From Dehalococcoidia bacterium (GTDB lineage: Bacteria; Chloroflexota; Dehalococcoidia; Plut-88900), in NCBI GenBank assembly GCA_965116945.1, contig OZ220734.1, positions 65,257 to 129,256 of the forward strand: a stretch of DNA of 64,000 nt, given 5' to 3'. This document shows, piece after piece, positions 1 to 64,000 of this stretch; positions within the stretch are counted from its first letter, which is position 1; each line of letters starts with the position of its first letter. The notes beneath the pieces were generated by a model. The model did no database searches. It had not been told where the DNA came from and was given only the letters and a program-made list of their open reading frames with translations. Both the position numbers and the translations under genes were made by a program.

Positions 1-349
1 CTGCCAGCACGCGGACCCATCCGCATGGCAGGCTAATCGGTATCGGTTGGGTTGGATCATCGAAATTGTGCAAGTAGCCCCAATCGGGAGGAATCGGTTT
101 GCTCAATGCCAGTCGTTCAACATACCTGCGCACCGCCGTATGACGCCCCGTACCCGGGGGGCCAGATATAAACAGGTTGAACCCCTGGGCGTCGATTCCC
201 AGTGCCAGCTCCAGCGCTCTTTCAGCCCTCTCCTGGCCAATCAACCCTTCAAGAGGTTCGACTTCATCCGTGGTGTCAAATCCAAGGCTGTCCGGGTCGC
301 AACGGTGCTTAAGCGAACTTAGGGGGACTTCCAGTCTCTCTATTCCCAT
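1..349 (-). CDS. Lon-like protease, N-terminal portion (AAA+-like domain; LonC-type with degenerate Walker A); gene continues beyond window start
   Basis: Minus-strand translation from ATG (revcomp of 347-349) gives MGIERLEVPLSSLKHRCDPDSLGFDTTDEVEPLEGLIGQERAERALELALGIDAQGFNLFISGPPGTGRHTAVRRYVERLALSKPIPPDWGYLHNF. This matches the Lon-related protease N-terminal pattern. The Walker A is GPPGTGRHT (Arg in place of Lys). An SD-like aggggtcagct precedes the ATG. The + strand ORF 47..322 is spurious. Confidence 0.5.
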   Translation of the reverse strand, partial: MGIERLEVPLSSLKHRCDPDSLGFDTTDEVEPLEGLIGQERAERALELALGIDAQGFNLFISGPPGTGRHTAVRRYVERLALSKPIPPDWGYLHNFDDPTQPIPISLPCGWVRVLA

Positions 350-410
350 AGCTGACCCCTAGCGTCTACTGCTTCTGCTCGGCACAATTACCGTGCATCT
401 TCTAATACTA

Positions 411-445
411 GTCGGCGGGACAGGCCTAGGGCCTGTCCCGCCGAC
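411..445. other. Perfect 35-bp palindrome (16-bp arms around cctagg centre) between the Lon-like gene start and the M16 peptidase stop
   Basis: gtcggcgggacaggcc-tag-ggcctgtcccgccgac read directly; no U-tract on either strand. It could be a factor-binding site or a Rho-independent-like hairpin. Confidence 0.3.
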
Positions 446-517
446 CGGATTGTCAATTTCTATTGTAACGCTCCATGGCCCCGCATCGGCCTCACGACTC
501 CAGGAGCCCGACCGCTA

Positions 518-3500
518 CTATTCTTCCACCGGGTAAAGCACCACCCTCAAATAGCGGTCTGGCGTGAAGTAACGCTGTGCTGTGGCGGAGACCTCCTCAA
601 GGGTCAGAGCCTCCAGCCTTTCGTCAAACCCGACAATTTCCACGAAGGGCTCTCCCCGCTGGGAGGCTGCCATGATCTGGCCCAGCCAGAACCCGTTGTC
701 TCTCAACTGCTCAGCCCGAGATGTACGCATTTGCTCCTTGAAGTTGTCCAGGTAACTCTGCTCTCCACCTTCGTGCAGCCAATCCACTTCCGCCATCACC
801 TCGCCGAAGAGCTCGTCCACCCTGTCGGGGTCGCTCCCGAAGATGATATAAGCCAGGTATTCGGGGTCGGGCAGGCTGGATGTGCTTGCCCTAACCCCTA
901 TGAAGTAGGTGCCGCCAAGCTGCTCCCTGACCCGTTCCCGCAGCCGGGTCCCGAGTACCTCGCCCGCCGCTGAGAGCGCCAAGTTCTCCGACCTGCTCCA
1001 CTCCACATCTCCGGCGAACAACACCAGCGTGTTGCTTCGAGGCTCGATGCCACTGTAAACCGCCTCGTCTATCAACCCCATCGGCGGATCGACTCCGTGG
1101 TCGACCCACTGTTCGACACGACCAGTGCTAGGCAGGCTTGCCAGGTAAGTGGCAGTTAGTGAGCGCAGTTCGTCCCAATCAAACGCCCCCACGAACACGA
1201 AGGTGGAGTCGGAAAGATCCTCGAACCTGTCGGCAATGACCGATTCAACCCCTTCGATACTTAATTCTTCCAAGAGTTCGACCGATAGGGGCCGAGCCCG
1301 GTGGTGGCCCTGGCTTAGCAGCGAGTTCACCCTATTGAACAGAACGGAATCAGGCTCCGCCGCGCTGAACTCGGCGCTGCTTTGCAATCTGGATGCGTGA
1401 TTGGCGTAGTTATCGGGATCCACACGAGGCTGGGTAGCGTACAAGGTGATGAGCTGGAACATCGTTTCCATGTCCTCAGGAGATGCTCTCCCGCTGAGGC
1501 CCTCGAACAACTCCTCTATATATGGGGACACTGACACCCTTTCACCGGCCAGAAGCTTGTCCAGTGTCACGCCATCATGCGGACCTGCTCCACTGTCAGC
1601 TGCGATGGCTGCGCCGAACAGGGCTGATACGTGGTCCTCGTCGGATACCAGCGAATGCCCTCCAGGGCTGAAAGACCTGAACATCACTTCGTCATTCTTG
1701 AAGTCGGTTTGCTTTGCTATAACGGTGACGCCATTGGACAGAGTCCACTTAACCGCATCTATCGAATCAATTGGTTCTTCGGCGGTGATTGCGCCCGGGG
1801 TCGGGATTGTAGCCAAAAGGGGTGTATCTCCCACGTCATCTTCGTAAGCTTCCACCATCAGATCGTTGGCGCTCTCTATCTGGGCCAGCGTGGCCGCCGC
1901 AAGCTCGACGTCCGATCTGAATTCTGTTTCCTCGGGCCTGACTACCAGGAGTGCAGTATCTACGGTCTCGGTCCATGATTTGGTTACCGCCTCGAACTCC
2001 GGTAGTGTGATTTGCGGCAACAGCTCCTGGTACAACTCCCATGTGGCCTCAATGCCCGGGACTGGAGTTCCGGTGAAGAAGTGGTTCACGTATTCGTCTA
2101 CCAGGGACCCGGATTCAGTCTGTTCTCGTTGCTTGTATGCGCTCTCTACTGAGCTCAGTAGATTACTCTTTTCTCGAGCCAGCTCCCCCTGGGTGAATCC
2201 GTGCTGGCCTGCCCGTTGCATCTCCTCCAGTACTGCTCCAAGACCCGTTTCGATGCCGTCCGGATTTACCCATGCCTGGAATATCGCGATGTCCAGCGTC
2301 TCAACGTAATTGGAACGTCCGCTCTCCGACCACAGGTAAGGGGCATCCACTGACTGGCCTCGCTCAAACATCCGAGCGTTCAACATCATGTAAGCAAGCT
2401 GCTCCACCACGAACCGACGAAATGCCCCCAGGTCCCGACCGCTCTCCGGCGCTAGTTTTCGGATGAGCAGGAACTGGCTGCCCGGCGATTCGGGATCGGT
2501 AAAGACTTCGATGCGAGGCGCCTCATGGGTCTCGAAATCGAAGCTTGGCCTGTCCGTGGTACTGGCGACTGCCCGTTCCTGGGTGGCCTCCCCTTCGGGG
2601 GGCGGAGCGAAGTGCTGCCTGATCTTCCCCTCCATATCCTCCACATCGAAGTCGCCAACAGCTACTATCGCCATCAGGTCGGGTTTGTACCACTTCTCGT
2701 AGTAGCCGCGTAGGTCTTCTACAGTTGCATTCTCCACAACTTCCGGCAGGCCAATCGGGGCCCGACTGGCATAACGAGAAGATCCGAACAGGAGCTGCAA
2801 GAGGTTGTCCTGCAGCCTTGAGTTGAACCCCTGTCCCAGCCGCCACTCTTCCAGGACCACGTCTCGCTCTAGTTCTACCTCTTCCGCATCGAAGCTGATA
2901 GCGTAAGCCCAGTCGCTGAGAATCCGGAACGCATTCTCTGTAATTTCGGGGTCATCGGTAGGGATTTCAAGGAAGTACAACGTTTCATCGAAACTGGTGT
3001 AGGCGTTGAGATCCGCACCGAATGTGCTTCCAATGGACTCGATGTATTCAACTATCTCCTGTTTCTCGAAGCGCTCAGTTCCGTTAAATGCCATGTGCTC
3101 GACGAAGTGAGCCAGGCCCCGCTCGTCCTCTTCCTCCAGCGCCGAGCCAGCCCTGACCGCAAGCGCTATGTGTGCGCGGTCCCGAGGTTCTTCGTTATGC
3201 CTTATGTAATAGCTCAAGCCGTTCGAAAGCGTTCCACGCACAACTAAGGGATCGAAGGCCAGATCTTCTGGAGTTTCCTCCTCTTCCTCCTCAGGTACTA
3301 TTGGTTCAGGCGCAGGGGTTGGAGTTGGTGTCGGCTCGGGCTCGGGGGTGGGAGTAGGTTCTGCGGGCTCAGGTGTGGCCGTGGGCTGAGGTGACGGAAT
3401 CGCCGTCGGCTCAGTTGCTGGTGCCTCGGGGGTGGGGGCCACCGACGTTGAAGTTGGGTGGGGTTCCGCCGTTGGTGCGATGCCACAGGCAACTGCAATT

Positions 3501-3556
3501 CCAATCACCAGCATGACGCCTATCAAGGTTAGCCCTGCGGTATGTTTAAACTTCAT
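518..3556 (-). CDS. Peptidase M16 (pitrilysin/insulinase) family zinc protease, two M16 units; N-terminal signal/lipoprotein-like anchor and Pro/Thr/Glu-rich linker
   Basis: HFVEHMAF inverted zinc-binding HxxEH motif. Product ~1000 aa. N-terminus MKFKHTAGLTLIGVMLVIGIAVAC (signal peptide ending in Cys) followed by ~100 aa low-complexity PTPEP linker. Start chosen at the internal Met (3556) over the ORF maximum at 3628. Confidence 0.85.
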   Translation of the reverse strand: MKFKHTAGLTLIGVMLVIGIAVACGIAPTAEPHPTSTSVAPTPEAPATEPTAIPSPQPTATPEPAEPTPTPEPEPTPTPTPAPEPIVPEEEEEETPEDLAFDPLVVRGTLSNGLSYYIRHNEEPRDRAHIALAVRAGSALEEEDERGLAHFVEHMAFNGTERFEKQEIVEYIESIGSTFGADLNAYTSFDETLYFLEIPTDDPEITENAFRILSDWAYAISFDAEEVELERDVVLEEWRLGQGFNSRLQDNLLQLLFGSSRYASRAPIGLPEVVENATVEDLRGYYEKWYKPDLMAIVAVGDFDVEDMEGKIRQHFAPPPEGEATQERAVASTTDRPSFDFETHEAPRIEVFTDPESPGSQFLLIRKLAPESGRDLGAFRRFVVEQLAYMMLNARMFERGQSVDAPYLWSESGRSNYVETLDIAIFQAWVNPDGIETGLGAVLEEMQRAGQHGFTQGELAREKSNLLSSVESAYKQREQTESGSLVDEYVNHFFTGTPVPGIEATWELYQELLPQITLPEFEAVTKSWTETVDTALLVVRPEETEFRSDVELAAATLAQIESANDLMVEAYEDDVGDTPLLATIPTPGAITAEEPIDSIDAVKWTLSNGVTVIAKQTDFKNDEVMFRSFSPGGHSLVSDEDHVSALFGAAIAADSGAGPHDGVTLDKLLAGERVSVSPYIEELFEGLSGRASPEDMETMFQLITLYATQPRVDPDNYANHASRLQSSAEFSAAEPDSVLFNRVNSLLSQGHHRARPLSVELLEELSIEGVESVIADRFEDLSDSTFVFVGAFDWDELRSLTATYLASLPSTGRVEQWVDHGVDPPMGLIDEAVYSGIEPRSNTLVLFAGDVEWSRSENLALSAAGEVLGTRLRERVREQLGGTYFIGVRASTSSLPDPEYLAYIIFGSDPDRVDELFGEVMAEVDWLHEGGEQSYLDNFKEQMRTSRAEQLRDNGFWLGQIMAASQRGEPFVEIVGFDERLEALTLEEVSATAQRYFTPDRYLRVVLYPVEE

Positions 3557-3773
3557 ACTCGTACTACTCGTTCTGCTATACATTTGTATCTTTAGTTTGC
3601 CCAACCGGGGTATTTTAACATTCACCACCTTAGGTTAAGGGAAAGCATACTTTTCTTGATGCAATCCATACATCAGACACAAGTTTGCAATCGGTGTCGA
3701 ACTGATAGCAAATTACAAATATCTTCTCCACCCCTTGCGTTCTCGGTTACGATTTAATTGCAAACATAAAGAA

Positions 3774-5756
3774 ATGCTAGTCGCCTCCAACATATCCAAG
3801 TCTTACCCTGGCAAGACACTCTTTGCCGGACTCACCTTCACCCTTGCCCCGGGAGATCGTATCGCCCTCATCGGCCCAAACGGCTCCGGCAAGACCACCC
3901 TTCTGGATATACTCGCCGGGCAAACCGAGCCCGAGACCGGCGCCATTTCACGCCGGCGTAGCGTCACCCTGGGCTACCTTAAGCAGGAACCCGAGACATT
4001 TTCAGGCAAACCTCTCTTACAGGAAGTCCTGGATGCTGACCCAGAGTTAAATAGTCTGCTGGAAGAGATTACTGTTGTGCGGGAAGACTTGGCCTCAGAG
4101 CCCGACGCTGCCCAGCAGTCAATTCTTATGGACCGGCTCAGTGATCTTGACGCCGCACTGGAAGCCGCAGGAGGAGAAGCCCGTGAGCATGAGGCCGAAG
4201 CCATTCTCTCGGGGCTCGGATTCAGGGAGAGTGACTTTGACAGACCGATGAACGAATTCAGTGGGGGATGGGTAATGCGGGCGGGACTCGCAAAGATTCT
4301 CTTCAGGAAGCCCGACCTCCTGCTTCTCGATGAACCCACAAACCACCTGGACCTGGAGGCCAACCTCTGGTTCGAAAGGTATCTGGCTTCTTATCCGGGC
4401 GGAGTCCTCGTAACTTCCCACGACCGTGCATTTCTGAACCAGACCGTGAACAAGGTCCTCGCCATTGAGCCGGACGAAATAGCCCTTCACAAGGGAAATT
4501 ACGATGATTACCTCGTGAATCGGGAGCGCACTATCGATGCAAAACTCGCCGCAGCCGCTCGACAGGAACGGGAGATTCGCCGACAAATGCGCTTCGTAGA
4601 CCGGTTCCGCTATAAGGCCCGTAAGGCCAGCCAGGTCCAGTCCAGACTAAAGCAGCTGGGAAAGATGGAAGTCATCGAGCTGCCCAGGGCGACGAAAAAG
4701 GTCAACTACTCTTTCCCCAAGCCCCCACGCAGCGGTTCGGAAGTCATAACCCTGCTCAACATCCGGAAGGCCTATGGAGACAACGTTGTCTACAAGAATT
4801 TGAACCTCACCCTTGCTCGTGGTGATCGAGTGGCTTTGATAGGTCCGAATGGCGCAGGAAAAACCACACTGCTGAAAATCCTGGCGGACGTCGTGCCCTT
4901 CGAGGGTGGTGAGAGAAAGACCGGCCACAACGTCATAACCACCTACTATGCACAGCACGTTCTGGAACTCCTCACCCCGACCCATACACTTCTCGAGGAG
5001 CTACGTGAGGCCGCTCCCTCGGAGCCCGACCAGAATCTCCGCAACACACTTGGCGGATTCCTGTTCGCCGGCGACGACGTAGATAAGCGCATTTCTGTGT
5101 TGTCAGGTGGTGAAAAGGCACGCGTGGCCCTTGCCAAGTTGCTCCTGCAGCCCAGTAATCTTCTCCTCATGGACGAGCCTACTAACCATCTAGACATCGC
5201 CTCCCGGGAGGTACTGGCCGACGCCCTTGGCGACTACCGGGGAACGATCTGTTTCATCACCCACGACCGAACACTGATTCGCCAGGTCGCCAACAAGATT
5301 ATCGAGGTGGACGGGGGTCGTATCGCCGTCTATCCGGGAGACTACGACAGCTACCTCTACCTTAAGCAGAATAAGCCGAACCAGGTCATGGCCACATCAA
5401 CACCTGTTTCTCAGAGTGAGGAGAACCCCCACGAAGTCCCGACCCTCTCCCGCAATGGCAAGTCCATCTCACCTGAAGAGCGTCAGCGCCGCACCCTCAA
5501 CACCGAGGCCCGCAAGCTCGCCAAACAGATAGAAACCATCAACGATTCCCTGACCGACCGCGAGGCTCGCATCGCCCAATTTGAAGAGATGTTCTCCAAC
5601 CCGGACCGCTTTGCCGATTCGGACCAGATCGCATCCACCGCGGAGGCATATGAAGCCCTCAAGGGTGAAACCCAGTCCCTCTGGGAAGAATGGGAAAGAC
5701 TCTCCCTGGAAGCAGAGGCCGTCGATGGCAAGCTGACGGCGCTCAACTCCAGCTAG
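3774..5756 (+). CDS. ABC-F family ATPase (two ABC domains, C-terminal coiled coil; EttA/Uup/YheS-like translation factor type)
   Basis: Two Walker A motifs ([18 protein letters not shown]). Two ABC signatures ([29 protein letters not shown]). No TM domain. AT-rich promoter-like region upstream (3629-3773). Confidence 0.85.
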
Positions 5757-5776
5757 CCTGGCCTATATACCCCTTT

Positions 5777-6823
5777 CTAGCTCCTGAAGTGCGGCATTAT
5801 GGAGCGGCCCACCTCCTCCAGCATCCACTTTTTGTCGATGATAGTGTAGGTGGCTGTGGAGACCGTAGTCACCCCGGCCTCGGCCAGTTTGTTGATCCCC
5901 TCGCAGATCTCATCCACAGACCCGACTAGGTGGATACAATCGATAACTCGCTGGGTCATGTGCTGGGCGTAAGGGGCATCCATCTTCTCGAACCAGGGAT
6001 CGTAGCCGTCTTCCCGGGTGAACTCGGCTTTCGCCGCAGCGTAGCGGTTCATATCGTCGGTGATGCCAGGGCTCTCCCGCTCCAAGTCTTCGAACAACTT
6101 CACGATGTCAGGTTGATTCTTGTTGCGCTCCAGGACGTGAATTCCGAAGGGAACGTAACCGGAAATCTCCCTGTGTGCCTTTTGCTTGTCATCCATCACA
6201 TAAATGTAGGAGCGCACGCAGATGTCGATCTTGGTCGGGTCCCGACCCGCCCTCTCGGCGCCGCGATATATGTGGTCAACCTTCCACTTGACCAGGGCTG
6301 GCGGACCGCCCATGAAATAGACGCCGTCGGCAACCTCTCCAGCCAGCTGTAGAGACCGGGGCCCGTCTCCCGCCAGGTACAGCGGCACAGAACCTCGAAT
6401 CCACTCCGAAATCATTCTCTGGCCCTTGTACTCCGCTTCCTCACCAGCCATGAACTTCCTGACGAACATGGTCGCGTCCCTTAGATCATTGTGAGGAATG
6501 GGCTTCATGATCTTGCCAAAAGGCCCCCCCGCCCCGAGGCCCAGGAACGCTCTACCCCCTGTCAGCTCGTTCAGGGTGGCGGCTGCATTGGCCAAGGTGG
6601 AGGGGTGGTAGGTCTTCGGGTCCACCACGGCCTGCCCGATGCGGATGCGTCGGGTGCTCATGGCCGCTATCGCGCACATCATGTGAACTTCCCGGGACAG
6701 GTAGGGTTCGTCCACCAGGGTCATGTGGGAGAAACCGGCCTCGTCTGCGGTGCGCGCCAGGTCGCCTATCTCGTCAATCCTTTCGTTCCGCCCCATCCCC
6801 ACCCCAAAGTTCACTTTAACCAT
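5777..6823 (-). CDS. LLM-class (luciferase-like) flavin/F420-dependent oxidoreductase
   Basis: MVKVNFGVGMG...GFSHMTLVDEPY...GRAFLGLGAGG is typical of the LLM TIM-barrel family. Paralogous to 33866..34900. Start set at MVKV, preceded by a ggag SD. Confidence 0.8.
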   Translation of the reverse strand: MVKVNFGVGMGRNERIDEIGDLARTADEAGFSHMTLVDEPYLSREVHMMCAIAAMSTRRIRIGQAVVDPKTYHPSTLANAAATLNELTGGRAFLGLGAGGPFGKIMKPIPHNDLRDATMFVRKFMAGEEAEYKGQRMISEWIRGSVPLYLAGDGPRSLQLAGEVADGVYFMGGPPALVKWKVDHIYRGAERAGRDPTKIDICVRSYIYVMDDKQKAHREISGYVPFGIHVLERNKNQPDIVKLFEDLERESPGITDDMNRYAAAKAEFTREDGYDPWFEKMDAPYAQHMTQRVIDCIHLVGSVDEICEGINKLAEAGVTTVSTATYTIIDKKWMLEEVGRSIMPHFRS

Positions 6824-6904
6824 ATTTCTACTCCGACCTTGCCTTCGCGTTGCCATCAACCGAGCACCACGTCATGCGCCGGTCCGATATCTCCGTCCCT
6901 TCAA

Positions 6905-8053
6905 TCAGCGGTGGAGTCCATACAGCCTCACTGCACTCTCCCCGATGATCTGCCTCTGGTCCTTCTCCGAAAGATTCCCGATGGTCTCCTTGAGTTCTGC
7001 CAGCGGCTCTGTATGGCCTTCTCCATGGGGATAATCGGAACCCCATACCAATCTTTCAGCCCCTAGCATCTGGGCAGTGAATGAGAATGCCTTTTCATCA
7101 GGTTCCCCGGATATCCAGCACTGCCGTTTGAAATAATCGCTGGGCAGCATACTTACGTTCGGCTCCCGGGCCATTGCCGCGTCCATGGCATCAAGCCACG
7201 CGGGCATCCATCCGCAGTGAGCCTCCACCACTCCCAACTTCAGTTCCCGGAAACGGTCGAATACGCCTCCGTGAATGAATGTTGTGAAAGCCAACTGACA
7301 GTCCAGCTTCTGCATTAGCCCGTACCAGAACGCGTTGCTGGTAAAGGTGGCCTTGTACAATTCGTGTCCCGTGTACTTGGGCGTACTGCTCACGTGGATT
7401 CCGATTGGCAGGCCTATTTCCTGCACTTCGGCCCAGAACGGGTCGTAGTATTTCTCTCCGTAGGGAATCCCGTTAACCGGCGGGTTCGGAAACATATAAA
7501 CTCCCTTTGCCCCGAGCCCCGCCGTCCTCTTCACTTCGTCTATACCGTTTTCAACCTCCATCAGGGAAATCATGGCTATGGGTATCAACCTGCCCGGATA
7601 TGGCCGGCAGAAATCGATAATCCAGTCGTTATAGACTCGGCAATAGGCCGCCGCCAGACCCGCGTCCGCGCATTCCGTCTGCCAATTGAGCCCAAGCGAT
7701 GGGTACAGGAACGCCATGTCGATGCCCTGTTCATCCATCCACTGTATCCGGGCATGGGGGTCCTTGGAACCCGGGCTCCGACAGTCCTCCCAGTTCAGAA
7801 ACTCCGGATTATGCTCTTCTCTTCTCCAGGCCACCCCCTCATCCAGGCTCCCGAGAAACCCCAGCGCACCGTCAAGCACCTGCGACCGGTTTCCATCAAT
7901 CTCCAGAAAGTCGAGCCCGTCGTCACCCCTCACCACCTGCATAGCCCTGTCCCGGTACCGGGGTTCGAGATTTTCGCTCCAAAGGTCTCCGGGCTCCATG
8001 ATGTGCCCGTCGGCGTCCGCAACCACTCCGTTGAATTTACCGTTCGTTACCAC
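6905..8053 (-). CDS. Amidohydrolase-2 family metal-dependent hydrolase (ACMSD-like TIM barrel)
   Basis: N-terminal DADGHIMEP motif, the HxH-type metal site of Amidohydro_2. Length 382 aa. Confidence 0.75.
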   Translation of the reverse strand: MVTNGKFNGVVADADGHIMEPGDLWSENLEPRYRDRAMQVVRGDDGLDFLEIDGNRSQVLDGALGFLGSLDEGVAWRREEHNPEFLNWEDCRSPGSKDPHARIQWMDEQGIDMAFLYPSLGLNWQTECADAGLAAAYCRVYNDWIIDFCRPYPGRLIPIAMISLMEVENGIDEVKRTAGLGAKGVYMFPNPPVNGIPYGEKYYDPFWAEVQEIGLPIGIHVSSTPKYTGHELYKATFTSNAFWYGLMQKLDCQLAFTTFIHGGVFDRFRELKLGVVEAHCGWMPAWLDAMDAAMAREPNVSMLPSDYFKRQCWISGEPDEKAFSFTAQMLGAERLVWGSDYPHGEGHTEPLAELKETIGNLSEKDQRQIIGESAVRLYGLHR

Positions 8054-8190
8054 GTTAGGTTCCTCCCTTCTAACATCCCTGCTGCAAGAGGCTGGTTACG
8101 TTCCAGCACGCTAGCGACTTCCGCTGTTGTTGCTTCCCTCCGATACGGGTGACTTTATCATGGCATTGTCAATGTGTCGCAGGAAGTACG

Positions 8191-9558
8191 CTACTTCCCT
8201 ATGCAGAACCTCGAGAATATCGTATGCAGCAAATCATCAGTCACCGTTTCGCCCGTGATCTCCCCCAGGGCATTGAGGCCCGCGGTCAGGTCTATCGTCA
8301 CGAAGTCGTCGGCCATACCATTCAGCAACGCCTCTTCAGCGGAGGCCAGGTGTCGCGCCGCAGCTTCCAGCGCCGCCTTCTGCCTGGTATTAGATAACAG
8401 CGCTTCCTCAGATCCCACCCCCTTGCCATTCAGGGCGGCTGCTACCATTCGCTTTCTTAACTGTTCCAGACCTTCACCCGTGACCATCGACGTGCGGACC
8501 ATGCCCGCGGGCAGCGAATCGGCGTCAACCACTCCCGGCAGGTCAGACTTGTTTGCAACGCCCACCGCGCTCCTCTCCCCAACCCGACAAATTAGATCCC
8601 TATCCTCCTCGGTAAGAGGCTGGCTGGTGTCCAATACCAGGACTGCAAAGTCCGCACCGTCCAGTGCCTTGCGGCTCCTCTCTATCCCGAGATGCTCCAC
8701 CGGGTCCGAAGTCTTGGTAAGGCCGGCCGTGTCCACCAGTACGAACGGAATCCCCTGGATGTTGACCATCTCCTCAACCGTGTCCCGGGTGGTCCCGGCA
8801 ATCGGCGTTACAATGGCCCGGTCCTGGTCCAGCAAACGATTCAGCAGGCTAGACTTACCCACGTTCGGCCGACCAACTATCGCGACCCTCACACCGTGCC
8901 TGTAGACGATGCCCACATCTGCTGAGTTGATCAATTGGGCCAGAGTCTCGGCCGCTCTGCGAATGACGGGCAACGGGTCTTCGGCAGGAACGTCGTCCTC
9001 CGGGAAGTCGATGCGTGCGGTGAGATAGGCTAGCACCCCCAGGATCTCGGTCCTCACTTCTCTCACCTTTGCAGAAAGTCCACCCTGAAGCCCATTCATG
9101 GCCACCCTCAGCCCCGCATCCGTCTTCGCTTCAATAACGTCCCGTACGGCCTCGGCCTGGGAAAGGTCCATCCGACCGTTGAGAAATGCCCGCAGTGTGA
9201 ACTCCCCCGGCCCCGCCGCCCTGGCCCCACTCGCCAATAGCGCCTTGAGAATCGCCTGCAATGACACCGCCCCCCCGTGCCCGTAGATCTCCACAGTGTC
9301 CTCGCAGGTGTAGCTGTTGGGCGCGAGCATGCAGGTTGCCATTACTTCATCCAGCACTGAGCCGTCTCCCGGGTCCAACACCTGCCCCAGACTGAGTCGC
9401 CGGTGAGACAACTGCCCATTGAACACCTGATTAGCGATGGGCAATGCCTCGGGCCCCGACACCCGCACCACTCCAATGGCCCCCTCACCGATGGGCGTGG
9501 ATATGGCCGCTATGGTATCGTCGTACAAGTTTTGCCCCCCGAGGCAATTATATGCCAC
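8191..9558 (-). CDS. mnmE: tRNA modification GTPase MnmE (TrmE)
   Basis: N-terminal DTIAAISTPIGEGAIGVVRVSG. G-domain motifs GRPNVGKSSLLN and DTAGL. C-terminal CIGK tetrapeptide diagnostic for MnmE. Confidence 0.92.
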   Translation of the reverse strand: MAYNCLGGQNLYDDTIAAISTPIGEGAIGVVRVSGPEALPIANQVFNGQLSHRRLSLGQVLDPGDGSVLDEVMATCMLAPNSYTCEDTVEIYGHGGAVSLQAILKALLASGARAAGPGEFTLRAFLNGRMDLSQAEAVRDVIEAKTDAGLRVAMNGLQGGLSAKVREVRTEILGVLAYLTARIDFPEDDVPAEDPLPVIRRAAETLAQLINSADVGIVYRHGVRVAIVGRPNVGKSSLLNRLLDQDRAIVTPIAGTTRDTVEEMVNIQGIPFVLVDTAGLTKTSDPVEHLGIERSRKALDGADFAVLVLDTSQPLTEEDRDLICRVGERSAVGVANKSDLPGVVDADSLPAGMVRTSMVTGEGLEQLRKRMVAAALNGKGVGSEEALLSNTRQKAALEAAARHLASAEEALLNGMADDFVTIDLTAGLNALGEITGETVTDDLLHTIFSRFCIGK

Positions 9559-9619
9559 CGGGAGTCGGGCCCATTCATTCGTGGTCGGCTATACTGACCC
9601 CCGACCAGGGAGCGCACCA

Positions 9620-10303
9620 TTGCAAAGACTGATAATCTTCGACGTTGACCAGACACTCCTTAGCACAAGGGGCGGCGATCGGAAGGCTCTGAATACTGCT
9701 TTTCGAGAGTTGTATGGCATAGATTATGCCTTCGAAGGTGTGGGATTCGGGGGTCGGATGGACCTTTCCATAATGGCTGAGGTATACCGAATAAATGAGG
9801 TGGCTGAAGGCGACAGGAGCTTGGATGAGTTCAAACCACGGTATTTTGAGCACCTTGCGCGGATTTTGCCGGAGTGGCAAGACGGAATAGTCTGTCCGGG
9901 CGTCAGGGAACTGCTAAAGGTCCTTGACTCTAATGAAGACGTGCAGTTGGGGCTTGCTACGGGGAATTTCCGGGAGGCCGCGTTTATCAAGTTGCAAAGA
10001 TATGGCCTCGACGGCTTCTTTAAAGAAGGGGGATTTGGGGGAGACCATCCGGAGCGCCCCGAGGTGGTCGCCGACGCCATAGCCAAGTGTCAGGCTCTGG
10101 CGGGCACTATCTACGAACGAAGCAACATATTCGTAATCGGCGACTCAATCTCCGACGTGAAGGCGGGGCAGGCCAACGGCATCAATTCCGTAGCTGTGGC
10201 AACGGGCCACTACGACACCCAAAAGCTGGCCTCCCTGAACCCGACATACATCTTCCCGGACCTCTCGGATACGGCGAAAGTTCTGGAAGCCCTGCTGAGC
10301 TAG
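9620..10303 (+). CDS. HAD-superfamily hydrolase (paralog 1 of tandem pair), probable TTG start
   Basis: (M)QRLIIFDVDQTLL DxD nucleophile motif. C-terminal GDSISDVKAG. TTG at 9620 in frame with gggag SD 8 nt upstream. Start inferred by alignment with paralog 2 (MQRLILFDVDLTLV). Confidence 0.75.
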   Translation: MQRLIIFDVDQTLLSTRGGDRKALNTAFRELYGIDYAFEGVGFGGRMDLSIMAEVYRINEVAEGDRSLDEFKPRYFEHLARILPEWQDGIVCPGVRELLKVLDSNEDVQLGLATGNFREAAFIKLQRYGLDGFFKEGGFGGDHPERPEVVADAIAKCQALAGTIYERSNIFVIGDSISDVKAGQANGINSVAVATGHYDTQKLASLNPTYIFPDLSDTAKVLEALLS

Positions 10304-10314
10304 ACCCTGCTGGT

Positions 10315-11010
10315 ATGCAGAGACTCATCCTATTCGACGTAGACCTTACTTTGGTCGACACAACGGAATGTAATCTTCTGGCCTTTAACAGCGCTTTTGA
10401 ACAGGTCCACGGCATCCCAGACGCCTTCGACCTCACTGTATTTGACGGTGGCCTTGACCTGCCCCTGATGACCGAGATGTACAGAAAATGGGGCATCACC
10501 CAGCCCGACTCAATGACATTCCCCGACCTGTCCGAATTCACGACTGTCTACTTCGATCACCTTGCCAAGGGATTGGAAAACTGGACGGAAGGCTACGAGT
10601 GCCCAGGCGCGCGGGAACTTCTTGAGGCTCTGGTCCGGGAACCTGGAGTCCAGCTGGGACTGGAGACTGGCAACTTCCGTGAAGCAGCATTCATCAAGCT
10701 CCGGAAGTTCGGGCTGGATGTCTTTTTTGAAGAAGGCGGCTTCGGAGGAGACTGGACGACGCGCATGGAAGTCGTCGCCGACGCCATAGCCAAGTGTCAG
10801 GCCCTGGTGGGCACTATCTACGAACGAAGCAACATATTCGTAATCGGTGATTCCATCTCTGACGTGAAGGCGGGGCAAGCCAACGGCATCTATTCCGTAG
10901 CTGTGGCGACGGGCCATTACGACACCCAAAAGCTGGGCGCCCTGAACCCGACCTACGTCTTCCCGGACCTTTCGGATACGGCGAAAGTTCTGGAAGCCCT
11001 GCTCGGCTGA
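10315..11010 (+). CDS. HAD-superfamily hydrolase (paralog 2 of tandem pair)
   Basis: MQRLILFDVDLTLVDT. The C-terminal ~80 aa are nearly identical to paralog 1. ATG at 10315 lies 12 nt after the paralog 1 stop. Confidence 0.8.
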   Translation: MQRLILFDVDLTLVDTTECNLLAFNSAFEQVHGIPDAFDLTVFDGGLDLPLMTEMYRKWGITQPDSMTFPDLSEFTTVYFDHLAKGLENWTEGYECPGARELLEALVREPGVQLGLETGNFREAAFIKLRKFGLDVFFEEGGFGGDWTTRMEVVADAIAKCQALVGTIYERSNIFVIGDSISDVKAGQANGIYSVAVATGHYDTQKLGALNPTYVFPDLSDTAKVLEALLG

Positions 11011-11014
11011 ATCC

Positions 11015-12652
11015 TCAGGCAGATGCCAGCGAGGCCTGGTACATGTGGTACTGCACAAACTTCGCCATGGAACGGCATGCCCTGCGTAGGTCCGTATAAG
11101 TGAGGAGACCCGCCTCTGCGAACTCTTCCCTAAGTTTGCGGTAGTCCATCTTGATCCGTGGGTCCCGGATGCGTACCGGCAGAAGTATGACTACGGGCTT
11201 GCCGTTGGAGTGATTCCGCGCAATATCTGCAAAGTCCCCAGCCACGGCTTTTTCCGCCTGAGAAGTTACATCAACGTACTCGCTGAGGCTTGGAATCATG
11301 AGCAGCATGTCGATATTGGGATCGGAGGTTACGATCTCTGCGGCTTGCCGCTGCTTGTCCCTCACATTGGCCATGAAGGAAAGGTCTACCGGGTTTCGGA
11401 CACTGTTGCCCGCGTCCGGGATGAAGTCGCGGAGTCGGGCGCTGGTCTCGTCGGAGAGCATGGCCATGTCCAGGCCCTCCTGGGAACAGATGTCGGATGC
11501 CGCGACGCTGTTGCCCCCGCCGCTCCCGATCATGGCCAACCGATTGCTCCGGGGAGCAGGCAGAAGGGAGAAAGCCTGCATCACGTCGACGACTTCCTCA
11601 ACCGATCCCGCGCGCACCGCCCCCGTTTGCCGGAAGAAGGCGTCCCATATTGCGCTCTGCCCGGCCAGCGAGCCCGTGTGAGAAGCCGCCGCTCGGGACC
11701 CCGACTCGCTAAGGCCGCCCTTCCAGATGATGACCGGCTTTCGGGGGTTGATCTCCCTGACGAGCTCTAGCAATTTGGGGCCGTTCTTAACACCCTCTAT
11801 GTACATTCCCACGGATGTCGTGGTGTCGTCCTGGCCCAGAAACTCCAGGTAATCTGCACTCTCCAGCACCAGCGCGTTTCCGAAGCTGATCACCTTGCTT
11901 ACCCCTATACCCACATCCTCCGCCCTGAAGATGAAGTCCATGGCATGGCCGCCGCTCTGCGCCACGAAGGCTGCGCCACCCGACCTATTTTCAATGTCGC
12001 CGATTGTGGAGAATTGGGCCCGGGGGGAGTGGACACCCAGGCAGTTAGGCCCGACAACCCTGATCCCGTTACGGGTTGCGACTTCCCTTACCGTCTTTTC
12101 CATCTCACGGCCTTCGGGAGTGTCCGTCTCGGAGAAGCCCGACGTGAAAACGTGAATGTTCAGGGCGCCCGCAGAGGCGCAGTCCTCCAGTACGCGAGCA
12201 AGTACCCGGGCCGGGACCGACACCGTCACCATGTCTGGCACTTCGGGAATCGCTGAGACTGAGGGGTAGCACTTGAGCCCGAGTATCTCGTCGGCCTTGG
12301 GGTTGACGGGATAGATCTTGCCCTTATATCCGAGCTTCAACAGGTAGGGAATGAACTGCCCTGATGGATTGCTCCAGTTGGCGTTCTCCGTCTTTGAAAC
12401 CCGGGATGCACCGACCACTGCCACCGACTTGGGATTGAATGCTCTGGCGAATTCAGAACCGAGGGGAGTTATTGCTTGAATCAGTCTTAGTCCTTTTCCG
12501 AGTCGGCTTGCCCTGAAAGGGCACGGACCGGTGCCCATTATAGCGGCCTGATGGATGGGTCTCAAGAACTGCCCCTCTGGTAGCCCTTCATAGCGTTGCG
12601 GTATACTCACGCCGCATCGCTCCGCATATTTCACATAACCCAGCGGAGCCAT
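11015..12652 (-). CDS. Acyl-CoA synthetase (NDP-forming) / acetate--CoA ligase family protein (CoA-binding + succinyl-CoA-synthetase-like domains)
   Basis: KSVAVVGASRVSKTENANWSNPSGQFIPYLLKLGYKGKIYPVNPK is a CoA-binding Rossmann domain, followed by a ligase-CoA domain. The true start may be an internal Met (e.g. 12538). Confidence 0.7.
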   Translation of the reverse strand: MAPLGYVKYAERCGVSIPQRYEGLPEGQFLRPIHQAAIMGTGPCPFRASRLGKGLRLIQAITPLGSEFARAFNPKSVAVVGASRVSKTENANWSNPSGQFIPYLLKLGYKGKIYPVNPKADEILGLKCYPSVSAIPEVPDMVTVSVPARVLARVLEDCASAGALNIHVFTSGFSETDTPEGREMEKTVREVATRNGIRVVGPNCLGVHSPRAQFSTIGDIENRSGGAAFVAQSGGHAMDFIFRAEDVGIGVSKVISFGNALVLESADYLEFLGQDDTTTSVGMYIEGVKNGPKLLELVREINPRKPVIIWKGGLSESGSRAAASHTGSLAGQSAIWDAFFRQTGAVRAGSVEEVVDVMQAFSLLPAPRSNRLAMIGSGGGNSVAASDICSQEGLDMAMLSDETSARLRDFIPDAGNSVRNPVDLSFMANVRDKQRQAAEIVTSDPNIDMLLMIPSLSEYVDVTSQAEKAVAGDFADIARNHSNGKPVVILLPVRIRDPRIKMDYRKLREEFAEAGLLTYTDLRRACRSMAKFVQYHMYQASLASA

Positions 12653-12712
12653 GGGAGCGCAACATACCTACGCGACACTCCGTACCTCGATTTCAAGCCT
12701 GGACGAGCCACG

Positions 12713-12982
12713 ATGGGCAAGGGTGTTGCAGTGTGCAAGGGGGGAGATATAATTCCCGCCACTGATATGCTTCAGATCGCTTGGAAAGACCTCTTCGACA
12801 CCGGTACCCTTGTAAGCGGAGACGGCGACTCCGCCAACTTGATCCCGGCAGTCAATGATATGAACAAATCTGTGATGATGGGCTGTTTTGAGGTCAATAA
12901 AACCGAGGACCTGTCCCAAGGGTCAGATTTCATGATGAAACTCACACCTGCATTCTTTGAAGGAATCTGGGCTAACAGCTGA
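12713..12982 (+). CDS. Hypothetical small protein (lower-GC intergenic pocket)
   Basis: ORF MGKGVAVCKGGDIIPATDML... of ~89 aa in an otherwise unassigned 400-bp lower-GC stretch. No recognisable motif. Confidence 0.2.
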   Translation: MGKGVAVCKGGDIIPATDMLQIAWKDLFDTGTLVSGDGDSANLIPAVNDMNKSVMMGCFEVNKTEDLSQGSDFMMKLTPAFFEGIWANS

Positions 12983-13069
12983 TTCTAGTGATCCATTTTT
13001 CCGCATTGCAGACGCAACCAACAACCGGACCTGCAGAACTTAACCTCTCCCTGATAGCAGGAATTACCA

Positions 13070-13399
13070 GTGTATCTTGACGGCCTTGAAATAGCCGGCC
13101 TCGGGGCTGGCATGGTTTTCCTGGCCTTGGTTGTGATGCTCGCGTCCACGCTTATCCTCCGCTTGGTAACTGAGAGGCTGGACAAATTCCGAACTGCCAA
13201 AGTGCCGGCCACCCCCCTCCCCACCCCCGCGGAGGAGCCCCCTCCGGCCTTTTCTCCTGCAACCCCAGTTGAGGCTGCCCCAAGAACACCTGAATCTACT
13301 GCTCCGGTGCCTAGAGACAAGGCTGCCCGGGCCGCTGCCATCGCTGTAGCCCTGTACCTTACCGAGGAGGAAGAGACCGAGGGCCATACCGGAAGGTAG
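13070..13399 (+). CDS. oadG: Na+-transporting decarboxylase gamma subunit (OadG-like), GTG start
   Basis: N-terminal TM helix GLGAGMVFLALVVMLAS followed by a Pro/Ala-rich linker, the classic OadG architecture. Immediately upstream of oadB. Confidence 0.55.
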   Translation: MYLDGLEIAGLGAGMVFLALVVMLASTLILRLVTERLDKFRTAKVPATPLPTPAEEPPPAFSPATPVEAAPRTPESTAPVPRDKAARAAAIAVALYLTEEEETEGHTGR

Positions 13400-13414
13400 G
13401 CCCCCACGCCAATT

Positions 13415-14554
13415 ATGCTTGTAGAGGAGCTTTTCGAAGGATTTATCGGGCTGGACTGGCGAGACGTCGTGATGATGCTCGTTGGTGGAGTCCTGATATA
13501 CCTTGCCATCAAGCATAAATTTGAGCCTCTGCTCCTACTTCCTATCGGCCTTGGGGCGATGGTAACCAATCTGCCTTTCGGAGGCCTTACTGATGAGCAT
13601 GGAATCTTCGGGGTGCTCAAGAGCGCGGGCCTGGACAATGAACTGTTCCCCCTCTTGATGTTCCTGGGGCTCGGGGCACTCACAGACTTCACACCCCTTC
13701 TCCAACGCCCGTCCACCATGCTGCTTGGCGCCGCCGCCCAGGCTGGCATCTTCGTCAGTCTCATGGCCGCTATCGCCCTGGACTTCTCCCTAAGGGAGGC
13801 CGGTTCCATCGCCATCATCGGCTCGGCGGACGGGCCTACCACCATTTTCGTGGCCAGCCAGCTCTGCCCCGACACCGATACATGCACTAACGATGTCCTG
13901 GGCCCGGTAGTCGTCGCCGCCTACTCGTACATGGCCATGGTGCCCATCATTCAGCCCCCGATTATGAAGCTGCTAACCACAAAGTCTGAGCGCAGTATCC
14001 TGATGGAATATACCGACAGGCCCGTGCCCAAGCTCCTGAAGGTCATGTTCCCGATAGCTGTCCTCTTGATCGGTGGCCTGCTTGCACCCAAGGCTATCCC
14101 CCTTTTGGCGATGTTTATGTTCGGCAACCTGATGCGGGAGTCCGGGGTGGTGGACAGGCTGTCCAACACGGCCCAGAACTCCCTCATCAACATCGTCACG
14201 ATTTTCCTGGGCCTCGTCATAGGCTCCACCATGACCGGCGAGAGTTTCCTGGACCTGGAGACCCTGAAGATTCTGGGTCTGGGTCTCGGGGCATTCATAA
14301 TCGGCACGGCCTCAGGTGTGATGTTCGGCAAGGTGATGATGGTGCTCTCCGGCAGGAAGATTAACCCCTTGATAGGGGCTGCAGGAGTTTCGGCAGTACC
14401 CATGGCGGCCCGAGTCGTGCAGAGGGTCGGGCAGAGCGAGCGTCCCGACAACTTCCTCATAATGCACGCTATGGGCCCCAACGTGGCCGGCGTCATCGGG
14501 TCGGCCCTTGCCGGGGGAGTCATTCTTTCCCGGGTCCCGGCCCTCGCCGGATAG
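13415..14554 (+). CDS. oadB: Na+-transporting oxaloacetate/methylmalonyl-CoA/glutaconyl-CoA decarboxylase beta subunit
   Basis: KFEPLLLLPIGLGAMVTNLP signature of the OadB/GcdB/MmdB family. Multi-TM, 379 aa. Confidence 0.8.
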   Translation: MLVEELFEGFIGLDWRDVVMMLVGGVLIYLAIKHKFEPLLLLPIGLGAMVTNLPFGGLTDEHGIFGVLKSAGLDNELFPLLMFLGLGALTDFTPLLQRPSTMLLGAAAQAGIFVSLMAAIALDFSLREAGSIAIIGSADGPTTIFVASQLCPDTDTCTNDVLGPVVVAAYSYMAMVPIIQPPIMKLLTTKSERSILMEYTDRPVPKLLKVMFPIAVLLIGGLLAPKAIPLLAMFMFGNLMRESGVVDRLSNTAQNSLINIVTIFLGLVIGSTMTGESFLDLETLKILGLGLGAFIIGTASGVMFGKVMMVLSGRKINPLIGAAGVSAVPMAARVVQRVGQSERPDNFLIMHAMGPNVAGVIGSALAGGVILSRVPALAG

Positions 14555-14594
14555 CCATTCCAGTCCCCAGCCCCCTTTCCCTCGGAGGTGAAAC

Positions 14595-16196
14595 ATGGCT
14601 TCAGGCCAACTGATTCCCGACTTGATCGGCTACAACGGCAACGTCATTACCATAGACCCCTATAAACCTCGAGCCCAGGCTTTTGCCATACGGGAAGGCG
14701 CTTTTGTAGCCGTTGGCGACAACGAGGAAATAAGGGACCTCGCCGGGCCGCACACCCGAAGAATAGACTTCGCTGGCAGCACGGTGGTACCGGGCTTCAA
14801 TGACGCTCACATCCATGTCCTCAGCAGCGGTATCCGCCACGCTCTGATGGCCGACTGTGCCCTTCCTTCGATCGGCGAAATCCAGGAAGCCATTCGGTTC
14901 CGGGCTTCCGACACCCCTGCAGGGGAATGGGTCCAGGGTTTCAAATTCGACGACACCAAGACCGCCGAAAACCGCTTCCTCAACCGTGAGGACCTGGACC
15001 AGGCCTGCCCCGACCATCCCGTACTGGTTGCCCACCGCGCCGGGCACGTCTATTACACAAACAGCAAGGGTCTTGAAAGGCTGGGAATAGACAAGAATTC
15101 ACCTGATCCCACGGGAGGAAGCTACGGTAAGAACCCGGTTACGGGAGAACTTGACGGCGTCCTCTACGAGACCGCCGCAGATCCCATCCGCTTCGAACTT
15201 CTTTCAAAAGTCACTCCGGACGTCCGCAGAGAAGGGCTGAAGACCATCTGTAAAATGTTCGCCGCCGCCGGTCTCACCTCCGTCCACGACGCCCTGGTAA
15301 CCAGTGACGATGTTGCCGTTTACCAGGAAGCCTGGGAGCGAGGTGAGCTTCCTCTGCGCGTCTACATGCTGGTGCACTACCGGTACTTCGGAGGGTTCAA
15401 GGCCTCGGGGCTGAAGACAGGTTTCGGGGACGACCGCCTGCGCCTTGGCGGCATAAAGATGGTCAGCGACGGCGCAATAGCATCCCGCACGGCCTACCTC
15501 TCCCGACCCTACGAAGGCAGCGATACCGATTGCGGCATCCGAGCCATCCCCCCCGATGAGTTGGAGGAGATGGTCAGGGAGGTCCACGACGCCGGTTACC
15601 AGGTCGCCGTTCACGCAAACGGAGACGCAACCATAGACATGGTCCTTACCGCCTACGAAAAGGCCCAGCGGGCCAACCCCCGACAGGATACCCGCCACCG
15701 CCTGGAACACTGCACCCTCGTCAACCCCGACCTGCTTAACAGGATGAAGGCCCTTGGCGCCGTAGCGACACCCTTCTGCACCTACGTCTACTACCACGGT
15801 GAAAAGATGCAGTATTTCGGTGAGGAACGGGTGAAGTGGATGTTCGCCCAACGCTCATTCCTGGACTACGGGGTAGTTGCCACCGGGGCCACAGACTATC
15901 CCCCCGGCCCCTTCGAGCCCCTCCTAGGTATCCAGAGCTGTGTCACAAGAACGGACAGCAACGGCAACCTGTGGGGAGCGAACCAGCGCATATCCGTGGA
16001 AGAGGCCTTGAAAGTCTACACCATGCACAGCGCCTACGCCTCCTTCGAAGAGAATCTCAAGGGGTCTATCACCGCAGAGAAACTTGCAGACTTCACTGTC
16101 CTCGCCAAGGACCCGACCGCCGTCGATCCCTTCACCATCAAGGACATCCCCATCGCGATGACTGTAGTCGGCGGAGAACCAATTTACGAAGCCTAG
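14595..16196 (+). CDS. Amidohydrolase-3 family metal-dependent hydrolase (YtcJ-like), intact paralog
   Basis: GFNDAHIHV HxH motif, VHANGDA, and conserved C-terminus. 533 aa. Confidence 0.8.
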   Translation: MASGQLIPDLIGYNGNVITIDPYKPRAQAFAIREGAFVAVGDNEEIRDLAGPHTRRIDFAGSTVVPGFNDAHIHVLSSGIRHALMADCALPSIGEIQEAIRFRASDTPAGEWVQGFKFDDTKTAENRFLNREDLDQACPDHPVLVAHRAGHVYYTNSKGLERLGIDKNSPDPTGGSYGKNPVTGELDGVLYETAADPIRFELLSKVTPDVRREGLKTICKMFAAAGLTSVHDALVTSDDVAVYQEAWERGELPLRVYMLVHYRYFGGFKASGLKTGFGDDRLRLGGIKMVSDGAIASRTAYLSRPYEGSDTDCGIRAIPPDELEEMVREVHDAGYQVAVHANGDATIDMVLTAYEKAQRANPRQDTRHRLEHCTLVNPDLLNRMKALGAVATPFCTYVYYHGEKMQYFGEERVKWMFAQRSFLDYGVVATGATDYPPGPFEPLLGIQSCVTRTDSNGNLWGANQRISVEEALKVYTMHSAYASFEENLKGSITAEKLADFTVLAKDPTAVDPFTIKDIPIAMTVVGGEPIYEA

Positions 16197-16205
16197 GTGC
16201 TCGTC

Positions 16206-17807
16206 ATGGCATCTCCCTCCCTCACCCCCGACAAACTGATACTCAACGCCAACGTCATCACCGTTGACTCTCGGATTCCCCGCGCTCAGGCCATCGCCAT
16301 TAAGAACGGCAAGTTTGTCGCCGTGGGCCGCAACGAAGACGTGGAACATCTCGGCGGACCGCAAACACAGGTGCTAAACCTGGGGGGCAAAACAGTAGTA
16401 CCGGGATTCATCGACGCCCATATACACGTCATGAGTACGGGCTGCAAGGTCTCGTCCCGCATGGTGGACTGCGAACTCCCGACCATAGGTCTCGTCCAGG
16501 AAGAGCTTCGACTGAAGGCCAGGGAGACTCCCCCCGGCGACTGGGTAATGGGCTTCAAGTACGATGACACCAAGACCCCCGAGGCCCGGATGCCCTCCCG
16601 CTGGGAACTCGACGAGGTCAGCCGCGAACACCCCGTAATCGTCACGCACCGTGCAGGCCTCAAGAGCTCGGGCAACAGCATGGCGCTGGATGAGTTTCAG
16701 GTGACCAGGGACTCTCGCGGTCCCATCTCAGGCCCCTATGAAAAAGACCCGGAGTCGGGGGAGCCCAACGGAGTCATGTATGAAGCCGGAGAGGAACGTA
16801 TCCGTTTCTTCCTTCTCACACAGATCACACCCGAGGAGCGTCGCCAGGGGCTAAAGACCATCACCCGGGAATACGTTGCCGCGGGCCTTACCAGCGTCCA
16901 CGACGCCATGGTCACTCCTGAAGAGGTCAGCGTTTACCAGGACGCCTGGCAGCATGAAGATCTCCTTCTGCGGGTCTATATGCTGGTTCATGAGAACTAC
17001 TTTGACTCATTCAGGCGGGCGGGTATACGTACCGGCTATGGAGACGACAAGCTGAAATGGGGTGGGATCAAGCTGACGAATGACGGCGGCATAGCGACTC
17101 GCACCGCCTTCCTGAGCGAGCCCTATGTCGGGACCAACGACCACGGCCTGATGCTCTTCGAACAGGAAGAGCTGGATGACAAGATTCACCGCATTCATGA
17201 GGCCGGTTACCAGGCCTGCATCCACTCCAACGGGGATGCTGCCATCGACATGACTCTCAAGGCCTTTGAACGGGCCCAGGCCTCCCACCCGAGGCAGAAC
17301 GCTCGGCACCGTATTGAGCATTGCACTGTCGTTAACCCCGACATCCTTCGAAGAATCAAGGCTCTCGGCGTGGTCCCGACCCCCTTCGGCGCCTATGCCT
17401 ACCAGCACGGCGAGAAGATGCACTTCTACGGCGAGGAACGTGCCCGCTGGATGTTTGCCCACCGCTCTTTCCTGGATCACGGAATCACCTGCACCGGCGC
17501 CTCCGACTTTACGGCCAGCCCTTTCGAGCCGCTTCTCGGAGTCCAGTGTTGCGTGACCAGGACGGATATGGAGGGTAGAGTCTGAGGCCCGAACCAGAAG
17601 ACCACCATCGACGAGGCTCTCCGCATCTATACCCTCAACGGCGCCTACGCCTCCTTCGAAGAGAATCTCAAGGGCTCCATCACTCCCGGTAAGCTCGCCG
17701 ACCTGGTGGTCCTTTCCCAAGACCCGACCGCCGTAGACCCCTTCACCATCAAGGACATCCCCATAGAAATGACTATGGTCGGGGGAGAGGCAGTGTACGA
17801 AGGATAG
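16206..17807 (+). pseudogene. Amidohydrolase-3 family paralog interrupted by an in-frame TGA (17583-17585) at a position that is Trp (TGG) in the upstream paralog
   Basis: Alignment SNGNLWGANQRISVEEAL versus MEGRV*GPNQKTTIDEAL. The 74 codons downstream of the TGA remain in frame and ~80% identical to the paralog C-terminus, ending at TAG 17805-17807. Confidence 0.55.
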
Positions 17808-17832
17808 CTTGGAAAACGGGAGGGACTAGGTA

Positions 17833-18591
17833 ATGGCTGGCAAACTCCAGGACAAGATCTGCGTCATAACCGGCGGCAGCCTCGGCATCGGCAGCGGAAC
17901 GGCCAAAGAGTGCGCCCGCGAAGGGGCCAAAGTCGCCATCCTTGACATCCACGTCCCGGGCGGCGAGAGCACGACCACCGCCATTCGCGAGGCTGGAGGC
18001 TCCGCCATCTTCATCGAGACTGATGTTTCTCAAGCCGACCAGGTGCAGGCCGCCGTCACCCGAGTCTTGCAGGAATACGGCCGCATTGACGTCCTGGTCA
18101 ACGCGGCCGCCCTCCAGGTCCAGGCCCCCGTCCTGACCGAGGTCACGGAAGAAGAGTGGGACACCGTCCTGGCCATCAACCTCAAGGGCCCTTTCCTCTG
18201 CTCCAAGTACATCATCCCGGAGATGCTGAAGGTCGGGGGTGGTGCAATCGTTAACGTCTCTTCGTCGGTTGTCCTCCGGGGCAGCGCCTTTTCACTGCCC
18301 TACGCCGTGGGCAAGGCCGGTATGATCCAGCTTACCAAGACCACTAATGCTCAGTTCTGCCGCCAGGGGATCCGCGTAAACAGCGTTGTCCCTGGACTAG
18401 TTGACACCCCTGGCGCCCAGGGAGTCGAGGGGAAGGCTGGCATTTTTGATGAGGTTGCCGCCGGAATCCCCGTGGGCCGTGCGGGCCAGCCCGAGGACAT
18501 AGCCAAGCTAATCGTCTACCTGGCCTCTGATGACGCATCCTACGTGTCAGGCTCGGCCTTCGTAATCGATGGGGGCAGGAATGCGCTATGA
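17833..18591 (+). CDS. SDR-family oxidoreductase (short-chain dehydrogenase/reductase)
   Basis: ITGGSLGIGSG cofactor motif. YAVGKAG catalytic Y-x3-K. 252 aa. Confidence 0.85.
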   Translation: MAGKLQDKICVITGGSLGIGSGTAKECAREGAKVAILDIHVPGGESTTTAIREAGGSAIFIETDVSQADQVQAAVTRVLQEYGRIDVLVNAAALQVQAPVLTEVTEEEWDTVLAINLKGPFLCSKYIIPEMLKVGGGAIVNVSSSVVLRGSAFSLPYAVGKAGMIQLTKTTNAQFCRQGIRVNSVVPGLVDTPGAQGVEGKAGIFDEVAAGIPVGRAGQPEDIAKLIVYLASDDASYVSGSAFVIDGGRNAL

Positions 18592-19448
18592 GCAAGATTT
18601 ACGTCCTCGGCGCCGGGACCCCTACTCCGACCCCCTCCCGTTTCGGCTCGTCCTTCGTAGTTGAGCTAAACGGACAGCACATCATGTTCGACTGCGGGCC
18701 CGCTGCCACCCATAAGCTGGTCAAGGCCGGGCTATGGCCCACCCAGATAGACCATCTCTTCTTCACCCACCACCACTTCGACCATGACGTAGACTATCCC
18801 TGTTTTCTGCTATGCCGCTGGGACCAGGGCGCGGGCATGGAGAACAAGCTGAAAGTCTTCGGTCCGACCCTCACTGAATCCATAACCGAGAAGATAATCG
18901 GCGAGACCGGCGCCTTTGCCCACGACTGGAAGGCCCGGGTCAACCACCCCGTGAGTCAACAGGTTTACGTCAATCGTGGAGGCACCCTGCCCAGAAGACC
19001 CCCGGAGGTAGACGCCAGGGACGTAGGCCCCGGGAAGGTCTACGCTGGCCCCGACTGGGAGGTCACCGCTGCCCCGGCACAGCACGTCGAGCCCTGGCTG
19101 GACTCGCTGGCCTACCGCCTGGAAACGCCTTTTGGGAGCATCGTCTTCACCGGAGATACACAACCTTGCGATTCCGTAAGGGAATTGGCCCAGAACGCCG
19201 ACACCCTCCTCTGCATGTGCTGGGACGACCAGGATGTCATGAACGAAAACGGCGAGCATGTCGGCCAGTGTGGCACCACGGGTGCGGCAAAGATGGCGAG
19301 GGATTCGGGAGTCAAGAGGCTGGTTCTGGTGCACATGGGCCCCGGCCTGTCGGACGATGCGGCCCTCGCCAAAGCTCAGGCCGACGTGAGAAACATATTC
19401 TTCGGAGAAGTCATTTTCTCCGAAGAGCTGATGTCCATTCCCTTCTAG
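18588..19448 (+). CDS. MBL-fold metallo-hydrolase
   Basis: FFTHHHFDHD is the HxHxDH motif. 4-nt ATGA overlap with the SDR gene indicates an operon. Confidence 0.8.
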   Translation: MSKIYVLGAGTPTPTPSRFGSSFVVELNGQHIMFDCGPAATHKLVKAGLWPTQIDHLFFTHHHFDHDVDYPCFLLCRWDQGAGMENKLKVFGPTLTESITEKIIGETGAFAHDWKARVNHPVSQQVYVNRGGTLPRRPPEVDARDVGPGKVYAGPDWEVTAAPAQHVEPWLDSLAYRLETPFGSIVFTGDTQPCDSVRELAQNADTLLCMCWDDQDVMNENGEHVGQCGTTGAAKMARDSGVKRLVLVHMGPGLSDDAALAKAQADVRNIFFGEVIFSEELMSIPF

Positions 19449-20743
19449 CCGGTTGGAGCAACGGCCTCCACCGCCACACCCCGGACGTATATTCCCCGGG
19501 TCCTTCTCTCCAGGGCGGTCAAAACCACGAAAGCCACGAACCCGCCCCCCGCCGCCGACAGCACCCACTCGGGGCCGAACTGGTCTCCCAGCGCACCGTT
19601 GCCGAAATTGGCGAAGGACATGATCCCTGCTGCGTGAAGGATGTAGATGCTCGTCACCCGACCCCTTATCCCATCCGGCACCACCGACTGGATGAGTATC
19701 GACGACAGGATCATGAATCCCGCCTGCGAAGCGCCCATGAAGGCGGTGGCCAGCATGGCCAGCGGAAGGGTCGGGGCGAAGGCCAGGCCCAGGGGGCTGA
19801 AGCCGCTGACTATTCCGGTGAGCAGCAGCAGCCTGCCCCTGCGATGGGGTGCCGAGAGAGGCGCAATAACTAGAGAAATCAGCAGTGCCCCTATCCCTAC
19901 GGTCACATTCATCATGCTGACGCCAAAGGCATCCGTCCCAAGCCTGGTCTCCGATATGACGGGCAGCAGGGATTCAAAGGACATGGAGAGTGAGCAGTGG
20001 AATATGACCAGCACGAATACCCGTACAAGCACCGGGTGCCGGTAGGCGTATATGAAACCCTGCAGCAGGTTGCGTAAGTGCCCCCTTGCCGACTCTATGA
20101 CTCCCGTGGACCGGGTGTCGATTCTCAGGACCAGCGCTATGGCTATGATGTATGCAACCCCGGCGATAACGAAGGCCCAGCCGATGTCCAGCAGGGCCAG
20201 CACCGGTGCGATTGCCCCCGGCCCCAGGGCCCGCGTCCCGTGGAAGGCCGCATTGACCAGGGCGTAGGCGTTGACCAGGTCTCTTCTAGGGACAAGGTTG
20301 GCCGTCAGTGATTCCAGGCCCGCCACTTGCGTCGCCATTGCGCTGCCGGTGATAAAGGCTATAACCACCAGGTGCCATATCTCGACGATGCCCAGCAAGG
20401 CCAGCACTGCAGTGGCGGCGTGGATGAGAATCTGGAATCCCATGGCCCAGGCCAGCAGGTCCCGACGCACTATCCTGTCTGCGAGGAAGCCAGCGAACAC
20501 TGGCACCAGCACATAGGGGATCATGGCCGCGAAGATAACCAGCCCCGCCGAGGCACTGGGGTTGTTCTCCGCAAGGTCGTAGGCCAGCCAGCCCCGGGCC
20601 ACTATGACGGCCCAAGCCCCGCCGTCGGCGGCAAGGGCGGCAAACCAGAGGTGACGAAAGTCTCTGTGGCCGAGGGCGGGCAGGAACCGGGTCTTGGCTA
20701 CATCCACCGCATTTCGGCCCGAGAGCGAACTCATATGCCGCAT
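19445..20743 (-). CDS. MFS transporter
   Basis: 12-TM hydrophobic profile. The N-terminus after MRHMSSLSG is DFRHLWFAALAADGG, an MFS_3/EntS-like start. Start chosen at internal Met 20743 rather than the ORF maximum 21013. Confidence 0.75.
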   Translation of the reverse strand: MRHMSSLSGRNAVDVAKTRFLPALGHRDFRHLWFAALAADGGAWAVIVARGWLAYDLAENNPSASAGLVIFAAMIPYVLVPVFAGFLADRIVRRDLLAWAMGFQILIHAATAVLALLGIVEIWHLVVIAFITGSAMATQVAGLESLTANLVPRRDLVNAYALVNAAFHGTRALGPGAIAPVLALLDIGWAFVIAGVAYIIAIALVLRIDTRSTGVIESARGHLRNLLQGFIYAYRHPVLVRVFVLVIFHCSLSMSFESLLPVISETRLGTDAFGVSMMNVTVGIGALLISLVIAPLSAPHRRGRLLLLTGIVSGFSPLGLAFAPTLPLAMLATAFMGASQAGFMILSSILIQSVVPDGIRGRVTSIYILHAAGIMSFANFGNGALGDQFGPEWVLSAAGGGFVAFVVLTALERRTRGIYVRGVAVEAVAPTG

Positions 20744-20780
20744 TATAGACCCTTCAAACTCAAGATGTTTAACGGTCGGG

Positions 20781-20809
20781 TTGACACCGGGCCACGGTGT
20801 CACTAGATT
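20781..20809 (+). promoter_or_regulatory. Sigma70-like promoter (ttgaca-17 nt-tagatt) with an overlapping inverted repeat gacacc-N7-ggtgtc
   Basis: Read directly in the 105-bp divergent region between the MFS start and the FAD-oxidoreductase start (20849). The palindrome overlapping the -35 suggests an operator. Confidence 0.3.
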
Positions 20810-20848
20810 CGTCGGGAGTTTCGATCTTCGAACGTTGAAAGGGCTCCA

Positions 20849-22057
20849 TTGACAGAACACGATACCGCAGAAGCCGTAGTCATTGGCGCAGGCATAGTAG
20901 GCACAAGCATCACCCACTACCTGGCTGAGAAGGGTGTTAGGGCGACGCTGGTTGAAAAGGATTCCGTCGCGGGAGGGGCCACGGGTAAAGCCACCGCTGT
21001 CGTAAGGATGCACTACACCAACCCGTGGGACTCGGCCATGGCAAAGATTGGCGGGGAAGTGTATGCCAACTGGGGCGAGTTGATCGGCGGCGATAGCGGT
21101 TTCGTGAACTCGGGGTTTGTGTTCATTGTCGGTGAGCAGGAAAAGGAAAAGCTATACAAGAACGTGGAGATTCTCCGCAAGGAGGCGGGAATAAACACCT
21201 ACGCCCTTGACCCCGACGCCCTCCACGAACTCCTCCCCGACTGGCGCGTCGATGACGTAGGGGCCGCGGCCTACGAACCGGACAGCGGCTACGGCGATCC
21301 CCATTCCGCCGCTACCGGTTTCGCCCGCCGGGCCCAGGAGCTTGGCGCCGAGGTCTCCCAGGGTGAGGAAGTCCTGCGGATTGTGGAGGAGGGCGGCCGG
21401 GTCACGGGTGTCGAGACCAGCAGAAGGACGATTTCAACCGACACGGTGGTGCTTGCGGGAGGCGCATGGTCGAAGGGCCTGGGAGCCGGGGTGGGGCTCG
21501 ACCTGCCCATTAACGGAATGCTGTTGTCGATAGGGGTGCTGAAACGACCCGAGGCCCTCCACGGCACCCACCCTGCCTGCATAGATGCTTCAAACGGCAT
21601 CTACTTCAGGCCCGAGCCCGGAGAACTGACCCTCCTCGGATTCAGTAGTGTAGTCGACCGCCACGAGTCCCCTCCAAACCTTGACCCCGATAACTATGAC
21701 GCTGAGCCCGACATGCGTTGGTCCCTGCGCACCAGCCGCCGTATCGCCTCCCGCATTCCCGCCATGGAAGACGCCACCTGGGTCAGGTCATGGAGCGGCG
21801 TGGATGGCAACACCCCGGACGGCCACCTCATCCTGGACCGCGCCCCGGGCATCGATGGCCTGTACCTCGCCGTAGGCATGAGCGGAACCGGATTCAAGAT
21901 CGGCCCAGCGGTAGGCAAGTGCATGTCGGAACTAGTCACGGAGGGCCATGCCACCAGCGTGGACATCGCCCCCTTCCGCCTTTCCCGCTTCGAAGAGGGC
22001 GAAACGCTGGTAGGAAAGTACGAATACAACTATTATCTCTTCAAGCAGGACGAGTAA
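20849..22057 (+). CDS. FAD-dependent oxidoreductase (DAO family; sarcosine/glycine/D-amino-acid oxidase-like)
   Basis: N-terminal AVVIGAGIVGTSITHYLAEKG dinucleotide-binding motif. 402 aa. Confidence 0.85.
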   Translation: MTEHDTAEAVVIGAGIVGTSITHYLAEKGVRATLVEKDSVAGGATGKATAVVRMHYTNPWDSAMAKIGGEVYANWGELIGGDSGFVNSGFVFIVGEQEKEKLYKNVEILRKEAGINTYALDPDALHELLPDWRVDDVGAAAYEPDSGYGDPHSAATGFARRAQELGAEVSQGEEVLRIVEEGGRVTGVETSRRTISTDTVVLAGGAWSKGLGAGVGLDLPINGMLLSIGVLKRPEALHGTHPACIDASNGIYFRPEPGELTLLGFSSVVDRHESPPNLDPDNYDAEPDMRWSLRTSRRIASRIPAMEDATWVRSWSGVDGNTPDGHLILDRAPGIDGLYLAVGMSGTGFKIGPAVGKCMSELVTEGHATSVDIAPFRLSRFEEGETLVGKYEYNYYLFKQDE

Positions 22058-22127
22058 AGAAAGATCACCCTCACCCCAGCCCTCTCCTGTCAATGGAGCG
22101 GGCATTGCAATACAGAGGAGCAACATC

Positions 22128-23141
22128 GTGAAAGACAACAGATTCCTGACCGACTACGTCGGGATCCCGACCTTCTACAACGCCCCGACCATCGGGCTGG
22201 ACGACATTAAAGAGGGCATGGGAGTTGTAACCGGCGCACCCATCGACCAGGGAATCCTTTTCATGAGGAGTGGAGCGCGGTTCGGGCCTCGGAGCATCCG
22301 GGAGGCCTCCCTGATGTATCGCGGACTCCAGGACGTTGCCTCCGAAAACACCTCGGTCAACGTCGACACCCACATCGCCCGACGCCTCAAGTCCCAGTTG
22401 AACATAGGCGACCTCGGTGACTTACCCGTTCATCCTCAGGACATCATGAAGACCACCGAGTGGGTTATCGACGGCATTGCGGAGATAGTCAAGCGGGGCG
22501 GAGTGCCCATCCTCCTCGGCGGCGACCACTACCTGGCCTACCCGGGATTCGAGGGCTTTTCCAGGGGCCTGATGGAGCGAGGCGAGAAGCCCAGGCTCGG
22601 TTACGTTCACATCGACACCCACACAGACTTCCGGGACCGCTACGGCGAATTGGGCCGCTACAACCACGGCACCTGCGCCCGACGCATCAGCGAAAACTCC
22701 GTCGTCTCTTACAAGAATATGACGTGGGTCGGGCTGAACGGCACCATCATGGACGCCGACATCTACAAGATGTACAAGAAACAACAGCTGAAGATGTCCA
22801 CCGCCAACGACGTCCGGACTCAGGGCATGGAGCACGTCCTGCGCTCGGCCATCGAGGAAGCGGCGGACGGCACCGACGCCGTATACGTCAGCGTGGACAT
22901 CGATGTCGTCGACGCTTCCTACGCGCCCGGGACGGGGGCCCCGGTATTCGAGGGCATCACCGCGTCAGACCTCCTGTCCGCCATGTCGATCCTCAGCGAG
23001 TACGACTGCGTGAAGGCCATTGACCTCTGCGAGGTAGCCCCGCCCATCGACCCCAACGGCAATACGGCCTACCTGGCGGCCAGCGGACTCATCGGGTTCC
23101 TGGGTAATTACCTTTTCGACGTAGTGGACCTGGACGGATAG
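22128..23141 (+). CDS. Ureohydrolase (arginase/agmatinase/guanidino-acid hydrolase family), paralog 1
   Basis: Mn-binding motifs GGDHYLAYP, VHIDTHTDF and SVDIDVVDAS. Confidence 0.8.
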   Translation: MKDNRFLTDYVGIPTFYNAPTIGLDDIKEGMGVVTGAPIDQGILFMRSGARFGPRSIREASLMYRGLQDVASENTSVNVDTHIARRLKSQLNIGDLGDLPVHPQDIMKTTEWVIDGIAEIVKRGGVPILLGGDHYLAYPGFEGFSRGLMERGEKPRLGYVHIDTHTDFRDRYGELGRYNHGTCARRISENSVVSYKNMTWVGLNGTIMDADIYKMYKKQQLKMSTANDVRTQGMEHVLRSAIEEAADGTDAVYVSVDIDVVDASYAPGTGAPVFEGITASDLLSAMSILSEYDCVKAIDLCEVAPPIDPNGNTAYLAASGLIGFLGNYLFDVVDLDG

Positions 23142-23180
23142 AGCAAAGAGTGGGTAATTTGAACTAGAAGGGTTGATGTG

Positions 23181-24191
23181 ATGGACGCCGAATTTTTGAC
23201 CACATACGTCGGGATCCCGACATTCTTCAATGCTCCTCACATTGGCCTGGACGATGTGAAGGAGGGTATGGCCGTTGTGGCCGGCGCCCCGATAGACAAC
23301 GGCATCATTTTCCCGAGGGCCGGCGCGCGATTCGGCCCCAGGAGCATCCGGGAGTCGACCCTGATGTACCGCGGCCTCCAGGACGTCGCCTCCGAGAACA
23401 CCACTGTAAACGTAGATTCCCACGTAGCCCGACGCCTGAAGCCGACCCTCAACCTGGCTGACCTCGGTGACTTCCACGTCAACCCCCAGGACATCATGCA
23501 GACCACCGACTCGGTGATAGAGGGCATCCGGGATATCGTGCAGCGGGGCGGCATCCCCATACTTCTCGGCGGCGACCATTATCTCGCCTACCCCGGCTTT
23601 GAGGGGTTCGCCCGAGGCCTTAAGGAGCGCGGCGAAAGCCCGAAGCTCGGCTACGTCCACATAGACAGCCACACCGACTTCCGGGACGGCTACGGCAACC
23701 TGGGAAGCTACAACCACGGCACCTGTGTCCGCAGGATCAGCGAAAACTCGGTGATCTCCTACGACAACATGAGCTGGGTCGGGCTTAACGGCAGTGTGAT
23801 GGATGCCGACATCTACCGCGTTTACAAATCCCAGAAGCTGAAAATGTCGACTGCGAAAGACGTGCGCACCCAGGGCATGGAGCACGTTCTCCGCCAGGCC
23901 ATAGAGGCTGCCGCAGACGGGACGGACGCTGTATACGTCAGCGTAGACATCGACGTTGTATCAGCGGCCCACGCTCCCGGCACGGGTGTTCCCGTTTTTG
24001 AGGGAATCGAGGGTCGGGACCTGCTGGAGGCCATGTCGATTCTCAGCGAATACGACTGCATAAAGGCCCTCGACCTCTGCGAAGTCGCCCCGCCCCTCGA
24101 CCCCATTGGCAACACGGCATACCTGGCGGCCAGCGGCCTCCTGGGCTTCCTGGGCGGCTATCTCTTCGACGAAGTGAATCTTGACGACTAG
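23181..24191 (+). CDS. Ureohydrolase (arginase/agmatinase family), paralog 2 (~75% aa identity to paralog 1)
   Basis: Same GGDH / DxHxD / SxDxD motifs. Tandem with 22128..23141. Confidence 0.8.
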   Translation: MDAEFLTTYVGIPTFFNAPHIGLDDVKEGMAVVAGAPIDNGIIFPRAGARFGPRSIRESTLMYRGLQDVASENTTVNVDSHVARRLKPTLNLADLGDFHVNPQDIMQTTDSVIEGIRDIVQRGGIPILLGGDHYLAYPGFEGFARGLKERGESPKLGYVHIDSHTDFRDGYGNLGSYNHGTCVRRISENSVISYDNMSWVGLNGSVMDADIYRVYKSQKLKMSTAKDVRTQGMEHVLRQAIEAAADGTDAVYVSVDIDVVSAAHAPGTGVPVFEGIEGRDLLEAMSILSEYDCIKALDLCEVAPPLDPIGNTAYLAASGLLGFLGGYLFDEVNLDD

Positions 24192-24205
24192 GCGGAAGGC
24201 TACCG

Positions 24206-25765
24206 ATGTTTGACTTGCTCATAACCGGCGGGCGGATAATCGATGGCACGGGCCAGACCTGGTTCCGCGCCGATGTGGGGGTGACCGGGGACCAGGTGAC
24301 AGTGATCCGCGGCGAAGCGTCGGGGCTGGAGGCGGGCCGGGTAATCGACGCCTCGGGCTGCATTGTCTGCCCCGGCTTCATCGACATGCACTCCCACTCC
24401 GATCTTTCCCTGCTCAGCGATCCGAAACATGAAGCCAAGCTCGCACAGGGAGTCACCACCGACGCCCTCGGGCAGGACGGCCTCTCCTATGCCCCGTCTT
24501 CACCCGACAAGCTGGAGCAGCTGCTCTGGTATCTCGCCGCCGTCAATGGGACCCCGCCTCCCGATGTACGGTGGGGCTCCGTCAAGGAGTTCCTGGACCT
24601 CTTCGATGAACGGGTTGCATGCAACGTCGTGTATTTCGTGCCCCACGCTGCCGTCCGAGTTGAGGCCATGGGCTGGGACAACCGCCTCCCCACCGAGGAC
24701 GAGCTTGCCCACATGCAGTCCCTCGTAGAGCAGGGGATGAAGGACGGCGCCTTCGGGTTCTCCACCGGACTTACCTACGTGCCCGGCGCCTACAGCGACA
24801 CCCATGAACTGATAGAGGTCTGCAAGAGTCTGCGGGACTCGGGGGGGATGTACATCACCCACTGCCGCTATTTCCTGGGGGATGGCCTTCTTGACCCATT
24901 CCGCGAGGCGATAGACATCGGCGCGGAGGCCGGGGTCTCGGTCCAGATATCCCACTTCCATAGCCCCGTGGATGGTATGGGTGAGCGGATGATCGGGCTC
25001 ATAGACGAGGGCCGCAACCGGGGGGTCGACGTCACCTTCGACCAGTATCCCTACCCCGCCGCCAGCACCCTGCTCCTATCAATGATTCCGGCCTGGGTCC
25101 ACGCCGGCGGCCCCTCCGCGTTCATGACCCGCATCAAGGACCCCCGAGTCCGCGAGGAGATGGCCGACGCCGTAAACCCCACCTGGGGCGGAGACATGAG
25201 CGAATACATCTTCAGCCAGATCGGCTCCGATAAGAACAAGGAGTGGGAGGGGCGGTCGCTGGAAGACCTGGCCCGGGCCTGGGACAAGTCCATCGTGGAC
25301 ACCGTTTGCGACCTGCTAATTGAAGAAAACCTGGACGTGGCCTTTGTGGCCCGGACTGGCAACCCCGACAACATCCGCACACTACTCCAGCATTCCGCGC
25401 AGATGGTCGGCAGCGATGGCCTGCTTACGGGCAACAAGCCTAACCCCCGCACCTACGGCACCTTCCCCTATCTCCTCGGTCAGTTGGCCCGAGACGAAGC
25501 CGTAATCTCTCTCGAAGAAGCCATACGAAAGATGACCGCAATCCCTGCCCAGCGCCTCGGCCTTTCTGATCGGGGCATCCTCCGCAACGGCATGAAGGCC
25601 GACATCGTGGTCTTCAACCCCGATACCGTTCAGGCCACCGCCACCTTTGAAGAGCCCGAGCAGCTGCCCATCGGCATCTACCATGTCGTCGTCAACGGCA
25701 AACTCGTCATCGACCAGGGAGAGCACACGGGAGCGCTGCCGGGTCGGGCCCTGCGGCACTCCTAG
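24206..25765 (+). CDS. N-acyl-D-amino-acid deacylase (D-aminoacylase) family amidohydrolase
   Basis: MFDLLITGGRIIDGTG...CPGFIDMHSHSD matches the D-aminoacylase N-terminus and metal site. 519 aa. Confidence 0.8.
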   Translation: MFDLLITGGRIIDGTGQTWFRADVGVTGDQVTVIRGEASGLEAGRVIDASGCIVCPGFIDMHSHSDLSLLSDPKHEAKLAQGVTTDALGQDGLSYAPSSPDKLEQLLWYLAAVNGTPPPDVRWGSVKEFLDLFDERVACNVVYFVPHAAVRVEAMGWDNRLPTEDELAHMQSLVEQGMKDGAFGFSTGLTYVPGAYSDTHELIEVCKSLRDSGGMYITHCRYFLGDGLLDPFREAIDIGAEAGVSVQISHFHSPVDGMGERMIGLIDEGRNRGVDVTFDQYPYPAASTLLLSMIPAWVHAGGPSAFMTRIKDPRVREEMADAVNPTWGGDMSEYIFSQIGSDKNKEWEGRSLEDLARAWDKSIVDTVCDLLIEENLDVAFVARTGNPDNIRTLLQHSAQMVGSDGLLTGNKPNPRTYGTFPYLLGQLARDEAVISLEEAIRKMTAIPAQRLGLSDRGILRNGMKADIVVFNPDTVQATATFEEPEQLPIGIYHVVVNGKLVIDQGEHTGALPGRALRHS

Positions 25766-25848
25766 TCCGTCCCGGTTGACGCCCACTCACGCCAGATTTA
25801 CCCTATCCCCAACGGAAGATCTACCGACCCATCAAAAGGGGTACTCGG

Positions 25849-26820
25849 ATGGCACAAGAGGTGTTTGATTTAGAGAAATTCGAAGAGCAAGGCTACCTTG
25901 TGGCCCGGGACGTCCTGGACCCCGAGGTTGATCTCGCTCCCGTCTTCACCGAGTACGAAGAGCTCCTTGAGCGTCTTTCCCACATGTGGCTTGAGAGAGG
26001 CATGATCGCCGACAGATTCGAGGGACTGCCCTTCAACGAGCGCCTGGTTAAAATCGCCGTCGCCACCCGCGGCAACTACTACCCCCACATCGACATCTCT
26101 TTCACCCAGACCGACGTTGAAGACAAGATGCCCGTCCACACTGGCCCCGCAGTCTTCAACGTCCTCAGAAGTCCCCGGCTCCTGGATGCCGTGGAGCAGT
26201 TCATAGGCCCCGAGATCTACTCCAACCCTGTCCAGCACGTCCGCATCAAACCCCCGGAGAGCGCTCTGCCGGAAGACATGCTCAGCGACTCATCCGTAGG
26301 CTACACAGCCTGGCACCAGGACCAGGGTGTCATAATTCCACAGGCCGACGAATCCGACATCCTCACCGTCTGGATTCCAGTCATAGAAGCCACGGAAGAG
26401 AACGGCTGCATGGCCGTGGTGCCCGGAAGCCACAGAACGGGACTCGTGCCCCACTGCCCGGCGAAGCCCGAACTCAAGCACGTGCATATCCTTGAAGAGC
26501 GCCTCGGGGGAGATGCCATACCCGTACCTCTTAAGCCCGGCGACGTGCTGTTCTTGCACAAGCTCACCATGCACTGCTCCCTCCCGAACAAGAGCGACGA
26601 CATCAGGTGGAGCCTCGATCTGAGGTACAACCCCACCGGTCAGGCTACCGGCCGCCCCTGGTTCCCGGGTTTCGTGGCCCGTAGCAAGTCCAATCCCGAC
26701 TCCGCCCTCACAGACCCCGACGAATGGGCCTCTCTCTGGGAGCGGGCGGGCGAAATCCTCGCCAAGGGCCCGACCCCCGTCTACAACCGCTGGAAACCCG
26801 GCGATCCTCTCTGCGCTTAA
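25849..26820 (+). CDS. Phytanoyl-CoA dioxygenase (PhyH) family Fe(II)/2-oxoglutarate dioxygenase
   Basis: WHQDQ (HxD) with downstream HRTGLVPH His. PhyH-family length and pattern (the family includes EctD-type hydroxylases). Confidence 0.65.
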   Translation: MAQEVFDLEKFEEQGYLVARDVLDPEVDLAPVFTEYEELLERLSHMWLERGMIADRFEGLPFNERLVKIAVATRGNYYPHIDISFTQTDVEDKMPVHTGPAVFNVLRSPRLLDAVEQFIGPEIYSNPVQHVRIKPPESALPEDMLSDSSVGYTAWHQDQGVIIPQADESDILTVWIPVIEATEENGCMAVVPGSHRTGLVPHCPAKPELKHVHILEERLGGDAIPVPLKPGDVLFLHKLTMHCSLPNKSDDIRWSLDLRYNPTGQATGRPWFPGFVARSKSNPDSALTDPDEWASLWERAGEILAKGPTPVYNRWKPGDPLCA

Positions 26821-27172
26821 CTCCACAATCCCGTCATTCCCGACCCTGATCCGCAATCCCTCCCTGATACTGGGCCACTCATAATGAGCACGGTCGATGG
26901 GCTGAGTGCGAGTAGGCCCCCACTCTTTAGATACATGAGGCTCAACAAAGCCTGCCGCCTCCTTTACTGTCCTTCCGAGGCAATGCGAGGAATCTCCAGC
27001 GTCAGCCCGTATCACAAGTTTCTCCCTGCGAGTCACCTACAGCGAAATCCCAAAGCTCATTGCCTTTCTCTTACTCAAGACACCCCCTATCGTCCAGGTC
27101 CCATCGCATCGGCATCCAGGCGATGCTGTACACTATGGGCCATCAAAGCCACCAACCCGGAGGTCATAACTC

Positions 27173-28381
27173 ATGCGTGATGTAGCCATTGTCAGCCCCG
27201 TTCGCACACCCGTCGGAAGGTTTGGGGGAACTCTCAGGGACATCCCCGCCGAAGATCTGGGGGCGTTGGTTATCAGGGAGGCAGTTTCAAGGTCGGGCGT
27301 AGATCCGGAGAGAATCGATGAGGTTGTCCTGGGCCACGGCTACTCCAGCGGGGAAAACCCCGCCATCGGACGACTCTGCGCCTTGAAAGCCGACCTCCCC
27401 CTCCAGGTCACCGGCTACCAGCTGGACAGGCGCTGCTCCTCGGGGTTGCAGGCCATACTGAACGCCGCAATGCTCGTCCAGACAGATAACGCAGACGTAG
27501 TCATTGCAGGCGGCGCCGAGAGCATGAGCGGCGTGGAGTATTACACCCTGGGGGCCAGGTGGGGAGGACGCTTCGGCTCTATGACCCTTCACGACCGTCT
27601 TATCAGGAGCAGAGAGGCCTCAACCCCCGAGGAGCGGTTCGGCTACATCAACGGGATGATAGAAACTGCTCAAAATGTCGCCAATTACTACGAGATTTCC
27701 AGGGAAGAGCAGGATGAATACTCTCTGCGCAGCCATCAGCGCGCCGTGGCGGCATCAGAGGCAGGCAAGTTCAAAGAGGAAATTGTCCCCGTCCCCGTAC
27801 CCCAGCGCCGAGGCCCTCCCGTTATGTTCGACACTGACGAGGGACCCCGCAAGGATTCCTCCATGGAATCCCTGGCCAGGCTGAGACCGCTGATGAAGGA
27901 CGGCTCTGTGACCGCCGGCAACGCCAGCTCCCAGAACGACGCCGCGTCTGTCTGCCTCGTAGTTGCGGCAGAAAAGCTGGATGAGCTGGGACTCGAGCCC
28001 ATGGCCTATCTGAAGGGATGGGCCTCGGCGGGGGTCCACCCGGCCTACATGGGCGTCGGGCCCGTACCCGCCGTCAACAAGCTCTTCTCCAAGACCGGCT
28101 ACGGCTGGAAGGATATCGACCTTATCGAACTCAACGAGGCCTTCGCCTCCCAGGTCCTCTCGGTTATCCACCAGTGGCAGGCCCCGAGGGACGACATTCA
28201 CGACATCCTGAACGTCAACGGCTCCGGCATCTCCCTGGGCCATCCCATAGCCGCCACCGGCGCCCGCATCCTCGCCACCATGCTCTACGAGATGAAGCGC
28301 CGGGACGCCAAACTGGGGCTGGAGACTATGTGCGTGGGCGGCGGCCAGGGCGTCGCGGCCCTGTTTGAACTGGCGGCATAG
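27173..28381 (+). CDS. Acetyl-CoA C-acyltransferase (thiolase)
   Basis: VSPVRTPVGRFGG N-terminus. NVNGSGISLGHPIAATGARIL and CVGGGQG thiolase signatures. Confidence 0.9.
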   Translation: MRDVAIVSPVRTPVGRFGGTLRDIPAEDLGALVIREAVSRSGVDPERIDEVVLGHGYSSGENPAIGRLCALKADLPLQVTGYQLDRRCSSGLQAILNAAMLVQTDNADVVIAGGAESMSGVEYYTLGARWGGRFGSMTLHDRLIRSREASTPEERFGYINGMIETAQNVANYYEISREEQDEYSLRSHQRAVAASEAGKFKEEIVPVPVPQRRGPPVMFDTDEGPRKDSSMESLARLRPLMKDGSVTAGNASSQNDAASVCLVVAAEKLDELGLEPMAYLKGWASAGVHPAYMGVGPVPAVNKLFSKTGYGWKDIDLIELNEAFASQVLSVIHQWQAPRDDIHDILNVNGSGISLGHPIAATGARILATMLYEMKRRDAKLGLETMCVGGGQGVAALFELAA

Positions 28382-28384
28382 AAG

Positions 28385-29065
28385 ATGAACGGCATCCACG
28401 ACATGGGTGGTATGCACGGCTTTGGCCCCGTGCCCCGAGAGAAGGACGAACCAGTCTTCCACGCGCCGTGGGAAGGTCGGGTCTACGCCATGGCCATCGC
28501 CGCCGGCAAGAAGCGGCTCACCGAACCCGTTGGACTGCGCGCGTACATTGAGGGCTTGGACCCCGCCCAGTACCTCGCATCCTCTTATTACGAACGCTGG
28601 ATGGGCGCCCTCGAAGACGCCCTCATAAGCAAAGGCATCACTACCAAAGAAGACCTTGACCGACGCACGGCCCACTTCGCAGACCACCCCGACACCCCAC
28701 CCCAACGCCGTGAAGATCCCGAGGAAGCTGCAAAAGTCGCCTCCTCCATCTACCGGCACAGGTCGCCCCAAAGAGAAACCGACCGACACCAGCGATTCAA
28801 CGTTGGCGACAGGGTCAGGGCACGCACCATCAACCCCACCGGCCATACCCGCCTCCCGAGATATATCCGGGGAAGGGCGGGGGTGGTTGACAGGCTCCAC
28901 GGTGTGCACAGTTTCGACGACGCCAGGTCTCGGGGCCGGGGGCACGAGCCTCAGCACATCTACAGCGTCCGTTTCGAGGCCCGTGAACTCTGGGGTAACG
29001 AGGCTCCCGAGACCGAATGCGTCTACATCGACATGTGGGACAGCTATCTTGACCCGGAGGCATAG
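28385..29065 (+). CDS. nthB: Nitrile hydratase beta subunit
   Basis: MNGIHDMGGMHGFGPVP...KDEPVFHAPWEGR and C-terminal NPTGHTR...YSVRFEARELWG...YIDMWDSYL match NHase beta. Start is 3 nt after the thiolase stop. Confidence 0.85.
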   Translation: MNGIHDMGGMHGFGPVPREKDEPVFHAPWEGRVYAMAIAAGKKRLTEPVGLRAYIEGLDPAQYLASSYYERWMGALEDALISKGITTKEDLDRRTAHFADHPDTPPQRREDPEEAAKVASSIYRHRSPQRETDRHQRFNVGDRVRARTINPTGHTRLPRYIRGRAGVVDRLHGVHSFDDARSRGRGHEPQHIYSVRFEARELWGNEAPETECVYIDMWDSYLDPEA

Positions 29066-29068
29066 CAA

Positions 29069-29689
29069 ATGAGCGACAACCACGAAGACCACGAACACGA
29101 GGCTGAGTCCTACGCCTCCCTCCGCACCAGGGCGCTGGAATCTCTCCTCGTCGAAAAGGGCTACATCACCACCGACGCCATAGACGCCCTGGTCAAGACC
29201 TACGAGGAAGACATCGGCCCGATGAACGGCGCCAGGGTCGTGGCCCGGGCCTGGGTTGATCCCGACTACAAAGCCCGGCTCCTTGACGACGGCACTGAAG
29301 CTATCGCAGAGCTCGGCTTCCAGGGCGCCGAAGGCTCCGAGATCGTCGTCCTGGAGAATGTCCCCGGCGTGCACAACGTAGTCGTCTGCACCCTCTGCTC
29401 CTGCTACCCGTGGCCCGTTCTAGGACTTCCACCAAACTGGTATAAGTCATTCGCATTCCGCTCCCGCATGGTCATCGAACCCCGGGCCGTACTTCAGGAA
29501 TTTGGTCTCGAAATTGATGAGTCCATAGAAGTCCGGGTCTGGGACAGCAATGCTGAAATCCGCTACATGGTCCTTCCCGAAAGACCCGAAGGCACCGAGG
29601 GCATGACCGAAGAGGAACTGTCGGGCCTCGTGACCCGGGACGCCATGGTCGGGGTGGCGCAGGCACGTCTGCCGGAAGCTGTGGTATAA
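29069..29689 (+). CDS. nthA: Nitrile hydratase alpha subunit, Co-type
   Basis: [17 protein letters not shown] metal-binding motif (Thr/Tyr-Pro-Trp are Co-type markers). ggagg SD present. Confidence 0.9.
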
Positions 29690-29746
29690 GTTAAGAGGCA
29701 ACGCCTCTGTAGATGGGCATGTAGTGAAGGAACGGGGGTGACTGCA

Positions 29747-29983
29747 ATGGCAACCATCGAAAAAGAAATCATCGCCTATGACCTCATGCGCGAAGAACTC
29801 GAAGCCGACCATAAGGGTGAATGGGTGCTGGTTCATGACCAGCAGCTGATCGGGCTGTTCGAAACGTTCCAGAAAGCCGCGGTAGTAGCCAGCAAGCGTT
29901 TCGGTCGTGGCCCTTACCTGATTAGAAAGATCGGGGAGGGGCCGTTACGTCTTTCATCACGTGTTATGTACGGAATCCAATAA
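29747..29983 (+). CDS. Small DUF5678-like protein (78 aa) encoded in the low-GC cassette inside the NHase operon
   Basis: KGEWVLVHDQQLIGLFETFQKAAVVASKRFGRGPYLIRKIGE fits the GxWVAI..D..V.....AY....PF(I/L).(K/R)(I/V)G pattern of DUF5678. GC is visibly lower than the flanks. Stop overlaps the next start (TAATG). Confidence 0.5.
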   Translation: MATIEKEIIAYDLMREELEADHKGEWVLVHDQQLIGLFETFQKAAVVASKRFGRGPYLIRKIGEGPLRLSSRVMYGIQ

Positions 29984-30426
29984 TGCCGTCAATAGAATGC
30001 GGCTTCCCCGGTGAACCCGATCGGTTGGCTGTCAATGGCCCACAGATAATGGTGAATGTAGGGTTTAATCCAAACTACGACCCTGATACCAACCCACGTC
30101 TGGATATACCTGAATACCTGTTTCCTGCTCTGATAGATACGGGGGCAACTGAAAGTTGTATCGATTCTACTCTAGCGAGAGCGTTGGATTTGCCGGTTGT
30201 AGATAGTGGGGCAATAGTAGGAATACACGGTCCCCAAGTAACGGACTTACATCGAGCTCATATCCTAGTTGCTGATCTAGGCATCACTTACGACGGTCGA
30301 CTTGCTGGCATTCCTATGCGTTCAAGCGGAGCTCCCTTTTACGCACTGTTGGGCAGAGATTTCTTGAGAGTTCTGACGATGGCATATAACGGAGACACTG
30401 GCTCAGTTACCGTCTCGGTGAGCTAA
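29983..30426 (+). CDS. Retropepsin-like (clan AA) aspartic protease, stand-alone, 147 aa
   Basis: ALIDTGATESCID D-T-G-A active-site motif, plus hydrophobic-hydrophobic-G (LLGRDFL) near the C-terminus. ~50% GC versus ~62% in the flanks. Confidence 0.65.
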   Translation: MPSIECGFPGEPDRLAVNGPQIMVNVGFNPNYDPDTNPRLDIPEYLFPALIDTGATESCIDSTLARALDLPVVDSGAIVGIHGPQVTDLHRAHILVADLGITYDGRLAGIPMRSSGAPFYALLGRDFLRVLTMAYNGDTGSVTVSVS

Positions 30427-30441
30427 CGATAGACAAATGCC

Positions 30442-30777
30442 GTGCCCCAACCAATAGACAACCAGATCTCCTCCATGCAAGGGCCAGAGGCCCTTCCCCG
30501 CAAGAACGGCGAGCTCGTCTTCGAGCAGCCCTGGGAAAGCCGTGCCTTCGGCCTCGCGGTCGGCCTCAGCGAGGCCGGCGTCCTCCCCTGGCCCGACTTC
30601 CGCGAAGCCCTCGTCACCGCCATCCAGGAGTCGGAGCAGCGCGGGGACGGCCGCACCTACTACGAACAGTGGGCTTCGGCCCTCGAACGCCTGGCCCTGG
30701 AGAAGGGTCTGGTGACTGAAGAGGGACTGCAGGGTCGGGCGGGGTGGCTGGAGGAGGAGTCGAGGCACGGCCATTGA
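30442..30777 (+). CDS. Nitrile hydratase accessory protein (beta-homologous activator/Co-insertion chaperone)
   Basis: ELVFEQPWESRAFGLAVGL and YYEQWASALERL resemble the NHase beta N-terminus, as accessory e-subunits do. Start is GTG 30442 or ATG 30475. Confidence 0.6.
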   Translation: MPQPIDNQISSMQGPEALPRKNGELVFEQPWESRAFGLAVGLSEAGVLPWPDFREALVTAIQESEQRGDGRTYYEQWASALERLALEKGLVTEEGLQGRAGWLEEESRHGH

Positions 30778-30862
30778 CCCTCGACCTTCCCATATCCCGT
30801 ATAATCCCACCCAGCCTATTGAACCGTCCTCACAAACGCCTGAGACAACGGAGGTAAGCCAG

Positions 30863-32035
30863 ATGCTGTTCGGCAGCGTCTTCATGTTCAGGGACCCGGG
30901 CCTTTCCACCCCCTACGACCAGCTGGTCCGGGAGATGCGGGAGTATGTCCTGGCAATGGAGGATCTGGGCTTCGACTACCTCTGGCTTGGCGAGCACCAC
31001 CTGGGTCTCGAGGGTTTCGGCAACTCTCCTAACCCGCTCATGGTCGCCGCAGACATGGCCAGCCGAACGAAGAACATGCGCATCGGCTTCGCCTGCCTGG
31101 TCCCGAGCCTCTGGCACCCGCTCCGGCTCGCCGAAGACGTCGCCACCCTTGATCATCTGACCGAGGGCCGCATAGAGATCGGCTTCGGCCGGGGCCCCTG
31201 GCCCCGGGACACGGTCCCCTACCACCCCAACGCCGACCCCAGGGACGAACCGAAGTCCCGCCAGCTCATGCGTGAAAATATCGAAATTCTGGTCAAGGCC
31301 TGGACGGAAGATGTATTCTCCCACCAGGGCGAAAACTGGACTTTCCCTCCCCCAGGTGTCCCCTGGAACACCCCCTACGCCCCACCCGACCCCCGGGCCA
31401 CCGAGAACGGCATCATCACCAAGCTTTCCGTGTTTCCCAAACCCTACCAGAAACCCCATCCTCAGCTATGGGGCACCGTGTCATCGCCCAACTCCCTAAA
31501 GCAAACGGCAGAGCTGGGATTCAACGCCGTGACCTGGAGGCCGTCGGTGCTGCAGATCAGGGAGTGGTGCGAGATATACGCCTCCATCCGGTCTGAAAAG
31601 GAGGGTCGGGAGTTTGCACTAGGGGAAGGTTGGGCCGTGCAACGGAACACCTATGTTGCCGATTCTATGGAGGAAGCCAAGGATGATGCGGAAGAAGCCT
31701 TCCTCAGGGCCCACGGGTTCGTCAGCAGCTTCCACACCGACGTCAGCCAGTCCCTCCGCTTCTACATGAACCCTGGCGAGAAACCCACCCCCGACATGAA
31801 ACTCGACTGGGACCTCTTGAACGAACGTCAGTTCCTTGCCGGCCCGCCCGACCACGTCGCCGAGAAGGTCCACGAGCTCCAGGAAGTCTGCGGTATTAAT
31901 CACCTCCTGACCAACTTCCCGGGCGGAGGAGGCATACCCCACAACAAGGTGATGCGTTCCCTGGAGCTTTTCGGCACGAAGGTCATGCCGCAGTTCAGGA
32001 AAGAGGCCAAGGCTGCGCCCGTCGCTGCGGTATAA
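30863..32035 (+). CDS. LLM-class flavin/F420-dependent oxidoreductase
   Basis: MLFGSVFMF...LGFDYLWLGEHH luciferase-like TIM-barrel motifs. 390 aa. Confidence 0.8.
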   Translation: MLFGSVFMFRDPGLSTPYDQLVREMREYVLAMEDLGFDYLWLGEHHLGLEGFGNSPNPLMVAADMASRTKNMRIGFACLVPSLWHPLRLAEDVATLDHLTEGRIEIGFGRGPWPRDTVPYHPNADPRDEPKSRQLMRENIEILVKAWTEDVFSHQGENWTFPPPGVPWNTPYAPPDPRATENGIITKLSVFPKPYQKPHPQLWGTVSSPNSLKQTAELGFNAVTWRPSVLQIREWCEIYASIRSEKEGREFALGEGWAVQRNTYVADSMEEAKDDAEEAFLRAHGFVSSFHTDVSQSLRFYMNPGEKPTPDMKLDWDLLNERQFLAGPPDHVAEKVHELQEVCGINHLLTNFPGGGGIPHNKVMRSLELFGTKVMPQFRKEAKAAPVAAV

Positions 32036-32077
32036 CGACTGCCCGATATAAACGCCTAATACTGGAAGAGGTTTGCC

Positions 32078-33847
32078 TTGCTGCCCAGAAGAAGCAAAGT
32101 AGAGCATACGCGTCTCACCTCCCTCACCGTCGACACCAACGTCCCCGTCCCCATGAGGGACGGAACGACTCTCAGGGCGGAAGTGTATCGACCCAGTGGC
32201 CCGGGCCCTTGGCCCGTTCTCCTCTCACGTATCCCTTATGGCAAGCACAACCCTAGATATCGAACCTTGCACCTTGACCTGGTCAGAGCTGCAGCCCGAG
32301 GATACGTGATGGTGGTCCAGGACGTTAGGGGCCGACACGCCTCGGACGGCGAGTGGTACCCCTTCCGCTACGACGGCCAGGACGGCTACGATACCGTGGA
32401 ATGGTGCGCCTCTCAGCCGTGGAGCGACGGCAACGTGGGGATGTTTGGCATGTCCTATCACGGCGCTTCGCAATGGCTCGCTGCGGTGGAAGCCCCTCCA
32501 TCCCTGAAGGCCATTGCCCCCGGCCTAACCTCCGCCGACCTGTTTGACAGCTGGACGTACCTGGGCGGGGCCTTTGGGCTATGGTGGACTGGCCACTGGT
32601 CCGCCGGCTTCGTCCTGGACAACATAAGAGACACGCCCGAGAACCTCACCGACGCCGTTGCAGAGACCCGAAAGTGGGCCCGTGAGCCCATGGCCCTTGC
32701 CAATCACCTGCCCGTCAGGGACATGCCCGGCCTCAAAAACGTCGCCGACTACTACTACGACTGGATGGACCACCCCACCTACGACGACTACTGGAAGAAG
32801 ATCGGGGCGTGGGACAGGCTGCCCAACGTCAAAGTGCCGGTGTTGAGTGTCGGGGGATACTACGACAGCTTCATCCGCGGCACGGTGCGCTCCTATTCCT
32901 GGCTGAGGGAAAACGCTTCCACCCCCTCCACCCGGGACCAGCAGCACATAGTCCTGGGCCCCTGGATTCACAGTCACTTGCTGCCCCCCAACTCCGGACA
33001 GCGCTATTTCGGGGGTGGGGCATCAGGGCCGGGGATCGACTACCAGGGCATGGTCCTGGCCTGGTACGACCACTGGCTCAAGGGCGAGGACAACGGCATT
33101 GCATCCGACCCCCGCGCCTACTACTTCACTATGGGCGACAACCGATGGCAGGAAGCCGAGTCCTGGCCTCCCCCTTCGGTTGAAACACCATTCTTCCTGC
33201 GCAGTAAAGGTCGGGCCAACACAAGGCATGGCGACGGCATCCTCAGTATGGACCCGCCTGGGGAGTCGGAGCCCCCTGACTCCTACCTCCACAACCCCCT
33301 CAATCCAGTGCCGACCGTCGGGGGGCCTTACGTCCGGGGCATACCCGGATTCGTCGAGGCAGGCTCCATAGAACAGGCCCCCGCCGAGACCCGTGAGGAC
33401 GTTCTTGTGTACACCTCCGCGCCAGCGGACAAACGGTTGGAGGTCACGGGTCACTTGAACTTGGTACTCTGGGCAGCATCCTCGGCCCTGGACACCGACT
33501 GGGCAGTAACCGTCAGCGTGGTCGAGCCCAATGGCTCATCCTACAACTTCTGCGAGGGAATCCTCAGAGCATCATATCGTGACTCCTTGGAATCCCCGTC
33601 GCCCATCAAACCCGACCAGCCCTACCAATACATCATAGACCTTGGCCCGACCTCCATAGCCTTCCAACCAGGTCAGTCCATCAGGCTTCGCATCGCCAGT
33701 TCCAACTTCCCCGCATTTGCCCGGAACCTCGGGACTGGGGGGCCGGTGAATAAGGAGTCCAGGGAAAATGCGGTCGTAGCCCTGCAGACCGTCCTGCACG
33801 ATGCAGCCCACCCATCGAGACTCGTGTTGCCCATCGTCGAATCCTAG
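32078..33847 (+). CDS. CocE/NonD-family alpha/beta hydrolase (S15 X-Pro dipeptidyl-peptidase-like)
   Basis: VPMRDGTTLRAEVYRP...PVLLSRIPYGK...GYVMVVQDVRGRHASDGEW...GMFGMSYHG (nucleophile Ser in GxSYxG). Confidence 0.85.
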   Translation: MLPRRSKVEHTRLTSLTVDTNVPVPMRDGTTLRAEVYRPSGPGPWPVLLSRIPYGKHNPRYRTLHLDLVRAAARGYVMVVQDVRGRHASDGEWYPFRYDGQDGYDTVEWCASQPWSDGNVGMFGMSYHGASQWLAAVEAPPSLKAIAPGLTSADLFDSWTYLGGAFGLWWTGHWSAGFVLDNIRDTPENLTDAVAETRKWAREPMALANHLPVRDMPGLKNVADYYYDWMDHPTYDDYWKKIGAWDRLPNVKVPVLSVGGYYDSFIRGTVRSYSWLRENASTPSTRDQQHIVLGPWIHSHLLPPNSGQRYFGGGASGPGIDYQGMVLAWYDHWLKGEDNGIASDPRAYYFTMGDNRWQEAESWPPPSVETPFFLRSKGRANTRHGDGILSMDPPGESEPPDSYLHNPLNPVPTVGGPYVRGIPGFVEAGSIEQAPAETREDVLVYTSAPADKRLEVTGHLNLVLWAASSALDTDWAVTVSVVEPNGSSYNFCEGILRASYRDSLESPSPIKPDQPYQYIIDLGPTSIAFQPGQSIRLRIASSNFPAFARNLGTGGPVNKESRENAVVALQTVLHDAAHPSRLVLPIVES

Positions 33848-33865
33848 AATCGGAGGACAGGTCCA

Positions 33866-34900
33866 ATGAAAGCCGACTTCAGCGTAGGAATGGGCCGAAA
33901 CCTGGCCATGTCGGAGGTGGCGTCCCACTCGAAACTTGCCGAGGACTGCGGGTTCTCCCACCTCACCATGATCGACTCCCAGAACCTCTCCCGGGACGTC
34001 TACTCCATGATGACCATAGCTGCCTTGAATACCAGGCACATCAAGATAGGTCACGGAGTCACCAACCCATTCACCCGGCACCCCTCCGTAACCGCGACCG
34101 CCTCCGCCACAATAAACGAAGTGTCGGGTGGCAGGGCATTCGTGGGCATAGGCGCGGGATTCAGCTCCGTCATCACTATGGGAATGAATGCCCGCACCAT
34201 GCAGGAGTTTCGGGATAGCGTCCAGTTCATCAAGGATTACACCGCAGGCAAAGAGGTTGAATACCACGGCTCCAAGATGCACTCAGAATGGATTCGCACA
34301 CCCGTGCCCGTCTACATGGCTTCAATAGGGCTGCGATCCCTAAGGTTGGCCGGGGAGCTGGCTGACGGCGTGATGCTGGGCGGCGTGCACCCAGTGATGA
34401 TGAAGTGGAACCTGGAGCAGATCGCCCGAGGTGCAGAATCCGTGGGTCGGGACCCTTCCGAAATCGATGTCTGGGCACGCACCGAACTCCTGGTCGCCGA
34501 CTCCAAGGAGCAGGCCCGGCGCGAGGTCGCCTCCTATGCCATGAGCTGGGCCTGCAGTTTCTACGGTTCCCTCTTCCGACGTAAAGCCCCCGAGATCGAA
34601 GACCTGCGCCAACGCATTGAGGTCGCCGAACCCGGTCTAATAGATGAGTTCAGGACAGCTTACGAGGCCTTTGACCCCTACCAACACGAAAAGACCGATG
34701 CCGATCACGCAAAGCTGGCATCCCAGCGCCTCATCGACTTCTTCCTAATGCCCGGCACCCCCGACGATATCGGTGAGCAGATATCCGGCGTCCTTCCCCT
34801 GGGCGTGAACAACATCTCCACCGTCCTCTTCACCATCATCGACAAAAAGGACATGATGCGCCGCATCAGCCGCGAAATCATGCCCTTGTTCAGCGCCTAG
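33866..34900 (+). CDS. LLM-class flavin/F420-dependent oxidoreductase (paralog of 5777..6823)
   Basis: MKADFSVGMGRN...GFSHLTMIDSQ...GRAFVGIGAG. A ccctctccc/gggagaggg hairpin follows at ~34945. Confidence 0.8.
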   Translation: MKADFSVGMGRNLAMSEVASHSKLAEDCGFSHLTMIDSQNLSRDVYSMMTIAALNTRHIKIGHGVTNPFTRHPSVTATASATINEVSGGRAFVGIGAGFSSVITMGMNARTMQEFRDSVQFIKDYTAGKEVEYHGSKMHSEWIRTPVPVYMASIGLRSLRLAGELADGVMLGGVHPVMMKWNLEQIARGAESVGRDPSEIDVWARTELLVADSKEQARREVASYAMSWACSFYGSLFRRKAPEIEDLRQRIEVAEPGLIDEFRTAYEAFDPYQHEKTDADHAKLASQRLIDFFLMPGTPDDIGEQISGVLPLGVNNISTVLFTIIDKKDMMRRISREIMPLFSA

Positions 34901-35040
34901 CCAACGGTCACTCCCGTATCCCGAAACCCCGCGAGGGATCAGGGGTGGTGTCCAGTCCCCTCTCCCTTTACGGGAGAGGGCTAGGGTGAGGGTGATACGA
35001 TGACCTGCATTCCACGCTCCTTAGAGCCTTTCCGCGCGGC

Positions 35041-36147
35041 CTACCCCTCCACCGGCGTCCGAATCCTCCCCTGCTGCTGGGCCCACTCCGGGTCAGACTT
35101 CGTCACCAACGACGGCAGGATGAACCGGAAGTCGCACACCTTGTCACCCCGGGTCTTCACCTTGGACCACCCCACCACCCCGTTGGGGTCAAAGGCCTCA
35201 ACCAGCCCCCGGTGCACCTCCGTGTCGTAGATGTAACCAAAGGCCAGGCCCTTGTGACCTTCCTCCGCCCAGACCTCTGCGCAGGGGCAGTACGTGCAGG
35301 TGGTATGCATAACCCCCGGGGACACATGACTGGAGCCCTTGAACACGAAGCAAGTGGAATTCGGGTCCCGCCGGCTGATAATGTCCGTCCACGTCTCGAA
35401 ATCGAGCGGCATCTCGCTCGAGACCGCCTCCGCCTTCATCCCCTCCCCCCGCTCATACCCGAAGTCGTACAAGGCCTCCCGCATAAGCTTCTCGGCAGTA
35501 GCGTCAAAATTCTCTTCCATCGCCCGGGCCACGAACATGCCCAGTGCCCCGAACACCCCGAATGTCCTGCGTGAGAACACTATCGACGACGCAACGTCCC
35601 CCAGCCTGTCCTTGGGCATCTCCGTCGACGCCCCCGTCGCGTCTCCCGCATACGAAAAAGTTATCGCCAGGGGCCCCGACCCGTCCGCCGGTATCTCCGT
35701 GTGCGACACGGACATCTCCTCGTCGAACCCCTCGGCTATCCCCTGTAGGGTGTTGCTCCAGTACGAAGCCAGGATCTCCGCTCCACCCCGCCTGGCAAAG
35801 TAGTCGCTTCCCGGCACGCTCGGCAGCATGACCGTTGCCGCAGAGGGACTCCCTTCCACCTCCACCACCGAGTCCGGGTGCGCGAATGCCAGGTCCGCCA
35901 CATCCCACGCCTTGAGCAAGGACAAGGCGTCGTTCCCGGACGCCAGAGTTGCCGGGTCTTCCGCCATCGACTGCCCCCTGTACCGGCCTGCCAAGCGGAA
36001 CCCTTCTCCCAACGCCCTCATCCCTGCCTCCCCCAGCCGGGCCCGCGTGTGGATGGTCAGATGACGCAGAAGCATCCAATAGTATTCGTCGATGATTTTC
36101 AGAGACGCGATGCGCTGGTCTCTGGTTGCCGCTGGATCGCTGGTCAT
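35041..36147 (-). CDS. Hypothetical protein with C-terminal Cys cluster (TCTYCPC ... GDKVCDFRF); possibly ATC-hydrolase-like
   Basis: 368-aa ORF with coding-like composition. The Cys motif resembles the C-terminus of the L-2-amino-thiazoline-4-carboxylate hydrolase family, but the match is from memory and weak. Confidence 0.45.
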   Translation of the reverse strand: MTSDPAATRDQRIASLKIIDEYYWMLLRHLTIHTRARLGEAGMRALGEGFRLAGRYRGQSMAEDPATLASGNDALSLLKAWDVADLAFAHPDSVVEVEGSPSAATVMLPSVPGSDYFARRGGAEILASYWSNTLQGIAEGFDEEMSVSHTEIPADGSGPLAITFSYAGDATGASTEMPKDRLGDVASSIVFSRRTFGVFGALGMFVARAMEENFDATAEKLMREALYDFGYERGEGMKAEAVSSEMPLDFETWTDIISRRDPNSTCFVFKGSSHVSPGVMHTTCTYCPCAEVWAEEGHKGLAFGYIYDTEVHRGLVEAFDPNGVVGWSKVKTRGDKVCDFRFILPSLVTKSDPEWAQQQGRIRTPVEG

Positions 36148-36214
36148 GATAAGCCTCCACCTCGACTATTGGGACGACAATGGCCGGACGAACGAGGCGC
36201 GGCAGCCGGTCAGG

Positions 36215-37357
36215 CTACCACTGGACGAACATCGGCATGACAACGTGGACGTAATTAACGCCCTCTGTCGGAGAAAGGGGTCTCAGAACCCCGGGGCTCG
36301 AGGGGCTGGAAGTCTCCAGCGCCACCATCCCGTGGCCCAACACGTTCAGCACCTCCGTCAGGTACTTGCTGTTGAAAGCAATCTTGGCAGGGTCCCCTTC
36401 TACCGTAGCGGAAATCTCTCCCTGATTGTCCCCGACTTCCTCCGACCGGGCCGATATCGACAGCCCTCCCACCCCGCCTTCCCCACCTTCGGAGGTCTGC
36501 AGCCGCACAATCCCACTCCCGTCTCGGGCAAATATTGAGGCTGCACGGGTTGCCCTGGCAAACTCACCCACATCCACGGTAGTCTTGGAAGCGTGCTCCT
36601 TGGGTACCAGCTGGCTGTAGTTTGGGAATGTGCCTTGGATCAGCTGGGACACCACAGCCGCACTTTCAAACTGGAAGAGCACCTGGGTCTTGCCTTCGTT
36701 CACCTTGATCTTTACAGGCTGGTCTCTCCCTGACGAAAGACGGCTAACTTCCTGCAGAGACTTGGAAGGCACGATGATCGCACCGCCATCCGGCAGGTCC
36801 TCGCCAACCTTTGTTTCGTGGACCGCTAGACGGAACCCGTCCGCCGCCGCCAGCACCAGCGTTCCTTCTTTCAGCTCAATCTGCACCCCCGTCAACACGG
36901 GCCTCGAGTCCTCTGTAGCCGCTGCAAAGGCTACGCCGTCAATGGCTTGCTTCAGCAGATCAGGGGCGATGTCGACCTCCAGGCCATCCTCAACCGTGGG
37001 CGTTGGCGGAAATTCTTCGGGGTCCGTCCCCGATATGTTCGCCTCGAACCTGGCACAGGTGACATTCAGGCTCTTTCCACTCGTACCACCGGTAAGCGTC
37101 ACTTCCTCTGATGGCAATGACCCGACAAATTCCGTCAACAGCCTCGCCGGCACGGTTACCACTCCCTCCTCCTCCACCCTCGCCCCGATCCAATTCGTTA
37201 TTGTCAGTTCCAGGTTAGTTGCCGATAGCTTCAGGCGTCCACCGTCCGTCGCTATCAGGACGTTGCTGGTGATGGGGAGGGGTGTTCGCGACGCCACCGC
37301 CCGCCCGACTTCCGACAAAGCGGCGCTTAAATTCTCTTGCAGACAGACTACCTTCAT
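36215..37357 (-). CDS. dnaN: DNA polymerase III beta subunit (sliding clamp)
   Basis: MKVVCLQENLSAALSEVGRAVASRTPLPITSNVLIATDGGRLKLSATNLE is canonical DnaN. No dnaA/recF/gyrB neighbours. Confidence 0.9.
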   Translation of the reverse strand: MKVVCLQENLSAALSEVGRAVASRTPLPITSNVLIATDGGRLKLSATNLELTITNWIGARVEEEGVVTVPARLLTEFVGSLPSEEVTLTGGTSGKSLNVTCARFEANISGTDPEEFPPTPTVEDGLEVDIAPDLLKQAIDGVAFAAATEDSRPVLTGVQIELKEGTLVLAAADGFRLAVHETKVGEDLPDGGAIIVPSKSLQEVSRLSSGRDQPVKIKVNEGKTQVLFQFESAAVVSQLIQGTFPNYSQLVPKEHASKTTVDVGEFARATRAASIFARDGSGIVRLQTSEGGEGGVGGLSISARSEEVGDNQGEISATVEGDPAKIAFNSKYLTEVLNVLGHGMVALETSSPSSPGVLRPLSPTEGVNYVHVVMPMFVQW

Positions 37358-37434
37358 GGGCTGGTTTTCCTATGTGGGGAGATTTGATGAAAGTATACAT
37401 CAGTGCCAAAAAACGCCTCAAGGGGCGAACCACG

Positions 37435-37471
37435 AAAAAGGGGCCTCCCGATATACGGGAGGCCCCTCTTT
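37435..37471 (-). terminator. Bidirectional Rho-independent terminator: aaaaa-ggggcctcccg-atata-cgggaggcccc-tcttt
   Basis: Perfect 11-bp GC-rich stem with A-run and T-run flanks. It follows the minus-strand small membrane gene (stop 37494) and separates it from dnaN. Confidence 0.55.
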
Positions 37472-37493
37472 CCACAGTCTCTATCTGTGCTGT

Positions 37494-37754
37494 TTACAGC
37501 CCGTGAGTGAGTCTGATGACCAGGATGAATAGTCCCAGCATCAGCAGCCCCGAGAGAATGACCAGCCTGTGGTCGCTCAGTATCCCGCCGAAGGGTCTGT
37601 AGATCGGCGAGAAGATGGCTGCGTAGGGAGCTTCGAACACCTGCATTATCATCTCTATGATCTTGAAAGGCAGGCTGATTATCGGCGTAAGCATGTCGAA
37701 GATCGACAAGATCGCCTTCAGAATCGCAATCAGCGGTTTCACCAACAAATCCAT
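37494..37754 (-). CDS. Small membrane protein, YggT/Ycf19-like
   Basis: Two TM segments. PIYRPFGGILSDHRLVILSGLL resembles the YggT P-x-R-x3-P-x-GG-D-S-x-LV motif. Lower-GC neighbourhood. Confidence 0.45.
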   Translation of the reverse strand: MDLLVKPLIAILKAILSIFDMLTPIISLPFKIIEMIMQVFEAPYAAIFSPIYRPFGGILSDHRLVILSGLLMLGLFILVIRLTHGL

Positions 37755-37795
37755 GTTTTGTCTCCTTCGTTAACCAGGTATTGCCCGAGTTCGCT

Positions 37796-38299
37796 CTAGC
37801 TCCAGAAGCCCGGCAGGTTCCTGGCCGCTACCATGAAGAAGAGCATTGGGATGGACAGAAGGGTGTTGACACGGGAGGCCTGTCCCGCCGCACCTACCCA
37901 CGCGGGGTCCGGGGCCTCTCCGTCCTGGTTGGCCTTGATAATCTTCTTCTGATTGGGCCAGATTATCAGCCACACGTTCAGGAACATGATCGTACCCAGG
38001 ATCGCCCCAACCAATATGGAGTTGAAGGAGGCCGATCCTACGTAACCGTCCCAGCCAAGCTGTACGCCACGGGACAGCATCCACGCAACCCCGGCAAACA
38101 TGGTGACCAGAGCCGCCCATCGGAACCAGAACAGCGCAGTGGGGACCAGGTTTATGAAAGCGTCTCGTCTGGAGCTACCTTCAAATTTCGGGAACGAAGG
38201 CGTCTGGACGAAATTGAAGTAGTAAAGGAGCCCGATCCAAGTGATCCCTGCGATTATATGTAACCATCGCAAGGAACCCAAGTAGTATTCCCAAGCCAT
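37796..38299 (-). CDS. Membrane protein, PuuD/HemJ-like transmembrane domain family (no cytochrome c domain)
   Basis: LRWLHIIAGITWIGLLYYFNFV resembles the conserved first helix of urate hydroxylase PuuD / HemJ-type membrane domains. Four predicted TM helices. Confidence 0.45.
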   Translation of the reverse strand: MAWEYYLGSLRWLHIIAGITWIGLLYYFNFVQTPSFPKFEGSSRRDAFINLVPTALFWFRWAALVTMFAGVAWMLSRGVQLGWDGYVGSASFNSILVGAILGTIMFLNVWLIIWPNQKKIIKANQDGEAPDPAWVGAAGQASRVNTLLSIPMLFFMVAARNLPGFWS

Positions 38300-38526
38300 A
38301 GGATCCTCCGTAGTTTCAGTTATTTCCGAGGTAAGAGGTACCGGCGACCGCCAGGTGTTGGTCCTCGGAATCCGCCAAGTGAACTAACGGTTTGTCTACC
38401 CTGCCTACCCCCCTTTCCAATTGATGATTCGAGGCCCGAGCAGATGACGAACAGCTTAGTTCCCGTGACTATACTACAACCCGACTCCCTTTCCAAGGGG
38501 TTTTGGAAAACGTTGACGCGTGTTCT

Positions 38527-38898
38527 TCAACCCTCCAGCAGCTCTATGAAGTCCTCCCGAGGCGGCGAGAAAATATCCAGAGCCAATGCCCTCCCCGCCG
38601 TCGCCACCGCCCGGTGCTCCACCCCCGACGGCACCAGGTAGGCGTCCCCTTTTTTCACCATCCGGGCCTCGCCATCTATCGTCAACTCAAACTCCCCCTC
38701 CAGGCACATCCCGGCCTGCTCATGAGGGTGAGTGTGCAAGGGGACTTCACCCCCGGCCTCAAGCGTGATGTACACCATCATCACCTTATCCCCCCATAGA
38801 GGCTGTATGTGCGCTCCCGGTGCGATCTCCTTGCTCTTCAGTGCCTTGGGATCATAGAACGGCATCAAATCTCTCCTTGTTATTGTGTACAGCATCAT
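38527..38898 (-). CDS. Cupin domain protein
   Basis: G(x)5HxH(x)3,4E(x)6G-type motif: GGEVPLHTHPHEQAGMCLEGE ... PSGVEH. Confidence 0.7.
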   Translation of the reverse strand: MMLYTITRRDLMPFYDPKALKSKEIAPGAHIQPLWGDKVMMVYITLEAGGEVPLHTHPHEQAGMCLEGEFELTIDGEARMVKKGDAYLVPSGVEHRAVATAGRALALDIFSPPREDFIELLEG

Positions 38899-38966
38899 AC
38901 TGACCTCATGTTATCACCCGCCCGGACTGTATAATGGCGCGACAACACGCTGGGGGCAAAGCGACC

Positions 38967-39974
38967 ATGAAGGCTCAGAGAATCATCTCCACCATAGACT
39001 CCCATACCGCCGGTGAACGAACCCGTATGATCACTGGCGGCCTTCCCAACATCCCAGGCGCCACCATGCCCGACAAACGGGAATACTTCACCCAGCATCA
39101 CGATTCCGTCCGAAAAGCCCTCACCCTCGAGCCCCGGGGCGATGCGGAGATCATTGTAGCTGCGATTACCGACCCAGTGAACGAAGACAGCGATATCGGC
39201 GTCCTGTTCATGGACTCCCTCGGCTTCGAAGGCATGTGCGGCCATGGCACCATCGGCATCGTCACCACCCTTATAGAGACCGGCCAGATCACCCCCGTCC
39301 ACCCTTATACCGAGGTCCGGCTCGACACCGTGACCGGCTCGGTCTACGCCCGTGCTGCCGTCGACCACGAGGGAAACGTGAAGGAAGTGACCCTCCGAAA
39401 CGTCCCTTCCTTTGTCTATATGCAGGACACCCAGGTCAATTTTGACGGCGGCAAAGTTCTCACCGATATCGTCTACGGCGGCAACTTCTTCGCCATTCTG
39501 CCCGTTGAACGACTGGGCCTTGAGCTGGTCCCGAGCAACGTCAGCCGCCTCGTTGAGCGCGGTATCGCCTTCCGGGACGCCGCCCGAGACCAGCTTGAAA
39601 TCCGCCATCCCACGGAGCCCGGCATCAACCCCCTGCACGGCGTGGAGATGTACGTCGACAACCCCTCCCCCGGTATCCACGCCCGCAATATTATGACCTT
39701 CGCTCAGCGTTCCTTCGACAGATCACCCTGCGGCACCGGCACCTCCGCCCGGCTGGCCCTCCTTCACGCGCAGGGCCGCATTGGCATAGGCGAGGAGTTC
39801 ATCCACGAAAGCATTCTCGGCACGGTGTTCAAGAGTAGGATTGTAGAAGAGGGAAGGGTGAACGGCTATCCGGCGATCATTCCCGAGGTCACTGGGTCGG
39901 CCTACCTCACCGGGTCACACCAGTTCTTCATCGACCCCCGTGACCCCCTGAAAGAGGGTTTTCTCTTTAGTTAG
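38967..39974 (+). CDS. Proline racemase family protein (proline racemase / 4-hydroxyproline 2-epimerase type, Cys-Cys catalytic pair)
   Basis: SLGFEGMCGHGTIG and DRSPCGTGTSA. Both catalytic positions are Cys. Confidence 0.8.
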   Translation: MKAQRIISTIDSHTAGERTRMITGGLPNIPGATMPDKREYFTQHHDSVRKALTLEPRGDAEIIVAAITDPVNEDSDIGVLFMDSLGFEGMCGHGTIGIVTTLIETGQITPVHPYTEVRLDTVTGSVYARAAVDHEGNVKEVTLRNVPSFVYMQDTQVNFDGGKVLTDIVYGGNFFAILPVERLGLELVPSNVSRLVERGIAFRDAARDQLEIRHPTEPGINPLHGVEMYVDNPSPGIHARNIMTFAQRSFDRSPCGTGTSARLALLHAQGRIGIGEEFIHESILGTVFKSRIVEEGRVNGYPAIIPEVTGSAYLTGSHQFFIDPRDPLKEGFLFS

Positions 39975-39999
39975 TCGGGTCGCCACCCATTAGGACTCG

Positions 40000-40308
40000 T
40001 TAGCTATCCAGCAACGCGTCCCACGGGTTGACGAAAGTCCTGACGGTCGCGGGCCCTTCGAGAAGCGGTTCTAGCGATTTGGCGGATGCCCGGTGCTCCG
40101 GGCTGGTGTCCCACTTCTGCCAATCTTCCCTGGAGTGCCACGTGCTGACGATGATCACCGTCTGGTTGTCTGCCGTGTCCGCCAGGGTCTCCCCCGACAC
40201 ATAGCCTGGAAAAGTAGTGGCTTGCTTTCGCATCTCCAGGATCTTGTCCGCCGCCTCGGACTCGTGGCCCTCTTTGATGTGTCTCTCGATTAGCACTCGT
40301 ACAAGCAT
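40000..40308 (-). CDS. Antibiotic-biosynthesis-monooxygenase (ABM/Dabb) domain protein
   Basis: ~100-aa ferredoxin-like fold pattern: MLVRVLIERHIKEGHE...FPGYVSGETL...VIIVSTWHSREDWQKW. Confidence 0.55.
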   Translation of the reverse strand: MLVRVLIERHIKEGHESEAADKILEMRKQATTFPGYVSGETLADTADNQTVIIVSTWHSREDWQKWDTSPEHRASAKSLEPLLEGPATVRTFVNPWDALLDS

Positions 40309-40469
40309 GGTCTCATCTCCCTCTAGGCTGAGGCCTCTGCCAGGATAAAAAGGGCCTCCCGATACCGTTTACTCCGACTTGCGTGTCTACAGGAATCTCG
40401 CATAGATCTAAGATCTCCCCCTGACATCCCCATTATATCAAGGACGAACGAATCAAAACGGTGTGGGCC

Positions 40470-40901
40470 CTAGCCAAACAGTCCACCCCTCTTCTTCCCA
40501 AGCTTGGACAGAAAACCAAACCACTGTGCCTCTGCCTTCGACTTCCGGTCCAGGTCCTTGATGCGCTGCTTCATGATCTCTATAACCCGCTTGTCCTCAC
40601 CCTTGTCCAGCCAGTACCCGTGCTCTTCCTTGCACGTGTCTATCGGCAGGTTGTAGGCCCGGTAGTTGAAGGTCGTCATCCGAGCCGAGCACACTGGGCA
40701 ATCGATTTCGCTCCCCCGAGGGTTGTACTCCATCATCCCCTTAAGCTCATCCTTGTCGAACGCTGTGTCTTCCAGCTGGTCCAACTCGACATGGTCCAGC
40801 CAGAGTCCTTCGCACCGGGGACACCTGTCAATCTCGATCCCCTTGTGCTGTTCGATATCCAATCCGACGTCGCACCTGGGACAGTTGATATTAGCTTTCA
40901 A
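40470..40901 (-). CDS. Zinc-ribbon (zf-TFIIB-like) domain protein
   Basis: Three CPxC-type pairs (NCPRCDV...RCPRCEGLW; IDCPVCSARM). Confidence 0.5.
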   Translation of the reverse strand: MKANINCPRCDVGLDIEQHKGIEIDRCPRCEGLWLDHVELDQLEDTAFDKDELKGMMEYNPRGSEIDCPVCSARMTTFNYRAYNLPIDTCKEEHGYWLDKGEDKRVIEIMKQRIKDLDRKSKAEAQWFGFLSKLGKKRGGLFG

Positions 40902-40910
40902 TTTGGCCGC

Positions 40911-41270
40911 CTATTCCACTATCTCCGTTTCCATCGCCGGGTTGATGGAAATGTGAGAGAACGCTGAATGCTTCGTAGCCCCGTGCCAATGCACTTCTCC
41001 CGGTGGAACGTGGATCACCATACCTGGTGTCATAACCTGTTCATGCTCCCTGGTCGCAACAATCCCCTCCCCCTCCGTGGCCAGAAGGACCTGGTCGTTG
41101 GTGTGAGTATGGAACTTGGTCCGCGCCCCCGCCGCAAAATGCACGTGCAACATGTTGAGGGTGTCGGTGTGCTCCGTGCTCACTAGTGGTTGGACCTTGA
41201 CCTCTCCCCCCGTGAATATGGGCATGGTGCTTATCTGCTTGGCGATGTTTCCAGGGTCTATGACGTTCAT
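40911..41270 (-). CDS. Cupin domain protein
   Basis: HFAAGARTKFHTHTNDQVLLATEGEG ... PPGEVHWHGA cupin motifs. Confidence 0.7.
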   Translation of the reverse strand: MNVIDPGNIAKQISTMPIFTGGEVKVQPLVSTEHTDTLNMLHVHFAAGARTKFHTHTNDQVLLATEGEGIVATREHEQVMTPGMVIHVPPGEVHWHGATKHSAFSHISINPAMETEIVE

Positions 41271-41329
41271 GTTTCCTCCGAAAAAAAGACTACGGGGTCA
41301 CTTCGATGATATCACACCGGGCCTTACCG

Positions 41330-42070
41330 TCATTCCGCCCCCGAGCCGGCTGCAAGTGCGCCCAATGCGTGAATCCATCCCACGAGGTAGAGTAGGGAGC
41401 TCTCCCTCTCTCGTAGGGGCATCCCTCATGGGCGCCCTCCCCGGTGCGGGGCCACTCATGCTGAGCCCCGTCGAAGTACGAGCGGAGAGGGGTGTCTTGT
41501 CCCCATCCCCCCAGTACTGAACTAGAGGCAGACGCATGTGCGTTGCACATGCGTCTGCCTCTGTTCTTATCTCCCCCTCTCCCTTCATGGCCCTAAGGGT
41601 CGAAGATGTCGCAGATGCGCCTTTGGCGTGCGCCGGGCTGAAAGTCCGCCTTTGGCGGAGCGTGAGAGGGGGACCAAGGGGGTGAGGGTTCCCCTGGGGG
41701 GTGGGGGTTATTCCCCCTCCCCCTTTGCCCCAGTACCAAACTAGAGGGGAGCACCTGCGCCAAGGCGCAGGTGCTCCCCTCTGTTTTTTCCTCCCCCTCT
41801 CCCTTGATGGCCCTAAGGGTCGAAGATGCGCCTATGGCGTGAGAGGGGGATAAAGGGGGTGAGGGTTCCCTGGGGGTGGTGGGGCCCACCCCCCAAAACT
41901 GTGCCATTTGCCCCTTGACTCTACCTGAACACGCGTGCTAACTTTCTCCCACGTTCGAACACCAACCCTACTCACTTAAGGAGGAACCAATAACCCAGGG
42001 AAGCCCCCGAGACCCACCGGGTCCCGTGTCCCTTCCCTACCCAGGCGATGGATAGACGCTCTGGTTCGCT
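41330..42070. repeat. Modular non-coding repeat element, left copy, with internal partial duplication and perfect palindromes. Inverted partner at ~63020..63610.
   Basis: Two tandem units sharing cccagtac(c/t)(a/g)aactagagg-[palindrome]-cctctgtt...ctccccctctccctt(c/g)atggccctaagggtcgaagatg...gagagggggaNcaagggggtgagggttccc. Perfect palindromes at 41524..41562 and 41743..41782. Sub-modules (cgagccggctgcaagtgcgcc; gctgaaagtccgcc..tggcggagc; ttaaggaggaaccaa..cccagggaagccc) recur in reverse complement near 63.0-63.6 kb. Confidence 0.6.
41743..41789 (+). terminator. Terminator-like hairpin inside the repeat: 19-bp perfect stem, aa loop, followed by gtttttt
   Basis: agaggggagcacctgcgcc-aa-ggcgcaggtgctcccctct-gtttttt read directly. 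There is no upstream + strand gene, so it is probably a structural part of the repeat element or its RNA. Confidence 0.35.
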
Positions 42071-42711
42071 TTAGTTCCATGTGAAGCTCCTAACGGAGAA
42101 GCCGCTCTTTGTAGCGGAAGCGCGGTCGGACAGACCCGGCGCCGAGGTCCTCTCGGCACCCCGGCCGCTCAATAAAGCCGGGTGCCGGTGGTCCCCCGCA
42201 CTTCCGGGTCGCACCGGCAAACTGGATACACTACTACGCCTGCAAGAGGCTCTGCATCGGACGCTGGAAGAGCCTCCTTACCGCCCTAGTGCGGTGCAGC
42301 CAACCCCAGGAAGTTGGGCACGGACCTGCTGGCCCTTAGGGTTCCTGCCCAAGTCCAGCGTATTTAGGGCCACAGGCCGCATAGCGGCATAAGCGGGCCG
42401 GCGCCCCTGCCCCGGGGCGTCGAATAACCCGAAGCACAGGAACGGGGCAGCGTCCCGGAAGCGTCTTCCATCGCCGACCCAAAACCCAAAAGAACAATCG
42501 AAACCCCACCCCCACAATCGAAGATGGAACATCCGCCTTGGGCGGGTCCGCCTCAGGAGGACCGAATAACCCGGCCCCCGGTCATTTGACATTCCCCAAG
42601 TGCACAGATAGACTCGCCCCCATCCGGATGCATGCCCTTTTGGATCCACCGCTTGTGACCCTGCACCTGACCTTGACTACTCTACGGTAACTGCCTTTCC
42701 CGGAGATATCA

Positions 42712-43911
42712 TTGGTCTACCTTTCCACCGAAACCCCTGTCCAGCGTTGCCTCGAAGACGCACTGGATGGTAGGCCCGTATCCAGGGGAGATGCTTACCG
42801 TCTGATCCGGGCCCAGGGCCCTGAAATTCCCGCTCTCCTTGCCGGTGCGGCCAGGCTGACTGAAATGGCCAAGGGGCGTAGGGTAGCCTACTCACGCAAG
42901 GTCTTTATCCCTCTAACCAACCTCTGCCGAGACCGCTGCGGTTACTGCACTTTCGTCAAAGGCCCTAAGCATCCGGACGCCAAGACCATGACTCCCGACG
43001 AAGTCCTTGCCGTCGCCAAGGCCGGTCGACGCGCGGGATGCAAGGAAGCCCTGTTTAGCCTTGGTGAGAAACCCGAAGATGTACACCGCGTGGCTCGTAC
43101 CCATCTTCAGGAGTTTGGCTATCCCTCCATGACCGACTACCTGGTAGACATGTGCAAACTTGTCTTCGAGGAGACCGGTCTATTCCCACACTCCAACTCC
43201 GGTGTCCTTGAACCCGAGGAAGTAGCCCGCCTCCGGGAAGTAACTGTCAGCATGGGCCTCATGCTGGAGAACGCCAGCCCCAGACTCCTTGAAAGAGGAC
43301 AGGCCCACTTTGGCAGTATTGGCAAAGACCCTCGCATCCGCCTGGAAACCATGCGCTATGCCGGAGAGTTGAGGGTCCCTTTCACCACCGGCATGCTCAT
43401 TGGAATCGGCGAAACCATCGACGAACGCGTTGATACCCTCTTCGCCATAAAGGACCTCCAGGATGAATACGGTCACATCCAGGAAGTCATTATCCAGAAC
43501 TTTCGCGCCAAGCCCGACACCCGCATGAGGGCCTACGGAGAACCTTCGGCTGTGGACATGGCCGTCACCATCGCCGTAGCCCGGCTGGTCCTGGGACCCG
43601 ACATGAACATCCAGGCTCCCCCCAACCTCACCGCCGACGCCTACCAGTTCTACCTGGCTTCCGGCATCAACGACTGGGGTGGAATCTCACCTGTCACCAA
43701 GGACTTCATAAACCCGGAAAAAGCCTGGCCTATGATCACGGAGTTGAAGGAGCGCACCGGAGCTCTCGGTTACGAACTACGAGAGAGACTCGCCATCTAC
43801 CCCGAATACATCATGGAAAAACACGGATACCTGAACCCCATCATGGAGGCCTCCGTACTCGGCCTCGTAGACGGGGACGGCTACGTTAAGAATGAGGAGA
43901 CCCGATGGTAA
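42712..43911 (+). CDS. cofG: 7,8-didemethyl-8-hydroxy-5-deazariboflavin (Fo) synthase subunit CofG (radical SAM), TTG start
   Basis: CRDRCGYCTF CxxxCxxC radical-SAM cluster motif plus CofG-like context. ggaga SD lies 6 nt upstream of the TTG. Confidence 0.85.
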   Translation: MVYLSTETPVQRCLEDALDGRPVSRGDAYRLIRAQGPEIPALLAGAARLTEMAKGRRVAYSRKVFIPLTNLCRDRCGYCTFVKGPKHPDAKTMTPDEVLAVAKAGRRAGCKEALFSLGEKPEDVHRVARTHLQEFGYPSMTDYLVDMCKLVFEETGLFPHSNSGVLEPEEVARLREVTVSMGLMLENASPRLLERGQAHFGSIGKDPRIRLETMRYAGELRVPFTTGMLIGIGETIDERVDTLFAIKDLQDEYGHIQEVIIQNFRAKPDTRMRAYGEPSAVDMAVTIAVARLVLGPDMNIQAPPNLTADAYQFYLASGINDWGGISPVTKDFINPEKAWPMITELKERTGALGYELRERLAIYPEYIMEKHGYLNPIMEASVLGLVDGDGYVKNEETRW

Positions 43912-45071
43912 TTGATGCCGCATTGCCCGGCGCCCTTGAGTCCGGTATCGACAGGCTTATGTCGGTGATCGAACCGGAGACCGCTCGAATTCTCGATAAG
44001 GCCCTGAATAGCTACGATATTGATGTGGATGAGGCCATTACCCTCTTTTCCGCCACCGACCTTGAACTTCACGCCCTCTGTGCCACCGCCAACGAACTCC
44101 GAAAGCGCACAGTCGGCGATATGGTCACCTTTGTGACCGTGCGCAACATCAACTTCACCAACGTTTGCTATACCGGCTGCAAGTTCTGTGCCTTCGCCAA
44201 GCACTTCGGCGACGAGGAAGCCGAGACCCTCACCATTGAGCAGGTCGCCGACCGTGCTGAGGAAGCCTGGGAGGCCGGTGCTACTGAGGTGTGTATGCAG
44301 GGTGGACTCCACCCCAAGATGACCGGCTTCGAATACCGCGACATGGTCATCGCCATCAAGGAGCGGGTGCCGAACATCCACATCCACGCCTTCTCTCCAT
44401 TCGAAGTCCAGTACGGCAGCAAGAAGACCGGCCTCAGCATCCGGGACTTCCTTCTTATGGTTAAAGAAGTCGGACTGGGCTCTATACCCGGCACTGCCGC
44501 CGAGATTTTGGATACCGATATACGCCAGCGCCTCACCAAGAACAAGCTCAGCGCCGAGAAATGGGCCGAGGTCATCAAGACCGCCCACGATGTCGGTCTG
44601 CCATCCACCTCAACCATCATGTATGGACACATAGATGCCCCTGTTCACTGGGCCAACCACATCGCACTTATCCGGGACATCCAGAAGGAGACCGGCGGCA
44701 TCACTGAGTTTGTACCCTTGGGCTTCGTCCACTGGGATTCACCACTGTATCAGCAGGGTGGCGTGAGGCCTGGTCCTACGGGAATGGAAGACCTCAGGAT
44801 GCACGCCATCTCCCGGATCATGCTTAACAACTGGATAAAGAACATCCAGGTCTCTTGGGTAAAACTTGGCCAGAAATTCGCCCAGGTTTGCCTAAACGCC
44901 GGCGCTAACGATTTCGGCGGCACCCTGATGAACGAAAAGATATCCCGGTCTGCTGGCGCTCCCTATGGTCAGTACATGTCTCCCGAGGAATTCACCCGAC
45001 TGATTAGAGACATTGGCCGGGTCCCGGCCCAACGCACCACGTCATACGACATCATCAGGGTGTTCGAATAG
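43905..45071 (+). CDS. cofH: Fo synthase subunit CofH (radical SAM)
   Basis: NINFTNVCYTGCKFCAF CxxxCxxC motif. Overlaps cofG by 7 nt. 388 aa. Confidence 0.85.
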   Translation: MVIDAALPGALESGIDRLMSVIEPETARILDKALNSYDIDVDEAITLFSATDLELHALCATANELRKRTVGDMVTFVTVRNINFTNVCYTGCKFCAFAKHFGDEEAETLTIEQVADRAEEAWEAGATEVCMQGGLHPKMTGFEYRDMVIAIKERVPNIHIHAFSPFEVQYGSKKTGLSIRDFLLMVKEVGLGSIPGTAAEILDTDIRQRLTKNKLSAEKWAEVIKTAHDVGLPSTSTIMYGHIDAPVHWANHIALIRDIQKETGGITEFVPLGFVHWDSPLYQQGGVRPGPTGMEDLRMHAISRIMLNNWIKNIQVSWVKLGQKFAQVCLNAGANDFGGTLMNEKISRSAGAPYGQYMSPEEFTRLIRDIGRVPAQRTTSYDIIRVFE

Positions 45072-45096
45072 CTTCCCCTACCCGGAGGTCTGAAAC

Positions 45097-45612
45097 ATGA
45101 GAGTCGAAGCTAAGCTCGCCGAGTTGGGAATAACCTTGCCGGACTACTCCAAAGAAGGCTATCCCGGCGCTACCTTCGGCACCATGAAGTCCCACCACCG
45201 GGTAGGCAACGTCCTCTATCTCAGCGGCCACCTTCCCTGGAAGGACGGCGGCCCGACCGCCATAGGCACCCTTGGTAAAGACGTGACCATTGAGGAAGGC
45301 TACGAAGCCGCCCGACTCACCGCCATACACTGCTTTGCGGGAATCAAATACGCTATCGGAGACCTCGATAAGATTGTCGCCATAGTCCGTTCACTTAACT
45401 TTGTAGTATGCACCCCGGAATTCACAGACGTAAATAAGGTTTCCAGCGGCGCTACGGACCTGTTCGTAGAAGTGCTGGGTGAAGAGAGGGGCCTTGGGGG
45501 TCGGGCAACCATCGGTGTAACCAGCCTCTCCAGTGGTGTCTGCTTCGAAAACTGGCTCACGGTAGAAGTTCAGGAAGAATACATCCCCGACGAACTCGGC
45601 CCCGACCAGTAG
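45097..45612 (+). CDS. RidA/YjgF-like family protein
   Basis: MRVEAKLAELGITLP N-terminus and ~170 aa length are typical of the RidA-family subgroup. Moderate confidence. Confidence 0.5.
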   Translation: MRVEAKLAELGITLPDYSKEGYPGATFGTMKSHHRVGNVLYLSGHLPWKDGGPTAIGTLGKDVTIEEGYEAARLTAIHCFAGIKYAIGDLDKIVAIVRSLNFVVCTPEFTDVNKVSSGATDLFVEVLGEERGLGGRATIGVTSLSSGVCFENWLTVEVQEEYIPDELGPDQ

Positions 45613-45790
45613 CTTTCATCTCAACAACCTGCCAGGAAAGGGTCGGGATGAGGGCTGGGTCCATGGTCTCTTGCGTCTGCATTGTCTGCAGGCCGAAGGG
45701 ATTTCAATGCATGCAGCCCCCATACGCTTGCCCTTTATGACAGTGATAGAATCATAGCCATCCTCCTCAGGTAAGGTCAGGACTACTGCA

Positions 45791-46996
45791 TTGCACGATC
45801 AGGCGCTAAGTGACCTGCGGGTTCTGGACTTCAGCCGGCGTATCCCTGGACACGTCTGTACAAAACTCCTGGCCGACTTTGGGGCTGACGTCATCCTTGT
45901 AGAACCCCCCGTCGGAGATCCGACCCGCTCCTCGAATCCCTTCATAGATGACCTGCCAGATCTCGAGAACAGTGGATACTTCCGCTACCTCAACAACAAC
46001 AAGCGCGGGATAACCCTGGATCCCGAGACAGACACCGGGGCAAGGCTCTTCTTGGAACTCGTAGAGTGGGCGGACCTCGTCGTAGAGACCTTCGCCCCTT
46101 CCACCCTCCCCTCCCTCGGCTTGGGATACGAAACAATGAAGGAGCGAAACCCTAAAATAGTACTCACCTCAGTAACAAACTTCGGGCAAAGCGGCCCCTA
46201 CAGCGAATACCTCGCCTCGGAGGCGATTTATTACGCCATGTCAGGTCTGATGTACGTCACGGGCCTCGACTCCCGGGAGCCTGTGAAACTGGGGGCGAAC
46301 GTTATCCAGTTCCACGCCGGCATAATGAGCGCCCTTCATTCTATGATCGCTCTACGGGGCACGGCATCAAGGGGTGTTGGAGAGCACGTCGACGAGTCTA
46401 TCCAGGAACTTCAAGCGGGCAGCATAGACCGAACCTCTGCAATGTTGCTGGCCTTTCAGTACACGGGATTCTTAACCCGGCGTGAGAACTTTGAAGGCGG
46501 AGGAGGGTCTGTCCACCAGTGTAAAGACGGCTACCTGAACATGTTCCCGGATGCCACCATGATCCCTAAAGGGTTGAACATGCTAGGAATGTCCGAGTTG
46601 ATGGAAGAGCCACTCTTCTCGACCATGGAAGCTCGATCCATGCCAGAAAGCCACGAGTATTTCGATGCCCTGCTTGATCCATGGCTTTTGGAGCGTCCTG
46701 TAACACAAGCCTTCGTCGCCGCCCAGGACGCACGCATTCTCTCAGGGCCGGTATACAACTCTGCCCTCCTCACCGCCGACCCCAACTTCAGCGCCCGGGC
46801 TTACTGGCCCACCGTTGAAAGATCACCCGGCGATATGGTGCGCATTCCGGGCAAGTCTTTCCAGATGTCCGGGGGCCCATGGACCATCTGCCGCCCCGCC
46901 CCCACCCTGGGCCAACATAACTCGGAAGTATACGGTGGCATCCTTGGCTTCTCTAGAGAAGAGCTTTCTATGTTGAAACAGGTTGGAGTCATCTAA
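45791..46996 (+). CDS. CoA-transferase family III (CaiB/BaiF-like), module gene A
   Basis: LSDLRVLDFSRRIPGHVCTKLLADFGADVILVEPPVGDPTR. The family-III N-terminal signature includes the catalytic Asp region. Confidence 0.85.
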   Translation: MHDQALSDLRVLDFSRRIPGHVCTKLLADFGADVILVEPPVGDPTRSSNPFIDDLPDLENSGYFRYLNNNKRGITLDPETDTGARLFLELVEWADLVVETFAPSTLPSLGLGYETMKERNPKIVLTSVTNFGQSGPYSEYLASEAIYYAMSGLMYVTGLDSREPVKLGANVIQFHAGIMSALHSMIALRGTASRGVGEHVDESIQELQAGSIDRTSAMLLAFQYTGFLTRRENFEGGGGSVHQCKDGYLNMFPDATMIPKGLNMLGMSELMEEPLFSTMEARSMPESHEYFDALLDPWLLERPVTQAFVAAQDARILSGPVYNSALLTADPNFSARAYWPTVERSPGDMVRIPGKSFQMSGGPWTICRPAPTLGQHNSEVYGGILGFSREELSMLKQVGVI

Positions 46997-48308
46997 CCCC
47001 GTGGGTAAGTCTAGTCTGCCCCTGGAAGGCATACGAGTCCTCGATATCACCCTGGTCTGGGCGGGTCCCTACGCGACTCAGATGCTCGCCGACTGGGGTG
47101 CCGAGGTAATCCGCCTGGAGCCCATCGACCACTTCCAGCCCCTGGCCCGAGGCCAACGTGCCCGGGTATCGAAAGCAGAAATTAACGCCGACGCCGATTG
47201 GCACAACGCCTACCCTAATTGGGACCCTACTGACATGCCCTGGAACAGGACCCCTTCCTTCAACGTCCATGCCCGCAACAAGAAGAGCATGACAGTTAAC
47301 CTGGGCGCACCGGGGGGGCAGGAGGTGTTCCGGAGGCTCCTCCATATCGCAGACGTGCTTATAGAGAATAACGTCCCCACTACAGCAGACAAGCTCGGAA
47401 TTTCCTATGATAGGGCCAGGGATATCAACCCGGGTTTCATCATGGTCCGAATGCCGGGCTTCGGCCTGCAGGGGCCCTACAGGACATACAGGACCCTTGG
47501 TAGCCACATTGATGGCGTTTCAGGGCACGCCAACCTGCGCGGCTATCCCGACCTTGGCCTGGAATTCCAGACCGACATCTTCTATAGCGATGCAGCGGGC
47601 GGCATAAACTGTGCCCTCGCTGTTTTGATGGCCCTGAGGCACCGACAGCGTACAGGCATGGGCCAGATGATAGAGCTCGCCCAGGTCGAAAACTTCACCT
47701 CTTATATAAGCGACGTGAACATGGACCGTTTGGTCAACGGTCGCATCCAACGCAGTGTCGGGAATCGACACCGCACAATGGTCCCCCATGGCTGTTACCC
47801 CTGTGCCGGAAAGGACGAATGGGTGGTCATCGCTGTCGAGAAAGAAGAGCAATGGGACGCCCTGTGTCGGGTGATGGGCAACCCTGGCTGGACCACCGAC
47901 AGAAAGTTCGCCAGCTACCTCAGCCGCTACGAGCACCAGGATGAGCTTGACCCCCTGATGTCTGACTGGACCCGCTCCCTTAACAAGGCTGATCTGATGT
48001 GCATCCTGCAGGAAGCCGGAGTGCCCTCGGGCCAAGTCTCCAATCACGCTGAGGTTACCGGTGACCGGCAACTGCGGGGCCGCAACTTCTTCCAGTGGGT
48101 GGACATGCCCGGCACAGGCATACACGAATATCCATCCATCATCGGACGCCTCTCCGAGACCCCTAACGCCATCCGCACACCCCCGCCCCGACTTGGCGAG
48201 CACAACGAATACGTCTACAAGCAACTCCTTGGCTATACTGACTCCGAGTACAGACAGTTAGAGGAAATGGGTCAGATAGGCAACGCATACCATGACCACG
48301 TGGGATGA
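46983..48308 (+). CDS. CoA-transferase family III (CaiB/BaiF-like), module gene B (overlaps gene A by 14 nt)
   Basis: LEGIRVLDITLVWAGPYATQMLADWGAEVIRLEP. 441 aa. Confidence 0.85.
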   Translation: MESSNPVGKSSLPLEGIRVLDITLVWAGPYATQMLADWGAEVIRLEPIDHFQPLARGQRARVSKAEINADADWHNAYPNWDPTDMPWNRTPSFNVHARNKKSMTVNLGAPGGQEVFRRLLHIADVLIENNVPTTADKLGISYDRARDINPGFIMVRMPGFGLQGPYRTYRTLGSHIDGVSGHANLRGYPDLGLEFQTDIFYSDAAGGINCALAVLMALRHRQRTGMGQMIELAQVENFTSYISDVNMDRLVNGRIQRSVGNRHRTMVPHGCYPCAGKDEWVVIAVEKEEQWDALCRVMGNPGWTTDRKFASYLSRYEHQDELDPLMSDWTRSLNKADLMCILQEAGVPSGQVSNHAEVTGDRQLRGRNFFQWVDMPGTGIHEYPSIIGRLSETPNAIRTPPPRLGEHNEYVYKQLLGYTDSEYRQLEEMGQIGNAYHDHVG

Positions 48309-48433
48309 CGCTCCGAGTGAGCATGTTCTCCAAGTCAATACCTTGTTCTTTACACGCACCCCCCGGAACGTATACTATCGTCGCCGAAATTGCGTAGGCA
48401 TTCCGGGCACGAACGCCAGCTGGAGGTGCAATA

Positions 48434-48676
48434 GTGGCCGACATCGATGAAATCGCCCCGACAGATTATCTGACCGAGGAACAGATCAAGAAAGGCTATT
48501 GGGTCCAGGAGACCTTTGGAAACCTGCAAGTCTGGCACCGCAAGAACCAGATAGCGCTTCTTATCATTACCCCCGACATCGAAGCCAAGGTACAGGACAT
48601 AGTTCTGGGCCGCATCCGTGAACTGCAGGAAGTCTTCGAAAAAACGGGTTGGAGACCCGAGGAAGACGAGGAATAA
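48434..48676 (+). CDS. Hypothetical small acidic protein
   Basis: 80-aa ORF with coding-like composition. No motif recognised. Confidence 0.3.
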   Translation: MADIDEIAPTDYLTEEQIKKGYWVQETFGNLQVWHRKNQIALLIITPDIEAKVQDIVLGRIRELQEVFEKTGWRPEEDEE

Positions 48677-48709
48677 CCCCCCCTGACCCTCTTTTCCAGG
48701 AGACCAATT

Positions 48710-48916
48710 ATGGCCATTTACGAATACTACTGCTCTGATTGCGGCAATGAATTCGAGCTAATGAGACCCATCAGCAAAGCCAGTGATCCTGCCCCCTGTC
48801 CCGCCTGTAATGCCAATGGCCAAAAGCTCATGTCCGCCGCCGCTTCCAAGGTGGACTACTACATTAGGACGCCCGCGAAGCCCGCTTTCCGGCAGCACCC
48901 TCCCGCAAAGAAATAG
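48710..48916 (+). CDS. FmdB-family zinc-ribbon protein
   Basis: MAIYEYYCSDCGNEFE...CPACN. Characteristic FmdB N-terminus and CxxC...CPxC. Confidence 0.6.
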   Translation: MAIYEYYCSDCGNEFELMRPISKASDPAPCPACNANGQKLMSAAASKVDYYIRTPAKPAFRQHPPAKK

Positions 48917-48995
48917 CCCGAACCAGTCGTATTTCCAAATACCTCGCATTTGTTGAATTTCAGCTACGGTTCTCTTAACAGATAAGGCGCATTAT

Positions 48996-49154
48996 ATGAA
49001 TCTTACCGCAAAGAAAGTCTATTGCAGGACATGTAAGAAGTTGGTCAGTGTTCGCCGCGATGTTGACGGAGAGAACACAACCGTCGTTTGCAACGGCTGC
49101 AACAAAACGTCCTATTCGTGGGATCAGGTAAGCTGGAAATACGTCGGAGGCTGA
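48996..49154 (+). CDS. Unlisted 52-aa zinc-ribbon sORF (CRTC...CNGC) ending 3 nt before the dnaJ GTG start
   Basis: MNLTAKKVYCRTCKKLVSVRRDVDGENTTVVCNGCNKTSYSWDQVSWKYVGG*. Two CxxC pairs. Not in the ORF track because it is under 60 aa. Confidence 0.4.
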   Translation: MNLTAKKVYCRTCKKLVSVRRDVDGENTTVVCNGCNKTSYSWDQVSWKYVGG

Positions 49155-49157
49155 TCC

Positions 49158-50267
49158 GTGGCCAAGCGGGACTACTATGAAGTCCTGGGTGTAGACCGAA
49201 GCGCCGACGCCAAGGCCGTAAAGAAGGCCTACCGCTCCCTTGCCATGAAATACCACCCGGACCGGAACCCGGGTGACGACGCGGCCGCTAGCTCCATGAA
49301 ACAGGTCAACGAGGCCTACGCTATCCTCAATGACCCCAAAAAGCGTGATCTCTACGATAGGTATGGTCATGCAGGATTGGAGGGATATTCCCAGGAGGAC
49401 ATATTCCGAGGTGTGGACTTCTCCAGCATCTTCAGCGAATTTGGCCTGGGGGACATCTTTGGATTTGGCGGAGACCCTTTTGGCGGGATCTTTGGCACCC
49501 GCACCAGGACCCGACACCGCACCAGGAAGGGCGCCGACATCCGATATGACCTCGAAATCTCCCTTCAGGACGTCGCCCGAGGGCTCAAGAAGACCATCAC
49601 CCTTGACCGCAACTCCAGTTGCCCCGGTTGCCTCGGCACCGGAGCGGAGGCCGGCGGACAAAGTGAATGTGAGACCTGCCTCGGTTCCGGACGGTCAGTC
49701 AGGGAAGAACAGTCGGGATTTGGAGTGGTCCGTCAGATACTCACGTGTTCTGACTGTAGGGGCAGTGGTAGGGTCATACTGGATCCCTGTGCCACCTGCC
49801 AGGGACGTGGCAAGACAACGGAGACCGTAGATATCGATGTAAACGTCCCCCCGGGTGTCGAGGACGGGCACGCTCTTCAGATTTCCGGTGAAGGGGAGGC
49901 CGGCCCCGACCTACCCGGCGACCTCTTCGTAGTCCTGAACGTCACCTCGGACCCCATCTTCGAGCGCCAGGGCCAGGACTTGGTAGTTAGGAGAGAGGTA
50001 GACATGGCAACCGCGGCCCTCGGAGGCGAAGTTGAAGTGCCAACCCTGGAAGGCATGATGTCAGTCACCCTACCGAAGGCCACCCAGCACGGGACAACCT
50101 TCCGACTTTCAAATCGTGGGCTGCCTTCCCTCAGGGGCGGGGGCGTAGGAGACCAGTATGTCGTAGTCAAGGTGGCCGTACCAAATGACCTGACTGATGA
50201 AGAAAAGAGTTTGCTTGAGGAATACCGACAACTCAGAAGGAGGACCCCCGAAGATGTCGATGAATAA
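49158..50267 (+). CDS. dnaJ: Molecular chaperone DnaJ (GTG start)
   Basis: J-domain DYYEVLGV...YHPDRNP. G/F region. Four CxxCxGxG repeats. 369 aa. No dnaK/grpE adjacent. Confidence 0.9.
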   Translation: MAKRDYYEVLGVDRSADAKAVKKAYRSLAMKYHPDRNPGDDAAASSMKQVNEAYAILNDPKKRDLYDRYGHAGLEGYSQEDIFRGVDFSSIFSEFGLGDIFGFGGDPFGGIFGTRTRTRHRTRKGADIRYDLEISLQDVARGLKKTITLDRNSSCPGCLGTGAEAGGQSECETCLGSGRSVREEQSGFGVVRQILTCSDCRGSGRVILDPCATCQGRGKTTETVDIDVNVPPGVEDGHALQISGEGEAGPDLPGDLFVVLNVTSDPIFERQGQDLVVRREVDMATAALGGEVEVPTLEGMMSVTLPKATQHGTTFRLSNRGLPSLRGGGVGDQYVVVKVAVPNDLTDEEKSLLEEYRQLRRRTPEDVDE

Positions 50268-50526
50268 AGTGGAAGAAGTCGAGCCTTACGCAGCCAATGT
50301 GACGAAGGCCATCATCAAGAAATGGAACGGCGTAGTACGAGTCTGGAGCGAACCGATGAGCGCAGTGGAAGGCTCTCAGGTATTGGACGAGATCACCGTC
50401 CCTACCCAGGTGACAGTCTTCGAAGAGCAGAAGGACATTTACGGCTCCCTGTCCCAACGTGCTCACATTCGCTACGACAACACTAAAGAGGGCTGGGTAC
50501 TCTGGGATGCCATCACTACCGAGTAG
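50254..50526 (+). CDS. Hypothetical small protein
   Basis: ORF MSMNKVEEVEPYAANVTKAIIKKWNGVVRV... overlapping the dnaJ stop. No motif. Confidence 0.3.
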   Translation: MSMNKVEEVEPYAANVTKAIIKKWNGVVRVWSEPMSAVEGSQVLDEITVPTQVTVFEEQKDIYGSLSQRAHIRYDNTKEGWVLWDAITTE

Positions 50527-50533
50527 TGTGTGC

Positions 50534-51466
50534 CTACCGGAATCGGGCCATTACCCCGTCAACTAGCAGTTCCATCTGCTCTCTCACCAGTCCCGAGGGA
50601 GTCAGAGCATTGAAGACTATGTGATCAACGCCCGCCTCCAGGAAACCTTCCACTGCCTTAACGCAATCGTCTGCATTCCCGAACGCGTACCTTCCATCAG
50701 ACACCAAAGACACCTCGAACCCCCGCCGCCTGTTAACTTCCGCCTCCCCCGCCGCCCGCGCCTCTTCCTGCGTGTCTCCTATCCGATAAAAGAGATGTAT
50801 TGCCCTGGTAAGTCCTGATACTTCTCTCCCCAGTTCATCTCCGTACCGCTCAATCTTGGCCCAGGACGCAGCATATTCCTCCGGATTGACGCGCACTGGG
50901 TAAAATCCATCCGAATACCGTGCCGTCCTCTTCAACATCCTATCCGACACCCCACCTGCCCACAGCGGTGGGTGAGGTCTCTGGTGTGGCCTGGGTTCCA
51001 ACTGAATCTTGCTAAAGCTCTGGAATCTCCCCTGATGGTCCACGGCCTCCCCGGTCCACAACTTGGTCATGATTTCCAGGGCCTCGTCCGTACGGGATCC
51101 CCTCTCTCGTAGACTCACCCCGCAGGCTTCAAAGGCGTCGGGATGAGAGTCGGGCGGGCCCCCCACCCCATATCCCACGATTACCCTCCCCTCCGAATAC
51201 AGGTCCAGCGTAGCCAGTTCCTTTGCAAGTACCACCGGGTTCCGTAAAGGCAACAGCACTGCCCCGGCGCCTACCTTAATCCGGCTGGTGTAGTGCACCA
51301 AAGCGCTCATAGTCATAAGGATGTCCCCAGCCGGCACCTCGTTTACCAGCGCCTCGGGGACCCACACCGAATCGAATCCCATCTCTTCGACCATGGGGCC
51401 AAACTCATGGGGTGGGATTACATTTTCTAACCTGCTGTAGTGAAAACCGAATTTCGCTTCTGCCAT
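50534..51466 (-). CDS. LLM-class F420/flavin-dependent oxidoreductase
   Basis: MAEAKFGFHYS...GFDSVWVPE...GYGVGG LLM motifs. 310 aa. Confidence 0.8.
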   Translation of the reverse strand: MAEAKFGFHYSRLENVIPPHEFGPMVEEMGFDSVWVPEALVNEVPAGDILMTMSALVHYTSRIKVGAGAVLLPLRNPVVLAKELATLDLYSEGRVIVGYGVGGPPDSHPDAFEACGVSLRERGSRTDEALEIMTKLWTGEAVDHQGRFQSFSKIQLEPRPHQRPHPPLWAGGVSDRMLKRTARYSDGFYPVRVNPEEYAASWAKIERYGDELGREVSGLTRAIHLFYRIGDTQEEARAAGEAEVNRRRGFEVSLVSDGRYAFGNADDCVKAVEGFLEAGVDHIVFNALTPSGLVREQMELLVDGVMARFR

Positions 51467-51664
51467 GACTTATCTCCCAAAACCGTGCCCTTTTCCAAAT
51501 GTCATCTCCATACCCCCCAAGGAACCGCCTGAGGCACTGGGCATGAATTGGATAGCGTTTACCTGACGTAGTCCAAGTTCTGGATGGTCCATATTTACCG
51601 GCGCCAAGTGTGACATCTGCTTATTGCCACCCACCTCCCACCCGGCTATATTAGCGCAACTATT

Positions 51665-52900
51665 ATGACTGATAACGCCGTTGACTGGCCTCCTCCGCAA
51701 GCCCTCGCCGGGACCCGAGTCCTGGACCTGACCCACTATTCTGCAGGGCCCTTCTGCACAAAGCTACTTGCAGACTACGGTGCCGAAGTAATCAAGCTCG
51801 AAAGACCTGGCTCAGGCGATCCCGGACGCAGAATCGGGCCATTTAATCAAGACCTTCCCAACCCCGAGTCCAGCGCCCTCTTCCAGTACCTTAATCAAAA
51901 TAAACTTGGCATAACTTTGGACCTAAAGCAATCTGCAGGTGTTCGAATTATTGAATCCCTGGCCATGTGGGCCGATGTAATAGTGGAGAACTTCCAGCCT
52001 GGTGTGATGTCAAAATTCGGCCTGGGCTACTCTCGACTAAAGGAATTGAAACCTTCTTTAATCCTAACTTCCATATCAAATTTCGGGCAGACCGGTCCCT
52101 ACAGGCATCGTAAGGCAACCGAAATAGTGGAATATGCCACCGGCGGCCCCATGCTCTTCACCGGGGCCGCCCACCGAGAGCCGGTAAAACATGGGGGTCG
52201 GGTGGGGATGTATTATGCAGGCCAGGTCGCTGCTAATGCCACGCTTATGGCCTTGTACCGGCGCATGGGCAACGGGGGCCCGGGGGACCACCTTGACATT
52301 TCCATCATGGAGACCCAGGCCGGGTCCATAGACAGGCAATCAGCTCTGCTGCTTAGCCACGTATATCGTGGATTGCGGTACTCTCGCTTCGCCGGCCAAA
52401 AGGGCCGCTTTTCCCAACTCTATATGAGCAAAGATGGCTATGTGGACGTTCAAAGCGCCGGACGCTTTGAAAGACTCCTCAGGCTTCTCAACAGACCTCA
52501 TTTCTTCGAAGAAAATGGCACCGATTTAACCGCTGGAATCTCAGACCCACAAGTGGTTCAAAAACTGGATGGCTTGGTTGCCGAGTGGATCTCGGGTCGC
52601 ACCCAGATAGAAAGTTGGGCGAACAGTCAGGCCCAAAGGACCCTCTCGGCCCCTCTCTATGACCCGGCGGGGGTAGCCACAGACCCGGGATACCGTGCCC
52701 GAGGAATGTGGACTGCCGTCGAAGACCACCGGCTCGGGCAAAGGGTGTTTCCTGGCAGACACATGATCATGCACCAATCACCGTGGCAGTTTAGATGCCC
52801 CGCTCCGACTCTCGGCCAACACAATTGGCACGTTTATTGTGGGATGCTTGGATTGAGCCGTCGGGAGTTGGTGACACTGGGACGGGATGGGGTGGTTTAG
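51665..52900 (+). CDS. CoA-transferase family III (CaiB/BaiF-like), duplicated module gene A'
   Basis: LAGTRVLDLTHYSAGPFCTKLLADYGAEVIKLERPGSGDP. Paralogous to 45791..46996. Confidence 0.85.
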   Translation: MTDNAVDWPPPQALAGTRVLDLTHYSAGPFCTKLLADYGAEVIKLERPGSGDPGRRIGPFNQDLPNPESSALFQYLNQNKLGITLDLKQSAGVRIIESLAMWADVIVENFQPGVMSKFGLGYSRLKELKPSLILTSISNFGQTGPYRHRKATEIVEYATGGPMLFTGAAHREPVKHGGRVGMYYAGQVAANATLMALYRRMGNGGPGDHLDISIMETQAGSIDRQSALLLSHVYRGLRYSRFAGQKGRFSQLYMSKDGYVDVQSAGRFERLLRLLNRPHFFEENGTDLTAGISDPQVVQKLDGLVAEWISGRTQIESWANSQAQRTLSAPLYDPAGVATDPGYRARGMWTAVEDHRLGQRVFPGRHMIMHQSPWQFRCPAPTLGQHNWHVYCGMLGLSRRELVTLGRDGVV

Positions 52901-54198
52901 TGTCTTCCCGGTTGCCCCTGGAGGGAGTGCGCATCATCGACATGACGCTGGCTTGGGTCGGACCTTTTGGAACGCAAATCCTCGCCGACTGGGGCGCAGA
53001 GGTTATCCGGGTCGAGCCCATTTCCATTTTCCAGTATGGTACCCGGGCCCCACAGCTTAAACCCATCAATCGCGGACTGTATGACTGGGCGAGCACCTAC
53101 CCGGACGGTGATCCCGGAGAACGTCACTGGAACCGCAACACGGTGTTCCAAATTCATGCCCGCAACAAGCTCAGCATGACCTCCAATCTTCCTGCCCCGG
53201 ACATCATGGATTATCACCTAAAGCTCGCTTCGATCTCCGATGTCGTGATCGAGAATAATGTACCCCAGACCTACAACAAGATTGGCGCCAGCTATGAGCA
53301 ACTGCGCGAGGCGAGACCCGACATCATCTTGGTGCGCGTACCGGCCTACGGCCTGACCGGGCCATATACCGCGTACAGAGCCCTGGGGCCTCAAATGGAA
53401 TCGGCGGCGGGACACACTTGGATTCGGGGGTACAGGGACGGTCCATTCACGGATGCCGGAACCTCATTTTTTGGCGACGCAGTCGGCGGTGTAACCGAAG
53501 CCTTTGCCGCGCTCACGGCCCTTTGTCATCGCAGAAGAACAGGCCAGGGACAGCTGGTCGAGGTCGCAACCGCCGAGGCAATAGTCGGGTATATCCCTGA
53601 ATCCACCCTTGATTGGCAGGTTAACGGCCGCCTTCAGAGCGCCCTGGGCAATGCCCACCCCTCCCGAGCCCCCCAGGGTTGCTACCAATGCCGGGGTGAA
53701 GACAACTGGGTGGTGATCTCCATAGGAAGCGACGAAGAATGGGTGGCTCTGAAACGGGTAATGAAGCACCCTTCTTGGGCCCAGGACCCCAGGTTTGATA
53801 CCGCTCTCGGCAGGTACCGCTGTCAGGAAGAGATTAATGGGCACCTGGATTCGTGGACGGGGGATAAAGACCATATCGAGCTAATGGCACTGCTCCAGTC
53901 GGAAGGAGTGCCCTCTGGCGCAGTCCACGACCAACAAGAACTCTACAATGATCCCCAAATGGTGACTCGGGGATATTTCGAACAGCTGGAGCAACCCTCC
54001 ACTGGGATGCATCCGTATACCGGTATGATGTGGAAGATGAAGGAAACCCCCAACGGAATCCGGCGCCCGGCGCCCATGCTAGGGGAGCACAACGAATATG
54101 TCTTCAAAGAGCTTTTGGGCCTGACTGAGTCGGAATATGCGAAACTCGAACGTAAAGGCCACGTGGGTATGCAATACGCAGCCCATCTTTATGATTAG
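52900..54198 (+). CDS. CoA-transferase family III (CaiB/BaiF-like), duplicated module gene B'; probable GTG start overlapping the upstream TAG by 1 nt
   Basis: LEGVRIIDMTLAWVGPFGTQILADWGAEVIRVEP. Paralogous to 46983..48308. The ORF maximum begins at 52795, inside gene A'. Confidence 0.8.
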   Translation: MSSRLPLEGVRIIDMTLAWVGPFGTQILADWGAEVIRVEPISIFQYGTRAPQLKPINRGLYDWASTYPDGDPGERHWNRNTVFQIHARNKLSMTSNLPAPDIMDYHLKLASISDVVIENNVPQTYNKIGASYEQLREARPDIILVRVPAYGLTGPYTAYRALGPQMESAAGHTWIRGYRDGPFTDAGTSFFGDAVGGVTEAFAALTALCHRRRTGQGQLVEVATAEAIVGYIPESTLDWQVNGRLQSALGNAHPSRAPQGCYQCRGEDNWVVISIGSDEEWVALKRVMKHPSWAQDPRFDTALGRYRCQEEINGHLDSWTGDKDHIELMALLQSEGVPSGAVHDQQELYNDPQMVTRGYFEQLEQPSTGMHPYTGMMWKMKETPNGIRRPAPMLGEHNEYVFKELLGLTESEYAKLERKGHVGMQYAAHLYD

Positions 54199-54230
54199 TG
54201 ACTGCTACGATTTGAGGAAGGAGGCCCGGC

Positions 54231-55661
54231 ATGCTTGATCTGGTGATACGGGGAGGTACGGTTGTAACTCCCACGGGCGTGGGTCAATGGGATGTTGCAG
54301 TCAAAGACGAGCGGATAATCGCGGTCTCGGAGCCCGGCACTTTCACTTCTGACATCGAAAGAATCGTTGATGCTCAAGGCAAGATAGTTGTGCCCGGCGG
54401 CGTCGAACCCCACGCCCACTGCTCCTGGACGGTGCCAACCCTGGCCCACGAGGGCGTCAGCGCCGGCAGCATCGAGGACGTGAGTCGGGCCTGCTTGTTT
54501 GGCGGCACCACCACCCTTATAGACTTCGCATACTGGGAGCCCGGCGAAGACCTCTTCGAAACCCTTGAAAAGAAGGAAGCAATCTTCAGAGGCAATAGCT
54601 ACGTCGACTACTCCTACCATGTCTCACTCTATTCCACCAAGGGAGACTTGCCCTTCTCTGTGATGGAGCAGATAGAGGAAGTTGTAGACGCGGGATATCC
54701 AAGCTTTAAGGTTTGGACTACCAACACCACCCCACACCGCCCCCGGCAGATGACCGATATAGGACACCTCGGCGAAATCATGAGTCACGTGGCCCGAAGT
54801 GGTGGAATGATGCTGGTCCACGCAGAGGACGAAGACATAGTAATGTTCATGTACAAGAAGCAGGCCCACCTTGGCCAGGTTCACCGAAAGTACATGCACC
54901 ACGTCCACAACAACATGTCAGAGGACATTTCATTCAGACGAGTAATCCGGCTATCAGAATGGATGCACTGCGCTCTCTACCTTGTCCACGTCAGTGCAAG
55001 GGAAGGGGTGGAGGCCATTGGAGAGGCTCGGGCCAAGGGTCTGCCCGTTTATGGTGAGACCCTTCATCACTATGCATCTTTCAACCACACTGAGTACGAA
55101 AGACCGGACGGCGCACTTTTCCACACGTATCCCTCCCTGAAGACCGAGGTGGATCAGGCTGCCCTCTGGCAGGGCCTGCTGGATGGTCGTCTTTCCACCC
55201 TTGCCACAGACGAACTGTGGACTACCAGGGACCAAAAGCTACGCGGCCAGACTATCGAGGACACCACCGGAGGCGCTGAGGGGGTTGAGGCGCGTATGGG
55301 TATAGGTTACAGCGAGGGCGTAGTGAAGCGGGGTATGAGCCTGGAACGCTTTGTAGACATCACATCTGCCAATGCAGCCAAATTGCTTGGCCTATACCCC
55401 CGAAAGGGAGCCCTGGCCCCGGGCAGTGACGCAGATATCGTCATAATCGATACTGACTATCACAAAGCTCTTCAGCTATCAGACCTACACGGCGCCGACT
55501 ACAGCATCTGGGCAGGATGGGAAGTCCAAGGCTGGCCCGTTACGACCATTCTGAGAGGACAGGTCGTAGTTGAAGACGGTCAGCTGATTGCAGAAAAAGA
55601 ACGTGGAGCACTACTCCCTAGGAGGATTGATGGCAGGATAGTCAAGAGCCCCATCTGCTGA
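54231..55661 (+). CDS. Cyclic amidohydrolase of the dihydropyrimidinase/hydantoinase family
   Basis: MLDLVIRGGTVVTP...VPGGVEPHAHCSW (HxH), YPSFKVWTT (carbamylatable Lys), LVHAEDED. 476 aa. Confidence 0.75.
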   Translation: MLDLVIRGGTVVTPTGVGQWDVAVKDERIIAVSEPGTFTSDIERIVDAQGKIVVPGGVEPHAHCSWTVPTLAHEGVSAGSIEDVSRACLFGGTTTLIDFAYWEPGEDLFETLEKKEAIFRGNSYVDYSYHVSLYSTKGDLPFSVMEQIEEVVDAGYPSFKVWTTNTTPHRPRQMTDIGHLGEIMSHVARSGGMMLVHAEDEDIVMFMYKKQAHLGQVHRKYMHHVHNNMSEDISFRRVIRLSEWMHCALYLVHVSAREGVEAIGEARAKGLPVYGETLHHYASFNHTEYERPDGALFHTYPSLKTEVDQAALWQGLLDGRLSTLATDELWTTRDQKLRGQTIEDTTGGAEGVEARMGIGYSEGVVKRGMSLERFVDITSANAAKLLGLYPRKGALAPGSDADIVIIDTDYHKALQLSDLHGADYSIWAGWEVQGWPVTTILRGQVVVEDGQLIAEKERGALLPRRIDGRIVKSPIC

Positions 55662-55689
55662 GCTTTTGGGGCGTCGCCTTAGTCCGCCC

Positions 55690-56892
55690 CTATCCCACCG
55701 CCCCCGACGCCCTGAGCGAGTCGATCTGCTCGGCAGAATATCCGGCCGACTCCAGGACATCCTTCGTATGCTCACCGATGCTTGGGCCAAATCCCCGGGG
55801 CCTCATTGTCTCCCCCGCAAACTTGAATGGGATGCCCACCTGCTTCACCATCCCCAGCGACGAGTGCTCCATCTCCACCACCATATCCCGTTCCTGGACT
55901 TGAGGATCACCTGCAACCTCGTCAATGGCGTAAACCCTGCCCACACACGTGTCAACCTCGCTCAACACATCGAACCATTCGTCTCGGGTGCGCGTAAGGA
56001 AGGCATTGGCTAGCTGGGCATTTACACGCTCGTCTTCCATCCCGTATTCGTAATGGTCGGCAATTTCCTCCAGCCCCATGGCCTGGCAAAGCGTAACGTA
56101 GAACCACGGCTCCAGGCTGGCTATGGATATGAATTTGTCGTCTTTGGTGCGGTAAATGAAGTAACGCGGATCTCCTCCTGCCAGCCTTGACCGCCCGAGC
56201 GTTGGCACATTGCCCGTCTTAAAATAGTCCTCGAACATGGTAGCCATCAGGTACATGACGCCATCGGTCATAGCCACGTCCACGTATCTCCCCCGCCCCG
56301 TCGTCCGATGTTCTACCAGAGCGGCAAGTACGGCTATTGCAGCAGTTAGCCCGCCACCTGCGAAGTCACCTAGTAAGTTCCATGGGATTGCATGCTGACC
56401 AGGGCCGCTTCCAATTGCCCCCTGGGCCCCTGCCGTAGACGTGTAGTTGATGTCATGTCCCACCATGCTCCTGTAGGGTCCCGTCTGACCGTAGCCCGTG
56501 ACTGACAGGTAGACTATGCCCGGGTTGATTCTGCTGATGGTCTCGTAATCGACCCCCAACCGCTTAACCACACCTGGCCTGAATTCTTCTACGAAGACGT
56601 CAGCATCCTCGACCAGCTTGTATAAGACCTTGCGCGCATCTTCGCTTTTCAGGTTCAGGCCAATGCTACGCTTGCCTCGTGCCATGGGATCATAGGCGTT
56701 CTCCTCCTCGGAGCGGTTCAGCCACCCTGCTCCGGCCATTGCGCCCTTCACCGCCGCCCGCCTCCCGCTAAGTGCGAATTCCTCGACCTTTAACACGTCA
56801 GCACCCAAGTCTGACAAGACCATAGTGCAGAAGGGCCCGGGGGCCATGCGCGACAGGTCGATTACTTTGATTCCCTCTAACGGTAGAGCCAT
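55690..56892 (-). CDS. CoA-transferase family III (CaiB/BaiF-like)
   Basis: MALPLEGIKVIDLSRMAPGPFCTMVLSDLGADVLKVEE. Confidence 0.85.
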   Translation of the reverse strand: MALPLEGIKVIDLSRMAPGPFCTMVLSDLGADVLKVEEFALSGRRAAVKGAMAGAGWLNRSEEENAYDPMARGKRSIGLNLKSEDARKVLYKLVEDADVFVEEFRPGVVKRLGVDYETISRINPGIVYLSVTGYGQTGPYRSMVGHDINYTSTAGAQGAIGSGPGQHAIPWNLLGDFAGGGLTAAIAVLAALVEHRTTGRGRYVDVAMTDGVMYLMATMFEDYFKTGNVPTLGRSRLAGGDPRYFIYRTKDDKFISIASLEPWFYVTLCQAMGLEEIADHYEYGMEDERVNAQLANAFLTRTRDEWFDVLSEVDTCVGRVYAIDEVAGDPQVQERDMVVEMEHSSLGMVKQVGIPFKFAGETMRPRGFGPSIGEHTKDVLESAGYSAEQIDSLRASGAVG

Positions 56893-56922
56893 TAATAGTG
56901 TCCTCCCGGATTGGTGGTGAGC

Positions 56923-58143
56923 TCAGGACTCCACGGTGATCACGCCTTCGGCAATAAGGTCGCCAATCTCCTCGTCGGTCATGCCGAGGATCTCCTTGTA
57001 GACGTATTCGTTGTGCTGACCGAGTGTCGGGGCCGCCGTAAGACTGCCCGGTGTACGGGACAACTCGAAGGAGAACCCGTCATATGCGTGCCGCCCTATA
57101 ACTTCGTGGTTCAGGTTCCTGAAGAAGTTCCGGTACTTGACCTGGGCATCTGCAAACTGCCCCTCCGCACTTAACACCACACCGGCCGGCACGCCCGCGG
57201 ACTGCAGCGTCTCCATGACTTCTTGAGCATCCCGCCCTCGCGTCCACTCACCGATAAGCTTATCTAGTGCTTCCTCGTTTGCTTTTCTCGCCTCCAGGTT
57301 CTCGAAGCGCGGATCTTTGGTCCATGCGGGCTTGTTCATAACCCAGCACAGACTGTTCCATTCATCCTCGGTGAATACAGCAATGGCGCACCAGGAGTCC
57401 TCACCCCGACATGGATAGGCGTTGTGCGGTGCGGCCCTCGGGTCCCGGTTTCCGTCCCGGGTCATCTCTTGACCGTTCAGAGCGTAATTCATCTGCACCG
57501 GTGCGATCATTTGCAGACCACTCTCGAGCTGGGATAGGTCAAGATGCTGCCCGATCCCCGTCTTCCTTTTGTGGTCCAGCGCAGCAACGAGGGCCGCAGC
57601 ACCAAAGAACGGCGAAATAAAGTCCGTGTAAGCGCCGTACGGTGGAGCCGGCTCCCTGTCCGGCCATCCGGTCAGATGAGCGTACCCCGACAGGCTGGCC
57701 ATCATCATTCCGAACCCGATGAAGCCGCTATGCGGACCACCTTTGCCCTGTTGGCTGGCACTGTAATAAATGATGTCGGGCTTGATCTTGCGAATGCTTT
57801 CGTAGTCCAGTCCCCACTTTGCCATCGCCCGGGGGCTGAAGGATTCAGCTACTACATCGGCCCACAATATCAGCTGACGCGCAATCTCCACTCCCCTTGG
57901 AGTGTTAATGTCCAGGCTGATGCCGTACTTGCTTGTGTTGTAGTCCGTCATGAAGGCGCTTCGGTCTACGCCCGCGATGCCATCCTTGAATGGCGGTGTC
58001 ATTCGTAGCGTGTCCAGGTGGGTGTGCGATTCTATGTGGACAACCGTGGCGCCGTGATCGGCCAGGTTCTTGATAGTGATCGGCCCGACTCCCACCCAAG
58101 TGAAGTCCGCCACTTTGATGCCTTGAAATATCTGCTCAGGCAC
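56923..58143 (-). CDS. CoA-transferase family III (CaiB/BaiF-like)
   Basis: FQGIKVADFTWVGVGPITIKNLADHGATVVHIES. Confidence 0.85.
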   Translation of the reverse strand: MPEQIFQGIKVADFTWVGVGPITIKNLADHGATVVHIESHTHLDTLRMTPPFKDGIAGVDRSAFMTDYNTSKYGISLDINTPRGVEIARQLILWADVVAESFSPRAMAKWGLDYESIRKIKPDIIYYSASQQGKGGPHSGFIGFGMMMASLSGYAHLTGWPDREPAPPYGAYTDFISPFFGAAALVAALDHKRKTGIGQHLDLSQLESGLQMIAPVQMNYALNGQEMTRDGNRDPRAAPHNAYPCRGEDSWCAIAVFTEDEWNSLCWVMNKPAWTKDPRFENLEARKANEEALDKLIGEWTRGRDAQEVMETLQSAGVPAGVVLSAEGQFADAQVKYRNFFRNLNHEVIGRHAYDGFSFELSRTPGSLTAAPTLGQHNEYVYKEILGMTDEEIGDLIAEGVITVES

Positions 58144-58155
58144 TGACCACTCTCC

Positions 58156-59418
58156 TTAAATTACGCCCGACTGTTGCAGTAGTTCCAGGTGTTCAGCTTC
58201 CAGCCCCAGTTCCTCAGAGTATATTTCCTTGTTGTGTTCTCCGATGTGGGGGGCTCTGCGCGGTGTCCCCACAGGGCTCTCTGATTGGCTGACAGGCCAT
58301 CCAGGGTAGATCACAGTTTCGCCAATCTCAGGGTCAAAGACCTCCTGCCAAAAGCTCCTTGCCGCGAGCTGTGGGTTGATCATCTGGTATGCGGGAGTCC
58401 CGATTGGGGCTATCCAGATGCGTTTTGCTACTGCCCCTTCATAGAGCTCCTCCACGGTGTGGGCCTCGAAGAATTCACTGATGTTGCGTTCCAGCATATC
58501 TCGGGTCTCGGGGTCTGTGGGCACAAACCCGAATCCCGCCCAATCGAACCCTTTGAGCTCTAGCCCTATTCCCTCACTGTTCATCCAGTCCACCAGGGCC
58601 TGGTTTACCCTGACACCTGGACCAGAGCCGACGATGACGAAATTCACATAGCCGTCCTTGCATTTCCATGTGTAGCGGATGGGCACGTCCATGGCCTTTC
58701 CATCCCTAACCATTGAGAAGGTCTTCACAGCCCCGCCCCGCAGGGTGTTCATGCGTGACAGGTCCCAGGTGATGGTAACGTTCATCTGAGTCCACATAAT
58801 TGCCAACTGCATAGAGGCATCCACGTGTTGACCCTTTCCGCTGCTATCCCGGTAGTAGTAGGCGTTCATTGTACCCACGGCAGCTTGCAGGGCAGCATGG
58901 CTCCATGCCTGGGGATAGCTGATTCTAACTGGGGGTCTGTCCGCGTCTCCGCTGACGTACATGATGCCACCCATTGCCATCCCTATGAGATCTGTGACTT
59001 TGTATCGAGCGTAGGGCCCAGACTGCCCGAATGGCGTAATGGAGGTCATGACAATACCCGGGTTGAGTTTGCTCAGGGCTCGATATCCGAGTCCGAGGTC
59101 ATCCAGGTAACCCGGCGTAAAGGACTCAATGACAAAGTCTGCGTTTATGGCAAGACGCAGGAACATCTCTTTGCCTTCGGCGTTTTCAATGTCGAGGGTG
59201 ATACCTCGCTTGTTCGCGTTGAATGCCCACCAGTACAGGCTCTTATCGGGATCGGGCGTATTCTGGTAGAAGGGCCCCTGGAGTCGGCCTGGATCCCCGC
59301 CCGGTTCCTCTATCTTGAGCACGTCGCAGCCCAGGTCAGCGAGGATCTTACCGCAAAGGAAGCCATTCTCACGCGTCATGTCCAGGACTCTGAGAGGTGG
59401 GAGCAGATTCATGGGCAA
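58156..59418 (-). CDS. CoA-transferase family III (CaiB/BaiF-like)
   Basis: LPPLRVLDMTRENGFLCGKILADLGCDVLKIEEPGGDP. Confidence 0.85.
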   Translation of the reverse strand: MPMNLLPPLRVLDMTRENGFLCGKILADLGCDVLKIEEPGGDPGRLQGPFYQNTPDPDKSLYWWAFNANKRGITLDIENAEGKEMFLRLAINADFVIESFTPGYLDDLGLGYRALSKLNPGIVMTSITPFGQSGPYARYKVTDLIGMAMGGIMYVSGDADRPPVRISYPQAWSHAALQAAVGTMNAYYYRDSSGKGQHVDASMQLAIMWTQMNVTITWDLSRMNTLRGGAVKTFSMVRDGKAMDVPIRYTWKCKDGYVNFVIVGSGPGVRVNQALVDWMNSEGIGLELKGFDWAGFGFVPTDPETRDMLERNISEFFEAHTVEELYEGAVAKRIWIAPIGTPAYQMINPQLAARSFWQEVFDPEIGETVIYPGWPVSQSESPVGTPRRAPHIGEHNKEIYSEELGLEAEHLELLQQSGVI

Positions 59419-59544
59419 ACCCTAATCGCGGCCTCTGAGCTTGTCAACGCATTGGGGGGGCGCTGATATTGAAGGCAAACCAAATCTGTCAGTGCTACCA
59501 TGAACCGCATCTTGGCTGCTCGCCTTTGAGCGAATGGAGATTCA

Positions 59545-60360
59545 TTGCTCTACGTGGTCGCAACCCCTATAGGCAACATGGAGGACATCACACTTCGAGC
59601 CCTCCGGATTCTGCGGGAAGTCTCACTCATAGCTTCGGAAGACACCCGAACGACGAGGCGCATCCTCCGACGCTACGACATCAAGACGCGTCTCATCAGC
59701 TTCCACGATCACAGCGGCAAGGTGAAGCTACAGCAGCTAGTAGAGCATATGAAAACCGAGGATCTAGCATTGGTCTCGGAAGCGGGTACGCCCAATATCA
59801 GCGACCCGGGCCACGACCTTATTGCTGCGGCAATCGAGAAATCGATACCGGTAGTCTCTATACCCGGCCCGACGGCCGCCGTCTCCGCCCTATCGACTTC
59901 GGGGCTCCCGACGTCCCAGTTCTCATTTGTCGGATTCCTGCCCAGAAAGGCATCGGAGCGGAGGAGATTGCTGAGGTCGGTTCTAGCGGAGGGACGCACT
60001 GTTGTGGCATATGAGGCCCCACATCGCCTCATCGCCGCCCTTGTTGACATTGAAGCCGTCGAGTCGGAGGTTCAGGTGGCCGTTTGCAGGGAACTGACCA
60101 AGCTCCACGAAGAGGTATTCCGTGGGACAGCACTTGAAGCCCGCAATCATTTCGCTGCACCCCGAGGTGAGTTTACATTAGTGATTGGCCCTTCCACGTC
60201 CAAGGATGACGCTATCACTGATGAACAGATTGCATCGGAGCTCACGAAGTTGGAATCTGATGGGCTATCGGGCAAGGAGGCAGTAAACAGGGTAGCAAGG
60301 GAGCATGGAGTGGGTAGGAACAAGGTGTACCGGGTTTGGGTGGAGGGGAGGAGAAGCTAG
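59545..60360 (+). CDS. rsmI: 16S rRNA (cytidine1402-2'-O)-methyltransferase RsmI, TTG start
   Basis: (M)LYVVATPIGNMEDITLRALRIL...IASEDTR...ALVSEAGTPNISDPG. Tetrapyrrole-methylase fold signature of RsmI. Confidence 0.85.
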   Translation: MLYVVATPIGNMEDITLRALRILREVSLIASEDTRTTRRILRRYDIKTRLISFHDHSGKVKLQQLVEHMKTEDLALVSEAGTPNISDPGHDLIAAAIEKSIPVVSIPGPTAAVSALSTSGLPTSQFSFVGFLPRKASERRRLLRSVLAEGRTVVAYEAPHRLIAALVDIEAVESEVQVAVCRELTKLHEEVFRGTALEARNHFAAPRGEFTLVIGPSTSKDDAITDEQIASELTKLESDGLSGKEAVNRVAREHGVGRNKVYRVWVEGRRS

Positions 60361-60947
60361 GAGTCTTCTGCATCCCGGGACAGCTTCGCTCCTTCAATCC
60401 TGGCCCTGAGTTCACCTTCGTCGACGCCCAGCTCAATGGCTTTCAGGACATCGGCTTCTGCTTGGTCATCCTGCCCTAGCAGGAGGTAGGCAAAGGCCCG
60501 TTGCACATAAGCGCCCTGATGTGTCGGGGCGATGTCTATCGTGGTAGTGAAGTCCTGTATGCCTTCGTCGTATCGTTCAAGTTTGATGTAGGTAAGGCCC
60601 CGGTTATAGAAGGCGGCATCATAGCCTGGGCGGAGCCTTATCGCTTCGGTGAAGTCCCGGATTGCCAGGTCGAACTGGCCCTCCTGGGCAAACGTGGTAC
60701 CGCGGATTATAAATTCCTCCGGGATGATAGCTCTAGCCGTGGGTACAGGCTCATCTCCGAGCTCCGGGCCCACCATGAAGAAAACCACGCTCCCGCAAGA
60801 AAACACGAATATGAAGGCTATGGTCATTAGCCCGATCACGTGCAGAGGGATCCACGGTACAGGCCGGGTCTTGCCTTCCTGAGTCTCCCTCTCCTCAATC
60901 AGGACAGGAAGAGGCTTGGGCTGTTTTTTGCGGAAAAATCGCATCAC
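60357..60947 (-). CDS. TPR-repeat protein with N-terminal transmembrane anchor
   Basis: TM helix IGLMTIAFIFVFSCGSVVFFMV followed by 3 TPR-like units (AIRDFTEAIRLRPGYDAAFYNRGLTY...). Convergent 4-nt overlap with rsmI. Confidence 0.7.
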   Translation of the reverse strand: MMRFFRKKQPKPLPVLIEERETQEGKTRPVPWIPLHVIGLMTIAFIFVFSCGSVVFFMVGPELGDEPVPTARAIIPEEFIIRGTTFAQEGQFDLAIRDFTEAIRLRPGYDAAFYNRGLTYIKLERYDEGIQDFTTTIDIAPTHQGAYVQRAFAYLLLGQDDQAEADVLKAIELGVDEGELRARIEGAKLSRDAEDS

Positions 60948-61070
60948 ATTTGGGCCTCACACCCATCTTGCAGGGTTCCGGGTGTGTCGTACTTATTGTA
61001 CAACCCAACCCAAACATCCCCTTGACAAGGTTGCCCTATCGGCCTACGTGATGCACGAAGGACTGGCCGG

Positions 61071-62279
61071 TTATACGACGCCTGTCTCCTTGAGCCGGCC
61101 AATGCGCTCGCCGTCATAACCCAGCACCTCGGATAGGACCTGTTCAGTGTGCTGGCCCAAAAGGGGAGACGGCTCTACGCGTGTTGGAGAGTCAGAGAGT
61201 TTGATGGGGTTGCCTGGAAAGGTGAACTCGCCGCGTTGAGGATGATCTATTGTCACGATCATCTCTCTTTCCATCAGGTGAGGATCGGAGTGGATGTCCT
61301 CCGCATTGAGCAGAGCGCCGGCAGTGACCCCGATCTCTCCCATGAGCTTCATGACCTCGTGTTTGTCGTGTTTGGCCGACCATTCTTCGATGACATGGGT
61401 AAGTTCATCGTTGTTGGCTACGCGTGCGTCATTGGTCGCGAAGCGGGGGTCTCCTATAAGGTCTTGCCTCTCTATGAGGCGGAGGAAGCCGTCCCACAGC
61501 CTTTGACCGATGATTCCGTTGATGTAAAGGTACACATAGTCGTCCTTGCCACCTGGCTTGCACCTGAAGAGGTCGCAGGGTGAGGACCCGGGGGAGGACC
61601 GGCCCCGGCGGTCGGGGACCTCTTTGTCGTAGTAGTAGCCATGCATCGTGACCCGGGTGAAGTTCACCACGGCGTCCTGCATCGAGACTTCCACCTCTTG
61701 TCCTTTACCCGTCTTCTCGCGCTGCCACAGAGCGGCCATAATGCCCAGAGCGGTATGGTATCCCGTACCGATGTCCCCGGCAGTAACTCCGGGCAACAGG
61801 GGAGGCCCACCCGGCTCCCCAGTCATAGCGACGGCACCTCCGGTGGTGAGGGCTATCATGTCGAAGCTCTTGTAGTCGCTGTAGGGGCCGTAGGTGCCGA
61901 ATCCCTTTACGCGGGCCAAGATGATTTTAGGGTTTATCTGCGAAAGGACGTCGTAGCCGAATCCCAGGCGCTCCATCGTACCGGGGCCCATGTTCTCGGC
62001 TACTACGTCACTCTTCCTTATCAATTCGATAAAGACGAGCTTGCCCTCTTCGGTCTTCAGATCCAGGGTGATGCTCTTCTTGTTGGCGTTGAGGGTCATG
62101 AAGTAATAGCTATCGAAGCCCTTACCGTCATCGCGCACCTTCCGACCGGGGTCGCCGCGTCCGGGGGCCTCTACCTTGATGACGTCGGCACCCAGCCAGG
62201 CGAGAGCCTGGGTGCATGAAGTGCCAGCCTCGAACTGCGTGAGGTCAATTACCCTGATCCCGTCCAGTGCAGTTCCCAT
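61071..62279 (-). CDS. CoA-transferase family III (CaiB/BaiF-like; formyl-CoA-transferase-like)
   Basis: LDGIRVIDLTQFEAGTSCTQALAWLGADVIKVEAPGRGDP. Confidence 0.85.
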   Translation of the reverse strand: MGTALDGIRVIDLTQFEAGTSCTQALAWLGADVIKVEAPGRGDPGRKVRDDGKGFDSYYFMTLNANKKSITLDLKTEEGKLVFIELIRKSDVVAENMGPGTMERLGFGYDVLSQINPKIILARVKGFGTYGPYSDYKSFDMIALTTGGAVAMTGEPGGPPLLPGVTAGDIGTGYHTALGIMAALWQREKTGKGQEVEVSMQDAVVNFTRVTMHGYYYDKEVPDRRGRSSPGSSPCDLFRCKPGGKDDYVYLYINGIIGQRLWDGFLRLIERQDLIGDPRFATNDARVANNDELTHVIEEWSAKHDKHEVMKLMGEIGVTAGALLNAEDIHSDPHLMEREMIVTIDHPQRGEFTFPGNPIKLSDSPTRVEPSPLLGQHTEQVLSEVLGYDGERIGRLKETGVV

Positions 62280-62417
62280 ATTCAGCCTCCCGCCAAGTGT
62301 AGATTGAGGCCGATTATAGCAGACCGGTTGCTGTTAGCCCTCAAAGCACCTCTCGGGTGAGGATGCTGGAGCGCGCAGGGCATAAGGGAAGTCGATGGAT
62401 GGTATGGAGGGAGTGAA

Positions 62418-62494
<77 letters not shown>

Positions 62495-62865
62495 ACGGGT
62501 CGGTAGCTTAGCACGATGGATGTGGGCATTCAAGGCGGTGTACTCGTACGGTGGACTAGTGACGCACTGGAGTTTTGTTCAGTTGTGAGGTTTTGGGTTG
62601 GCGATGGAAGACGCCTGGAGAGCCGGTCGGCCTCTACTCTCATGCGGTGTTCCGGCTGTCGGGGGCCTTGGAGGTCCGCCGAGGGCGGATTGCAGCCGGC
62701 CGCGCCCTAGCGCTCGATGTGTGCTCCAGCTGTCCGGGCAGACAACCGGGCCTTGACCCCACTTCTGAATGCCCGCAGGCATGGTGGGGGCCAGTGATCG
62801 GGCTGTGGCCCCCTCAGACATCATGTGTTACGTGGGCCCCCCGAGGGTCAAGGCGGCCCAGCGAC

Positions 62866-63030
62866 CCCTTGCTTGATATATGGCGCAAGCTCGCCGGCGG
62901 GCCGACCTCCGGGATCCAGTCCCGGTCGGGGATAGCCGGTCCGCCACCCCTGCTTGATATAGCGTAAGCTCGCTGCTAACCGGCCTCCGAGACTACCGTC
63001 TCGGCGGGGAATGGCCGGTTCGCTGTGGCT
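62866..63030. repeat. Two tandem ~82-bp repeat units (cc(c/t)tgcttgatata(t)...) each containing a different perfect hairpin at the same relative position
   Basis: Unit A hairpin is ccggga-tccag-tcccgg. Unit B hairpin is ccgagac-tacc-gtctcgg. Both are followed by ggggaWWgccggtYcgc. This is compensatory covariation between units. Confidence 0.5.
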
Positions 63031-63610
63031 CTATCCAGGGCGTCTTTCCATCGCCTGACTACCAGGGAAGGGGGCACACGGGACCCGGTGGGATGAGGAG
63101 ATGGCGACGTTCGCTTGTGCCGCAGGCCTGCGCGAGGGCCGTTAGGATGGGCTAGGGCGTTGAGTCCTCTCGTTGGGTCTCGGGTGGGCTTCCCTGGGTT
63201 TTTGGTTCCTCCTTAAGGTTGGTGTCGGGTCTAGACTTGGGAGGAAGATAGCACATATGTTTGGGTGCGTCAAGGGTGTGGGTTGCACAGTTTCGGGGAG
63301 GAGAACCCCCCAACCCCCCAGGGAACCCTCACCCCCTTGATCCCCCTCTCACGCCATAGGCGCATCTTCGGCCCTTAGGGCCATTAAGGAAGAGGGAGAG
63401 AAAAGAATAGGGGCATGCGCATGTGCTGAAGCACATGCGCATGCCCCTAATTCAGTACTGGGGGGAGGGGGAGGAAAGAACAGAGGGATGGACCTGCGCC
63501 AACGTCTGCCTCTAGTTTGGTACTGGGGGAAGGGGATGGATTCCGGCTCCGCCACGGGCGGACTTTCAGCACGGCGCACTTGCAACCGGCTCGGCGGCCG
63601 GATTGACCGG
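63020..63610. repeat. Modular non-coding repeat element, right copy, in inverted orientation relative to 41330..42070
   Basis: The reverse complement contains cccagtaccaaactagagg, atggccctaagggccgaagatgcgcctatggcgtgagaggggga..gggggtgagggttccctgggg, cgagccggttgcaagtgcgcc, gctgaaagtccgcccgtggcggagc and gggcttccctgggttTttggttcctccttaa, all matching modules of the left copy. Also carries the perfect 38-bp palindrome ggggcatgcgcatgtgc-tgaa-gcacatgcgcatgcccc (63411..63448). Confidence 0.6.
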
Positions 63611-63641
63611 GGGAGTGGAGATAGCGGTAAGGATTAACCTT

Positions 63642-64000
63642 CTACGCTTTTGCCTCGACGTCTGATTGGAGGAGTTGGATGACGGTGGGGAGGGGTTGGG
63701 GGCCCAGGTTTTCGCCGGTGCGTTTGCGGACGGCAAGGGTCTCGGCGGCGACTTCTTTGTCGCCAACCACGAGCATGTAGGGAACCTTGTTGAGCTGTGC
63801 GTCCCGGATCTTCCGGTTCATCCGTTCGCCCCGGTCGTCCACCTCTACCCGCAGCCCAGCCGCAGACATCTGTTCAGCTGCCGCCCGAGAATATTCGACG
63901 TGGCGGTCGGTTATCGGGACTATAGATGCCTGGACAGGCGCAAGCCATACAGGGAACGCGCCACCGTAGTGCTCGATGAGCACACCCATGAAGCGCTCCA
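63642..64000 (-). CDS. thrS: Threonine--tRNA ligase, C-terminal anticodon-binding domain (3' end of gene; 5' part lies beyond window end)
   Basis: GAFPVWLAPVQASIVPITD...KIRDAQLNKVPYMLVVGDKEV matches the ThrRS C-terminus almost position for position. Confidence 0.85.
   Translation of the reverse strand, partial: ERFMGVLIEHYGGAFPVWLAPVQASIVPITDRHVEYSRAAAEQMSAAGLRVEVDDRGERMNRKIRDAQLNKVPYMLVVGDKEVAAETLAVRKRTGENLGPQPLPTVIQLLQSDVEAKA

Follow-up and report, generated by a model that had tools for sequence, protein, structure and literature searches.

A mobile gene pair of a small protein and a retropepsin-like protease lodged in nitrile hydratase operons of Dehalococcoidia, with a possible toxin-antitoxin-like mode of action

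Why do two small genes, one of them encoding a stand-alone aspartic protease of the retroviral type, lie in the middle of a nitrile hydratase (NHase) operon, and do they serve the enzyme or only share its transcript? The question is raised by a stretch of 64,000 nucleotides (hereafter the window) from the genome of a Dehalococcoidia bacterium (GenBank assembly GCA_965116945.1, contig OZ220734.1). Open reading frames and raw sequence agree with the gene order given in a preliminary description of this DNA, in which nthA was placed on one side of the pair and the NHase accessory gene on the other (Table 1). Genes for a luciferase-like monooxygenase, an S15 peptidase and a second monooxygenase follow 3' of the accessory gene, and the whole block is co-directional and tightly packed. 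Profiles from Pfam and NCBIfam bear out the NHase genes. The flanking genes and their order are those of a canonical Co-type NHase operon (nthB-nthA-activator, e.g. nhlBAE of Rhodococcus), and the canonical VCTLCSCY motif is shared by the nthA product here, which we take to be of the cobalt type from the established knowledge of NHase metal-binding motifs. However, in about 60 other operons and in three sister genomes the activator gene lies right behind nthA or at most a few tens of nucleotides away, whereas in the window the two are separated by some 750 bp of foreign DNA.

The junctions of this cassette are compact. The small ORF has an alternative GTG start at 29738, which would give a protein of 81 aa, and its stop codon TAA shares one A with the ATG of the protease gene, so that the translational coupling by a TAATG overlap proposed earlier is confirmed in the sequence. 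The accessory gene starts with a GTG 15 nt 3' of the protease stop codon; the adjacency of the pair to this gene was thus described correctly, while the distance had been put at 16 nt. The left spacer contains a 6-bp hairpin (AGAGGC-aac-GCCTCT, 29694-29708) and, 5' of the small ORF, a purine-rich stretch (GAAGGAACGGGGGTGA). A scan of 26.8-31 kb, left spacer included, found no promoter-like or terminator-like sites. Thus, as the cassette lacks both a promoter and a terminator, it is probably read within the operon transcript, and the block is predicted to form one transcription unit.

Table 1. Features of the NHase operon and the embedded gene pair (positions in the window).
Feature	Position	Strand	Basis
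Thiolase	27173-28381	+	ORF list and raw sequence
nthB	28385-29065	+	ORF list and raw sequence
nthA, Co-type nitrile hydratase alpha subunit (left flank)	29069-29689	+	Pfam NHase_alpha 2.9e-89; TIGR01323 6.5e-92
Left junction/spacer	29690-29746	+	Sequence, site scan
Small ORF, 78 aa from ATG; DUF5678-like	29747-29983	+	ORF list, Pfam, model, dN/dS
Protease ORF, 147 aa; single-lobe retropepsin-like aspartic protease	29983-30426	+	Pfam, alignment, model, dN/dS
Right junction, 15-nt spacer up to accessory GTG	30427-30441	+	Sequence, junction alignment
NHase accessory (activator) gene (right flank)	30442-30777	+	TIGR03889 1.3e-20

The cassette is foreign by composition, as the preliminary description had held. 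Its GC content is 0.502 compared with 0.585 for the whole window, and it is the lowest-GC stretch of 689 bp in the 64 kb, with just 0.16% of sliding windows equally low. Third codon positions carry the same signal: GC3 is 0.43 in the protease gene and 0.58 in the small ORF (0.57 in the 81-aa version that starts at GTG 29738), against 0.74-0.83 across seven neighbouring genes. Moreover, low GC3 is found in every NHase-embedded copy of the pair.

By profile, motif and predicted fold, all of which carry the defining features, the product of the second gene is a clan AA retropepsin-like protease, and the earlier assignment with an intact D-T-G-A motif is upheld. The protein scores above the Pfam gathering thresholds for Asp_protease_2 (24.7 versus 24.3) and RVP (21.4 versus 20.7), falls slightly below that of gag-asp_proteas (26 versus 28.2), and matches no other Pfam family at E ≤ 0.1. 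With the NCBIfam model TIGR03698 (clan_AA_DTGF, the AF_0612 family) its score is 13.5 bits (E 0.07), below the cut-off of 57.35, and it is not a member of that family. A profile built from 54 homologues matches HIV-1 protease (1e-4) and DDI1 (1.2e-3) in the PDB. The AlphaFold2 model has a pLDDT of 92.6 and the single-lobe β-barrel fold of a retropepsin, and its top Foldseek matches are the proteases of SFV, EIAV and FIV, DDI1 and APRc, all with a probability of 1.00. Both the catalytic motif D52-T-G-A55 (nt 30136-30147) and the motif L122-L-G-R125 are invariant across the 54 homologues; of a wider set of 72 unique pairs, 67 have D[TS]GA, and the called ORFs of the other five, several of them short, lack it. 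Given the single-lobe fold with its DTGA loop and hh-G-R-D/T-F-L helix motif, an obligate homodimer is expected, and the fold and invariant motifs together predict a catalytically competent enzyme. The protein is acidic and predicted to be soluble, with neither a signal peptide nor a transmembrane segment, and its N terminus is extended by about 45 aa that are peculiar to the family (MPxxxCGF...GPT.xVxIGFDP). Its dN/dS ratio is 0.06-0.11 (Nei-Gojobori).

The small protein is less easily placed. It had been said to fit the DUF5678 pattern, and this stands as a distant relationship only: the window protein itself stays below the threshold of PF18929 (17.2-17.3 bits versus a gathering score of 23.2, E 0.005), whereas 30 of its 77 homologues match at E < 0.01, with a best value of 4.3e-6, from which we take it to be a distant DUF5678 relative. 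The alignment covers 45 of the 49 profile positions, namely a GxWVxV hairpin, a helix and an FG..P.hh region, although most homologues lie under the gathering score and none has a precomputed Pfam hit. The protein probably belongs to a separate subfamily, marked by the sequence RFGRGPYLIR (residues 51-60, invariant) and by a C-terminal tail with the consensus LPASVMY, which reads LSSRVMY in the window copy. A full-text literature search, whose scope leaves out much of the subscription literature, found no paper on the function of DUF5678 itself. The structural model (pLDDT 87) shows a helix, a β-hairpin, a helix, a strand and a C-terminal tail (α-β-β-α-β); it has no significant homologue among solved structures by sequence or fold, and no DNA-binding domain of the RHH, HTH, AbrB or Phd type is recognizable in it. 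The small gene has a dN/dS ratio of 0.06-0.12 (Nei-Gojobori). A protein 100% identical to the small protein is P0054.

Two other identities of the small protein were considered and set aside. Six of the 77 homologues weakly match HypC/HupF (best E 1.4e-4), but the similarity to a HypC-like metallochaperone is local, being confined to the GxWVLVH hairpin, and the model shows a fold other than an OB barrel. A RiPP precursor accompanied by its leader peptidase is not a good description either, because the small protein is well folded in the model and its C terminus is conserved rather than hypervariable.

How did the pair come to occupy its place in the operon? The protease homologues nearest in sequence (59-77% identity) come from metagenomic contigs with the same synteny as the window, which runs arginase, amidohydrolase, PhyH, thiolase, nthB, nthA, small gene, protease gene, accessory gene, LLM, S15, LLM, and the syntenic carriers in a GTDB-wide scan for NthA are MAGs of Dehalococcoidia. 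From a tblastn screen of 85 loci, and six more syntenic loci (L086-L091) reached through a small-protein homologue, 19 syntenic Dehalococcoidia loci are available for comparison (compared loci are given L-numbers and the window copy is called W). The pair occupies the same site in 16 of them. In the other three (L015, L021 and L018) the site is empty and the accessory gene starts 4 nt (L015 and L021) or 2 nt (L018) past the nthA stop codon. The pair is also missing from all of the roughly 60 more distant NHase operons in the tblastn screen. What had been described as an insertion in this genome is therefore foreign and polymorphic, but it is not private to the genome. Likewise, the thought that the pair might be an ancestral component of the operon agrees with its presence at the same site in most relatives, but disagrees with its non-native GC and with the empty sites. 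Together, the non-native GC of all copies, the three empty sites and the pair-free distant operons point to an old polymorphic insertion rather than to an ancestral component.

In trees of the flanking genes, the empty-site genomes are nested within the clade, L015 and L021 beside L016, W, L002 and L004, and L018 as the sister of L001. Cassette-bearing and empty-site alleles have different last two to three codons in nthA (..EAVV* and ..EAVGS*, respectively), and the left junction also differs among carriers: nthA ends with ..EAVV* in clade I and L001, and with ..EAVGRG* followed by an extra spacer in clade III. The dN/dS ratios of the cassette genes resemble those of the flanks and the dS of the small gene is close to flank dS; judged by these rates, both cassette genes are functional and under purifying selection. 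The best explanation of the comparison is that, in an ancestor of this Dehalococcoidia clade, the module entered the short spacer 3' of nthA, ahead of the accessory gene, and the data fit an old insertion that was inherited and that has since disappeared, by loss or by exchange for an empty allele, on at least two occasions. A transposon-borne or integrase-borne insertion was rejected, since the cassette junctions have no terminal inverted or direct repeats and no target-site duplication, and no recombinase gene is nearby. Because repeats and recombinase are lacking and the junctions differ, we infer that homologous recombination in the conserved flanks carried the module between genomes.

The same comparison bears on whether the pair works for the enzyme. 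One may argue that it was recruited into NHase maturation, with the protease processing the product of nthA, nthB or the accessory gene and the small protein acting as a chaperone, in loose analogy to HypC and the maturation endopeptidase of [NiFe]-hydrogenases. The position of the pair, conserved clade-wide exactly between nthA and the activator gene with predicted co-transcription, would suit such a role, as would the weak HypC/HupF matches mentioned above. However, nthB, nthA and the accessory gene are intact, unchanged in length and equally constrained (dN/dS 0.05-0.16) in the cassette-free sisters, the other 60 or so NHase operons do without the pair, the likeness to HypC is local and not one of fold, the composition marks the cassette as foreign, and the vast majority of pairs lie far from any NHase gene. 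On account of the empty-site sisters and the non-NHase contexts we reject maturation as the main reading, and we consider a role of this kind highly improbable. Of the two functional ideas in the preliminary description, recruitment for NHase processing thus finds no support, and a selfish or addiction-type cassette is the one favoured.

At the NHase site the pair has been subject to turnover. Across the clade, identity of the small gene is 76-91%, whereas the proteases fall into four types with 38-77% identity, down to 38-40% between types: type A in W, L001 and L002; type B in L003, L004, L017, L019, L020 and L086-L091; type C in L080; and type D in L016. Exchange is visible in single loci. 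L004 combines clade-I flanks and a clade-I small gene with a B-like protease, so that the protease tree conflicts with the flank tree, and between W and L002 the protease dS is 1.78 compared with 0.63-0.73 for the flanks. In L016, an orphan small gene and a decayed protease of about 30 codons are followed by a second complete pair of another type, and only then by the accessory gene. The C-terminal tails of the small proteins vary together with protease types C and D. Thus, the cassette at the NHase site is polymorphic and exchangeable.

Outside NHase operons the pair is a unit in its own right. Distant protease homologues (35-52% identity) always have a homologue of the small gene, encoding 80-87 aa, directly upstream, usually with a 14-nt overlap, although the surrounding genes are unrelated from one locus to the next. 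Seen from the other side, in a survey seeded on the small gene and comprising 98 such genes from metagenome, viral and earlier loci, a protease gene follows directly downstream of 83, most of them overlapping, commonly by 4-32 nt; the conservation of the pair claimed earlier is borne out on this broader basis. Six further loci are cut by contig ends and nine lack an intact protease gene, with N-terminal protease remnants recognizable at at least four of the nine. At least five orphan small genes with such remnants are known in all (L016, L114, L117, L131 and L172), while a protease without a small gene was not seen among about 11 contexts approached from the protease. Identities of the small protein and the protease co-vary (r = 0.58), and rare in-frame fusions of the two (P0238 and P0278) as well as tandem small-small proteins exist. 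The same pair is present in hundreds of bacteria that are not related to one another. Among 1.84 billion cluster representatives, a profile search retrieved 366 relatives of the small protein with E ≤ 1e-10 and 1820 with E ≤ 1e-3. The host GC of pair carriers spans 0.46-0.71. The 113 neighbours of the pair represent 99 Pfam families, which indicates that it has no conserved third partner. In summary, the pair is a self-contained, horizontally mobile and selected two-gene unit. The arrangement had been called undescribed, and our literature search, within the scope given above, likewise returned no description.

The company that the unit keeps is mixed. Among individual contexts, one copy adjoins genes for a DNA methylase, an SMC/AAA_21 ATPase and SLFN_AlbA_2; one adjoins a giant HEPN_Swt1-DUF499 gene and a BrnA antitoxin gene; one lies amid SLFN_AlbA_2, AAA_21, GmrSD_N and HEPN genes; one adjoins Fic; one is flanked by an N6_N4 methyltransferase gene and a ResIII gene; and one lies in a metabolic region. 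Defence or mobilome neighbours (AAA_21/AriA-like, Cas3, integrase, IS1595, SLFN_AlbA_2, GmrSD, HEPN, BrnA and Fic) form a minority, and most neighbours are ordinary metabolic genes. In tblastn searches, neither protein has a match in PLSDB and the protease has none in INPHARED; IMG/VR holds eight loci with the pair, and matches to PHROG are essentially absent. A plasmid or phage origin was rejected on these grounds. Neither protein matches PADLOC-DB v2 at E ≤ 1, so neither is a known defence gene, and a known defence system was likewise discarded. A stand-alone anti-phage sensor-effector, in place of a plain addiction module, is a different matter: infection would displace or degrade the small protein, and the freed protease would then cleave host or phage proteins. 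Copies in or beside defence loci (SLFN_AlbA_2/AAA_21/GmrSD_N/HEPN, DUF499 with HEPN_Swt1, Cas3 and AriA-like ATPases), including the copy between the methylase and ResIII genes, would be explained by such a role, as would the rapid diversification of the protease and the retention of ancient alleles at one locus. Nevertheless, PADLOC gives no match, most neighbourhoods have nothing to do with defence, there is no known phage trigger, and the mechanism overlaps with the toxin-antitoxin-like reading given below, from which sequence alone does not separate it. We regard a dedicated anti-phage function as unlikely.

We favour, with moderate confidence, the reading that the pair is a mobile module in which the small protein restrains the protease, similar to a toxin-antitoxin (TA) or abortive-infection system. 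The cytoplasmic retropepsin would homodimerize to form an Asp-Asp active site, and the free enzyme would be harmful, or at least potent, as the effector or toxin. The product of the upstream, translationally coupled gene would bind the protease stoichiometrically and keep it inactive as an inhibitor or antitoxin, either by placing its conserved hydrophobic tail in the substrate cleft or by blocking dimerization. On this view the pair would live in the NHase operon as a parasite or a neutral passenger and take no part in maturing the cobalt enzyme. This mechanism is suggested by the order, sizes and coupling of the genes, their strict pairing with no third gene involved, a distribution that is patchy, decay that leaves first genes orphaned beside dead second genes, and the diversification of the effector. 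Some observations sit less well with it, among them the lack of a DNA-binding domain in the small protein, the lack of a PADLOC match and the predominance of ordinary metabolic genes among the neighbours. In the Dehalococcoidia clade the small gene is better conserved than the protease gene, whereas antitoxins commonly evolve faster, and the near-absence from the plasmid, phage and viral collections searched is unusual for a highly mobile TA system. In addition, long retention under purifying selection in 16 of 19 operons would also fit a role that benefits the host.

Such a role is the core of a substantial rival, which we judge rather unlikely: the protease may be a regulated enzyme useful to the host, with the small protein as its adaptor, its pro-segment or folding chaperone provided in trans, or its dedicated substrate, and the pair would simply be prone to horizontal transfer. 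In keeping with this, purifying selection is strong on both genes and has kept the pair in those operons over dS > 1, the small protein lacks a DNA-binding fold, the neighbours are mostly metabolic genes, the rare fusions recall a pro-domain or a polyprotein, and bacterial cytoplasmic retropepsins such as RimB do have specific partners. On the other hand, a regulated protease would not readily account for the lack of a conserved third gene or substrate in its neighbourhood, the patchy presence and absence among sister genomes, the cassette swapping and nested replacement at a single site, the orphan small genes beside decayed proteases with no converse case, or a GC content that persistently differs from that of the host. 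Returning to the inhibitor-effector reading, one may go a step further and propose that the pair founds a TA or abortive-infection family, with a homodimeric, HIV-protease-like effector whose cleft is plugged by the tail of the small protein and whose alleles are maintained by diversifying selection at fixed chromosomal sites such as the NHase operon; this stronger version is tentative and, in our view, somewhat doubtful.

If the inhibitor-effector reading is true, it has several implications. An aspartic protease would join the known toxin and defence effectors, some of the DUF5678 superfamily would gain a function, and a protein that naturally inhibits a retropepsin would become available, in a family that is tractable at about 366 sequence clusters (E ≤ 1e-10). 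In the stronger version just proposed, retroviral protease regulation would have a prokaryotic counterpart encoded in trans, possibly with a bearing on how retroviral proteases originated. One metabolic operon with an empty site, four protease alleles and a nested double insertion amounts to a clean natural experiment, and this unusually clear allele series offers a way to follow the persistence and turnover of selfish modules in essential-looking operons without integrases. It also carries a warning for annotation, in that location within an operon does not equal membership of its pathway.

Among known systems, the closest in layout are type II TA modules such as MazEF, RelBE and Xre-COG2856, in the last of which the toxin is protease-like. 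Shared with these are two small co-directional genes with the one of about 80 codons first, a stop/start overlap, conservation as a unit with no third partner, a patchy and mobile distribution with a GC content below that of the host, the presence of some copies in defence or mobilome regions, and orphan first genes beside decayed second genes. The differences are that the putative toxin here is a clan AA (retropepsin) aspartic protease, that the putative antitoxin has no DNA-binding domain of the RHH, HTH, AbrB or Phd type, and that the pair is not found in the plasmid and phage collections searched. We know of no described TA family that uses a retropepsin aspartic protease, and our full-text search, in a scope that largely excludes subscription literature, found no paper on a retropepsin TA or defence pair. 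Thus, the pair may work like a type II TA system, although it is not assigned to that class because the small protein lacks the DNA-binding feature.

In enzyme type, the nearest bacterial relatives are APRc, RimB and RloA, which are likewise single-lobe aspartic proteases of clan AA, with APRc also among the fold matches. However, APRc of Rickettsia is embedded in the membrane (PMC4140852) and RloA of Pseudomonas is secreted with a signal peptide, while RimB partners the ATP-grasp ligase RimK (PMC12239564). In contrast, the protease described here is predicted to be soluble, with no such targeting sequences, and no rimK, rloB or rloC gene lies beside the pair. The best structural matches of all are the proteases of retroviruses and retrotransposons and the RVP domain of DDI1, which share the single-lobe fold, the DTGA loop and the hh-G-R-D/T-F-L helix motif. 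Whereas those are parts of a polyprotein or are joined to UBL and UBA domains, the protease of this pair is a stand-alone, bacterial and predicted cytoplasmic enzyme with its own N-terminal extension, partnered with a separate DUF5678-like gene.

One of the syntenic Dehalococcoidia nitrile hydratase (NHase) loci, L016, carries a nested double cassette, the whole of which lies between nthA and the accessory gene: an orphan small gene is followed by the decayed remnant of a protease gene, and 3' of this remnant stands a second small-protease pair that is complete and divergent. The perfect hairpin at the left cassette junction of the window, directly 3' of the nthA stop codon, is kept in L016 too. 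It does not resemble a terminator, as it has no T-run behind it. Furthermore, the thiolase-nthB interval of some clade members contains either an extra ORF of ~290-330 aa with no Pfam match or a gap of ~1 kb (Table). Neither was found in this interval of the window, and the feature is therefore a second insertion polymorphism of the same operon. The gene cluster around NHase is conserved in this Dehalococcoidia clade (the window and the syntenic loci L001-L004) and comprises genes for an arginase-family protein, an amidohydrolase, a PhyH dioxygenase, thiolase, NHase, two luciferase-like monooxygenases and an S15/PepX-type peptidase, which suggests a dedicated nitrile/amide catabolic or natural-product-degrading pathway. 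A tRNA-Pro(GGG) gene was the one RNA gene found across the 64 kb of the window; all other Rfam families stayed below threshold.

Coordinates of the features in the window and in related loci
Feature	Locus	Coordinates	Strand	Details
NHase-surrounding cluster	window	24206-34900		
Left junction hairpin	window	29694-29708		6 bp, AGAGGC aac GCCTCT
Protease N-terminal extension	window	29983-30120		residues 1-45, MPxxxCGF...LLVxxGPTxxVxIGFDP
tRNA-Pro(GGG)	window	62418-62494	-	
Nested double cassette	L016	4670-5704		
First small gene	L016			82 aa
Protease remnant	L016			~30 codons, ending ..LDRLVLNGPYAWMQVGMDND and stop
Second small gene	L016	5005-5262		
Second protease gene	L016	5240-5704		
Thiolase-nthB extra ORF or gap	L001	3378-4367		
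Thiolase-nthB extra ORF or gap	L086	2723-3589		
Thiolase-nthB extra ORF or gap	L088	2722-3588		
Thiolase-nthB extra ORF or gap	L003	3346-4365		
Methyltransferase/ResIII locus with the pair	L180	1465-7640		pair of 86 aa + 170 aa

A distant copy of the pair, in the non-NHase locus L180, is tightly packed between genes for an N6_N4 DNA methyltransferase and a 1038-aa ResIII-type protein. This pair appears to sit within another operon, that of a restriction or defence system, in parallel to the NHase case, and it may be either a passenger or a component of that operon. Rare in-frame small-protease fusion ORFs (208 and 249 aa) and tandem small-small proteins (168-206 aa) also occur among the small-protein relatives P0238, P0278, P0174 and P0281; the fusions could be genuine, as Rosetta-stone proteins, or artefacts of a frameshift in the 14-nt overlap.

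The protein collection holds a small protein 100% identical to that of the window (P0054), and it returned no protease above 77% identity to the window's, the protease of the P0054 source genome being possibly absent from the index. Weak matches to HypC/HupF, a hydrogenase maturation chaperone, were obtained for 6 of the 77 small-protein homologues (best E-value 1.4e-4); they probably stem from the beta-hairpin motif GxWVLVH, which both share, and the small protein is predicted to fold differently from HypC. As for the protease, its N-terminal extension is family-specific. In tethered dimers of HIV-1 protease, it aligns weakly to the C-terminal segment (IGRNLLTQIGxTLNF) of the monomer that comes first; the extension may imitate a strand element that is terminal or belongs to the dimer interface.

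Follow-up and report, generated by a model that had tools for sequence, protein, structure and literature searches.

A dispersed family of modular non-coding repeats in soil Dehalococcoidia, predicted to encode large structured RNAs

Two inverted copies of one repeat

In the window, that is, the whole 64,000-nt stretch analyzed here, two intergenic regions carry the same repeat in opposite orientations: region A (41.33-42.07 kb, + strand), between a cupin gene and cofG, and region B (63.60-63.03 kb, - strand), between tRNA-Pro and thrS. The inverted similarity proposed by a sequence-only reading is real, since all four of its example strings were found inverted at their positions, and its description of the repeats as modular and palindrome-rich is accurate. 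The search for inverted repeats paired segments of 41.33-42.01 kb with segments of 63.19-63.60 kb in 12 cases, the longest of 157 nt with 80% identity (41720-41876 / 63315-63471) and one of 32 nt with 97% identity (41975-42006 / 63186-63217). In total, some 350 bp of A and B align colinearly (77-83% identity, E = 4e-60), and shorter modules recur in shuffled order. By blastn against the reverse complement of B, 41716-42019 is colinear with 63474-63171 (76.7%, 309 columns, E = 4e-60) and 42013-42064 with 63092-63035 (82.8%, E = 8e-10), the two alignments being separated by about 80 nt that A lacks (63093-63170 in B). Colinearity is lost in the outer modules, which are shuffled (41628-41661 / 63579-63546; 41332-41362 / 63603-63573), and 41500-41717 is a second match, within A, to the hairpin-bearing M-unit of B already aligned with A. 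Uninterrupted identity reaches only 31 nt, with next runs of 24 and 20 nt; the 22-mer ATGGCCCTAAGGGYCGAAGATG occurs three times in the window against 0.00 expected.

The repeat does not end at 42.07 and 63.02 kb, as had been proposed, and the homology continues about 450 bp deeper into the intervening block (to 42475 and 62600). A conserved piece located some 420 nt further in (42461-42497 / 62614-62575, 87.5% identity) is the reverse complement of 42043-42060 / 63056-63040; thus, each copy contains a segment of about 430-457 nt between its own inverted repeats of 15-24 bp.

Copy A (+ strand) begins with an outer REP-like mosaic (41326-41499), recognized by its inverted matches to B, with the modules CCGTCATTCC, CGAGCCGGCTGCAAGTGCGCC (41342-41362) and GAATCCATCCC (41371-41381), and modules of this mosaic recur at L009, L013, L015 and L019-L022. 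It is followed by M-unit A1 (41500-41717), which matches B at 63472-63297 and presents, in order, CAGTACTGAACTAGAGG, a perfect 19-bp hairpin (41523-41563), a T-rich run, CCCTCTCCCTT...GAGAGGGGGA and then GGGTGAGGGTTCCC, with an inserted mini-hairpin of about 52 nt (41609-41660). M-unit A2 (41718-41900, hairpin 41742-41783) is a direct repeat in tandem with A1. A promoter-like site follows (41915-41944: TTGACT, 18 nt, TG-c-TAACTT), which aligns with the CCCTTGAC...TGCTAWWMT conserved in all other copies; its -10 (TAACTT) is degenerate and does not pass the strict consensus rule described below. The RNA-A candidate (41951-42560, both ends predicted) would comprise a C/A-rich leader with TAAGGAGGAACCAA at 41977-41990, a truncated domain I (41997-42038, AGGGAAG...CTTCCCT), closing-helix arms at 42043-42070 and 42448-42475 enclosing a domain II of 433 nt, and a C/A-rich tail that reaches the cofG promoter. 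It is supported by the minimum free energy (MFE) fold, by a z-score of -4.9 for domain II, by an arm duplex of -41.1 kcal/mol and by an nhmmer match to the 5'-domain profile. Because of the degenerate -10 and the truncated domain I, copy A may be decaying. The own promoter of cofG (42586-42614, +: TTGACA, 17 nt, TAGACT) lies outside the repeat.

In copy B (- strand), the outer REP-like mosaic (63536-63603), which shows inverted matches to A, comes immediately after the stop codon of thrS (63642; the thrS C-terminus was read from the sequence). Next come a partial M-unit (CAGTACCAAACTAGAGG, 63473-63535), identified by inverted matches, whose decayed hairpin reaches only -11.8 kcal/mol, and M-unit B1 (63297-63472), which shares inverted matches with A and has a terminator-like hairpin at 63408-63449. 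The predicted promoter (63245-63273: TTGACG, 17 nt, TG-c-TATCTT) precedes the RNA-B candidate (62545-63238, both ends predicted), with a leader carrying TAAGGAGGAACCAA at 63215-63202, a full domain I (63195-63063), arms at 63056-63029 and 62627-62600 enclosing a domain II of 457 nt, and a C/A-rich tail. Besides the MFE fold, it is supported by a domain II z-score of -5.5 and an arm duplex of -37.0 kcal/mol. RNA-B is 82% identical over 552 nt to a copy in another genome (L004), and the substitutions between them avoid predicted pairs (P = 0.04 and 0.008). The tRNA-Pro (GGG) gene (62418-62494, -) is only a neighbor outside the repeat, with its own promoter (62505-62533, -: TTGAAT, 17 nt, TG-c-TAAGCT, read from the sequence), which is kept in L019-L022.

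Dispersal of the family and the 21-kb block

Apart from A and B, their modules were found at 14 loci, which belong to at least six Dehalococcoidia genomes or metagenomes; the sources are two complete metagenome-assembled chromosomes, a WGS metagenome and several assemblies from ENA. A scan with the 22-mer gave seven loci in the two complete chromosomes, with the whole unit at most of them; the metagenome contributed three further copies, and additional ones were found at orthologous sites of relatives. A and B are therefore two paralogous members of a dispersed, multi-copy non-coding family of soil Dehalococcoidia. Since there are many other copies, the A/B pair is not special: two of them happen to lie inverted, 21 kb apart, and their pairing is incidental.

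This bears on the proposal that the copies delimit the 21-kb block, either as sites for its inversion or by forming the termini of a composite element, a very improbable reading that draws on their inverted orientation, on the roughly 350 colinear bp that they share and on the left junction being a synteny breakpoint among relatives. However, every relative that retains the neighboring gene has the configuration of the window at both junctions: thrS - repeat - tRNA-Pro - CoA-transferase in four (L019-L022) and cupin - repeat - cofG in one (L015). In no relative examined was cofG found beside thrS, or the cupin gene beside tRNA-Pro, as expected after inversion between A and B. Furthermore, L014, L016 and L017 lack the left copy, yet the cofG-cofH-YjgF-CoA-transferases-dnaJ interior is syntenic in them; no transposase, integrase or recombinase is present at the block ends; and the two copies are only 77-83% identical, with indels and no exact run above 31 nt. 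The modules are dispersed over 14 further loci with no pairing relationship, the very outcome that the earlier reading had set against its own proposal. The block is ordinary chromosome, which the copies do not mark as mobile or invertible, and what fits the evidence is the fallback of that reading, an ncRNA family rather than an active island.

Predicted promoter, fold and coding capacity

A full unit is composed of REP-like palindromes, a predicted TG-extended sigma-70 promoter and a non-coding segment of 550-700 nt. The M-unit hairpins number 25 in 314 kb of sampled loci, all of them intergenic and often in tandem, and other palindromic modules were recorded besides them. The core of the M-units is a GC-rich 19-bp hairpin whose sequence varies, with a T-rich run behind it; the stems stay perfectly paired despite sequence change, and the foot A-CTAG-AGG ... 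CCTCTG is present in all copies. With a GC-rich stem-loop and a T-run, the sites at 41523-41563 and 41742-41783 (+) and at 63449-63408 (-) are putative terminators, and the M-unit hairpin, as a predicted intrinsic terminator, may insulate the unit from upstream transcription. Downstream of it, CCCTTGAC and TGCTA are invariant across copies whereas the spacer varies. Under the strict consensus rule, a forward promoter was found in 8 of 11 copies, always TG-extended and in a fixed position 159-208 nt ahead of the closing arm; on the reverse strand the same rule gave a promoter in none of the 11. The match to the consensus and the pattern of conservation point to a sigma-70 promoter of the extended -10 type (16-18 nt spacing, TG), and the same TGCTAnnnT style is found in the tRNA-Pro and protein-gene promoters of the lineage. 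The element would be transcribed from the predicted strand, which was assigned from the promoter alone.

The tail is C-rich and G-poor and has no hairpin terminator. Transcription may thus end in a Rho-dependent way or continue into the next gene, and this gene is co-oriented at all seven independent loci. Such an arrangement, together with M-unit terminators that point the same way as the promoter, is what one would find if the unit were a portable terminator, promoter and long structured leader driving or tuning the downstream gene (cofGH; tRNA-Pro and CoA-transferase). However, the downstream functions are unrelated (cofG, tRNA-Pro, amidohydrolase-like, GNAT, peptidase S58, CoA-transferase and deformylase-like), own promoters are located between RNA and gene at cofG, tRNA-Pro, L004 and L012 at least, and relatives without the element (L014, L016) keep the cofG promoter and its context. 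We consider this explanation improbable.

Regarding the RNA candidate itself, the leader is C/A-rich and includes AAGGAGGAACCAA, a perfect Shine-Dalgarno-like motif that no start codon follows. The small domain I is closed by AGGGAAG/CTTCCCT, and its variable hairpin takes at least four different stems; domain II spans 330-470 nt with multiple hairpins, and a long-range helix of 15-24 bp, whose strands co-vary, closes it. This two-domain architecture is shared by the MFE folds of all seven full copies, and the z-scores of domain II range from -3.0 to -9.9. Covariation divides the closing arms into two classes, GGAAGACGC/GCGTCTTCC and GGAAGGTCC/GGACCTTCC: duplexes within a class reach -28 to -41 kcal/mol, and a type-2 5' arm paired with a type-1 3' arm only -15 to -26. 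In an alignment of nine sequences, 92.6% of cells are paired against 34-47% in slid controls, and both sides changed at 12 of 53 pairs, and none of 500 shuffles reached this result; it should be noted that covariation is based here on 9-11 related sequences and that the sample of loci is biased by seeding. On the forward strand, in all nine comparisons of related copies, the observed substitutions disrupt fewer MFE pairs than random ones do (P < 0.05 in eight), although many MFE pairs are nevertheless broken. In the modeled folds, the reverse complement appears as stable for domain II and more stable for domain I (-44 vs -28 kcal/mol), largely through G-U pairs.

The search of Rfam 15, at E up to 1, showed only tRNA reaching threshold; the sub-threshold matches below E = 1 were short hairpins to miRNA/sRNA models, with 17-30 bits against gathering scores of 46-200. 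Other known families, including GOLLD, ROOL, OLE, HEARO, raiA, RNase P, tmRNA, 6S and T-box, gave no covariance-model match. Pfam, phage and plasmid searches returned nothing.

Small proteins are the least probable content of these regions. Open reading frames are present (42081-42392, +; 42278-42649, -; 62575-62967, +; one of 207 aa in L019), gene callers placed ORFs there in L015 and L019-L021, and the beta-type 5' domain has AAGGAG, 6 nt and then ATG. Against this reading, the overlapping ORFs have no Pfam matches, and in alpha-type copies no start codon follows the Shine-Dalgarno-like motif. Indels of 1 nt shift the frame between L019 and L022, the called ORFs are frame-inconsistent among L019, L020 and L022, and their lengths across L019-L022 are 207 aa, 345 aa, 232 aa and none. 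Their composition, rich in Arg, Pro, Ser and Gly, is the one expected of GC-rich non-coding DNA. The family is non-coding.

Turnover and relation to known elements

At orthologous sites, relatives have another RNA subtype, a decayed copy or no copy at all: the RNA is absent in L014, L016 and L017 and decayed in L021. Within one chromosome, identical large domains are found on different 5' domains. The RNAs diverge by 5-8%, about the synonymous rate of the flanking genes, the neighboring protein genes differing by 0.2-2.4% overall. Absence and decay at orthologous sites indicate that any single copy is dispensable, as expected for selfish DNA. The main rival explanation is that domain II is a MITE-like non-autonomous transposon, the closing helix being terminal inverted repeats for a trans-acting transposase, with REP/REPIN-like M-units and an RNA that is incidental. 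The arms AGGCGATGGAAGG... / ...CCTTCCATCGCC bound 330-467 nt without coding signal in 11 copies, and, as in MITE families, arms of 15-24 bp are conserved around interiors of unrelated types. Presence, absence and decay differ among close relatives, divergence is near neutral, and the folding and covariation signals occur on both strands; in addition, short-read contigs end inside region B and insertion sequences are frequent in these regions. On the other hand, in a small and seed-biased sample, all arm-bounded segments are preceded by the conserved predicted promoter and the 5' domain and followed by a similar tail, and the ends of two nearby insertion sequences are unrelated to the arms. No solo arm-bounded segment was found in 314 kb, and the arms show no target-site duplication, the flanks read from the sequences being different (e.g., CCCTACCC...GACCC and GGTAGTC...AACCC) and sharing no consistent direct repeat. 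Moreover, interior stems, besides the termini, stay paired through substitutions, and the conserved predicted promoter reads into the element in the eight copies that pass the strict rule. We regard this selfish-DNA explanation as unlikely, though it deserves the most weight among the alternatives.

Correia elements of Neisseria are MITEs of about 100-150 bp with TA target duplication. They share with the present family the lack of coding content, the inverted repeats at their borders and the existence of multiple copies whose presence varies from strain to strain, and MITEs of this type, as the present family may too, can carry promoters and form RNA hairpins cut by RNase III. The arm-bounded part described here differs in its 330-470 bp, in having no target duplication and in standing always behind the same promoter and 5' domain.

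Our preferred explanation, to which we give even chances, is a family of large structured ncRNA genes, presumably transcribed, that is specific to the lineage, turns over quickly and is embedded in REP-like mosaics. A full member would run from at least one M-unit through a TG-extended sigma-70 promoter and a non-coding transcript of about 550-700 nt to the C-rich tail. The long closing helix could be a processing site of the RNase III type, and the RNA may act in trans, plausibly as a scaffold or sponge through exposed purine-rich and C/A-rich single strands. Its members would exchange modules, undergo gene conversion, be gained or lost and decay, which would result in different subtypes at orthologous sites of close relatives. 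More tentatively, it may represent a class of large and ornate ncRNAs, transcribed from their own promoters and not described before, with several paralogous copies per genome, in which the 5' and helix-closed domains are swapped like cassettes. If so, the RNA would either be functional, or serve as an RNP scaffold, with a specificity domain that can be exchanged, or form the center of a mobile element of a new kind. Large structured ncRNAs are rare in bacteria, new biology came from each new class, and the source lineage, soil Dehalococcoidia, is known only through metagenomes. Modular turnover is unusual for a bacterial ncRNA and may help to understand the spread of such RNAs or of selfish elements resembling them. 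From a practical point of view, these repeats disrupt short-read assemblies and yield spurious ORF calls of up to 345 aa.

Among known systems, the M-units resemble REP, BIME and REPIN elements, which are short GC-rich intergenic palindromes, dispersed and arranged in mosaic clusters (PMC3733652, PMC3116915, PMC2817692), and REP families have been reported in Chloroflexi (PMC3733652). REP and BIME carry a GTAG or CGTC tag (PMC3733652), whereas the foot is CTAGAGG here. The M-units have the traits of a REP palindrome (20-40 nt, imperfect, dispersed, clustered intergenically), as well as the frequent location at gene ends and the terminator-like behavior of these elements; they differ in their 19-bp stems with freely varying interior. 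REP clusters lack a promoter and a structured 0.6-kb segment, and the M-units are joined to both.

In rRNA operons, RNase III excises 16S and 23S rRNA at long-range processing stems. There, as in the RNA candidate, a helix of 15-24 bp formed by sequences that lie several hundred nucleotides from each other brackets a structured RNA; the candidate is not an rRNA, and cleavage at its helix is only presumed. Finally, the large bacterial ncRNA families OLE, GOLLD, ROOL, HEARO and raiA of Rfam share with it a size of 0.5-0.7 kb, an ornate multi-hairpin fold and long-range closing helices, and they are likewise lineage-restricted, sometimes multi-copy and occasionally near tRNA genes. Compared with them, the RNA candidate is far less conserved in sequence and turns over far more from strain to strain, and its interior is modular and exchangeable.

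The inverted pair and the 21-kb block

Regions A and B both belong to one dispersed and fast-evolving family, in which REP-like terminator hairpins are coupled with a promoter and with a structured, non-coding segment of 0.55-0.7 kb. Region A (41271-42711, 1.44 kb, non-coding) lies between the divergent cupin gene on its left (40911-41270, minus strand) and cofG on its right (42712-43911, plus strand). Region B (62280-63641, 1.36 kb, non-coding) lies between the thrS stop codon (63642, minus strand) and a family-III CoA-transferase gene (61071-62279, minus strand), and includes tRNA-Pro(GGG) at 62418-62494. A repeat search of the window gave 12 inverted pairs between both regions, and a repeat-derived 22-mer occurs three times against 0.00 expected. 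When A was compared with the reverse complement of B by blastn, 41716-42019 was colinear with 63474-63171 (76.7%, E = 4e-60), and the match continued at 42013-42064 with 63092-63035, past a segment of ~80 nt present only in B; the outer modules appeared in shuffled order. The sequence-only reading was therefore right that two large inverted non-coding regions exist, and its four quoted strings are all present. The homology that it placed at 41.3-42.07 and 63.02-63.6 kb was also found, but it overlooked an inner continuation ~420 nt deeper (42461-42497 / 62614-62575). The continuation repeats, in reverse-complement form, the sequence at which the colinear match ends, so that in each copy a segment (433 and 457 nt) is framed by its own inverted repeat.

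It had also been proposed that the pair bounds a 21-kb block (cofGH to tRNA-Pro), as an inversion substrate or as the ends of a composite element, and this did not hold in relatives, whose orthologous junctions were retrieved via CofG and CoA-transferase homologues (loci from other assemblies are designated by L numbers). At the right junction, the four assemblies with a CoA-transferase in the best match's 90%-identity cluster (representative 92% identical to the window protein) all present thrS, repeats and RNA element, tRNA-Pro, CoA-transferase, TPR and rsmI onward, in the window's orientation. At the left junction, L015 (CofG 89% identical) carries the cupin gene, repeats and RNA element, and cofG, as in the window. 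The left neighbours differ in three other loci: an insertion sequence plus a TPP enzyme in L014 (CofG 93%), trmE in L016 (86%) and a solute-binding protein in L017 (70%). No family member was found upstream of cofG in these three, which retain the order cofG-cofH, two CoA-transferases, dnaJ; a YjgF-like gene is also kept in order in L014 and L016. In no relative examined was cofG seen next to thrS, or cupin next to tRNA-Pro, and the longest exact identity between the A and B arms is 31 nt. From the junctions, the synteny of the interior where the left copy is missing and the short exact identity, it follows that the block is not a repeat-delimited unit. Judging from gene order, there is no sign of flipping of the 21-kb block, and the left junction is prone to rearrangement, but the changes seen there are not A x B inversions.

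The insertion sequence of L014 (4290-5515) is of the DDE_Tnp_1 type, has terminal repeats of 29 bp and stands in place of region A; upstream of it there is an apparent small toxin-antitoxin pair, read by eye. As a parent of the family it was rejected, since its 29-bp ends are unrelated to the closing arms. At the right junction, L020 presents immediately 3' of tRNA-Pro a low-GC insert of ~2.2 kb (7741-9861), with a 583-aa ORF lacking a Pfam match; the insert is missing from the window, L019 and L022, which suggests a hot spot for integration at tRNA-Pro in the lineage. Three short-read contigs of relatives (L018, L023, L024) stop within region B, their ends lying upstream of the CoA-transferase gene by 150-620 nt, so the repeats break assemblies. 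At least seven paralogues of family-III CoA-transferases are found in the 45-62 kb stretch, and the long direct repeats D1-D5 at 9941-24191 of the window (71-82% identity; spaced by 707, 1050 and 1611 nt) resemble paralogous genes in tandem.

Anatomy of the unit

The order of the parts is identical in A, on the plus strand, and B, on the minus strand. Small palindromic modules are followed by one or two M-units, in each of which CAGTACYRAACTAGAGG is succeeded by a 19-bp hairpin of perfect pairing, a T-rich run, CCCTCTCCCTT...GAGAGGGGGA and then GGGTGAGGGTTCCC. A promoter-like site (TTGACK, 17-18 nt, TG-c-TAWCTT) precedes a C/A-rich stretch bearing TAAGGAGGAACCAA, with no start codon behind it. 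Next come a small domain (domain I) closed by AGGGAAG/CTTCCCT (A, 42 nt; B, 133 nt), a long-range helix (AGGCGATGGA.../...TCCATCGCC) around a large segment, and a C-rich, G-poor tail; cofG and tRNA-Pro have separate promoters downstream of the tail. The arms of the long-range helix are at 42043-42070 and 42448-42475 in A and at 63056-63029 and 62627-62600 in B. The leader of the RNA candidate carries AAGGAGGAACCAA; a parent insertion sequence would be expected to end in AGGCGATGGAAGG.

We collected 25 M-unit hairpins with at least a dozen distinct stem sequences; nearly all stems are perfectly paired and their length is constant at 19 bp. Compensatory changes are seen in the series CAGACG...CGTCTG (window), CGGACG...CGTCCG (L015) and TATACG...CGTATA (L013). 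The M-unit hairpins of A and B were called terminator-like by a scanner.

Other small elements accompany the unit. A mini-hairpin of ~22 nt (GGAACRYCCGCCTWTGGMGGAG) is inserted at varied places (window 41609-41660 and 42530-42560; L007:517-545; L008:1460-1490). It interrupts an M-unit, domain I and, in L007, the AAGGAGG motif at its middle, with apparently duplicated bases on the flanks there; its behaviour resembles that of a very small mobile insertion. The palindrome module CCCTCTCCC...GGGAGAGGG plus GGGTGAGGGT has two more copies in the window outside A and B, at 22064-22107 and 34953-34996.

Dispersal and turnover of the family

When one genome per species was scanned for the 22-mer, seven loci turned up on two complete MAG chromosomes of Dehalococcoidia (OY760104.1 and OZ244800.1). 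Promoter, leader and domain I are present in six of the seven, and the arm-bounded large domain also in those of the six not clipped by the locus end. One of these loci, L004, is 82% identical to copy B across 552 nt and has no neighbouring genes in common with it. Its repeat-rich spacer holds an rve-family insertion sequence (5314-6627), rejected as a parent because it simply lies between an M-unit and the promoter of the RNA. Three true copies and one spurious purine-rich match (L011) came from scanning a metagenome for the leader motif; the copy in L010 has no M-unit upstream, so the M-unit is separable from the promoter and RNA part. Exact look-up of the window proteins led to the same strain only (L001, L002; 99.8-100% identical), giving no basis for comparison. 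Viral contigs, phage records and plasmid records gave no match to family copies, and hence no hint of a phage or plasmid origin.

Copies at equivalent sites differ in composition. At the cupin|cofG site, the L015 copy has domain I in full, and its large domain, which is of the subtype seen at locus L012, is not alignable with the interior of window copy A. At the thrS|tRNA-Pro site, L019, L020 and L022 combine a "beta" 5' domain (AGGAAAGGA...TCCTTTCCT, with AAGGAG, 6 nt, then ATG) with a "type-2" large domain, window copy B joins an "alpha" 5' domain to a large domain of "type-1", and the L021 copy is decayed and lacks the 3' arm. Two loci of OY760104.1 (L005 and L009) have large domains that are identical across the visible 258 nt, but they differ in domain I, variable hairpin included. 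Some large domains contain an internal tandem duplication. In three strains with an identical CoA-transferase protein, the RNA diverges by 5-8%, about the synonymous rate, against 0.2-2.4% for the flanking genes.

Folding, predicted transcription and nature of the element

All seven full-length copies share a two-domain MFE plan in which the long-range helix is formed, and large-domain energies are 3 to 10 SD below dinucleotide shuffles. The closing arms co-vary and fall into two classes. An alignment of nine type-2 domains gave a consensus of 53 pairs, with 92.6% of cells paired and 12 pairs altered on both sides; none of 500 shuffles attained any of five measures, and pairing fell to 34-47% in the slid-partner control. 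Domain I is highly conserved in sequence, and one of its hairpins has a copy-specific stem (GGCC/GGCC, GGCCC/GGGCC, GGGCGGC/GCCGCCC or GGTCGC/GCGACC). Neither MFE nor alifold energies tell the strands apart: the reverse strand, rich in G/U, is equal or better, and domain I folds better in silico on it; a strand call from thermodynamics was dropped, as the energies give the promoter strand no advantage. On the forward strand, in 9/9 comparisons of related copies, the substitutions disrupted fewer predicted pairs than they did when placed at random (P < 0.05 in eight); on the reverse strand, P < 0.05 was reached in 5/9. Orientation thus rests on the promoter and this slightly better substitution test. 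Part of the folding and pairing signal would also be expected from DNA-level palindromes. MITE-like selfish DNA, its "helix" being a terminal inverted repeat pair, is the main rival to the ncRNA reading, less likely than it but a serious alternative.

Transcription and its strand are inferred from promoter sequences; the predicted transcripts would start some 7 nt past the -10, near 41951 on the plus strand in A and near 63238 on the minus strand in B. Under a strict consensus rule, a forward promoter lies 159-208 nt before the 5' arm in 8 of 11 copies, always TG-extended, and a reverse-strand promoter within ~900 nt in none of the 11. Alpha copies all share one -35 (CCCTTGAC) and the same TGCTA in the extended -10, with a variable spacer; tRNA-Pro and protein-gene promoters of the lineage share the TGCTAnnnT form. 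Copy A may be decaying, given its degenerate -10 (TAACTT) and truncated domain I. The downstream gene is co-oriented at all seven independent loci, which is compatible with a transcript lacking a strong terminator.

Motifs of the types TTCAATCAA / AACAATCAA (in the window, ACAATCGAA) form arrays upstream of the tRNA-Pro and cofG promoters, at a distance of 40-120 nt (L019:9640-9700; L022:6385-6440; L020:7505-7560; L014:5698-5745; L015:9815-9865; L016:9745-9790; window 42495-42530), also in relatives without the RNA element, and may be regulator-binding or UP-like elements. At L008:1960-2215, a promoter-like TTGAAC, 17 nt, TACAAT is followed after ~200 nt by a strong terminator (AACCCTCGCGGTCGGGTTGCGAGGGTTTTTGTTG); with no ORF and no Rfam match, this stretch may be a separate small RNA gene.

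A protein-coding reading was rejected: ORFs overlapping the element had no Pfam match, and those called in relatives (207 aa, 345 aa, 232 aa or none) have frames shifted by 1-nt indels. Spurious ORFs of 80-345 aa were called on the element in L015 and L019-L021. A T-box or leader for thrS was discarded because the element is downstream of thrS. Searched with Rfam 15 at gathering and E <= 1, the window and five related loci gave only tRNAs at threshold. For a genuine multi-copy ncRNA gene family we see about even chances; a portable cis-acting cassette, together with minor rivals, takes what the ncRNA and MITE-like readings leave. In the literature on Dehalococcoidia ncRNA, nothing resembling the promoter plus RNA unit was found; REP families have been described in Chloroflexi (PMC3733652).

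Follow-up and report, generated by a model that had tools for sequence, protein, structure and literature searches.

A mosaic intergenic repeat of soil Dehalococcoidia with perfectly paired but freely varying hairpins, candidate terminators or insulators upstream of a shared promoter

Results and discussion

Two inverted copies of a repeat region

The window, that is the whole 64-kb stretch of DNA analysed here, contains two intergenic regions, 41280-42720 on the forward strand and 63660-62400 on the reverse strand, which are inverted copies of one another with a similarity of roughly 70-90% (Table 1). The left module has a divergent cupin gene on one side and a radical-SAM operon on the other. 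The right module follows an aminoacyl-tRNA synthetase gene, 3′ of its stop codon, and precedes tRNA-Pro(GGG) and a CoA-transferase gene. Both share the same order of parts, namely repeat units, a G-rich segment, a sigma-70-type promoter, a leader containing CTTAAGGAGGAACC and a long-range helix. When genes were called independently on another assembly of this DNA, none in the 1.4-kb left intergenic region was credible, and a second assembly of the region (L047, 99.75% identical) showed zero differences within the repeat.

Table 1. Features of the two repeat regions, in window coordinates.
Feature	Position	Strand	Description	Folding energy (kcal/mol)	Covariance-model score (bits)
Module (a)	41329..41381	+	GTCATTCC...GAATCCATCCC; second hairpin slot, variable stem		
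Repeat unit A	41509..41717	+	Hairpin module (b) and long form of module (c)		
Hairpin 1	41519..41566	+	GAAC(T)AGAGG + CAGACGCATGTGC / gtt / GCACATGCGTCTG + CCTCTGTTC; T-rich tail as far as ~41575	-39.3	80.3
Repeat unit B	41717..41890	+	Hairpin module (b) and 175-nt form of module (c); fold z = -7.2		
Hairpin 2	41738..41786	+	AAAC(T)AGAGG + GGAGCACCTGCGCC / aa / GGCGCAGGTGCTCC + CCTCTGTTT, then T-run	-43.9	71.5
Module (c) of unit B	41790..41870	+	CCCCCTCTCCC..GGCCCTAAGGGTCGAAGATGCGCCTATGGCGTGAGAGGGGGATAAAGGGGGTGAGGGTTCCC; invariant across copies, conserved G-U pairs		
Predicted promoter cassette, left	41915..41944	+	-35 TTGACT, 18-nt spacer, extended -10 TGC-TAACTT		
Leader and predicted structured-RNA cassette, left	41950..42555	+	Type II interior, C/A-rich tail; SD-like CTTAAGGAGGAACC at 41975-41988; closing helix 5′ half 42042-42059, 3′ half 42461-42475		
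tRNA-Pro	62494-62418		Behind right cassette		
Leader and predicted structured-RNA cassette, right	62520..63240	-	Type III interior; closing helix 5′ half ~63056-63040, 3′ half ~62614-62600		
Predicted promoter cassette, right	63245..63273	-	TTGACG-17-TATCTT, with TG motif		
Module (c), right copy	63321..63400	-			
Hairpin 3	63405..63453	-	GAA(T)TAGGGG + CATGCGCATGTGC / ttca / GCACATGCGCATG + CCCCTATTC, then T-rich tail	-40.2	76.4
Degenerate hybrid hairpin unit	63471..63528	-	Module (c) truncated		26.8

An exhaustive scan for perfect inverted repeats returned perfect cores at 41524-41562 (stem 18, loop gtt), 41743-41782 (stem 19, loop aa) and 63408-63449 (stem 20, loop 2, tc on the minus strand). 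The initial annotation had reported three perfect palindromes, one slot per repeat unit, and the scan and our reading of the sequence agree with it, including the T-run 3′ of hairpin 2; the third palindrome is where it was placed, though it extends over 63408-63449 rather than the slightly shorter 63411-63448. All three are flanked by ...A(C/T)TAG(A/G)GG on the left and CC(T/C)CT(G/A)TT on the right. Just two other perfect palindromes with a stem of at least 12 occur in the 64 kb (411-445 and 37439-37467), and these look like ordinary terminators. Inverted repeats with a stem of at least 10 numbered 18, against 0-4 per simulation in 20 first-order Markov simulations, where the counts take in nested stem/loop variants of one palindrome. 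A terminator scan flagged all three perfect hairpins, the two of the left locus on the + strand and the one of the right locus on the - strand. A covariance model of the hairpin (R1) detected no further copy within the window.

The fourth, degenerate unit had been described as a recombinant between hairpins 1 and 2. At ~63480-63508 it reads CAGACGTT-GGCGC-AGGTCCATC, and a closer inspection reveals that the hybrid is real but that its arms are better read as a CAGACGTTGGCGC-type left arm fused at the common GGCGC to a GATGCACCTGCGCC-type right arm, hairpins of both types being present elsewhere in the repeat family. Such a hybrid is what a deletion at microhomology between two units in tandem would be expected to leave.

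A dispersed family built from variable combinations of modules

The 20-nt core GGCCCTAAGGGYCGAAGATG was searched against a species-representative genome collection. It was found at 46 loci in nine genomes, all of them long-read soil Dehalococcoidia metagenome-assembled genomes (MAGs), with about 25 of the 46 on one 3.26-Mb chromosome (OY760104.1). The core had no match in viral contigs, and neither of two patterns searched matched JGI metagenome contigs. Screening of the window and 24 loci against Rfam 15, at the gathering score and at a permissive E-value, assigned no family to any part of the repeat; the output consisted of tRNAs and chance matches to miRNA precursors far under threshold. 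From these loci a catalogue of 57 non-redundant, oriented hairpin modules was compiled, every one of them intergenic, and covariance model R1 recovered about 65 hairpin copies, i.e. a handful beyond the catalogue. Judged on sequence, these loci belong to a mosaic family of intergenic repeats that has not been described before and that, in the collections searched, is restricted to a soil Dehalococcoidia clade.

Alignment of the family resolved six modules, which combine variably among copies in the manner of BIMEs. Module (a) follows the scheme GTCATTCC-(variable hairpin)-GGAATCCATCCCC, more fully CATTCC(var)CCCCGAGA(var′)GGAATCCATCCCC in family copies; the example in the window is broken up by an inserted GCTGCAAGTGCGCC module. 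Module (b), with the scheme CCCCAGTACTGAACTAGAGG-(variable palindrome)-CCTCTGTTCTTATCT, carries the hairpins discussed here. Module (c) has the scheme CCCCCTCTCCCTTGAAGGCCCTAAGGG...GAGAGGGGGAT.AAGGGGGTGAGGGTTCCCC and falls into nested length classes of 153, 175, 197, 218 and 240 nt, which arise from insertions and duplications of small hairpin motifs. Modules (d), (e) and (f) are a G-rich spacer, the promoter and the leader respectively.

Pairing is conserved in the hairpin, sequence is not

Folding of whole units with RNAalifold gave a full stem GAAC(T)AGAGG / CCTCTGTTC of about 23 bp with one bulged T, the latter conserved in 48 of 53 copies. The perfect palindromes would be the sequence-free interior of this stem in module (b), GAAC(T)AGAGG-arm / arm′-CCTCTGTTC. 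Among the 57 catalogued hairpins there are 43 distinct left arms, and 42 hairpins are perfect throughout the 12-14-bp variable core. In the 53-sequence alignment (A2), 97.7% of stem cells were paired and changes on both sides were seen at 12 of 19 pairs (228 cells). Covariation was 0.570, compared with 0.182 in shuffled alignments (0/500) and at most 0.098 when partners were slid. Even at the stem base, C-G covaries with U-A. The pattern of pairing without sequence conservation, noted first in three palindromes, thus holds family-wide in a multi-copy alignment: the 13-bp interior of the stem conserves pairing alone, whilst the flanks, like the remainder of the unit, hardly vary. The slot itself, a stem of 13±1 bp with its conserved base and T-rich 3′ flank, is kept in about 60 copies from nine genomes. 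An operator for a single DNA-binding protein is ruled out, as the palindrome sequence is different in nearly every copy.

The initial annotation had also proposed a structured non-coding RNA family. The hairpin does covary in the multi-copy alignment; no Rfam family matches it, however, and the rest of the unit is invariant. These observations bear on whether the whole unit (modules b and c, ~150-240 nt) is a structured non-coding or cis-regulatory RNA of which the hairpin forms one helix. The fold of the unit is a three-way junction, with z-scores of -7.2 for the + strand and -5.0 for the - strand, and the conserved G-U pairs of module (c) are specific to the + strand. However, covariation is restricted to the hairpin, all remaining helices being invariant pairings of C-tracts with G-tracts; no promoter was found upstream of the unit; such an RNA would be cut short by a terminator-like hairpin on its 5′ side; module (c) differs among copies through nested insertion and tandem duplication of 9-30 nt; and no part matches Rfam. 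We therefore regard a whole-unit RNA as very unlikely. The suggestion that the conserved core encodes a tiny ORF (MALRVEDAPMA) was rejected. ATG occurs in about 10 of 52 copies, most copies having GAA, AAA or ATA at the start; there is no Shine-Dalgarno sequence or other ribosome-binding site, and both indels of 9-30 nt and non-triplet lengths are seen.

Loop inversions and mismatches point to symmetrising at the DNA level

Perfect symmetry with a different sequence in each copy had been taken as the signature of selection on structure. The pairing does covary, but two further observations point to a DNA-level process that would leave the same signature without selection. Firstly, mismatches in the 57 catalogued hairpins comprise 12 GT/TG and 11 AC/CA, so that wobble pairs are not favoured. 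This argues against simple selection on RNA, since a stem selected as RNA from one strand would be expected to tolerate G-U far more readily than A-C. Secondly, when hairpins with near-identical arms (differing at no more than one position) were paired, 23 pairs had the same loop and 22 had loops that were exact reverse complements, orientations being read from long-read MAG assemblies alone. Flipped loops span at least five arm families (AGAC/GTCT, AGA/TCT, ACA/TGT, CAAG/CTTG and AGAA/TTCT), and the catalogue also holds near-flips (GAC/GTC, GTT/AAC) between more divergent arms. L010 and L025 are orthologous loci that share 90.8% identity over 1.6 kb; between them, the sole difference in the hairpin and its flanks is ACA to TGT in the loop. 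Moreover, 5 of 53 copies, whose arms differ, carry one extra A on the right side, giving CCTCTAGTT; this insertion pairs the bulged T and extends the palindrome.

Arm homogenisation together with spacer inversion is the published signature of template switching at inverted repeats during replication (PMC8604942), and, according to one proposal, template switching also generates perfect RNA stems and preserves them, several compensatory bases changing in a single step (PMC8794818). The flipped loops, the parity of GT and AC mismatches and the inserted A all point to symmetrising at the DNA level, instead of or besides selection on RNA. Replication template switching, or conversion of one arm by the other, would copy changes in one arm onto its partner and would occasionally invert the spacer. 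Such arm copying would explain how copies diverge from each other while each remains perfect. Mosaic combinations of arms were also seen, in which outer triplets are shared and inner heptamers differ. Together with the hybrid in the window, these suggest that conversion between copies also contributes, probably through a loop-centred tract that replaces both inner arms together. In its arm homogenisation, spacer inversion and multi-base compensated changes the family resembles quasipalindrome template-switch mutagenesis (PMC8794818, PMC8604942, PMC5453318). The published cases, however, are single loci or rRNA and miRNA stems, whereas this family offers about 60 copies of one slot, paralogues and orthologues, from bacterial genomes.

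It follows from such a mechanism that covariation is no proof of selection, as template switching can keep palindromes perfect in the absence of function. The hairpin could then be a functionless, self-maintaining palindrome, a passenger in a repeat spread by ectopic recombination or gene conversion, with its perfection a by-product of template switching. The lack of a wobble bias agrees with this, as do loop orientations of about 50:50, which imply that the loop is free of strand-specific selection, a placement with respect to divergent regions that is close to random, and the existence of decaying copies (the hybrid in the window and copies at L014, L020, L032 and L039). Set against these are the retention of slot, stem length, T-rich flank and a tight link to the promoter cassette across the family, and a degree of conservation in L010/L025 that is similar in the repeat region (83-95%) and in the flanking genes (78-97%). 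On this evidence a pure passenger seems rather unlikely.

Comparison with mobile elements and recombination sites

The palindrome might instead act in DNA as a mobile-element site, extruded as a cruciform or single-stranded hairpin, recognised by shape through the CTAGAGG/CCTCTG base and the bulged T, and used to mobilise the units. Several features would suit such a site. The family is dispersed, with presence/absence differences at orthologous loci; a conserved stem base encloses a variable interior in an architecture like that of attC, and the bulged T is retained in most copies; units occur in tandem and as deletion hybrids; and the loop inversions reveal activity of the palindrome at the DNA level. 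The enzyme would have to be structure-specific, e.g. a RAYT, an IS200/IS605 Y1 transposase or an integron-type tyrosine recombinase, and we give little credence to the involvement of any of these. A tblastn search of 432 kb (the window and the family loci) with an IS200 TnpA query, a weak test, gave nothing below E = 0.3. Moreover, Y1 enzymes read specific stem bases, whereas the stem sequence here is unconserved, and there is no GTAG/CGTC tag on either strand, the flanks being ..GAACTAGAGG and CCTCTGTTC. The copies are direct tandems (41509-41890 in the window; L018, L042 and L045), not inverted REPIN pairs. Nor is there a cassette array or a match to the attC R′′/R′ consensus. An assignment to a site for a recombinase or an IS200/IS605 enzyme is thus not supported, with attC consensus, GTAG/CGTC tag and conserved stem all absent. 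Of the proposal that the repeat is MITE-like, the dispersed and mosaic MITE/REP-like character stands; a clear terminal inverted repeat (TIR) and a recognisable target-site duplication (TSD) are lacking. The unit ends, GGAATCCATCCCCC and rc(GGGGGTGAGGGTTCC), are loosely similar, and mosaicism blurs the boundaries. All in all, a mobile-element site is unlikely.

Among known systems the nearest are the REP/BIME elements and the REPINs that RAYTs mobilise. Like the present family, they are extragenic hairpins rich in GC, found in tens of copies per genome as mosaics with short motifs (PMC2817692, PMC3116915, PMC3733652). Termination and control of mRNA 3′ ends are among the roles put forward for REPs, and REPs and REPINs are defined by an unpaired GTAG or CGTC tag at one end of the palindrome (PMC3733652). 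The family described here differs in having no such tag, a stem that is hypervariable rather than family-specific, direct tandem instead of inverted pairs, no depletion from divergent intergenic regions, a link to a promoter cassette, and no RAYT in the sampled DNA (432 kb, the same TnpA query).

The likeness to integron attC sites lies in the conserved stem base, the variable palindromic interior and the extrahelical base. The core sites of attC are R′′ (RYYYAAC) and R′ (GTTRRRY). Here, however, the stem is followed by GTTCTTA, with YYY in place of RRR, and the left side lacks RYYYAAC. The arms are perfect, unlike the imperfect arms of attC, and the units, which lie singly or side by side in intergenic DNA, enclose no ORF cassettes; no integrase was seen.

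The shared promoter and a putative structured-RNA cassette

The promoter cassette has 35 copies in the family, and a hairpin unit lies 160-550 nt upstream of 26 of them. As predicted from sequence alone, this promoter usually drives a multi-copy structured-RNA cassette of ~650 nt with no match in Rfam. The cassette begins with a leader of ~150 nt, which contains a perfect SD-like AAGGAGG and an AGGGAAG/CTTCCCT helix with variable inserts. There follows a long-range helix, GGCGATGGA(A/T)AGACGC ... GCGTCTTCCATCGCC, enclosing ~430-460 nt in the two copies of the window. This closing helix is 15-17 bp long, the interior measures 320-470 nt and belongs to at least three unrelated sequence types, and the tail is C/A-rich and G-poor. 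The interiors fold into multi-branched structures with some compensatory pairs, 11 across five sequences of type III and 6 across six of type I. Between L010 and L025 the RNA region is 95-98% identical, with coding flanks at 78-97%. At a syntenic locus the interior is of type II in one genome and of type III in two, with leader, closing helix and tail retained.

Putative mobile promoters (PMC3575422) are comparable in that upstream regions of >300 nt, including the -35 and -10 elements, are highly similar ahead of non-homologous genes. In the window, the genes behind the similar promoters are a radical SAM operon in one case and tRNA-Pro with a CoA-transferase in the other. The difference is that the promoter is here packaged with an upstream hairpin/terminator module and usually with the ~650-nt structured RNA. 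It is conceivable, although we hold it only tentatively, that the hairpins are upstream insulators of a recombinationally mobile, non-coding 'promoter-RNA cassette', with >20 copies per genome and interchangeable interiors. The small hairpins and the large RNA domains might then obey one rule, in which the base of the helix is conserved and the interior can be exchanged, an idea that we put forward with the same reserve.

A possible terminator or insulator upstream of the promoter

Transcribed in the orientation of the unit, the hairpin with its U-rich 3′ flank would act as an intrinsic terminator or insulator. In most cases it would shield the conserved promoter cassette downstream, and at some loci it would end the upstream gene. 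The hairpins have stems of 19-23 bp and a mean folding energy of -38.9 kcal/mol. Their 3′ flank contains 6.2 T in 10 nt on the unit strand compared with 4.3 on the opposite strand, although the GTTC at the start of the T-tail can pair with GAAC, so that part of the tail belongs to the stem. A native terminator in the window (37436-37470) has a comparably modest U-tract. RNase III recognises a perfect duplex of about two helical turns, and the hairpin, which is such a duplex, may be a candidate processing site for it.

Gene context was scored on ORF calls filtered by codon-position GC, because spurious ORFs arise in GC-rich repeats. The downstream gene was co-oriented with the unit in 31 cases against 14 (p = 0.016), and the upstream gene in 31 against 20, which is not significant (p = 0.16); both counts rest on crude gene calls. 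Where both flanks were called (n=39), 28 hairpins abut the 3′ end of a gene and 11 lie in divergent regions. This divergent share of about 28% is near that of random intergenic placement, and it includes the left locus of the window, with no gene 3′ end nearby. Units at the right locus come after the synthetase stop codon; at the orthologous locus L014 a single unit is found further downstream, between tRNA-Pro and the CoA-transferase promoter.

Like intrinsic (Rho-independent) terminators, the hairpin is a GC-rich stem-loop with a U-rich tract directly 3′, and its stem is variable provided that it is paired. It differs from them in its longer stem, in flanks that are conserved and repeated genome-wide, and in the many copies that have no co-oriented gene upstream. 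A stem of 23 bp and -39 kcal/mol far exceeds the length that a terminator needs, which counts against a terminator role. The excess length, the divergent placement and the ratio of 31 to 20 upstream together argue against a simple 'terminator of the upstream gene'. On balance we lean towards a reading in which the stem drifts freely in sequence, is kept complementary by copying at the DNA level, and serves as a transcription terminator or insulator ahead of the shared promoter. The system as a whole is a REP/BIME-like mosaic repeat with a terminator-type hairpin and template-switch maintenance, each of a known kind.

The family provides about 60 natural replicates of one hairpin slot with fixed flanks and a freely changing stem. 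As a bacterial test bed it is unusually clean for an old question, how stems change and yet remain paired, to which stepwise compensatory mutation under selection and one-step template switching are rival answers; the loop flips and the absence of a wobble bias favour the latter here. It is also a caution for covariation-based discovery of RNAs, as a DNA-level mechanism can produce or sustain a very strong covariation signal. Moreover, the analysis exposes an undescribed system of repeat, promoter and putative RNA in an uncultured and abundant soil lineage. Within this system the structured-RNA cassette is the most novel lead, and would be of higher interest if it proves to be a true new class of RNA.

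Promoter and structured-RNA cassettes

In the window, both copies of the intergenic module carry a promoter cassette and a structured-RNA cassette (see table). The promoter cassette is strongly conserved, with the consensus AAAAGTGACACGAACCCC-TTGACC-N14-GTGC-TAnnnT, which includes an extended -10 element, and has an inverted repeat (GGTGTC...GACAC) upstream. Thirty five copies were found across the loci from soil Dehalococcoidia metagenome-assembled genomes (e.g. L009:4515, L025:6808 and L037:4521 on the minus strand), and this reused cassette is followed by non-homologous genes and several differing leaders. At four of the loci (L003, minus strand, ~4450-4620; also L008, L019 and L038) the family promoter is succeeded by a different leader and then by at least three tandem repeats of ~59 nt (GCGGATGCCTGCGGCAATGCGCCGCGGAAGAAAACCCGCACTGCTGCCCTTGGCGCAGAA).

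The structured-RNA cassette is also multi-copy, with 22 full copies among the loci, and is 95-98% conserved between orthologues; it had no match in Rfam. A leader of ~150 nt bearing an SD-like AAGGAGGAACC is followed by a closing helix (CAGGCGATGGAA.../...TTCCATCGCC), which encloses an interior of 320-470 nt, and, 3′ of the helix, by a C/A-rich, G-poor tail. The interior is of at least three unrelated types.

Repeat-associated features of the window
Feature	Position	Strand	Description
Promoter cassette, left copy	41915-41944	+	
Promoter cassette, right copy	63273-63245	-	
Structured-RNA cassette, left copy	41950-42555	+	
Structured-RNA cassette, right copy	63240-62520	-	
Module (a)	41329-41381		second hairpin slot
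Solitary minimal relatives of module (c)	22064-22107 and 34953-34996		mutually inverted

Other modules and features of the window

In many loci module (a) lies upstream of the hairpin units, with the layout GTCATTCC[stem]CCCCGAGA[stem']GGAATCCATCCCC, and its stem is likewise variable with compensation (CCGGC/GCCGG, CCCGTG/CACGGG, CCCGA/TCGGG). Module (c) has two solitary minimal relatives (CCCCTCTCCCTTTACGGGAGAGGG-CTA-GGGTGAGGGT), which show that repeat modules also exist singly. G-runs (GGGGG..GGGGG..GGG..GGGG..GGGG) occur on the promoter-sense strand at 41664-41717, 41841-41890 and 63297-63350, with the promoter directly downstream and the hairpin flanked by complementary C-tracts; these runs could form a G-quadruplex 5′ of the promoter.

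Long direct repeats of 71-82% identity (9941-10947, 15585-17791 and 22128-24191; spacings of 707, 1611 and 1050 nt) look like tandem paralogous genes. The window shows 19 differences from a second assembly of the same region (L047; ENA ERZ25072196 ctg158561, '3x'), all within 45659-46472, ~800 nt around the start of a CoA-transferase gene, reflecting either strain variation or low-coverage error.

Differences at orthologous loci

The intergenic region between the synthetase and the CoA-transferase (62280-63640) is orthologous to L014:4129-4559 of the chromosome OY760104.1, but is 1.36 kb long as opposed to 0.43 kb. Both versions contain a tRNA-Pro; in the window this has the hairpin unit on its upstream side, in L014:4129-4559 on its downstream side, and the latter locus lacks the RNA cassette.

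At a single syntenic locus compared across three genomes (L033:6605-7025, L013:6814-7216 and L036:2017-2401), the genes on either side stay in alignment, as do the leader, the closing helix and the tail, whereas the interior RNA domain is type III in two of the genomes and type II in one. The domain has thus been exchanged within a helix that is itself conserved.
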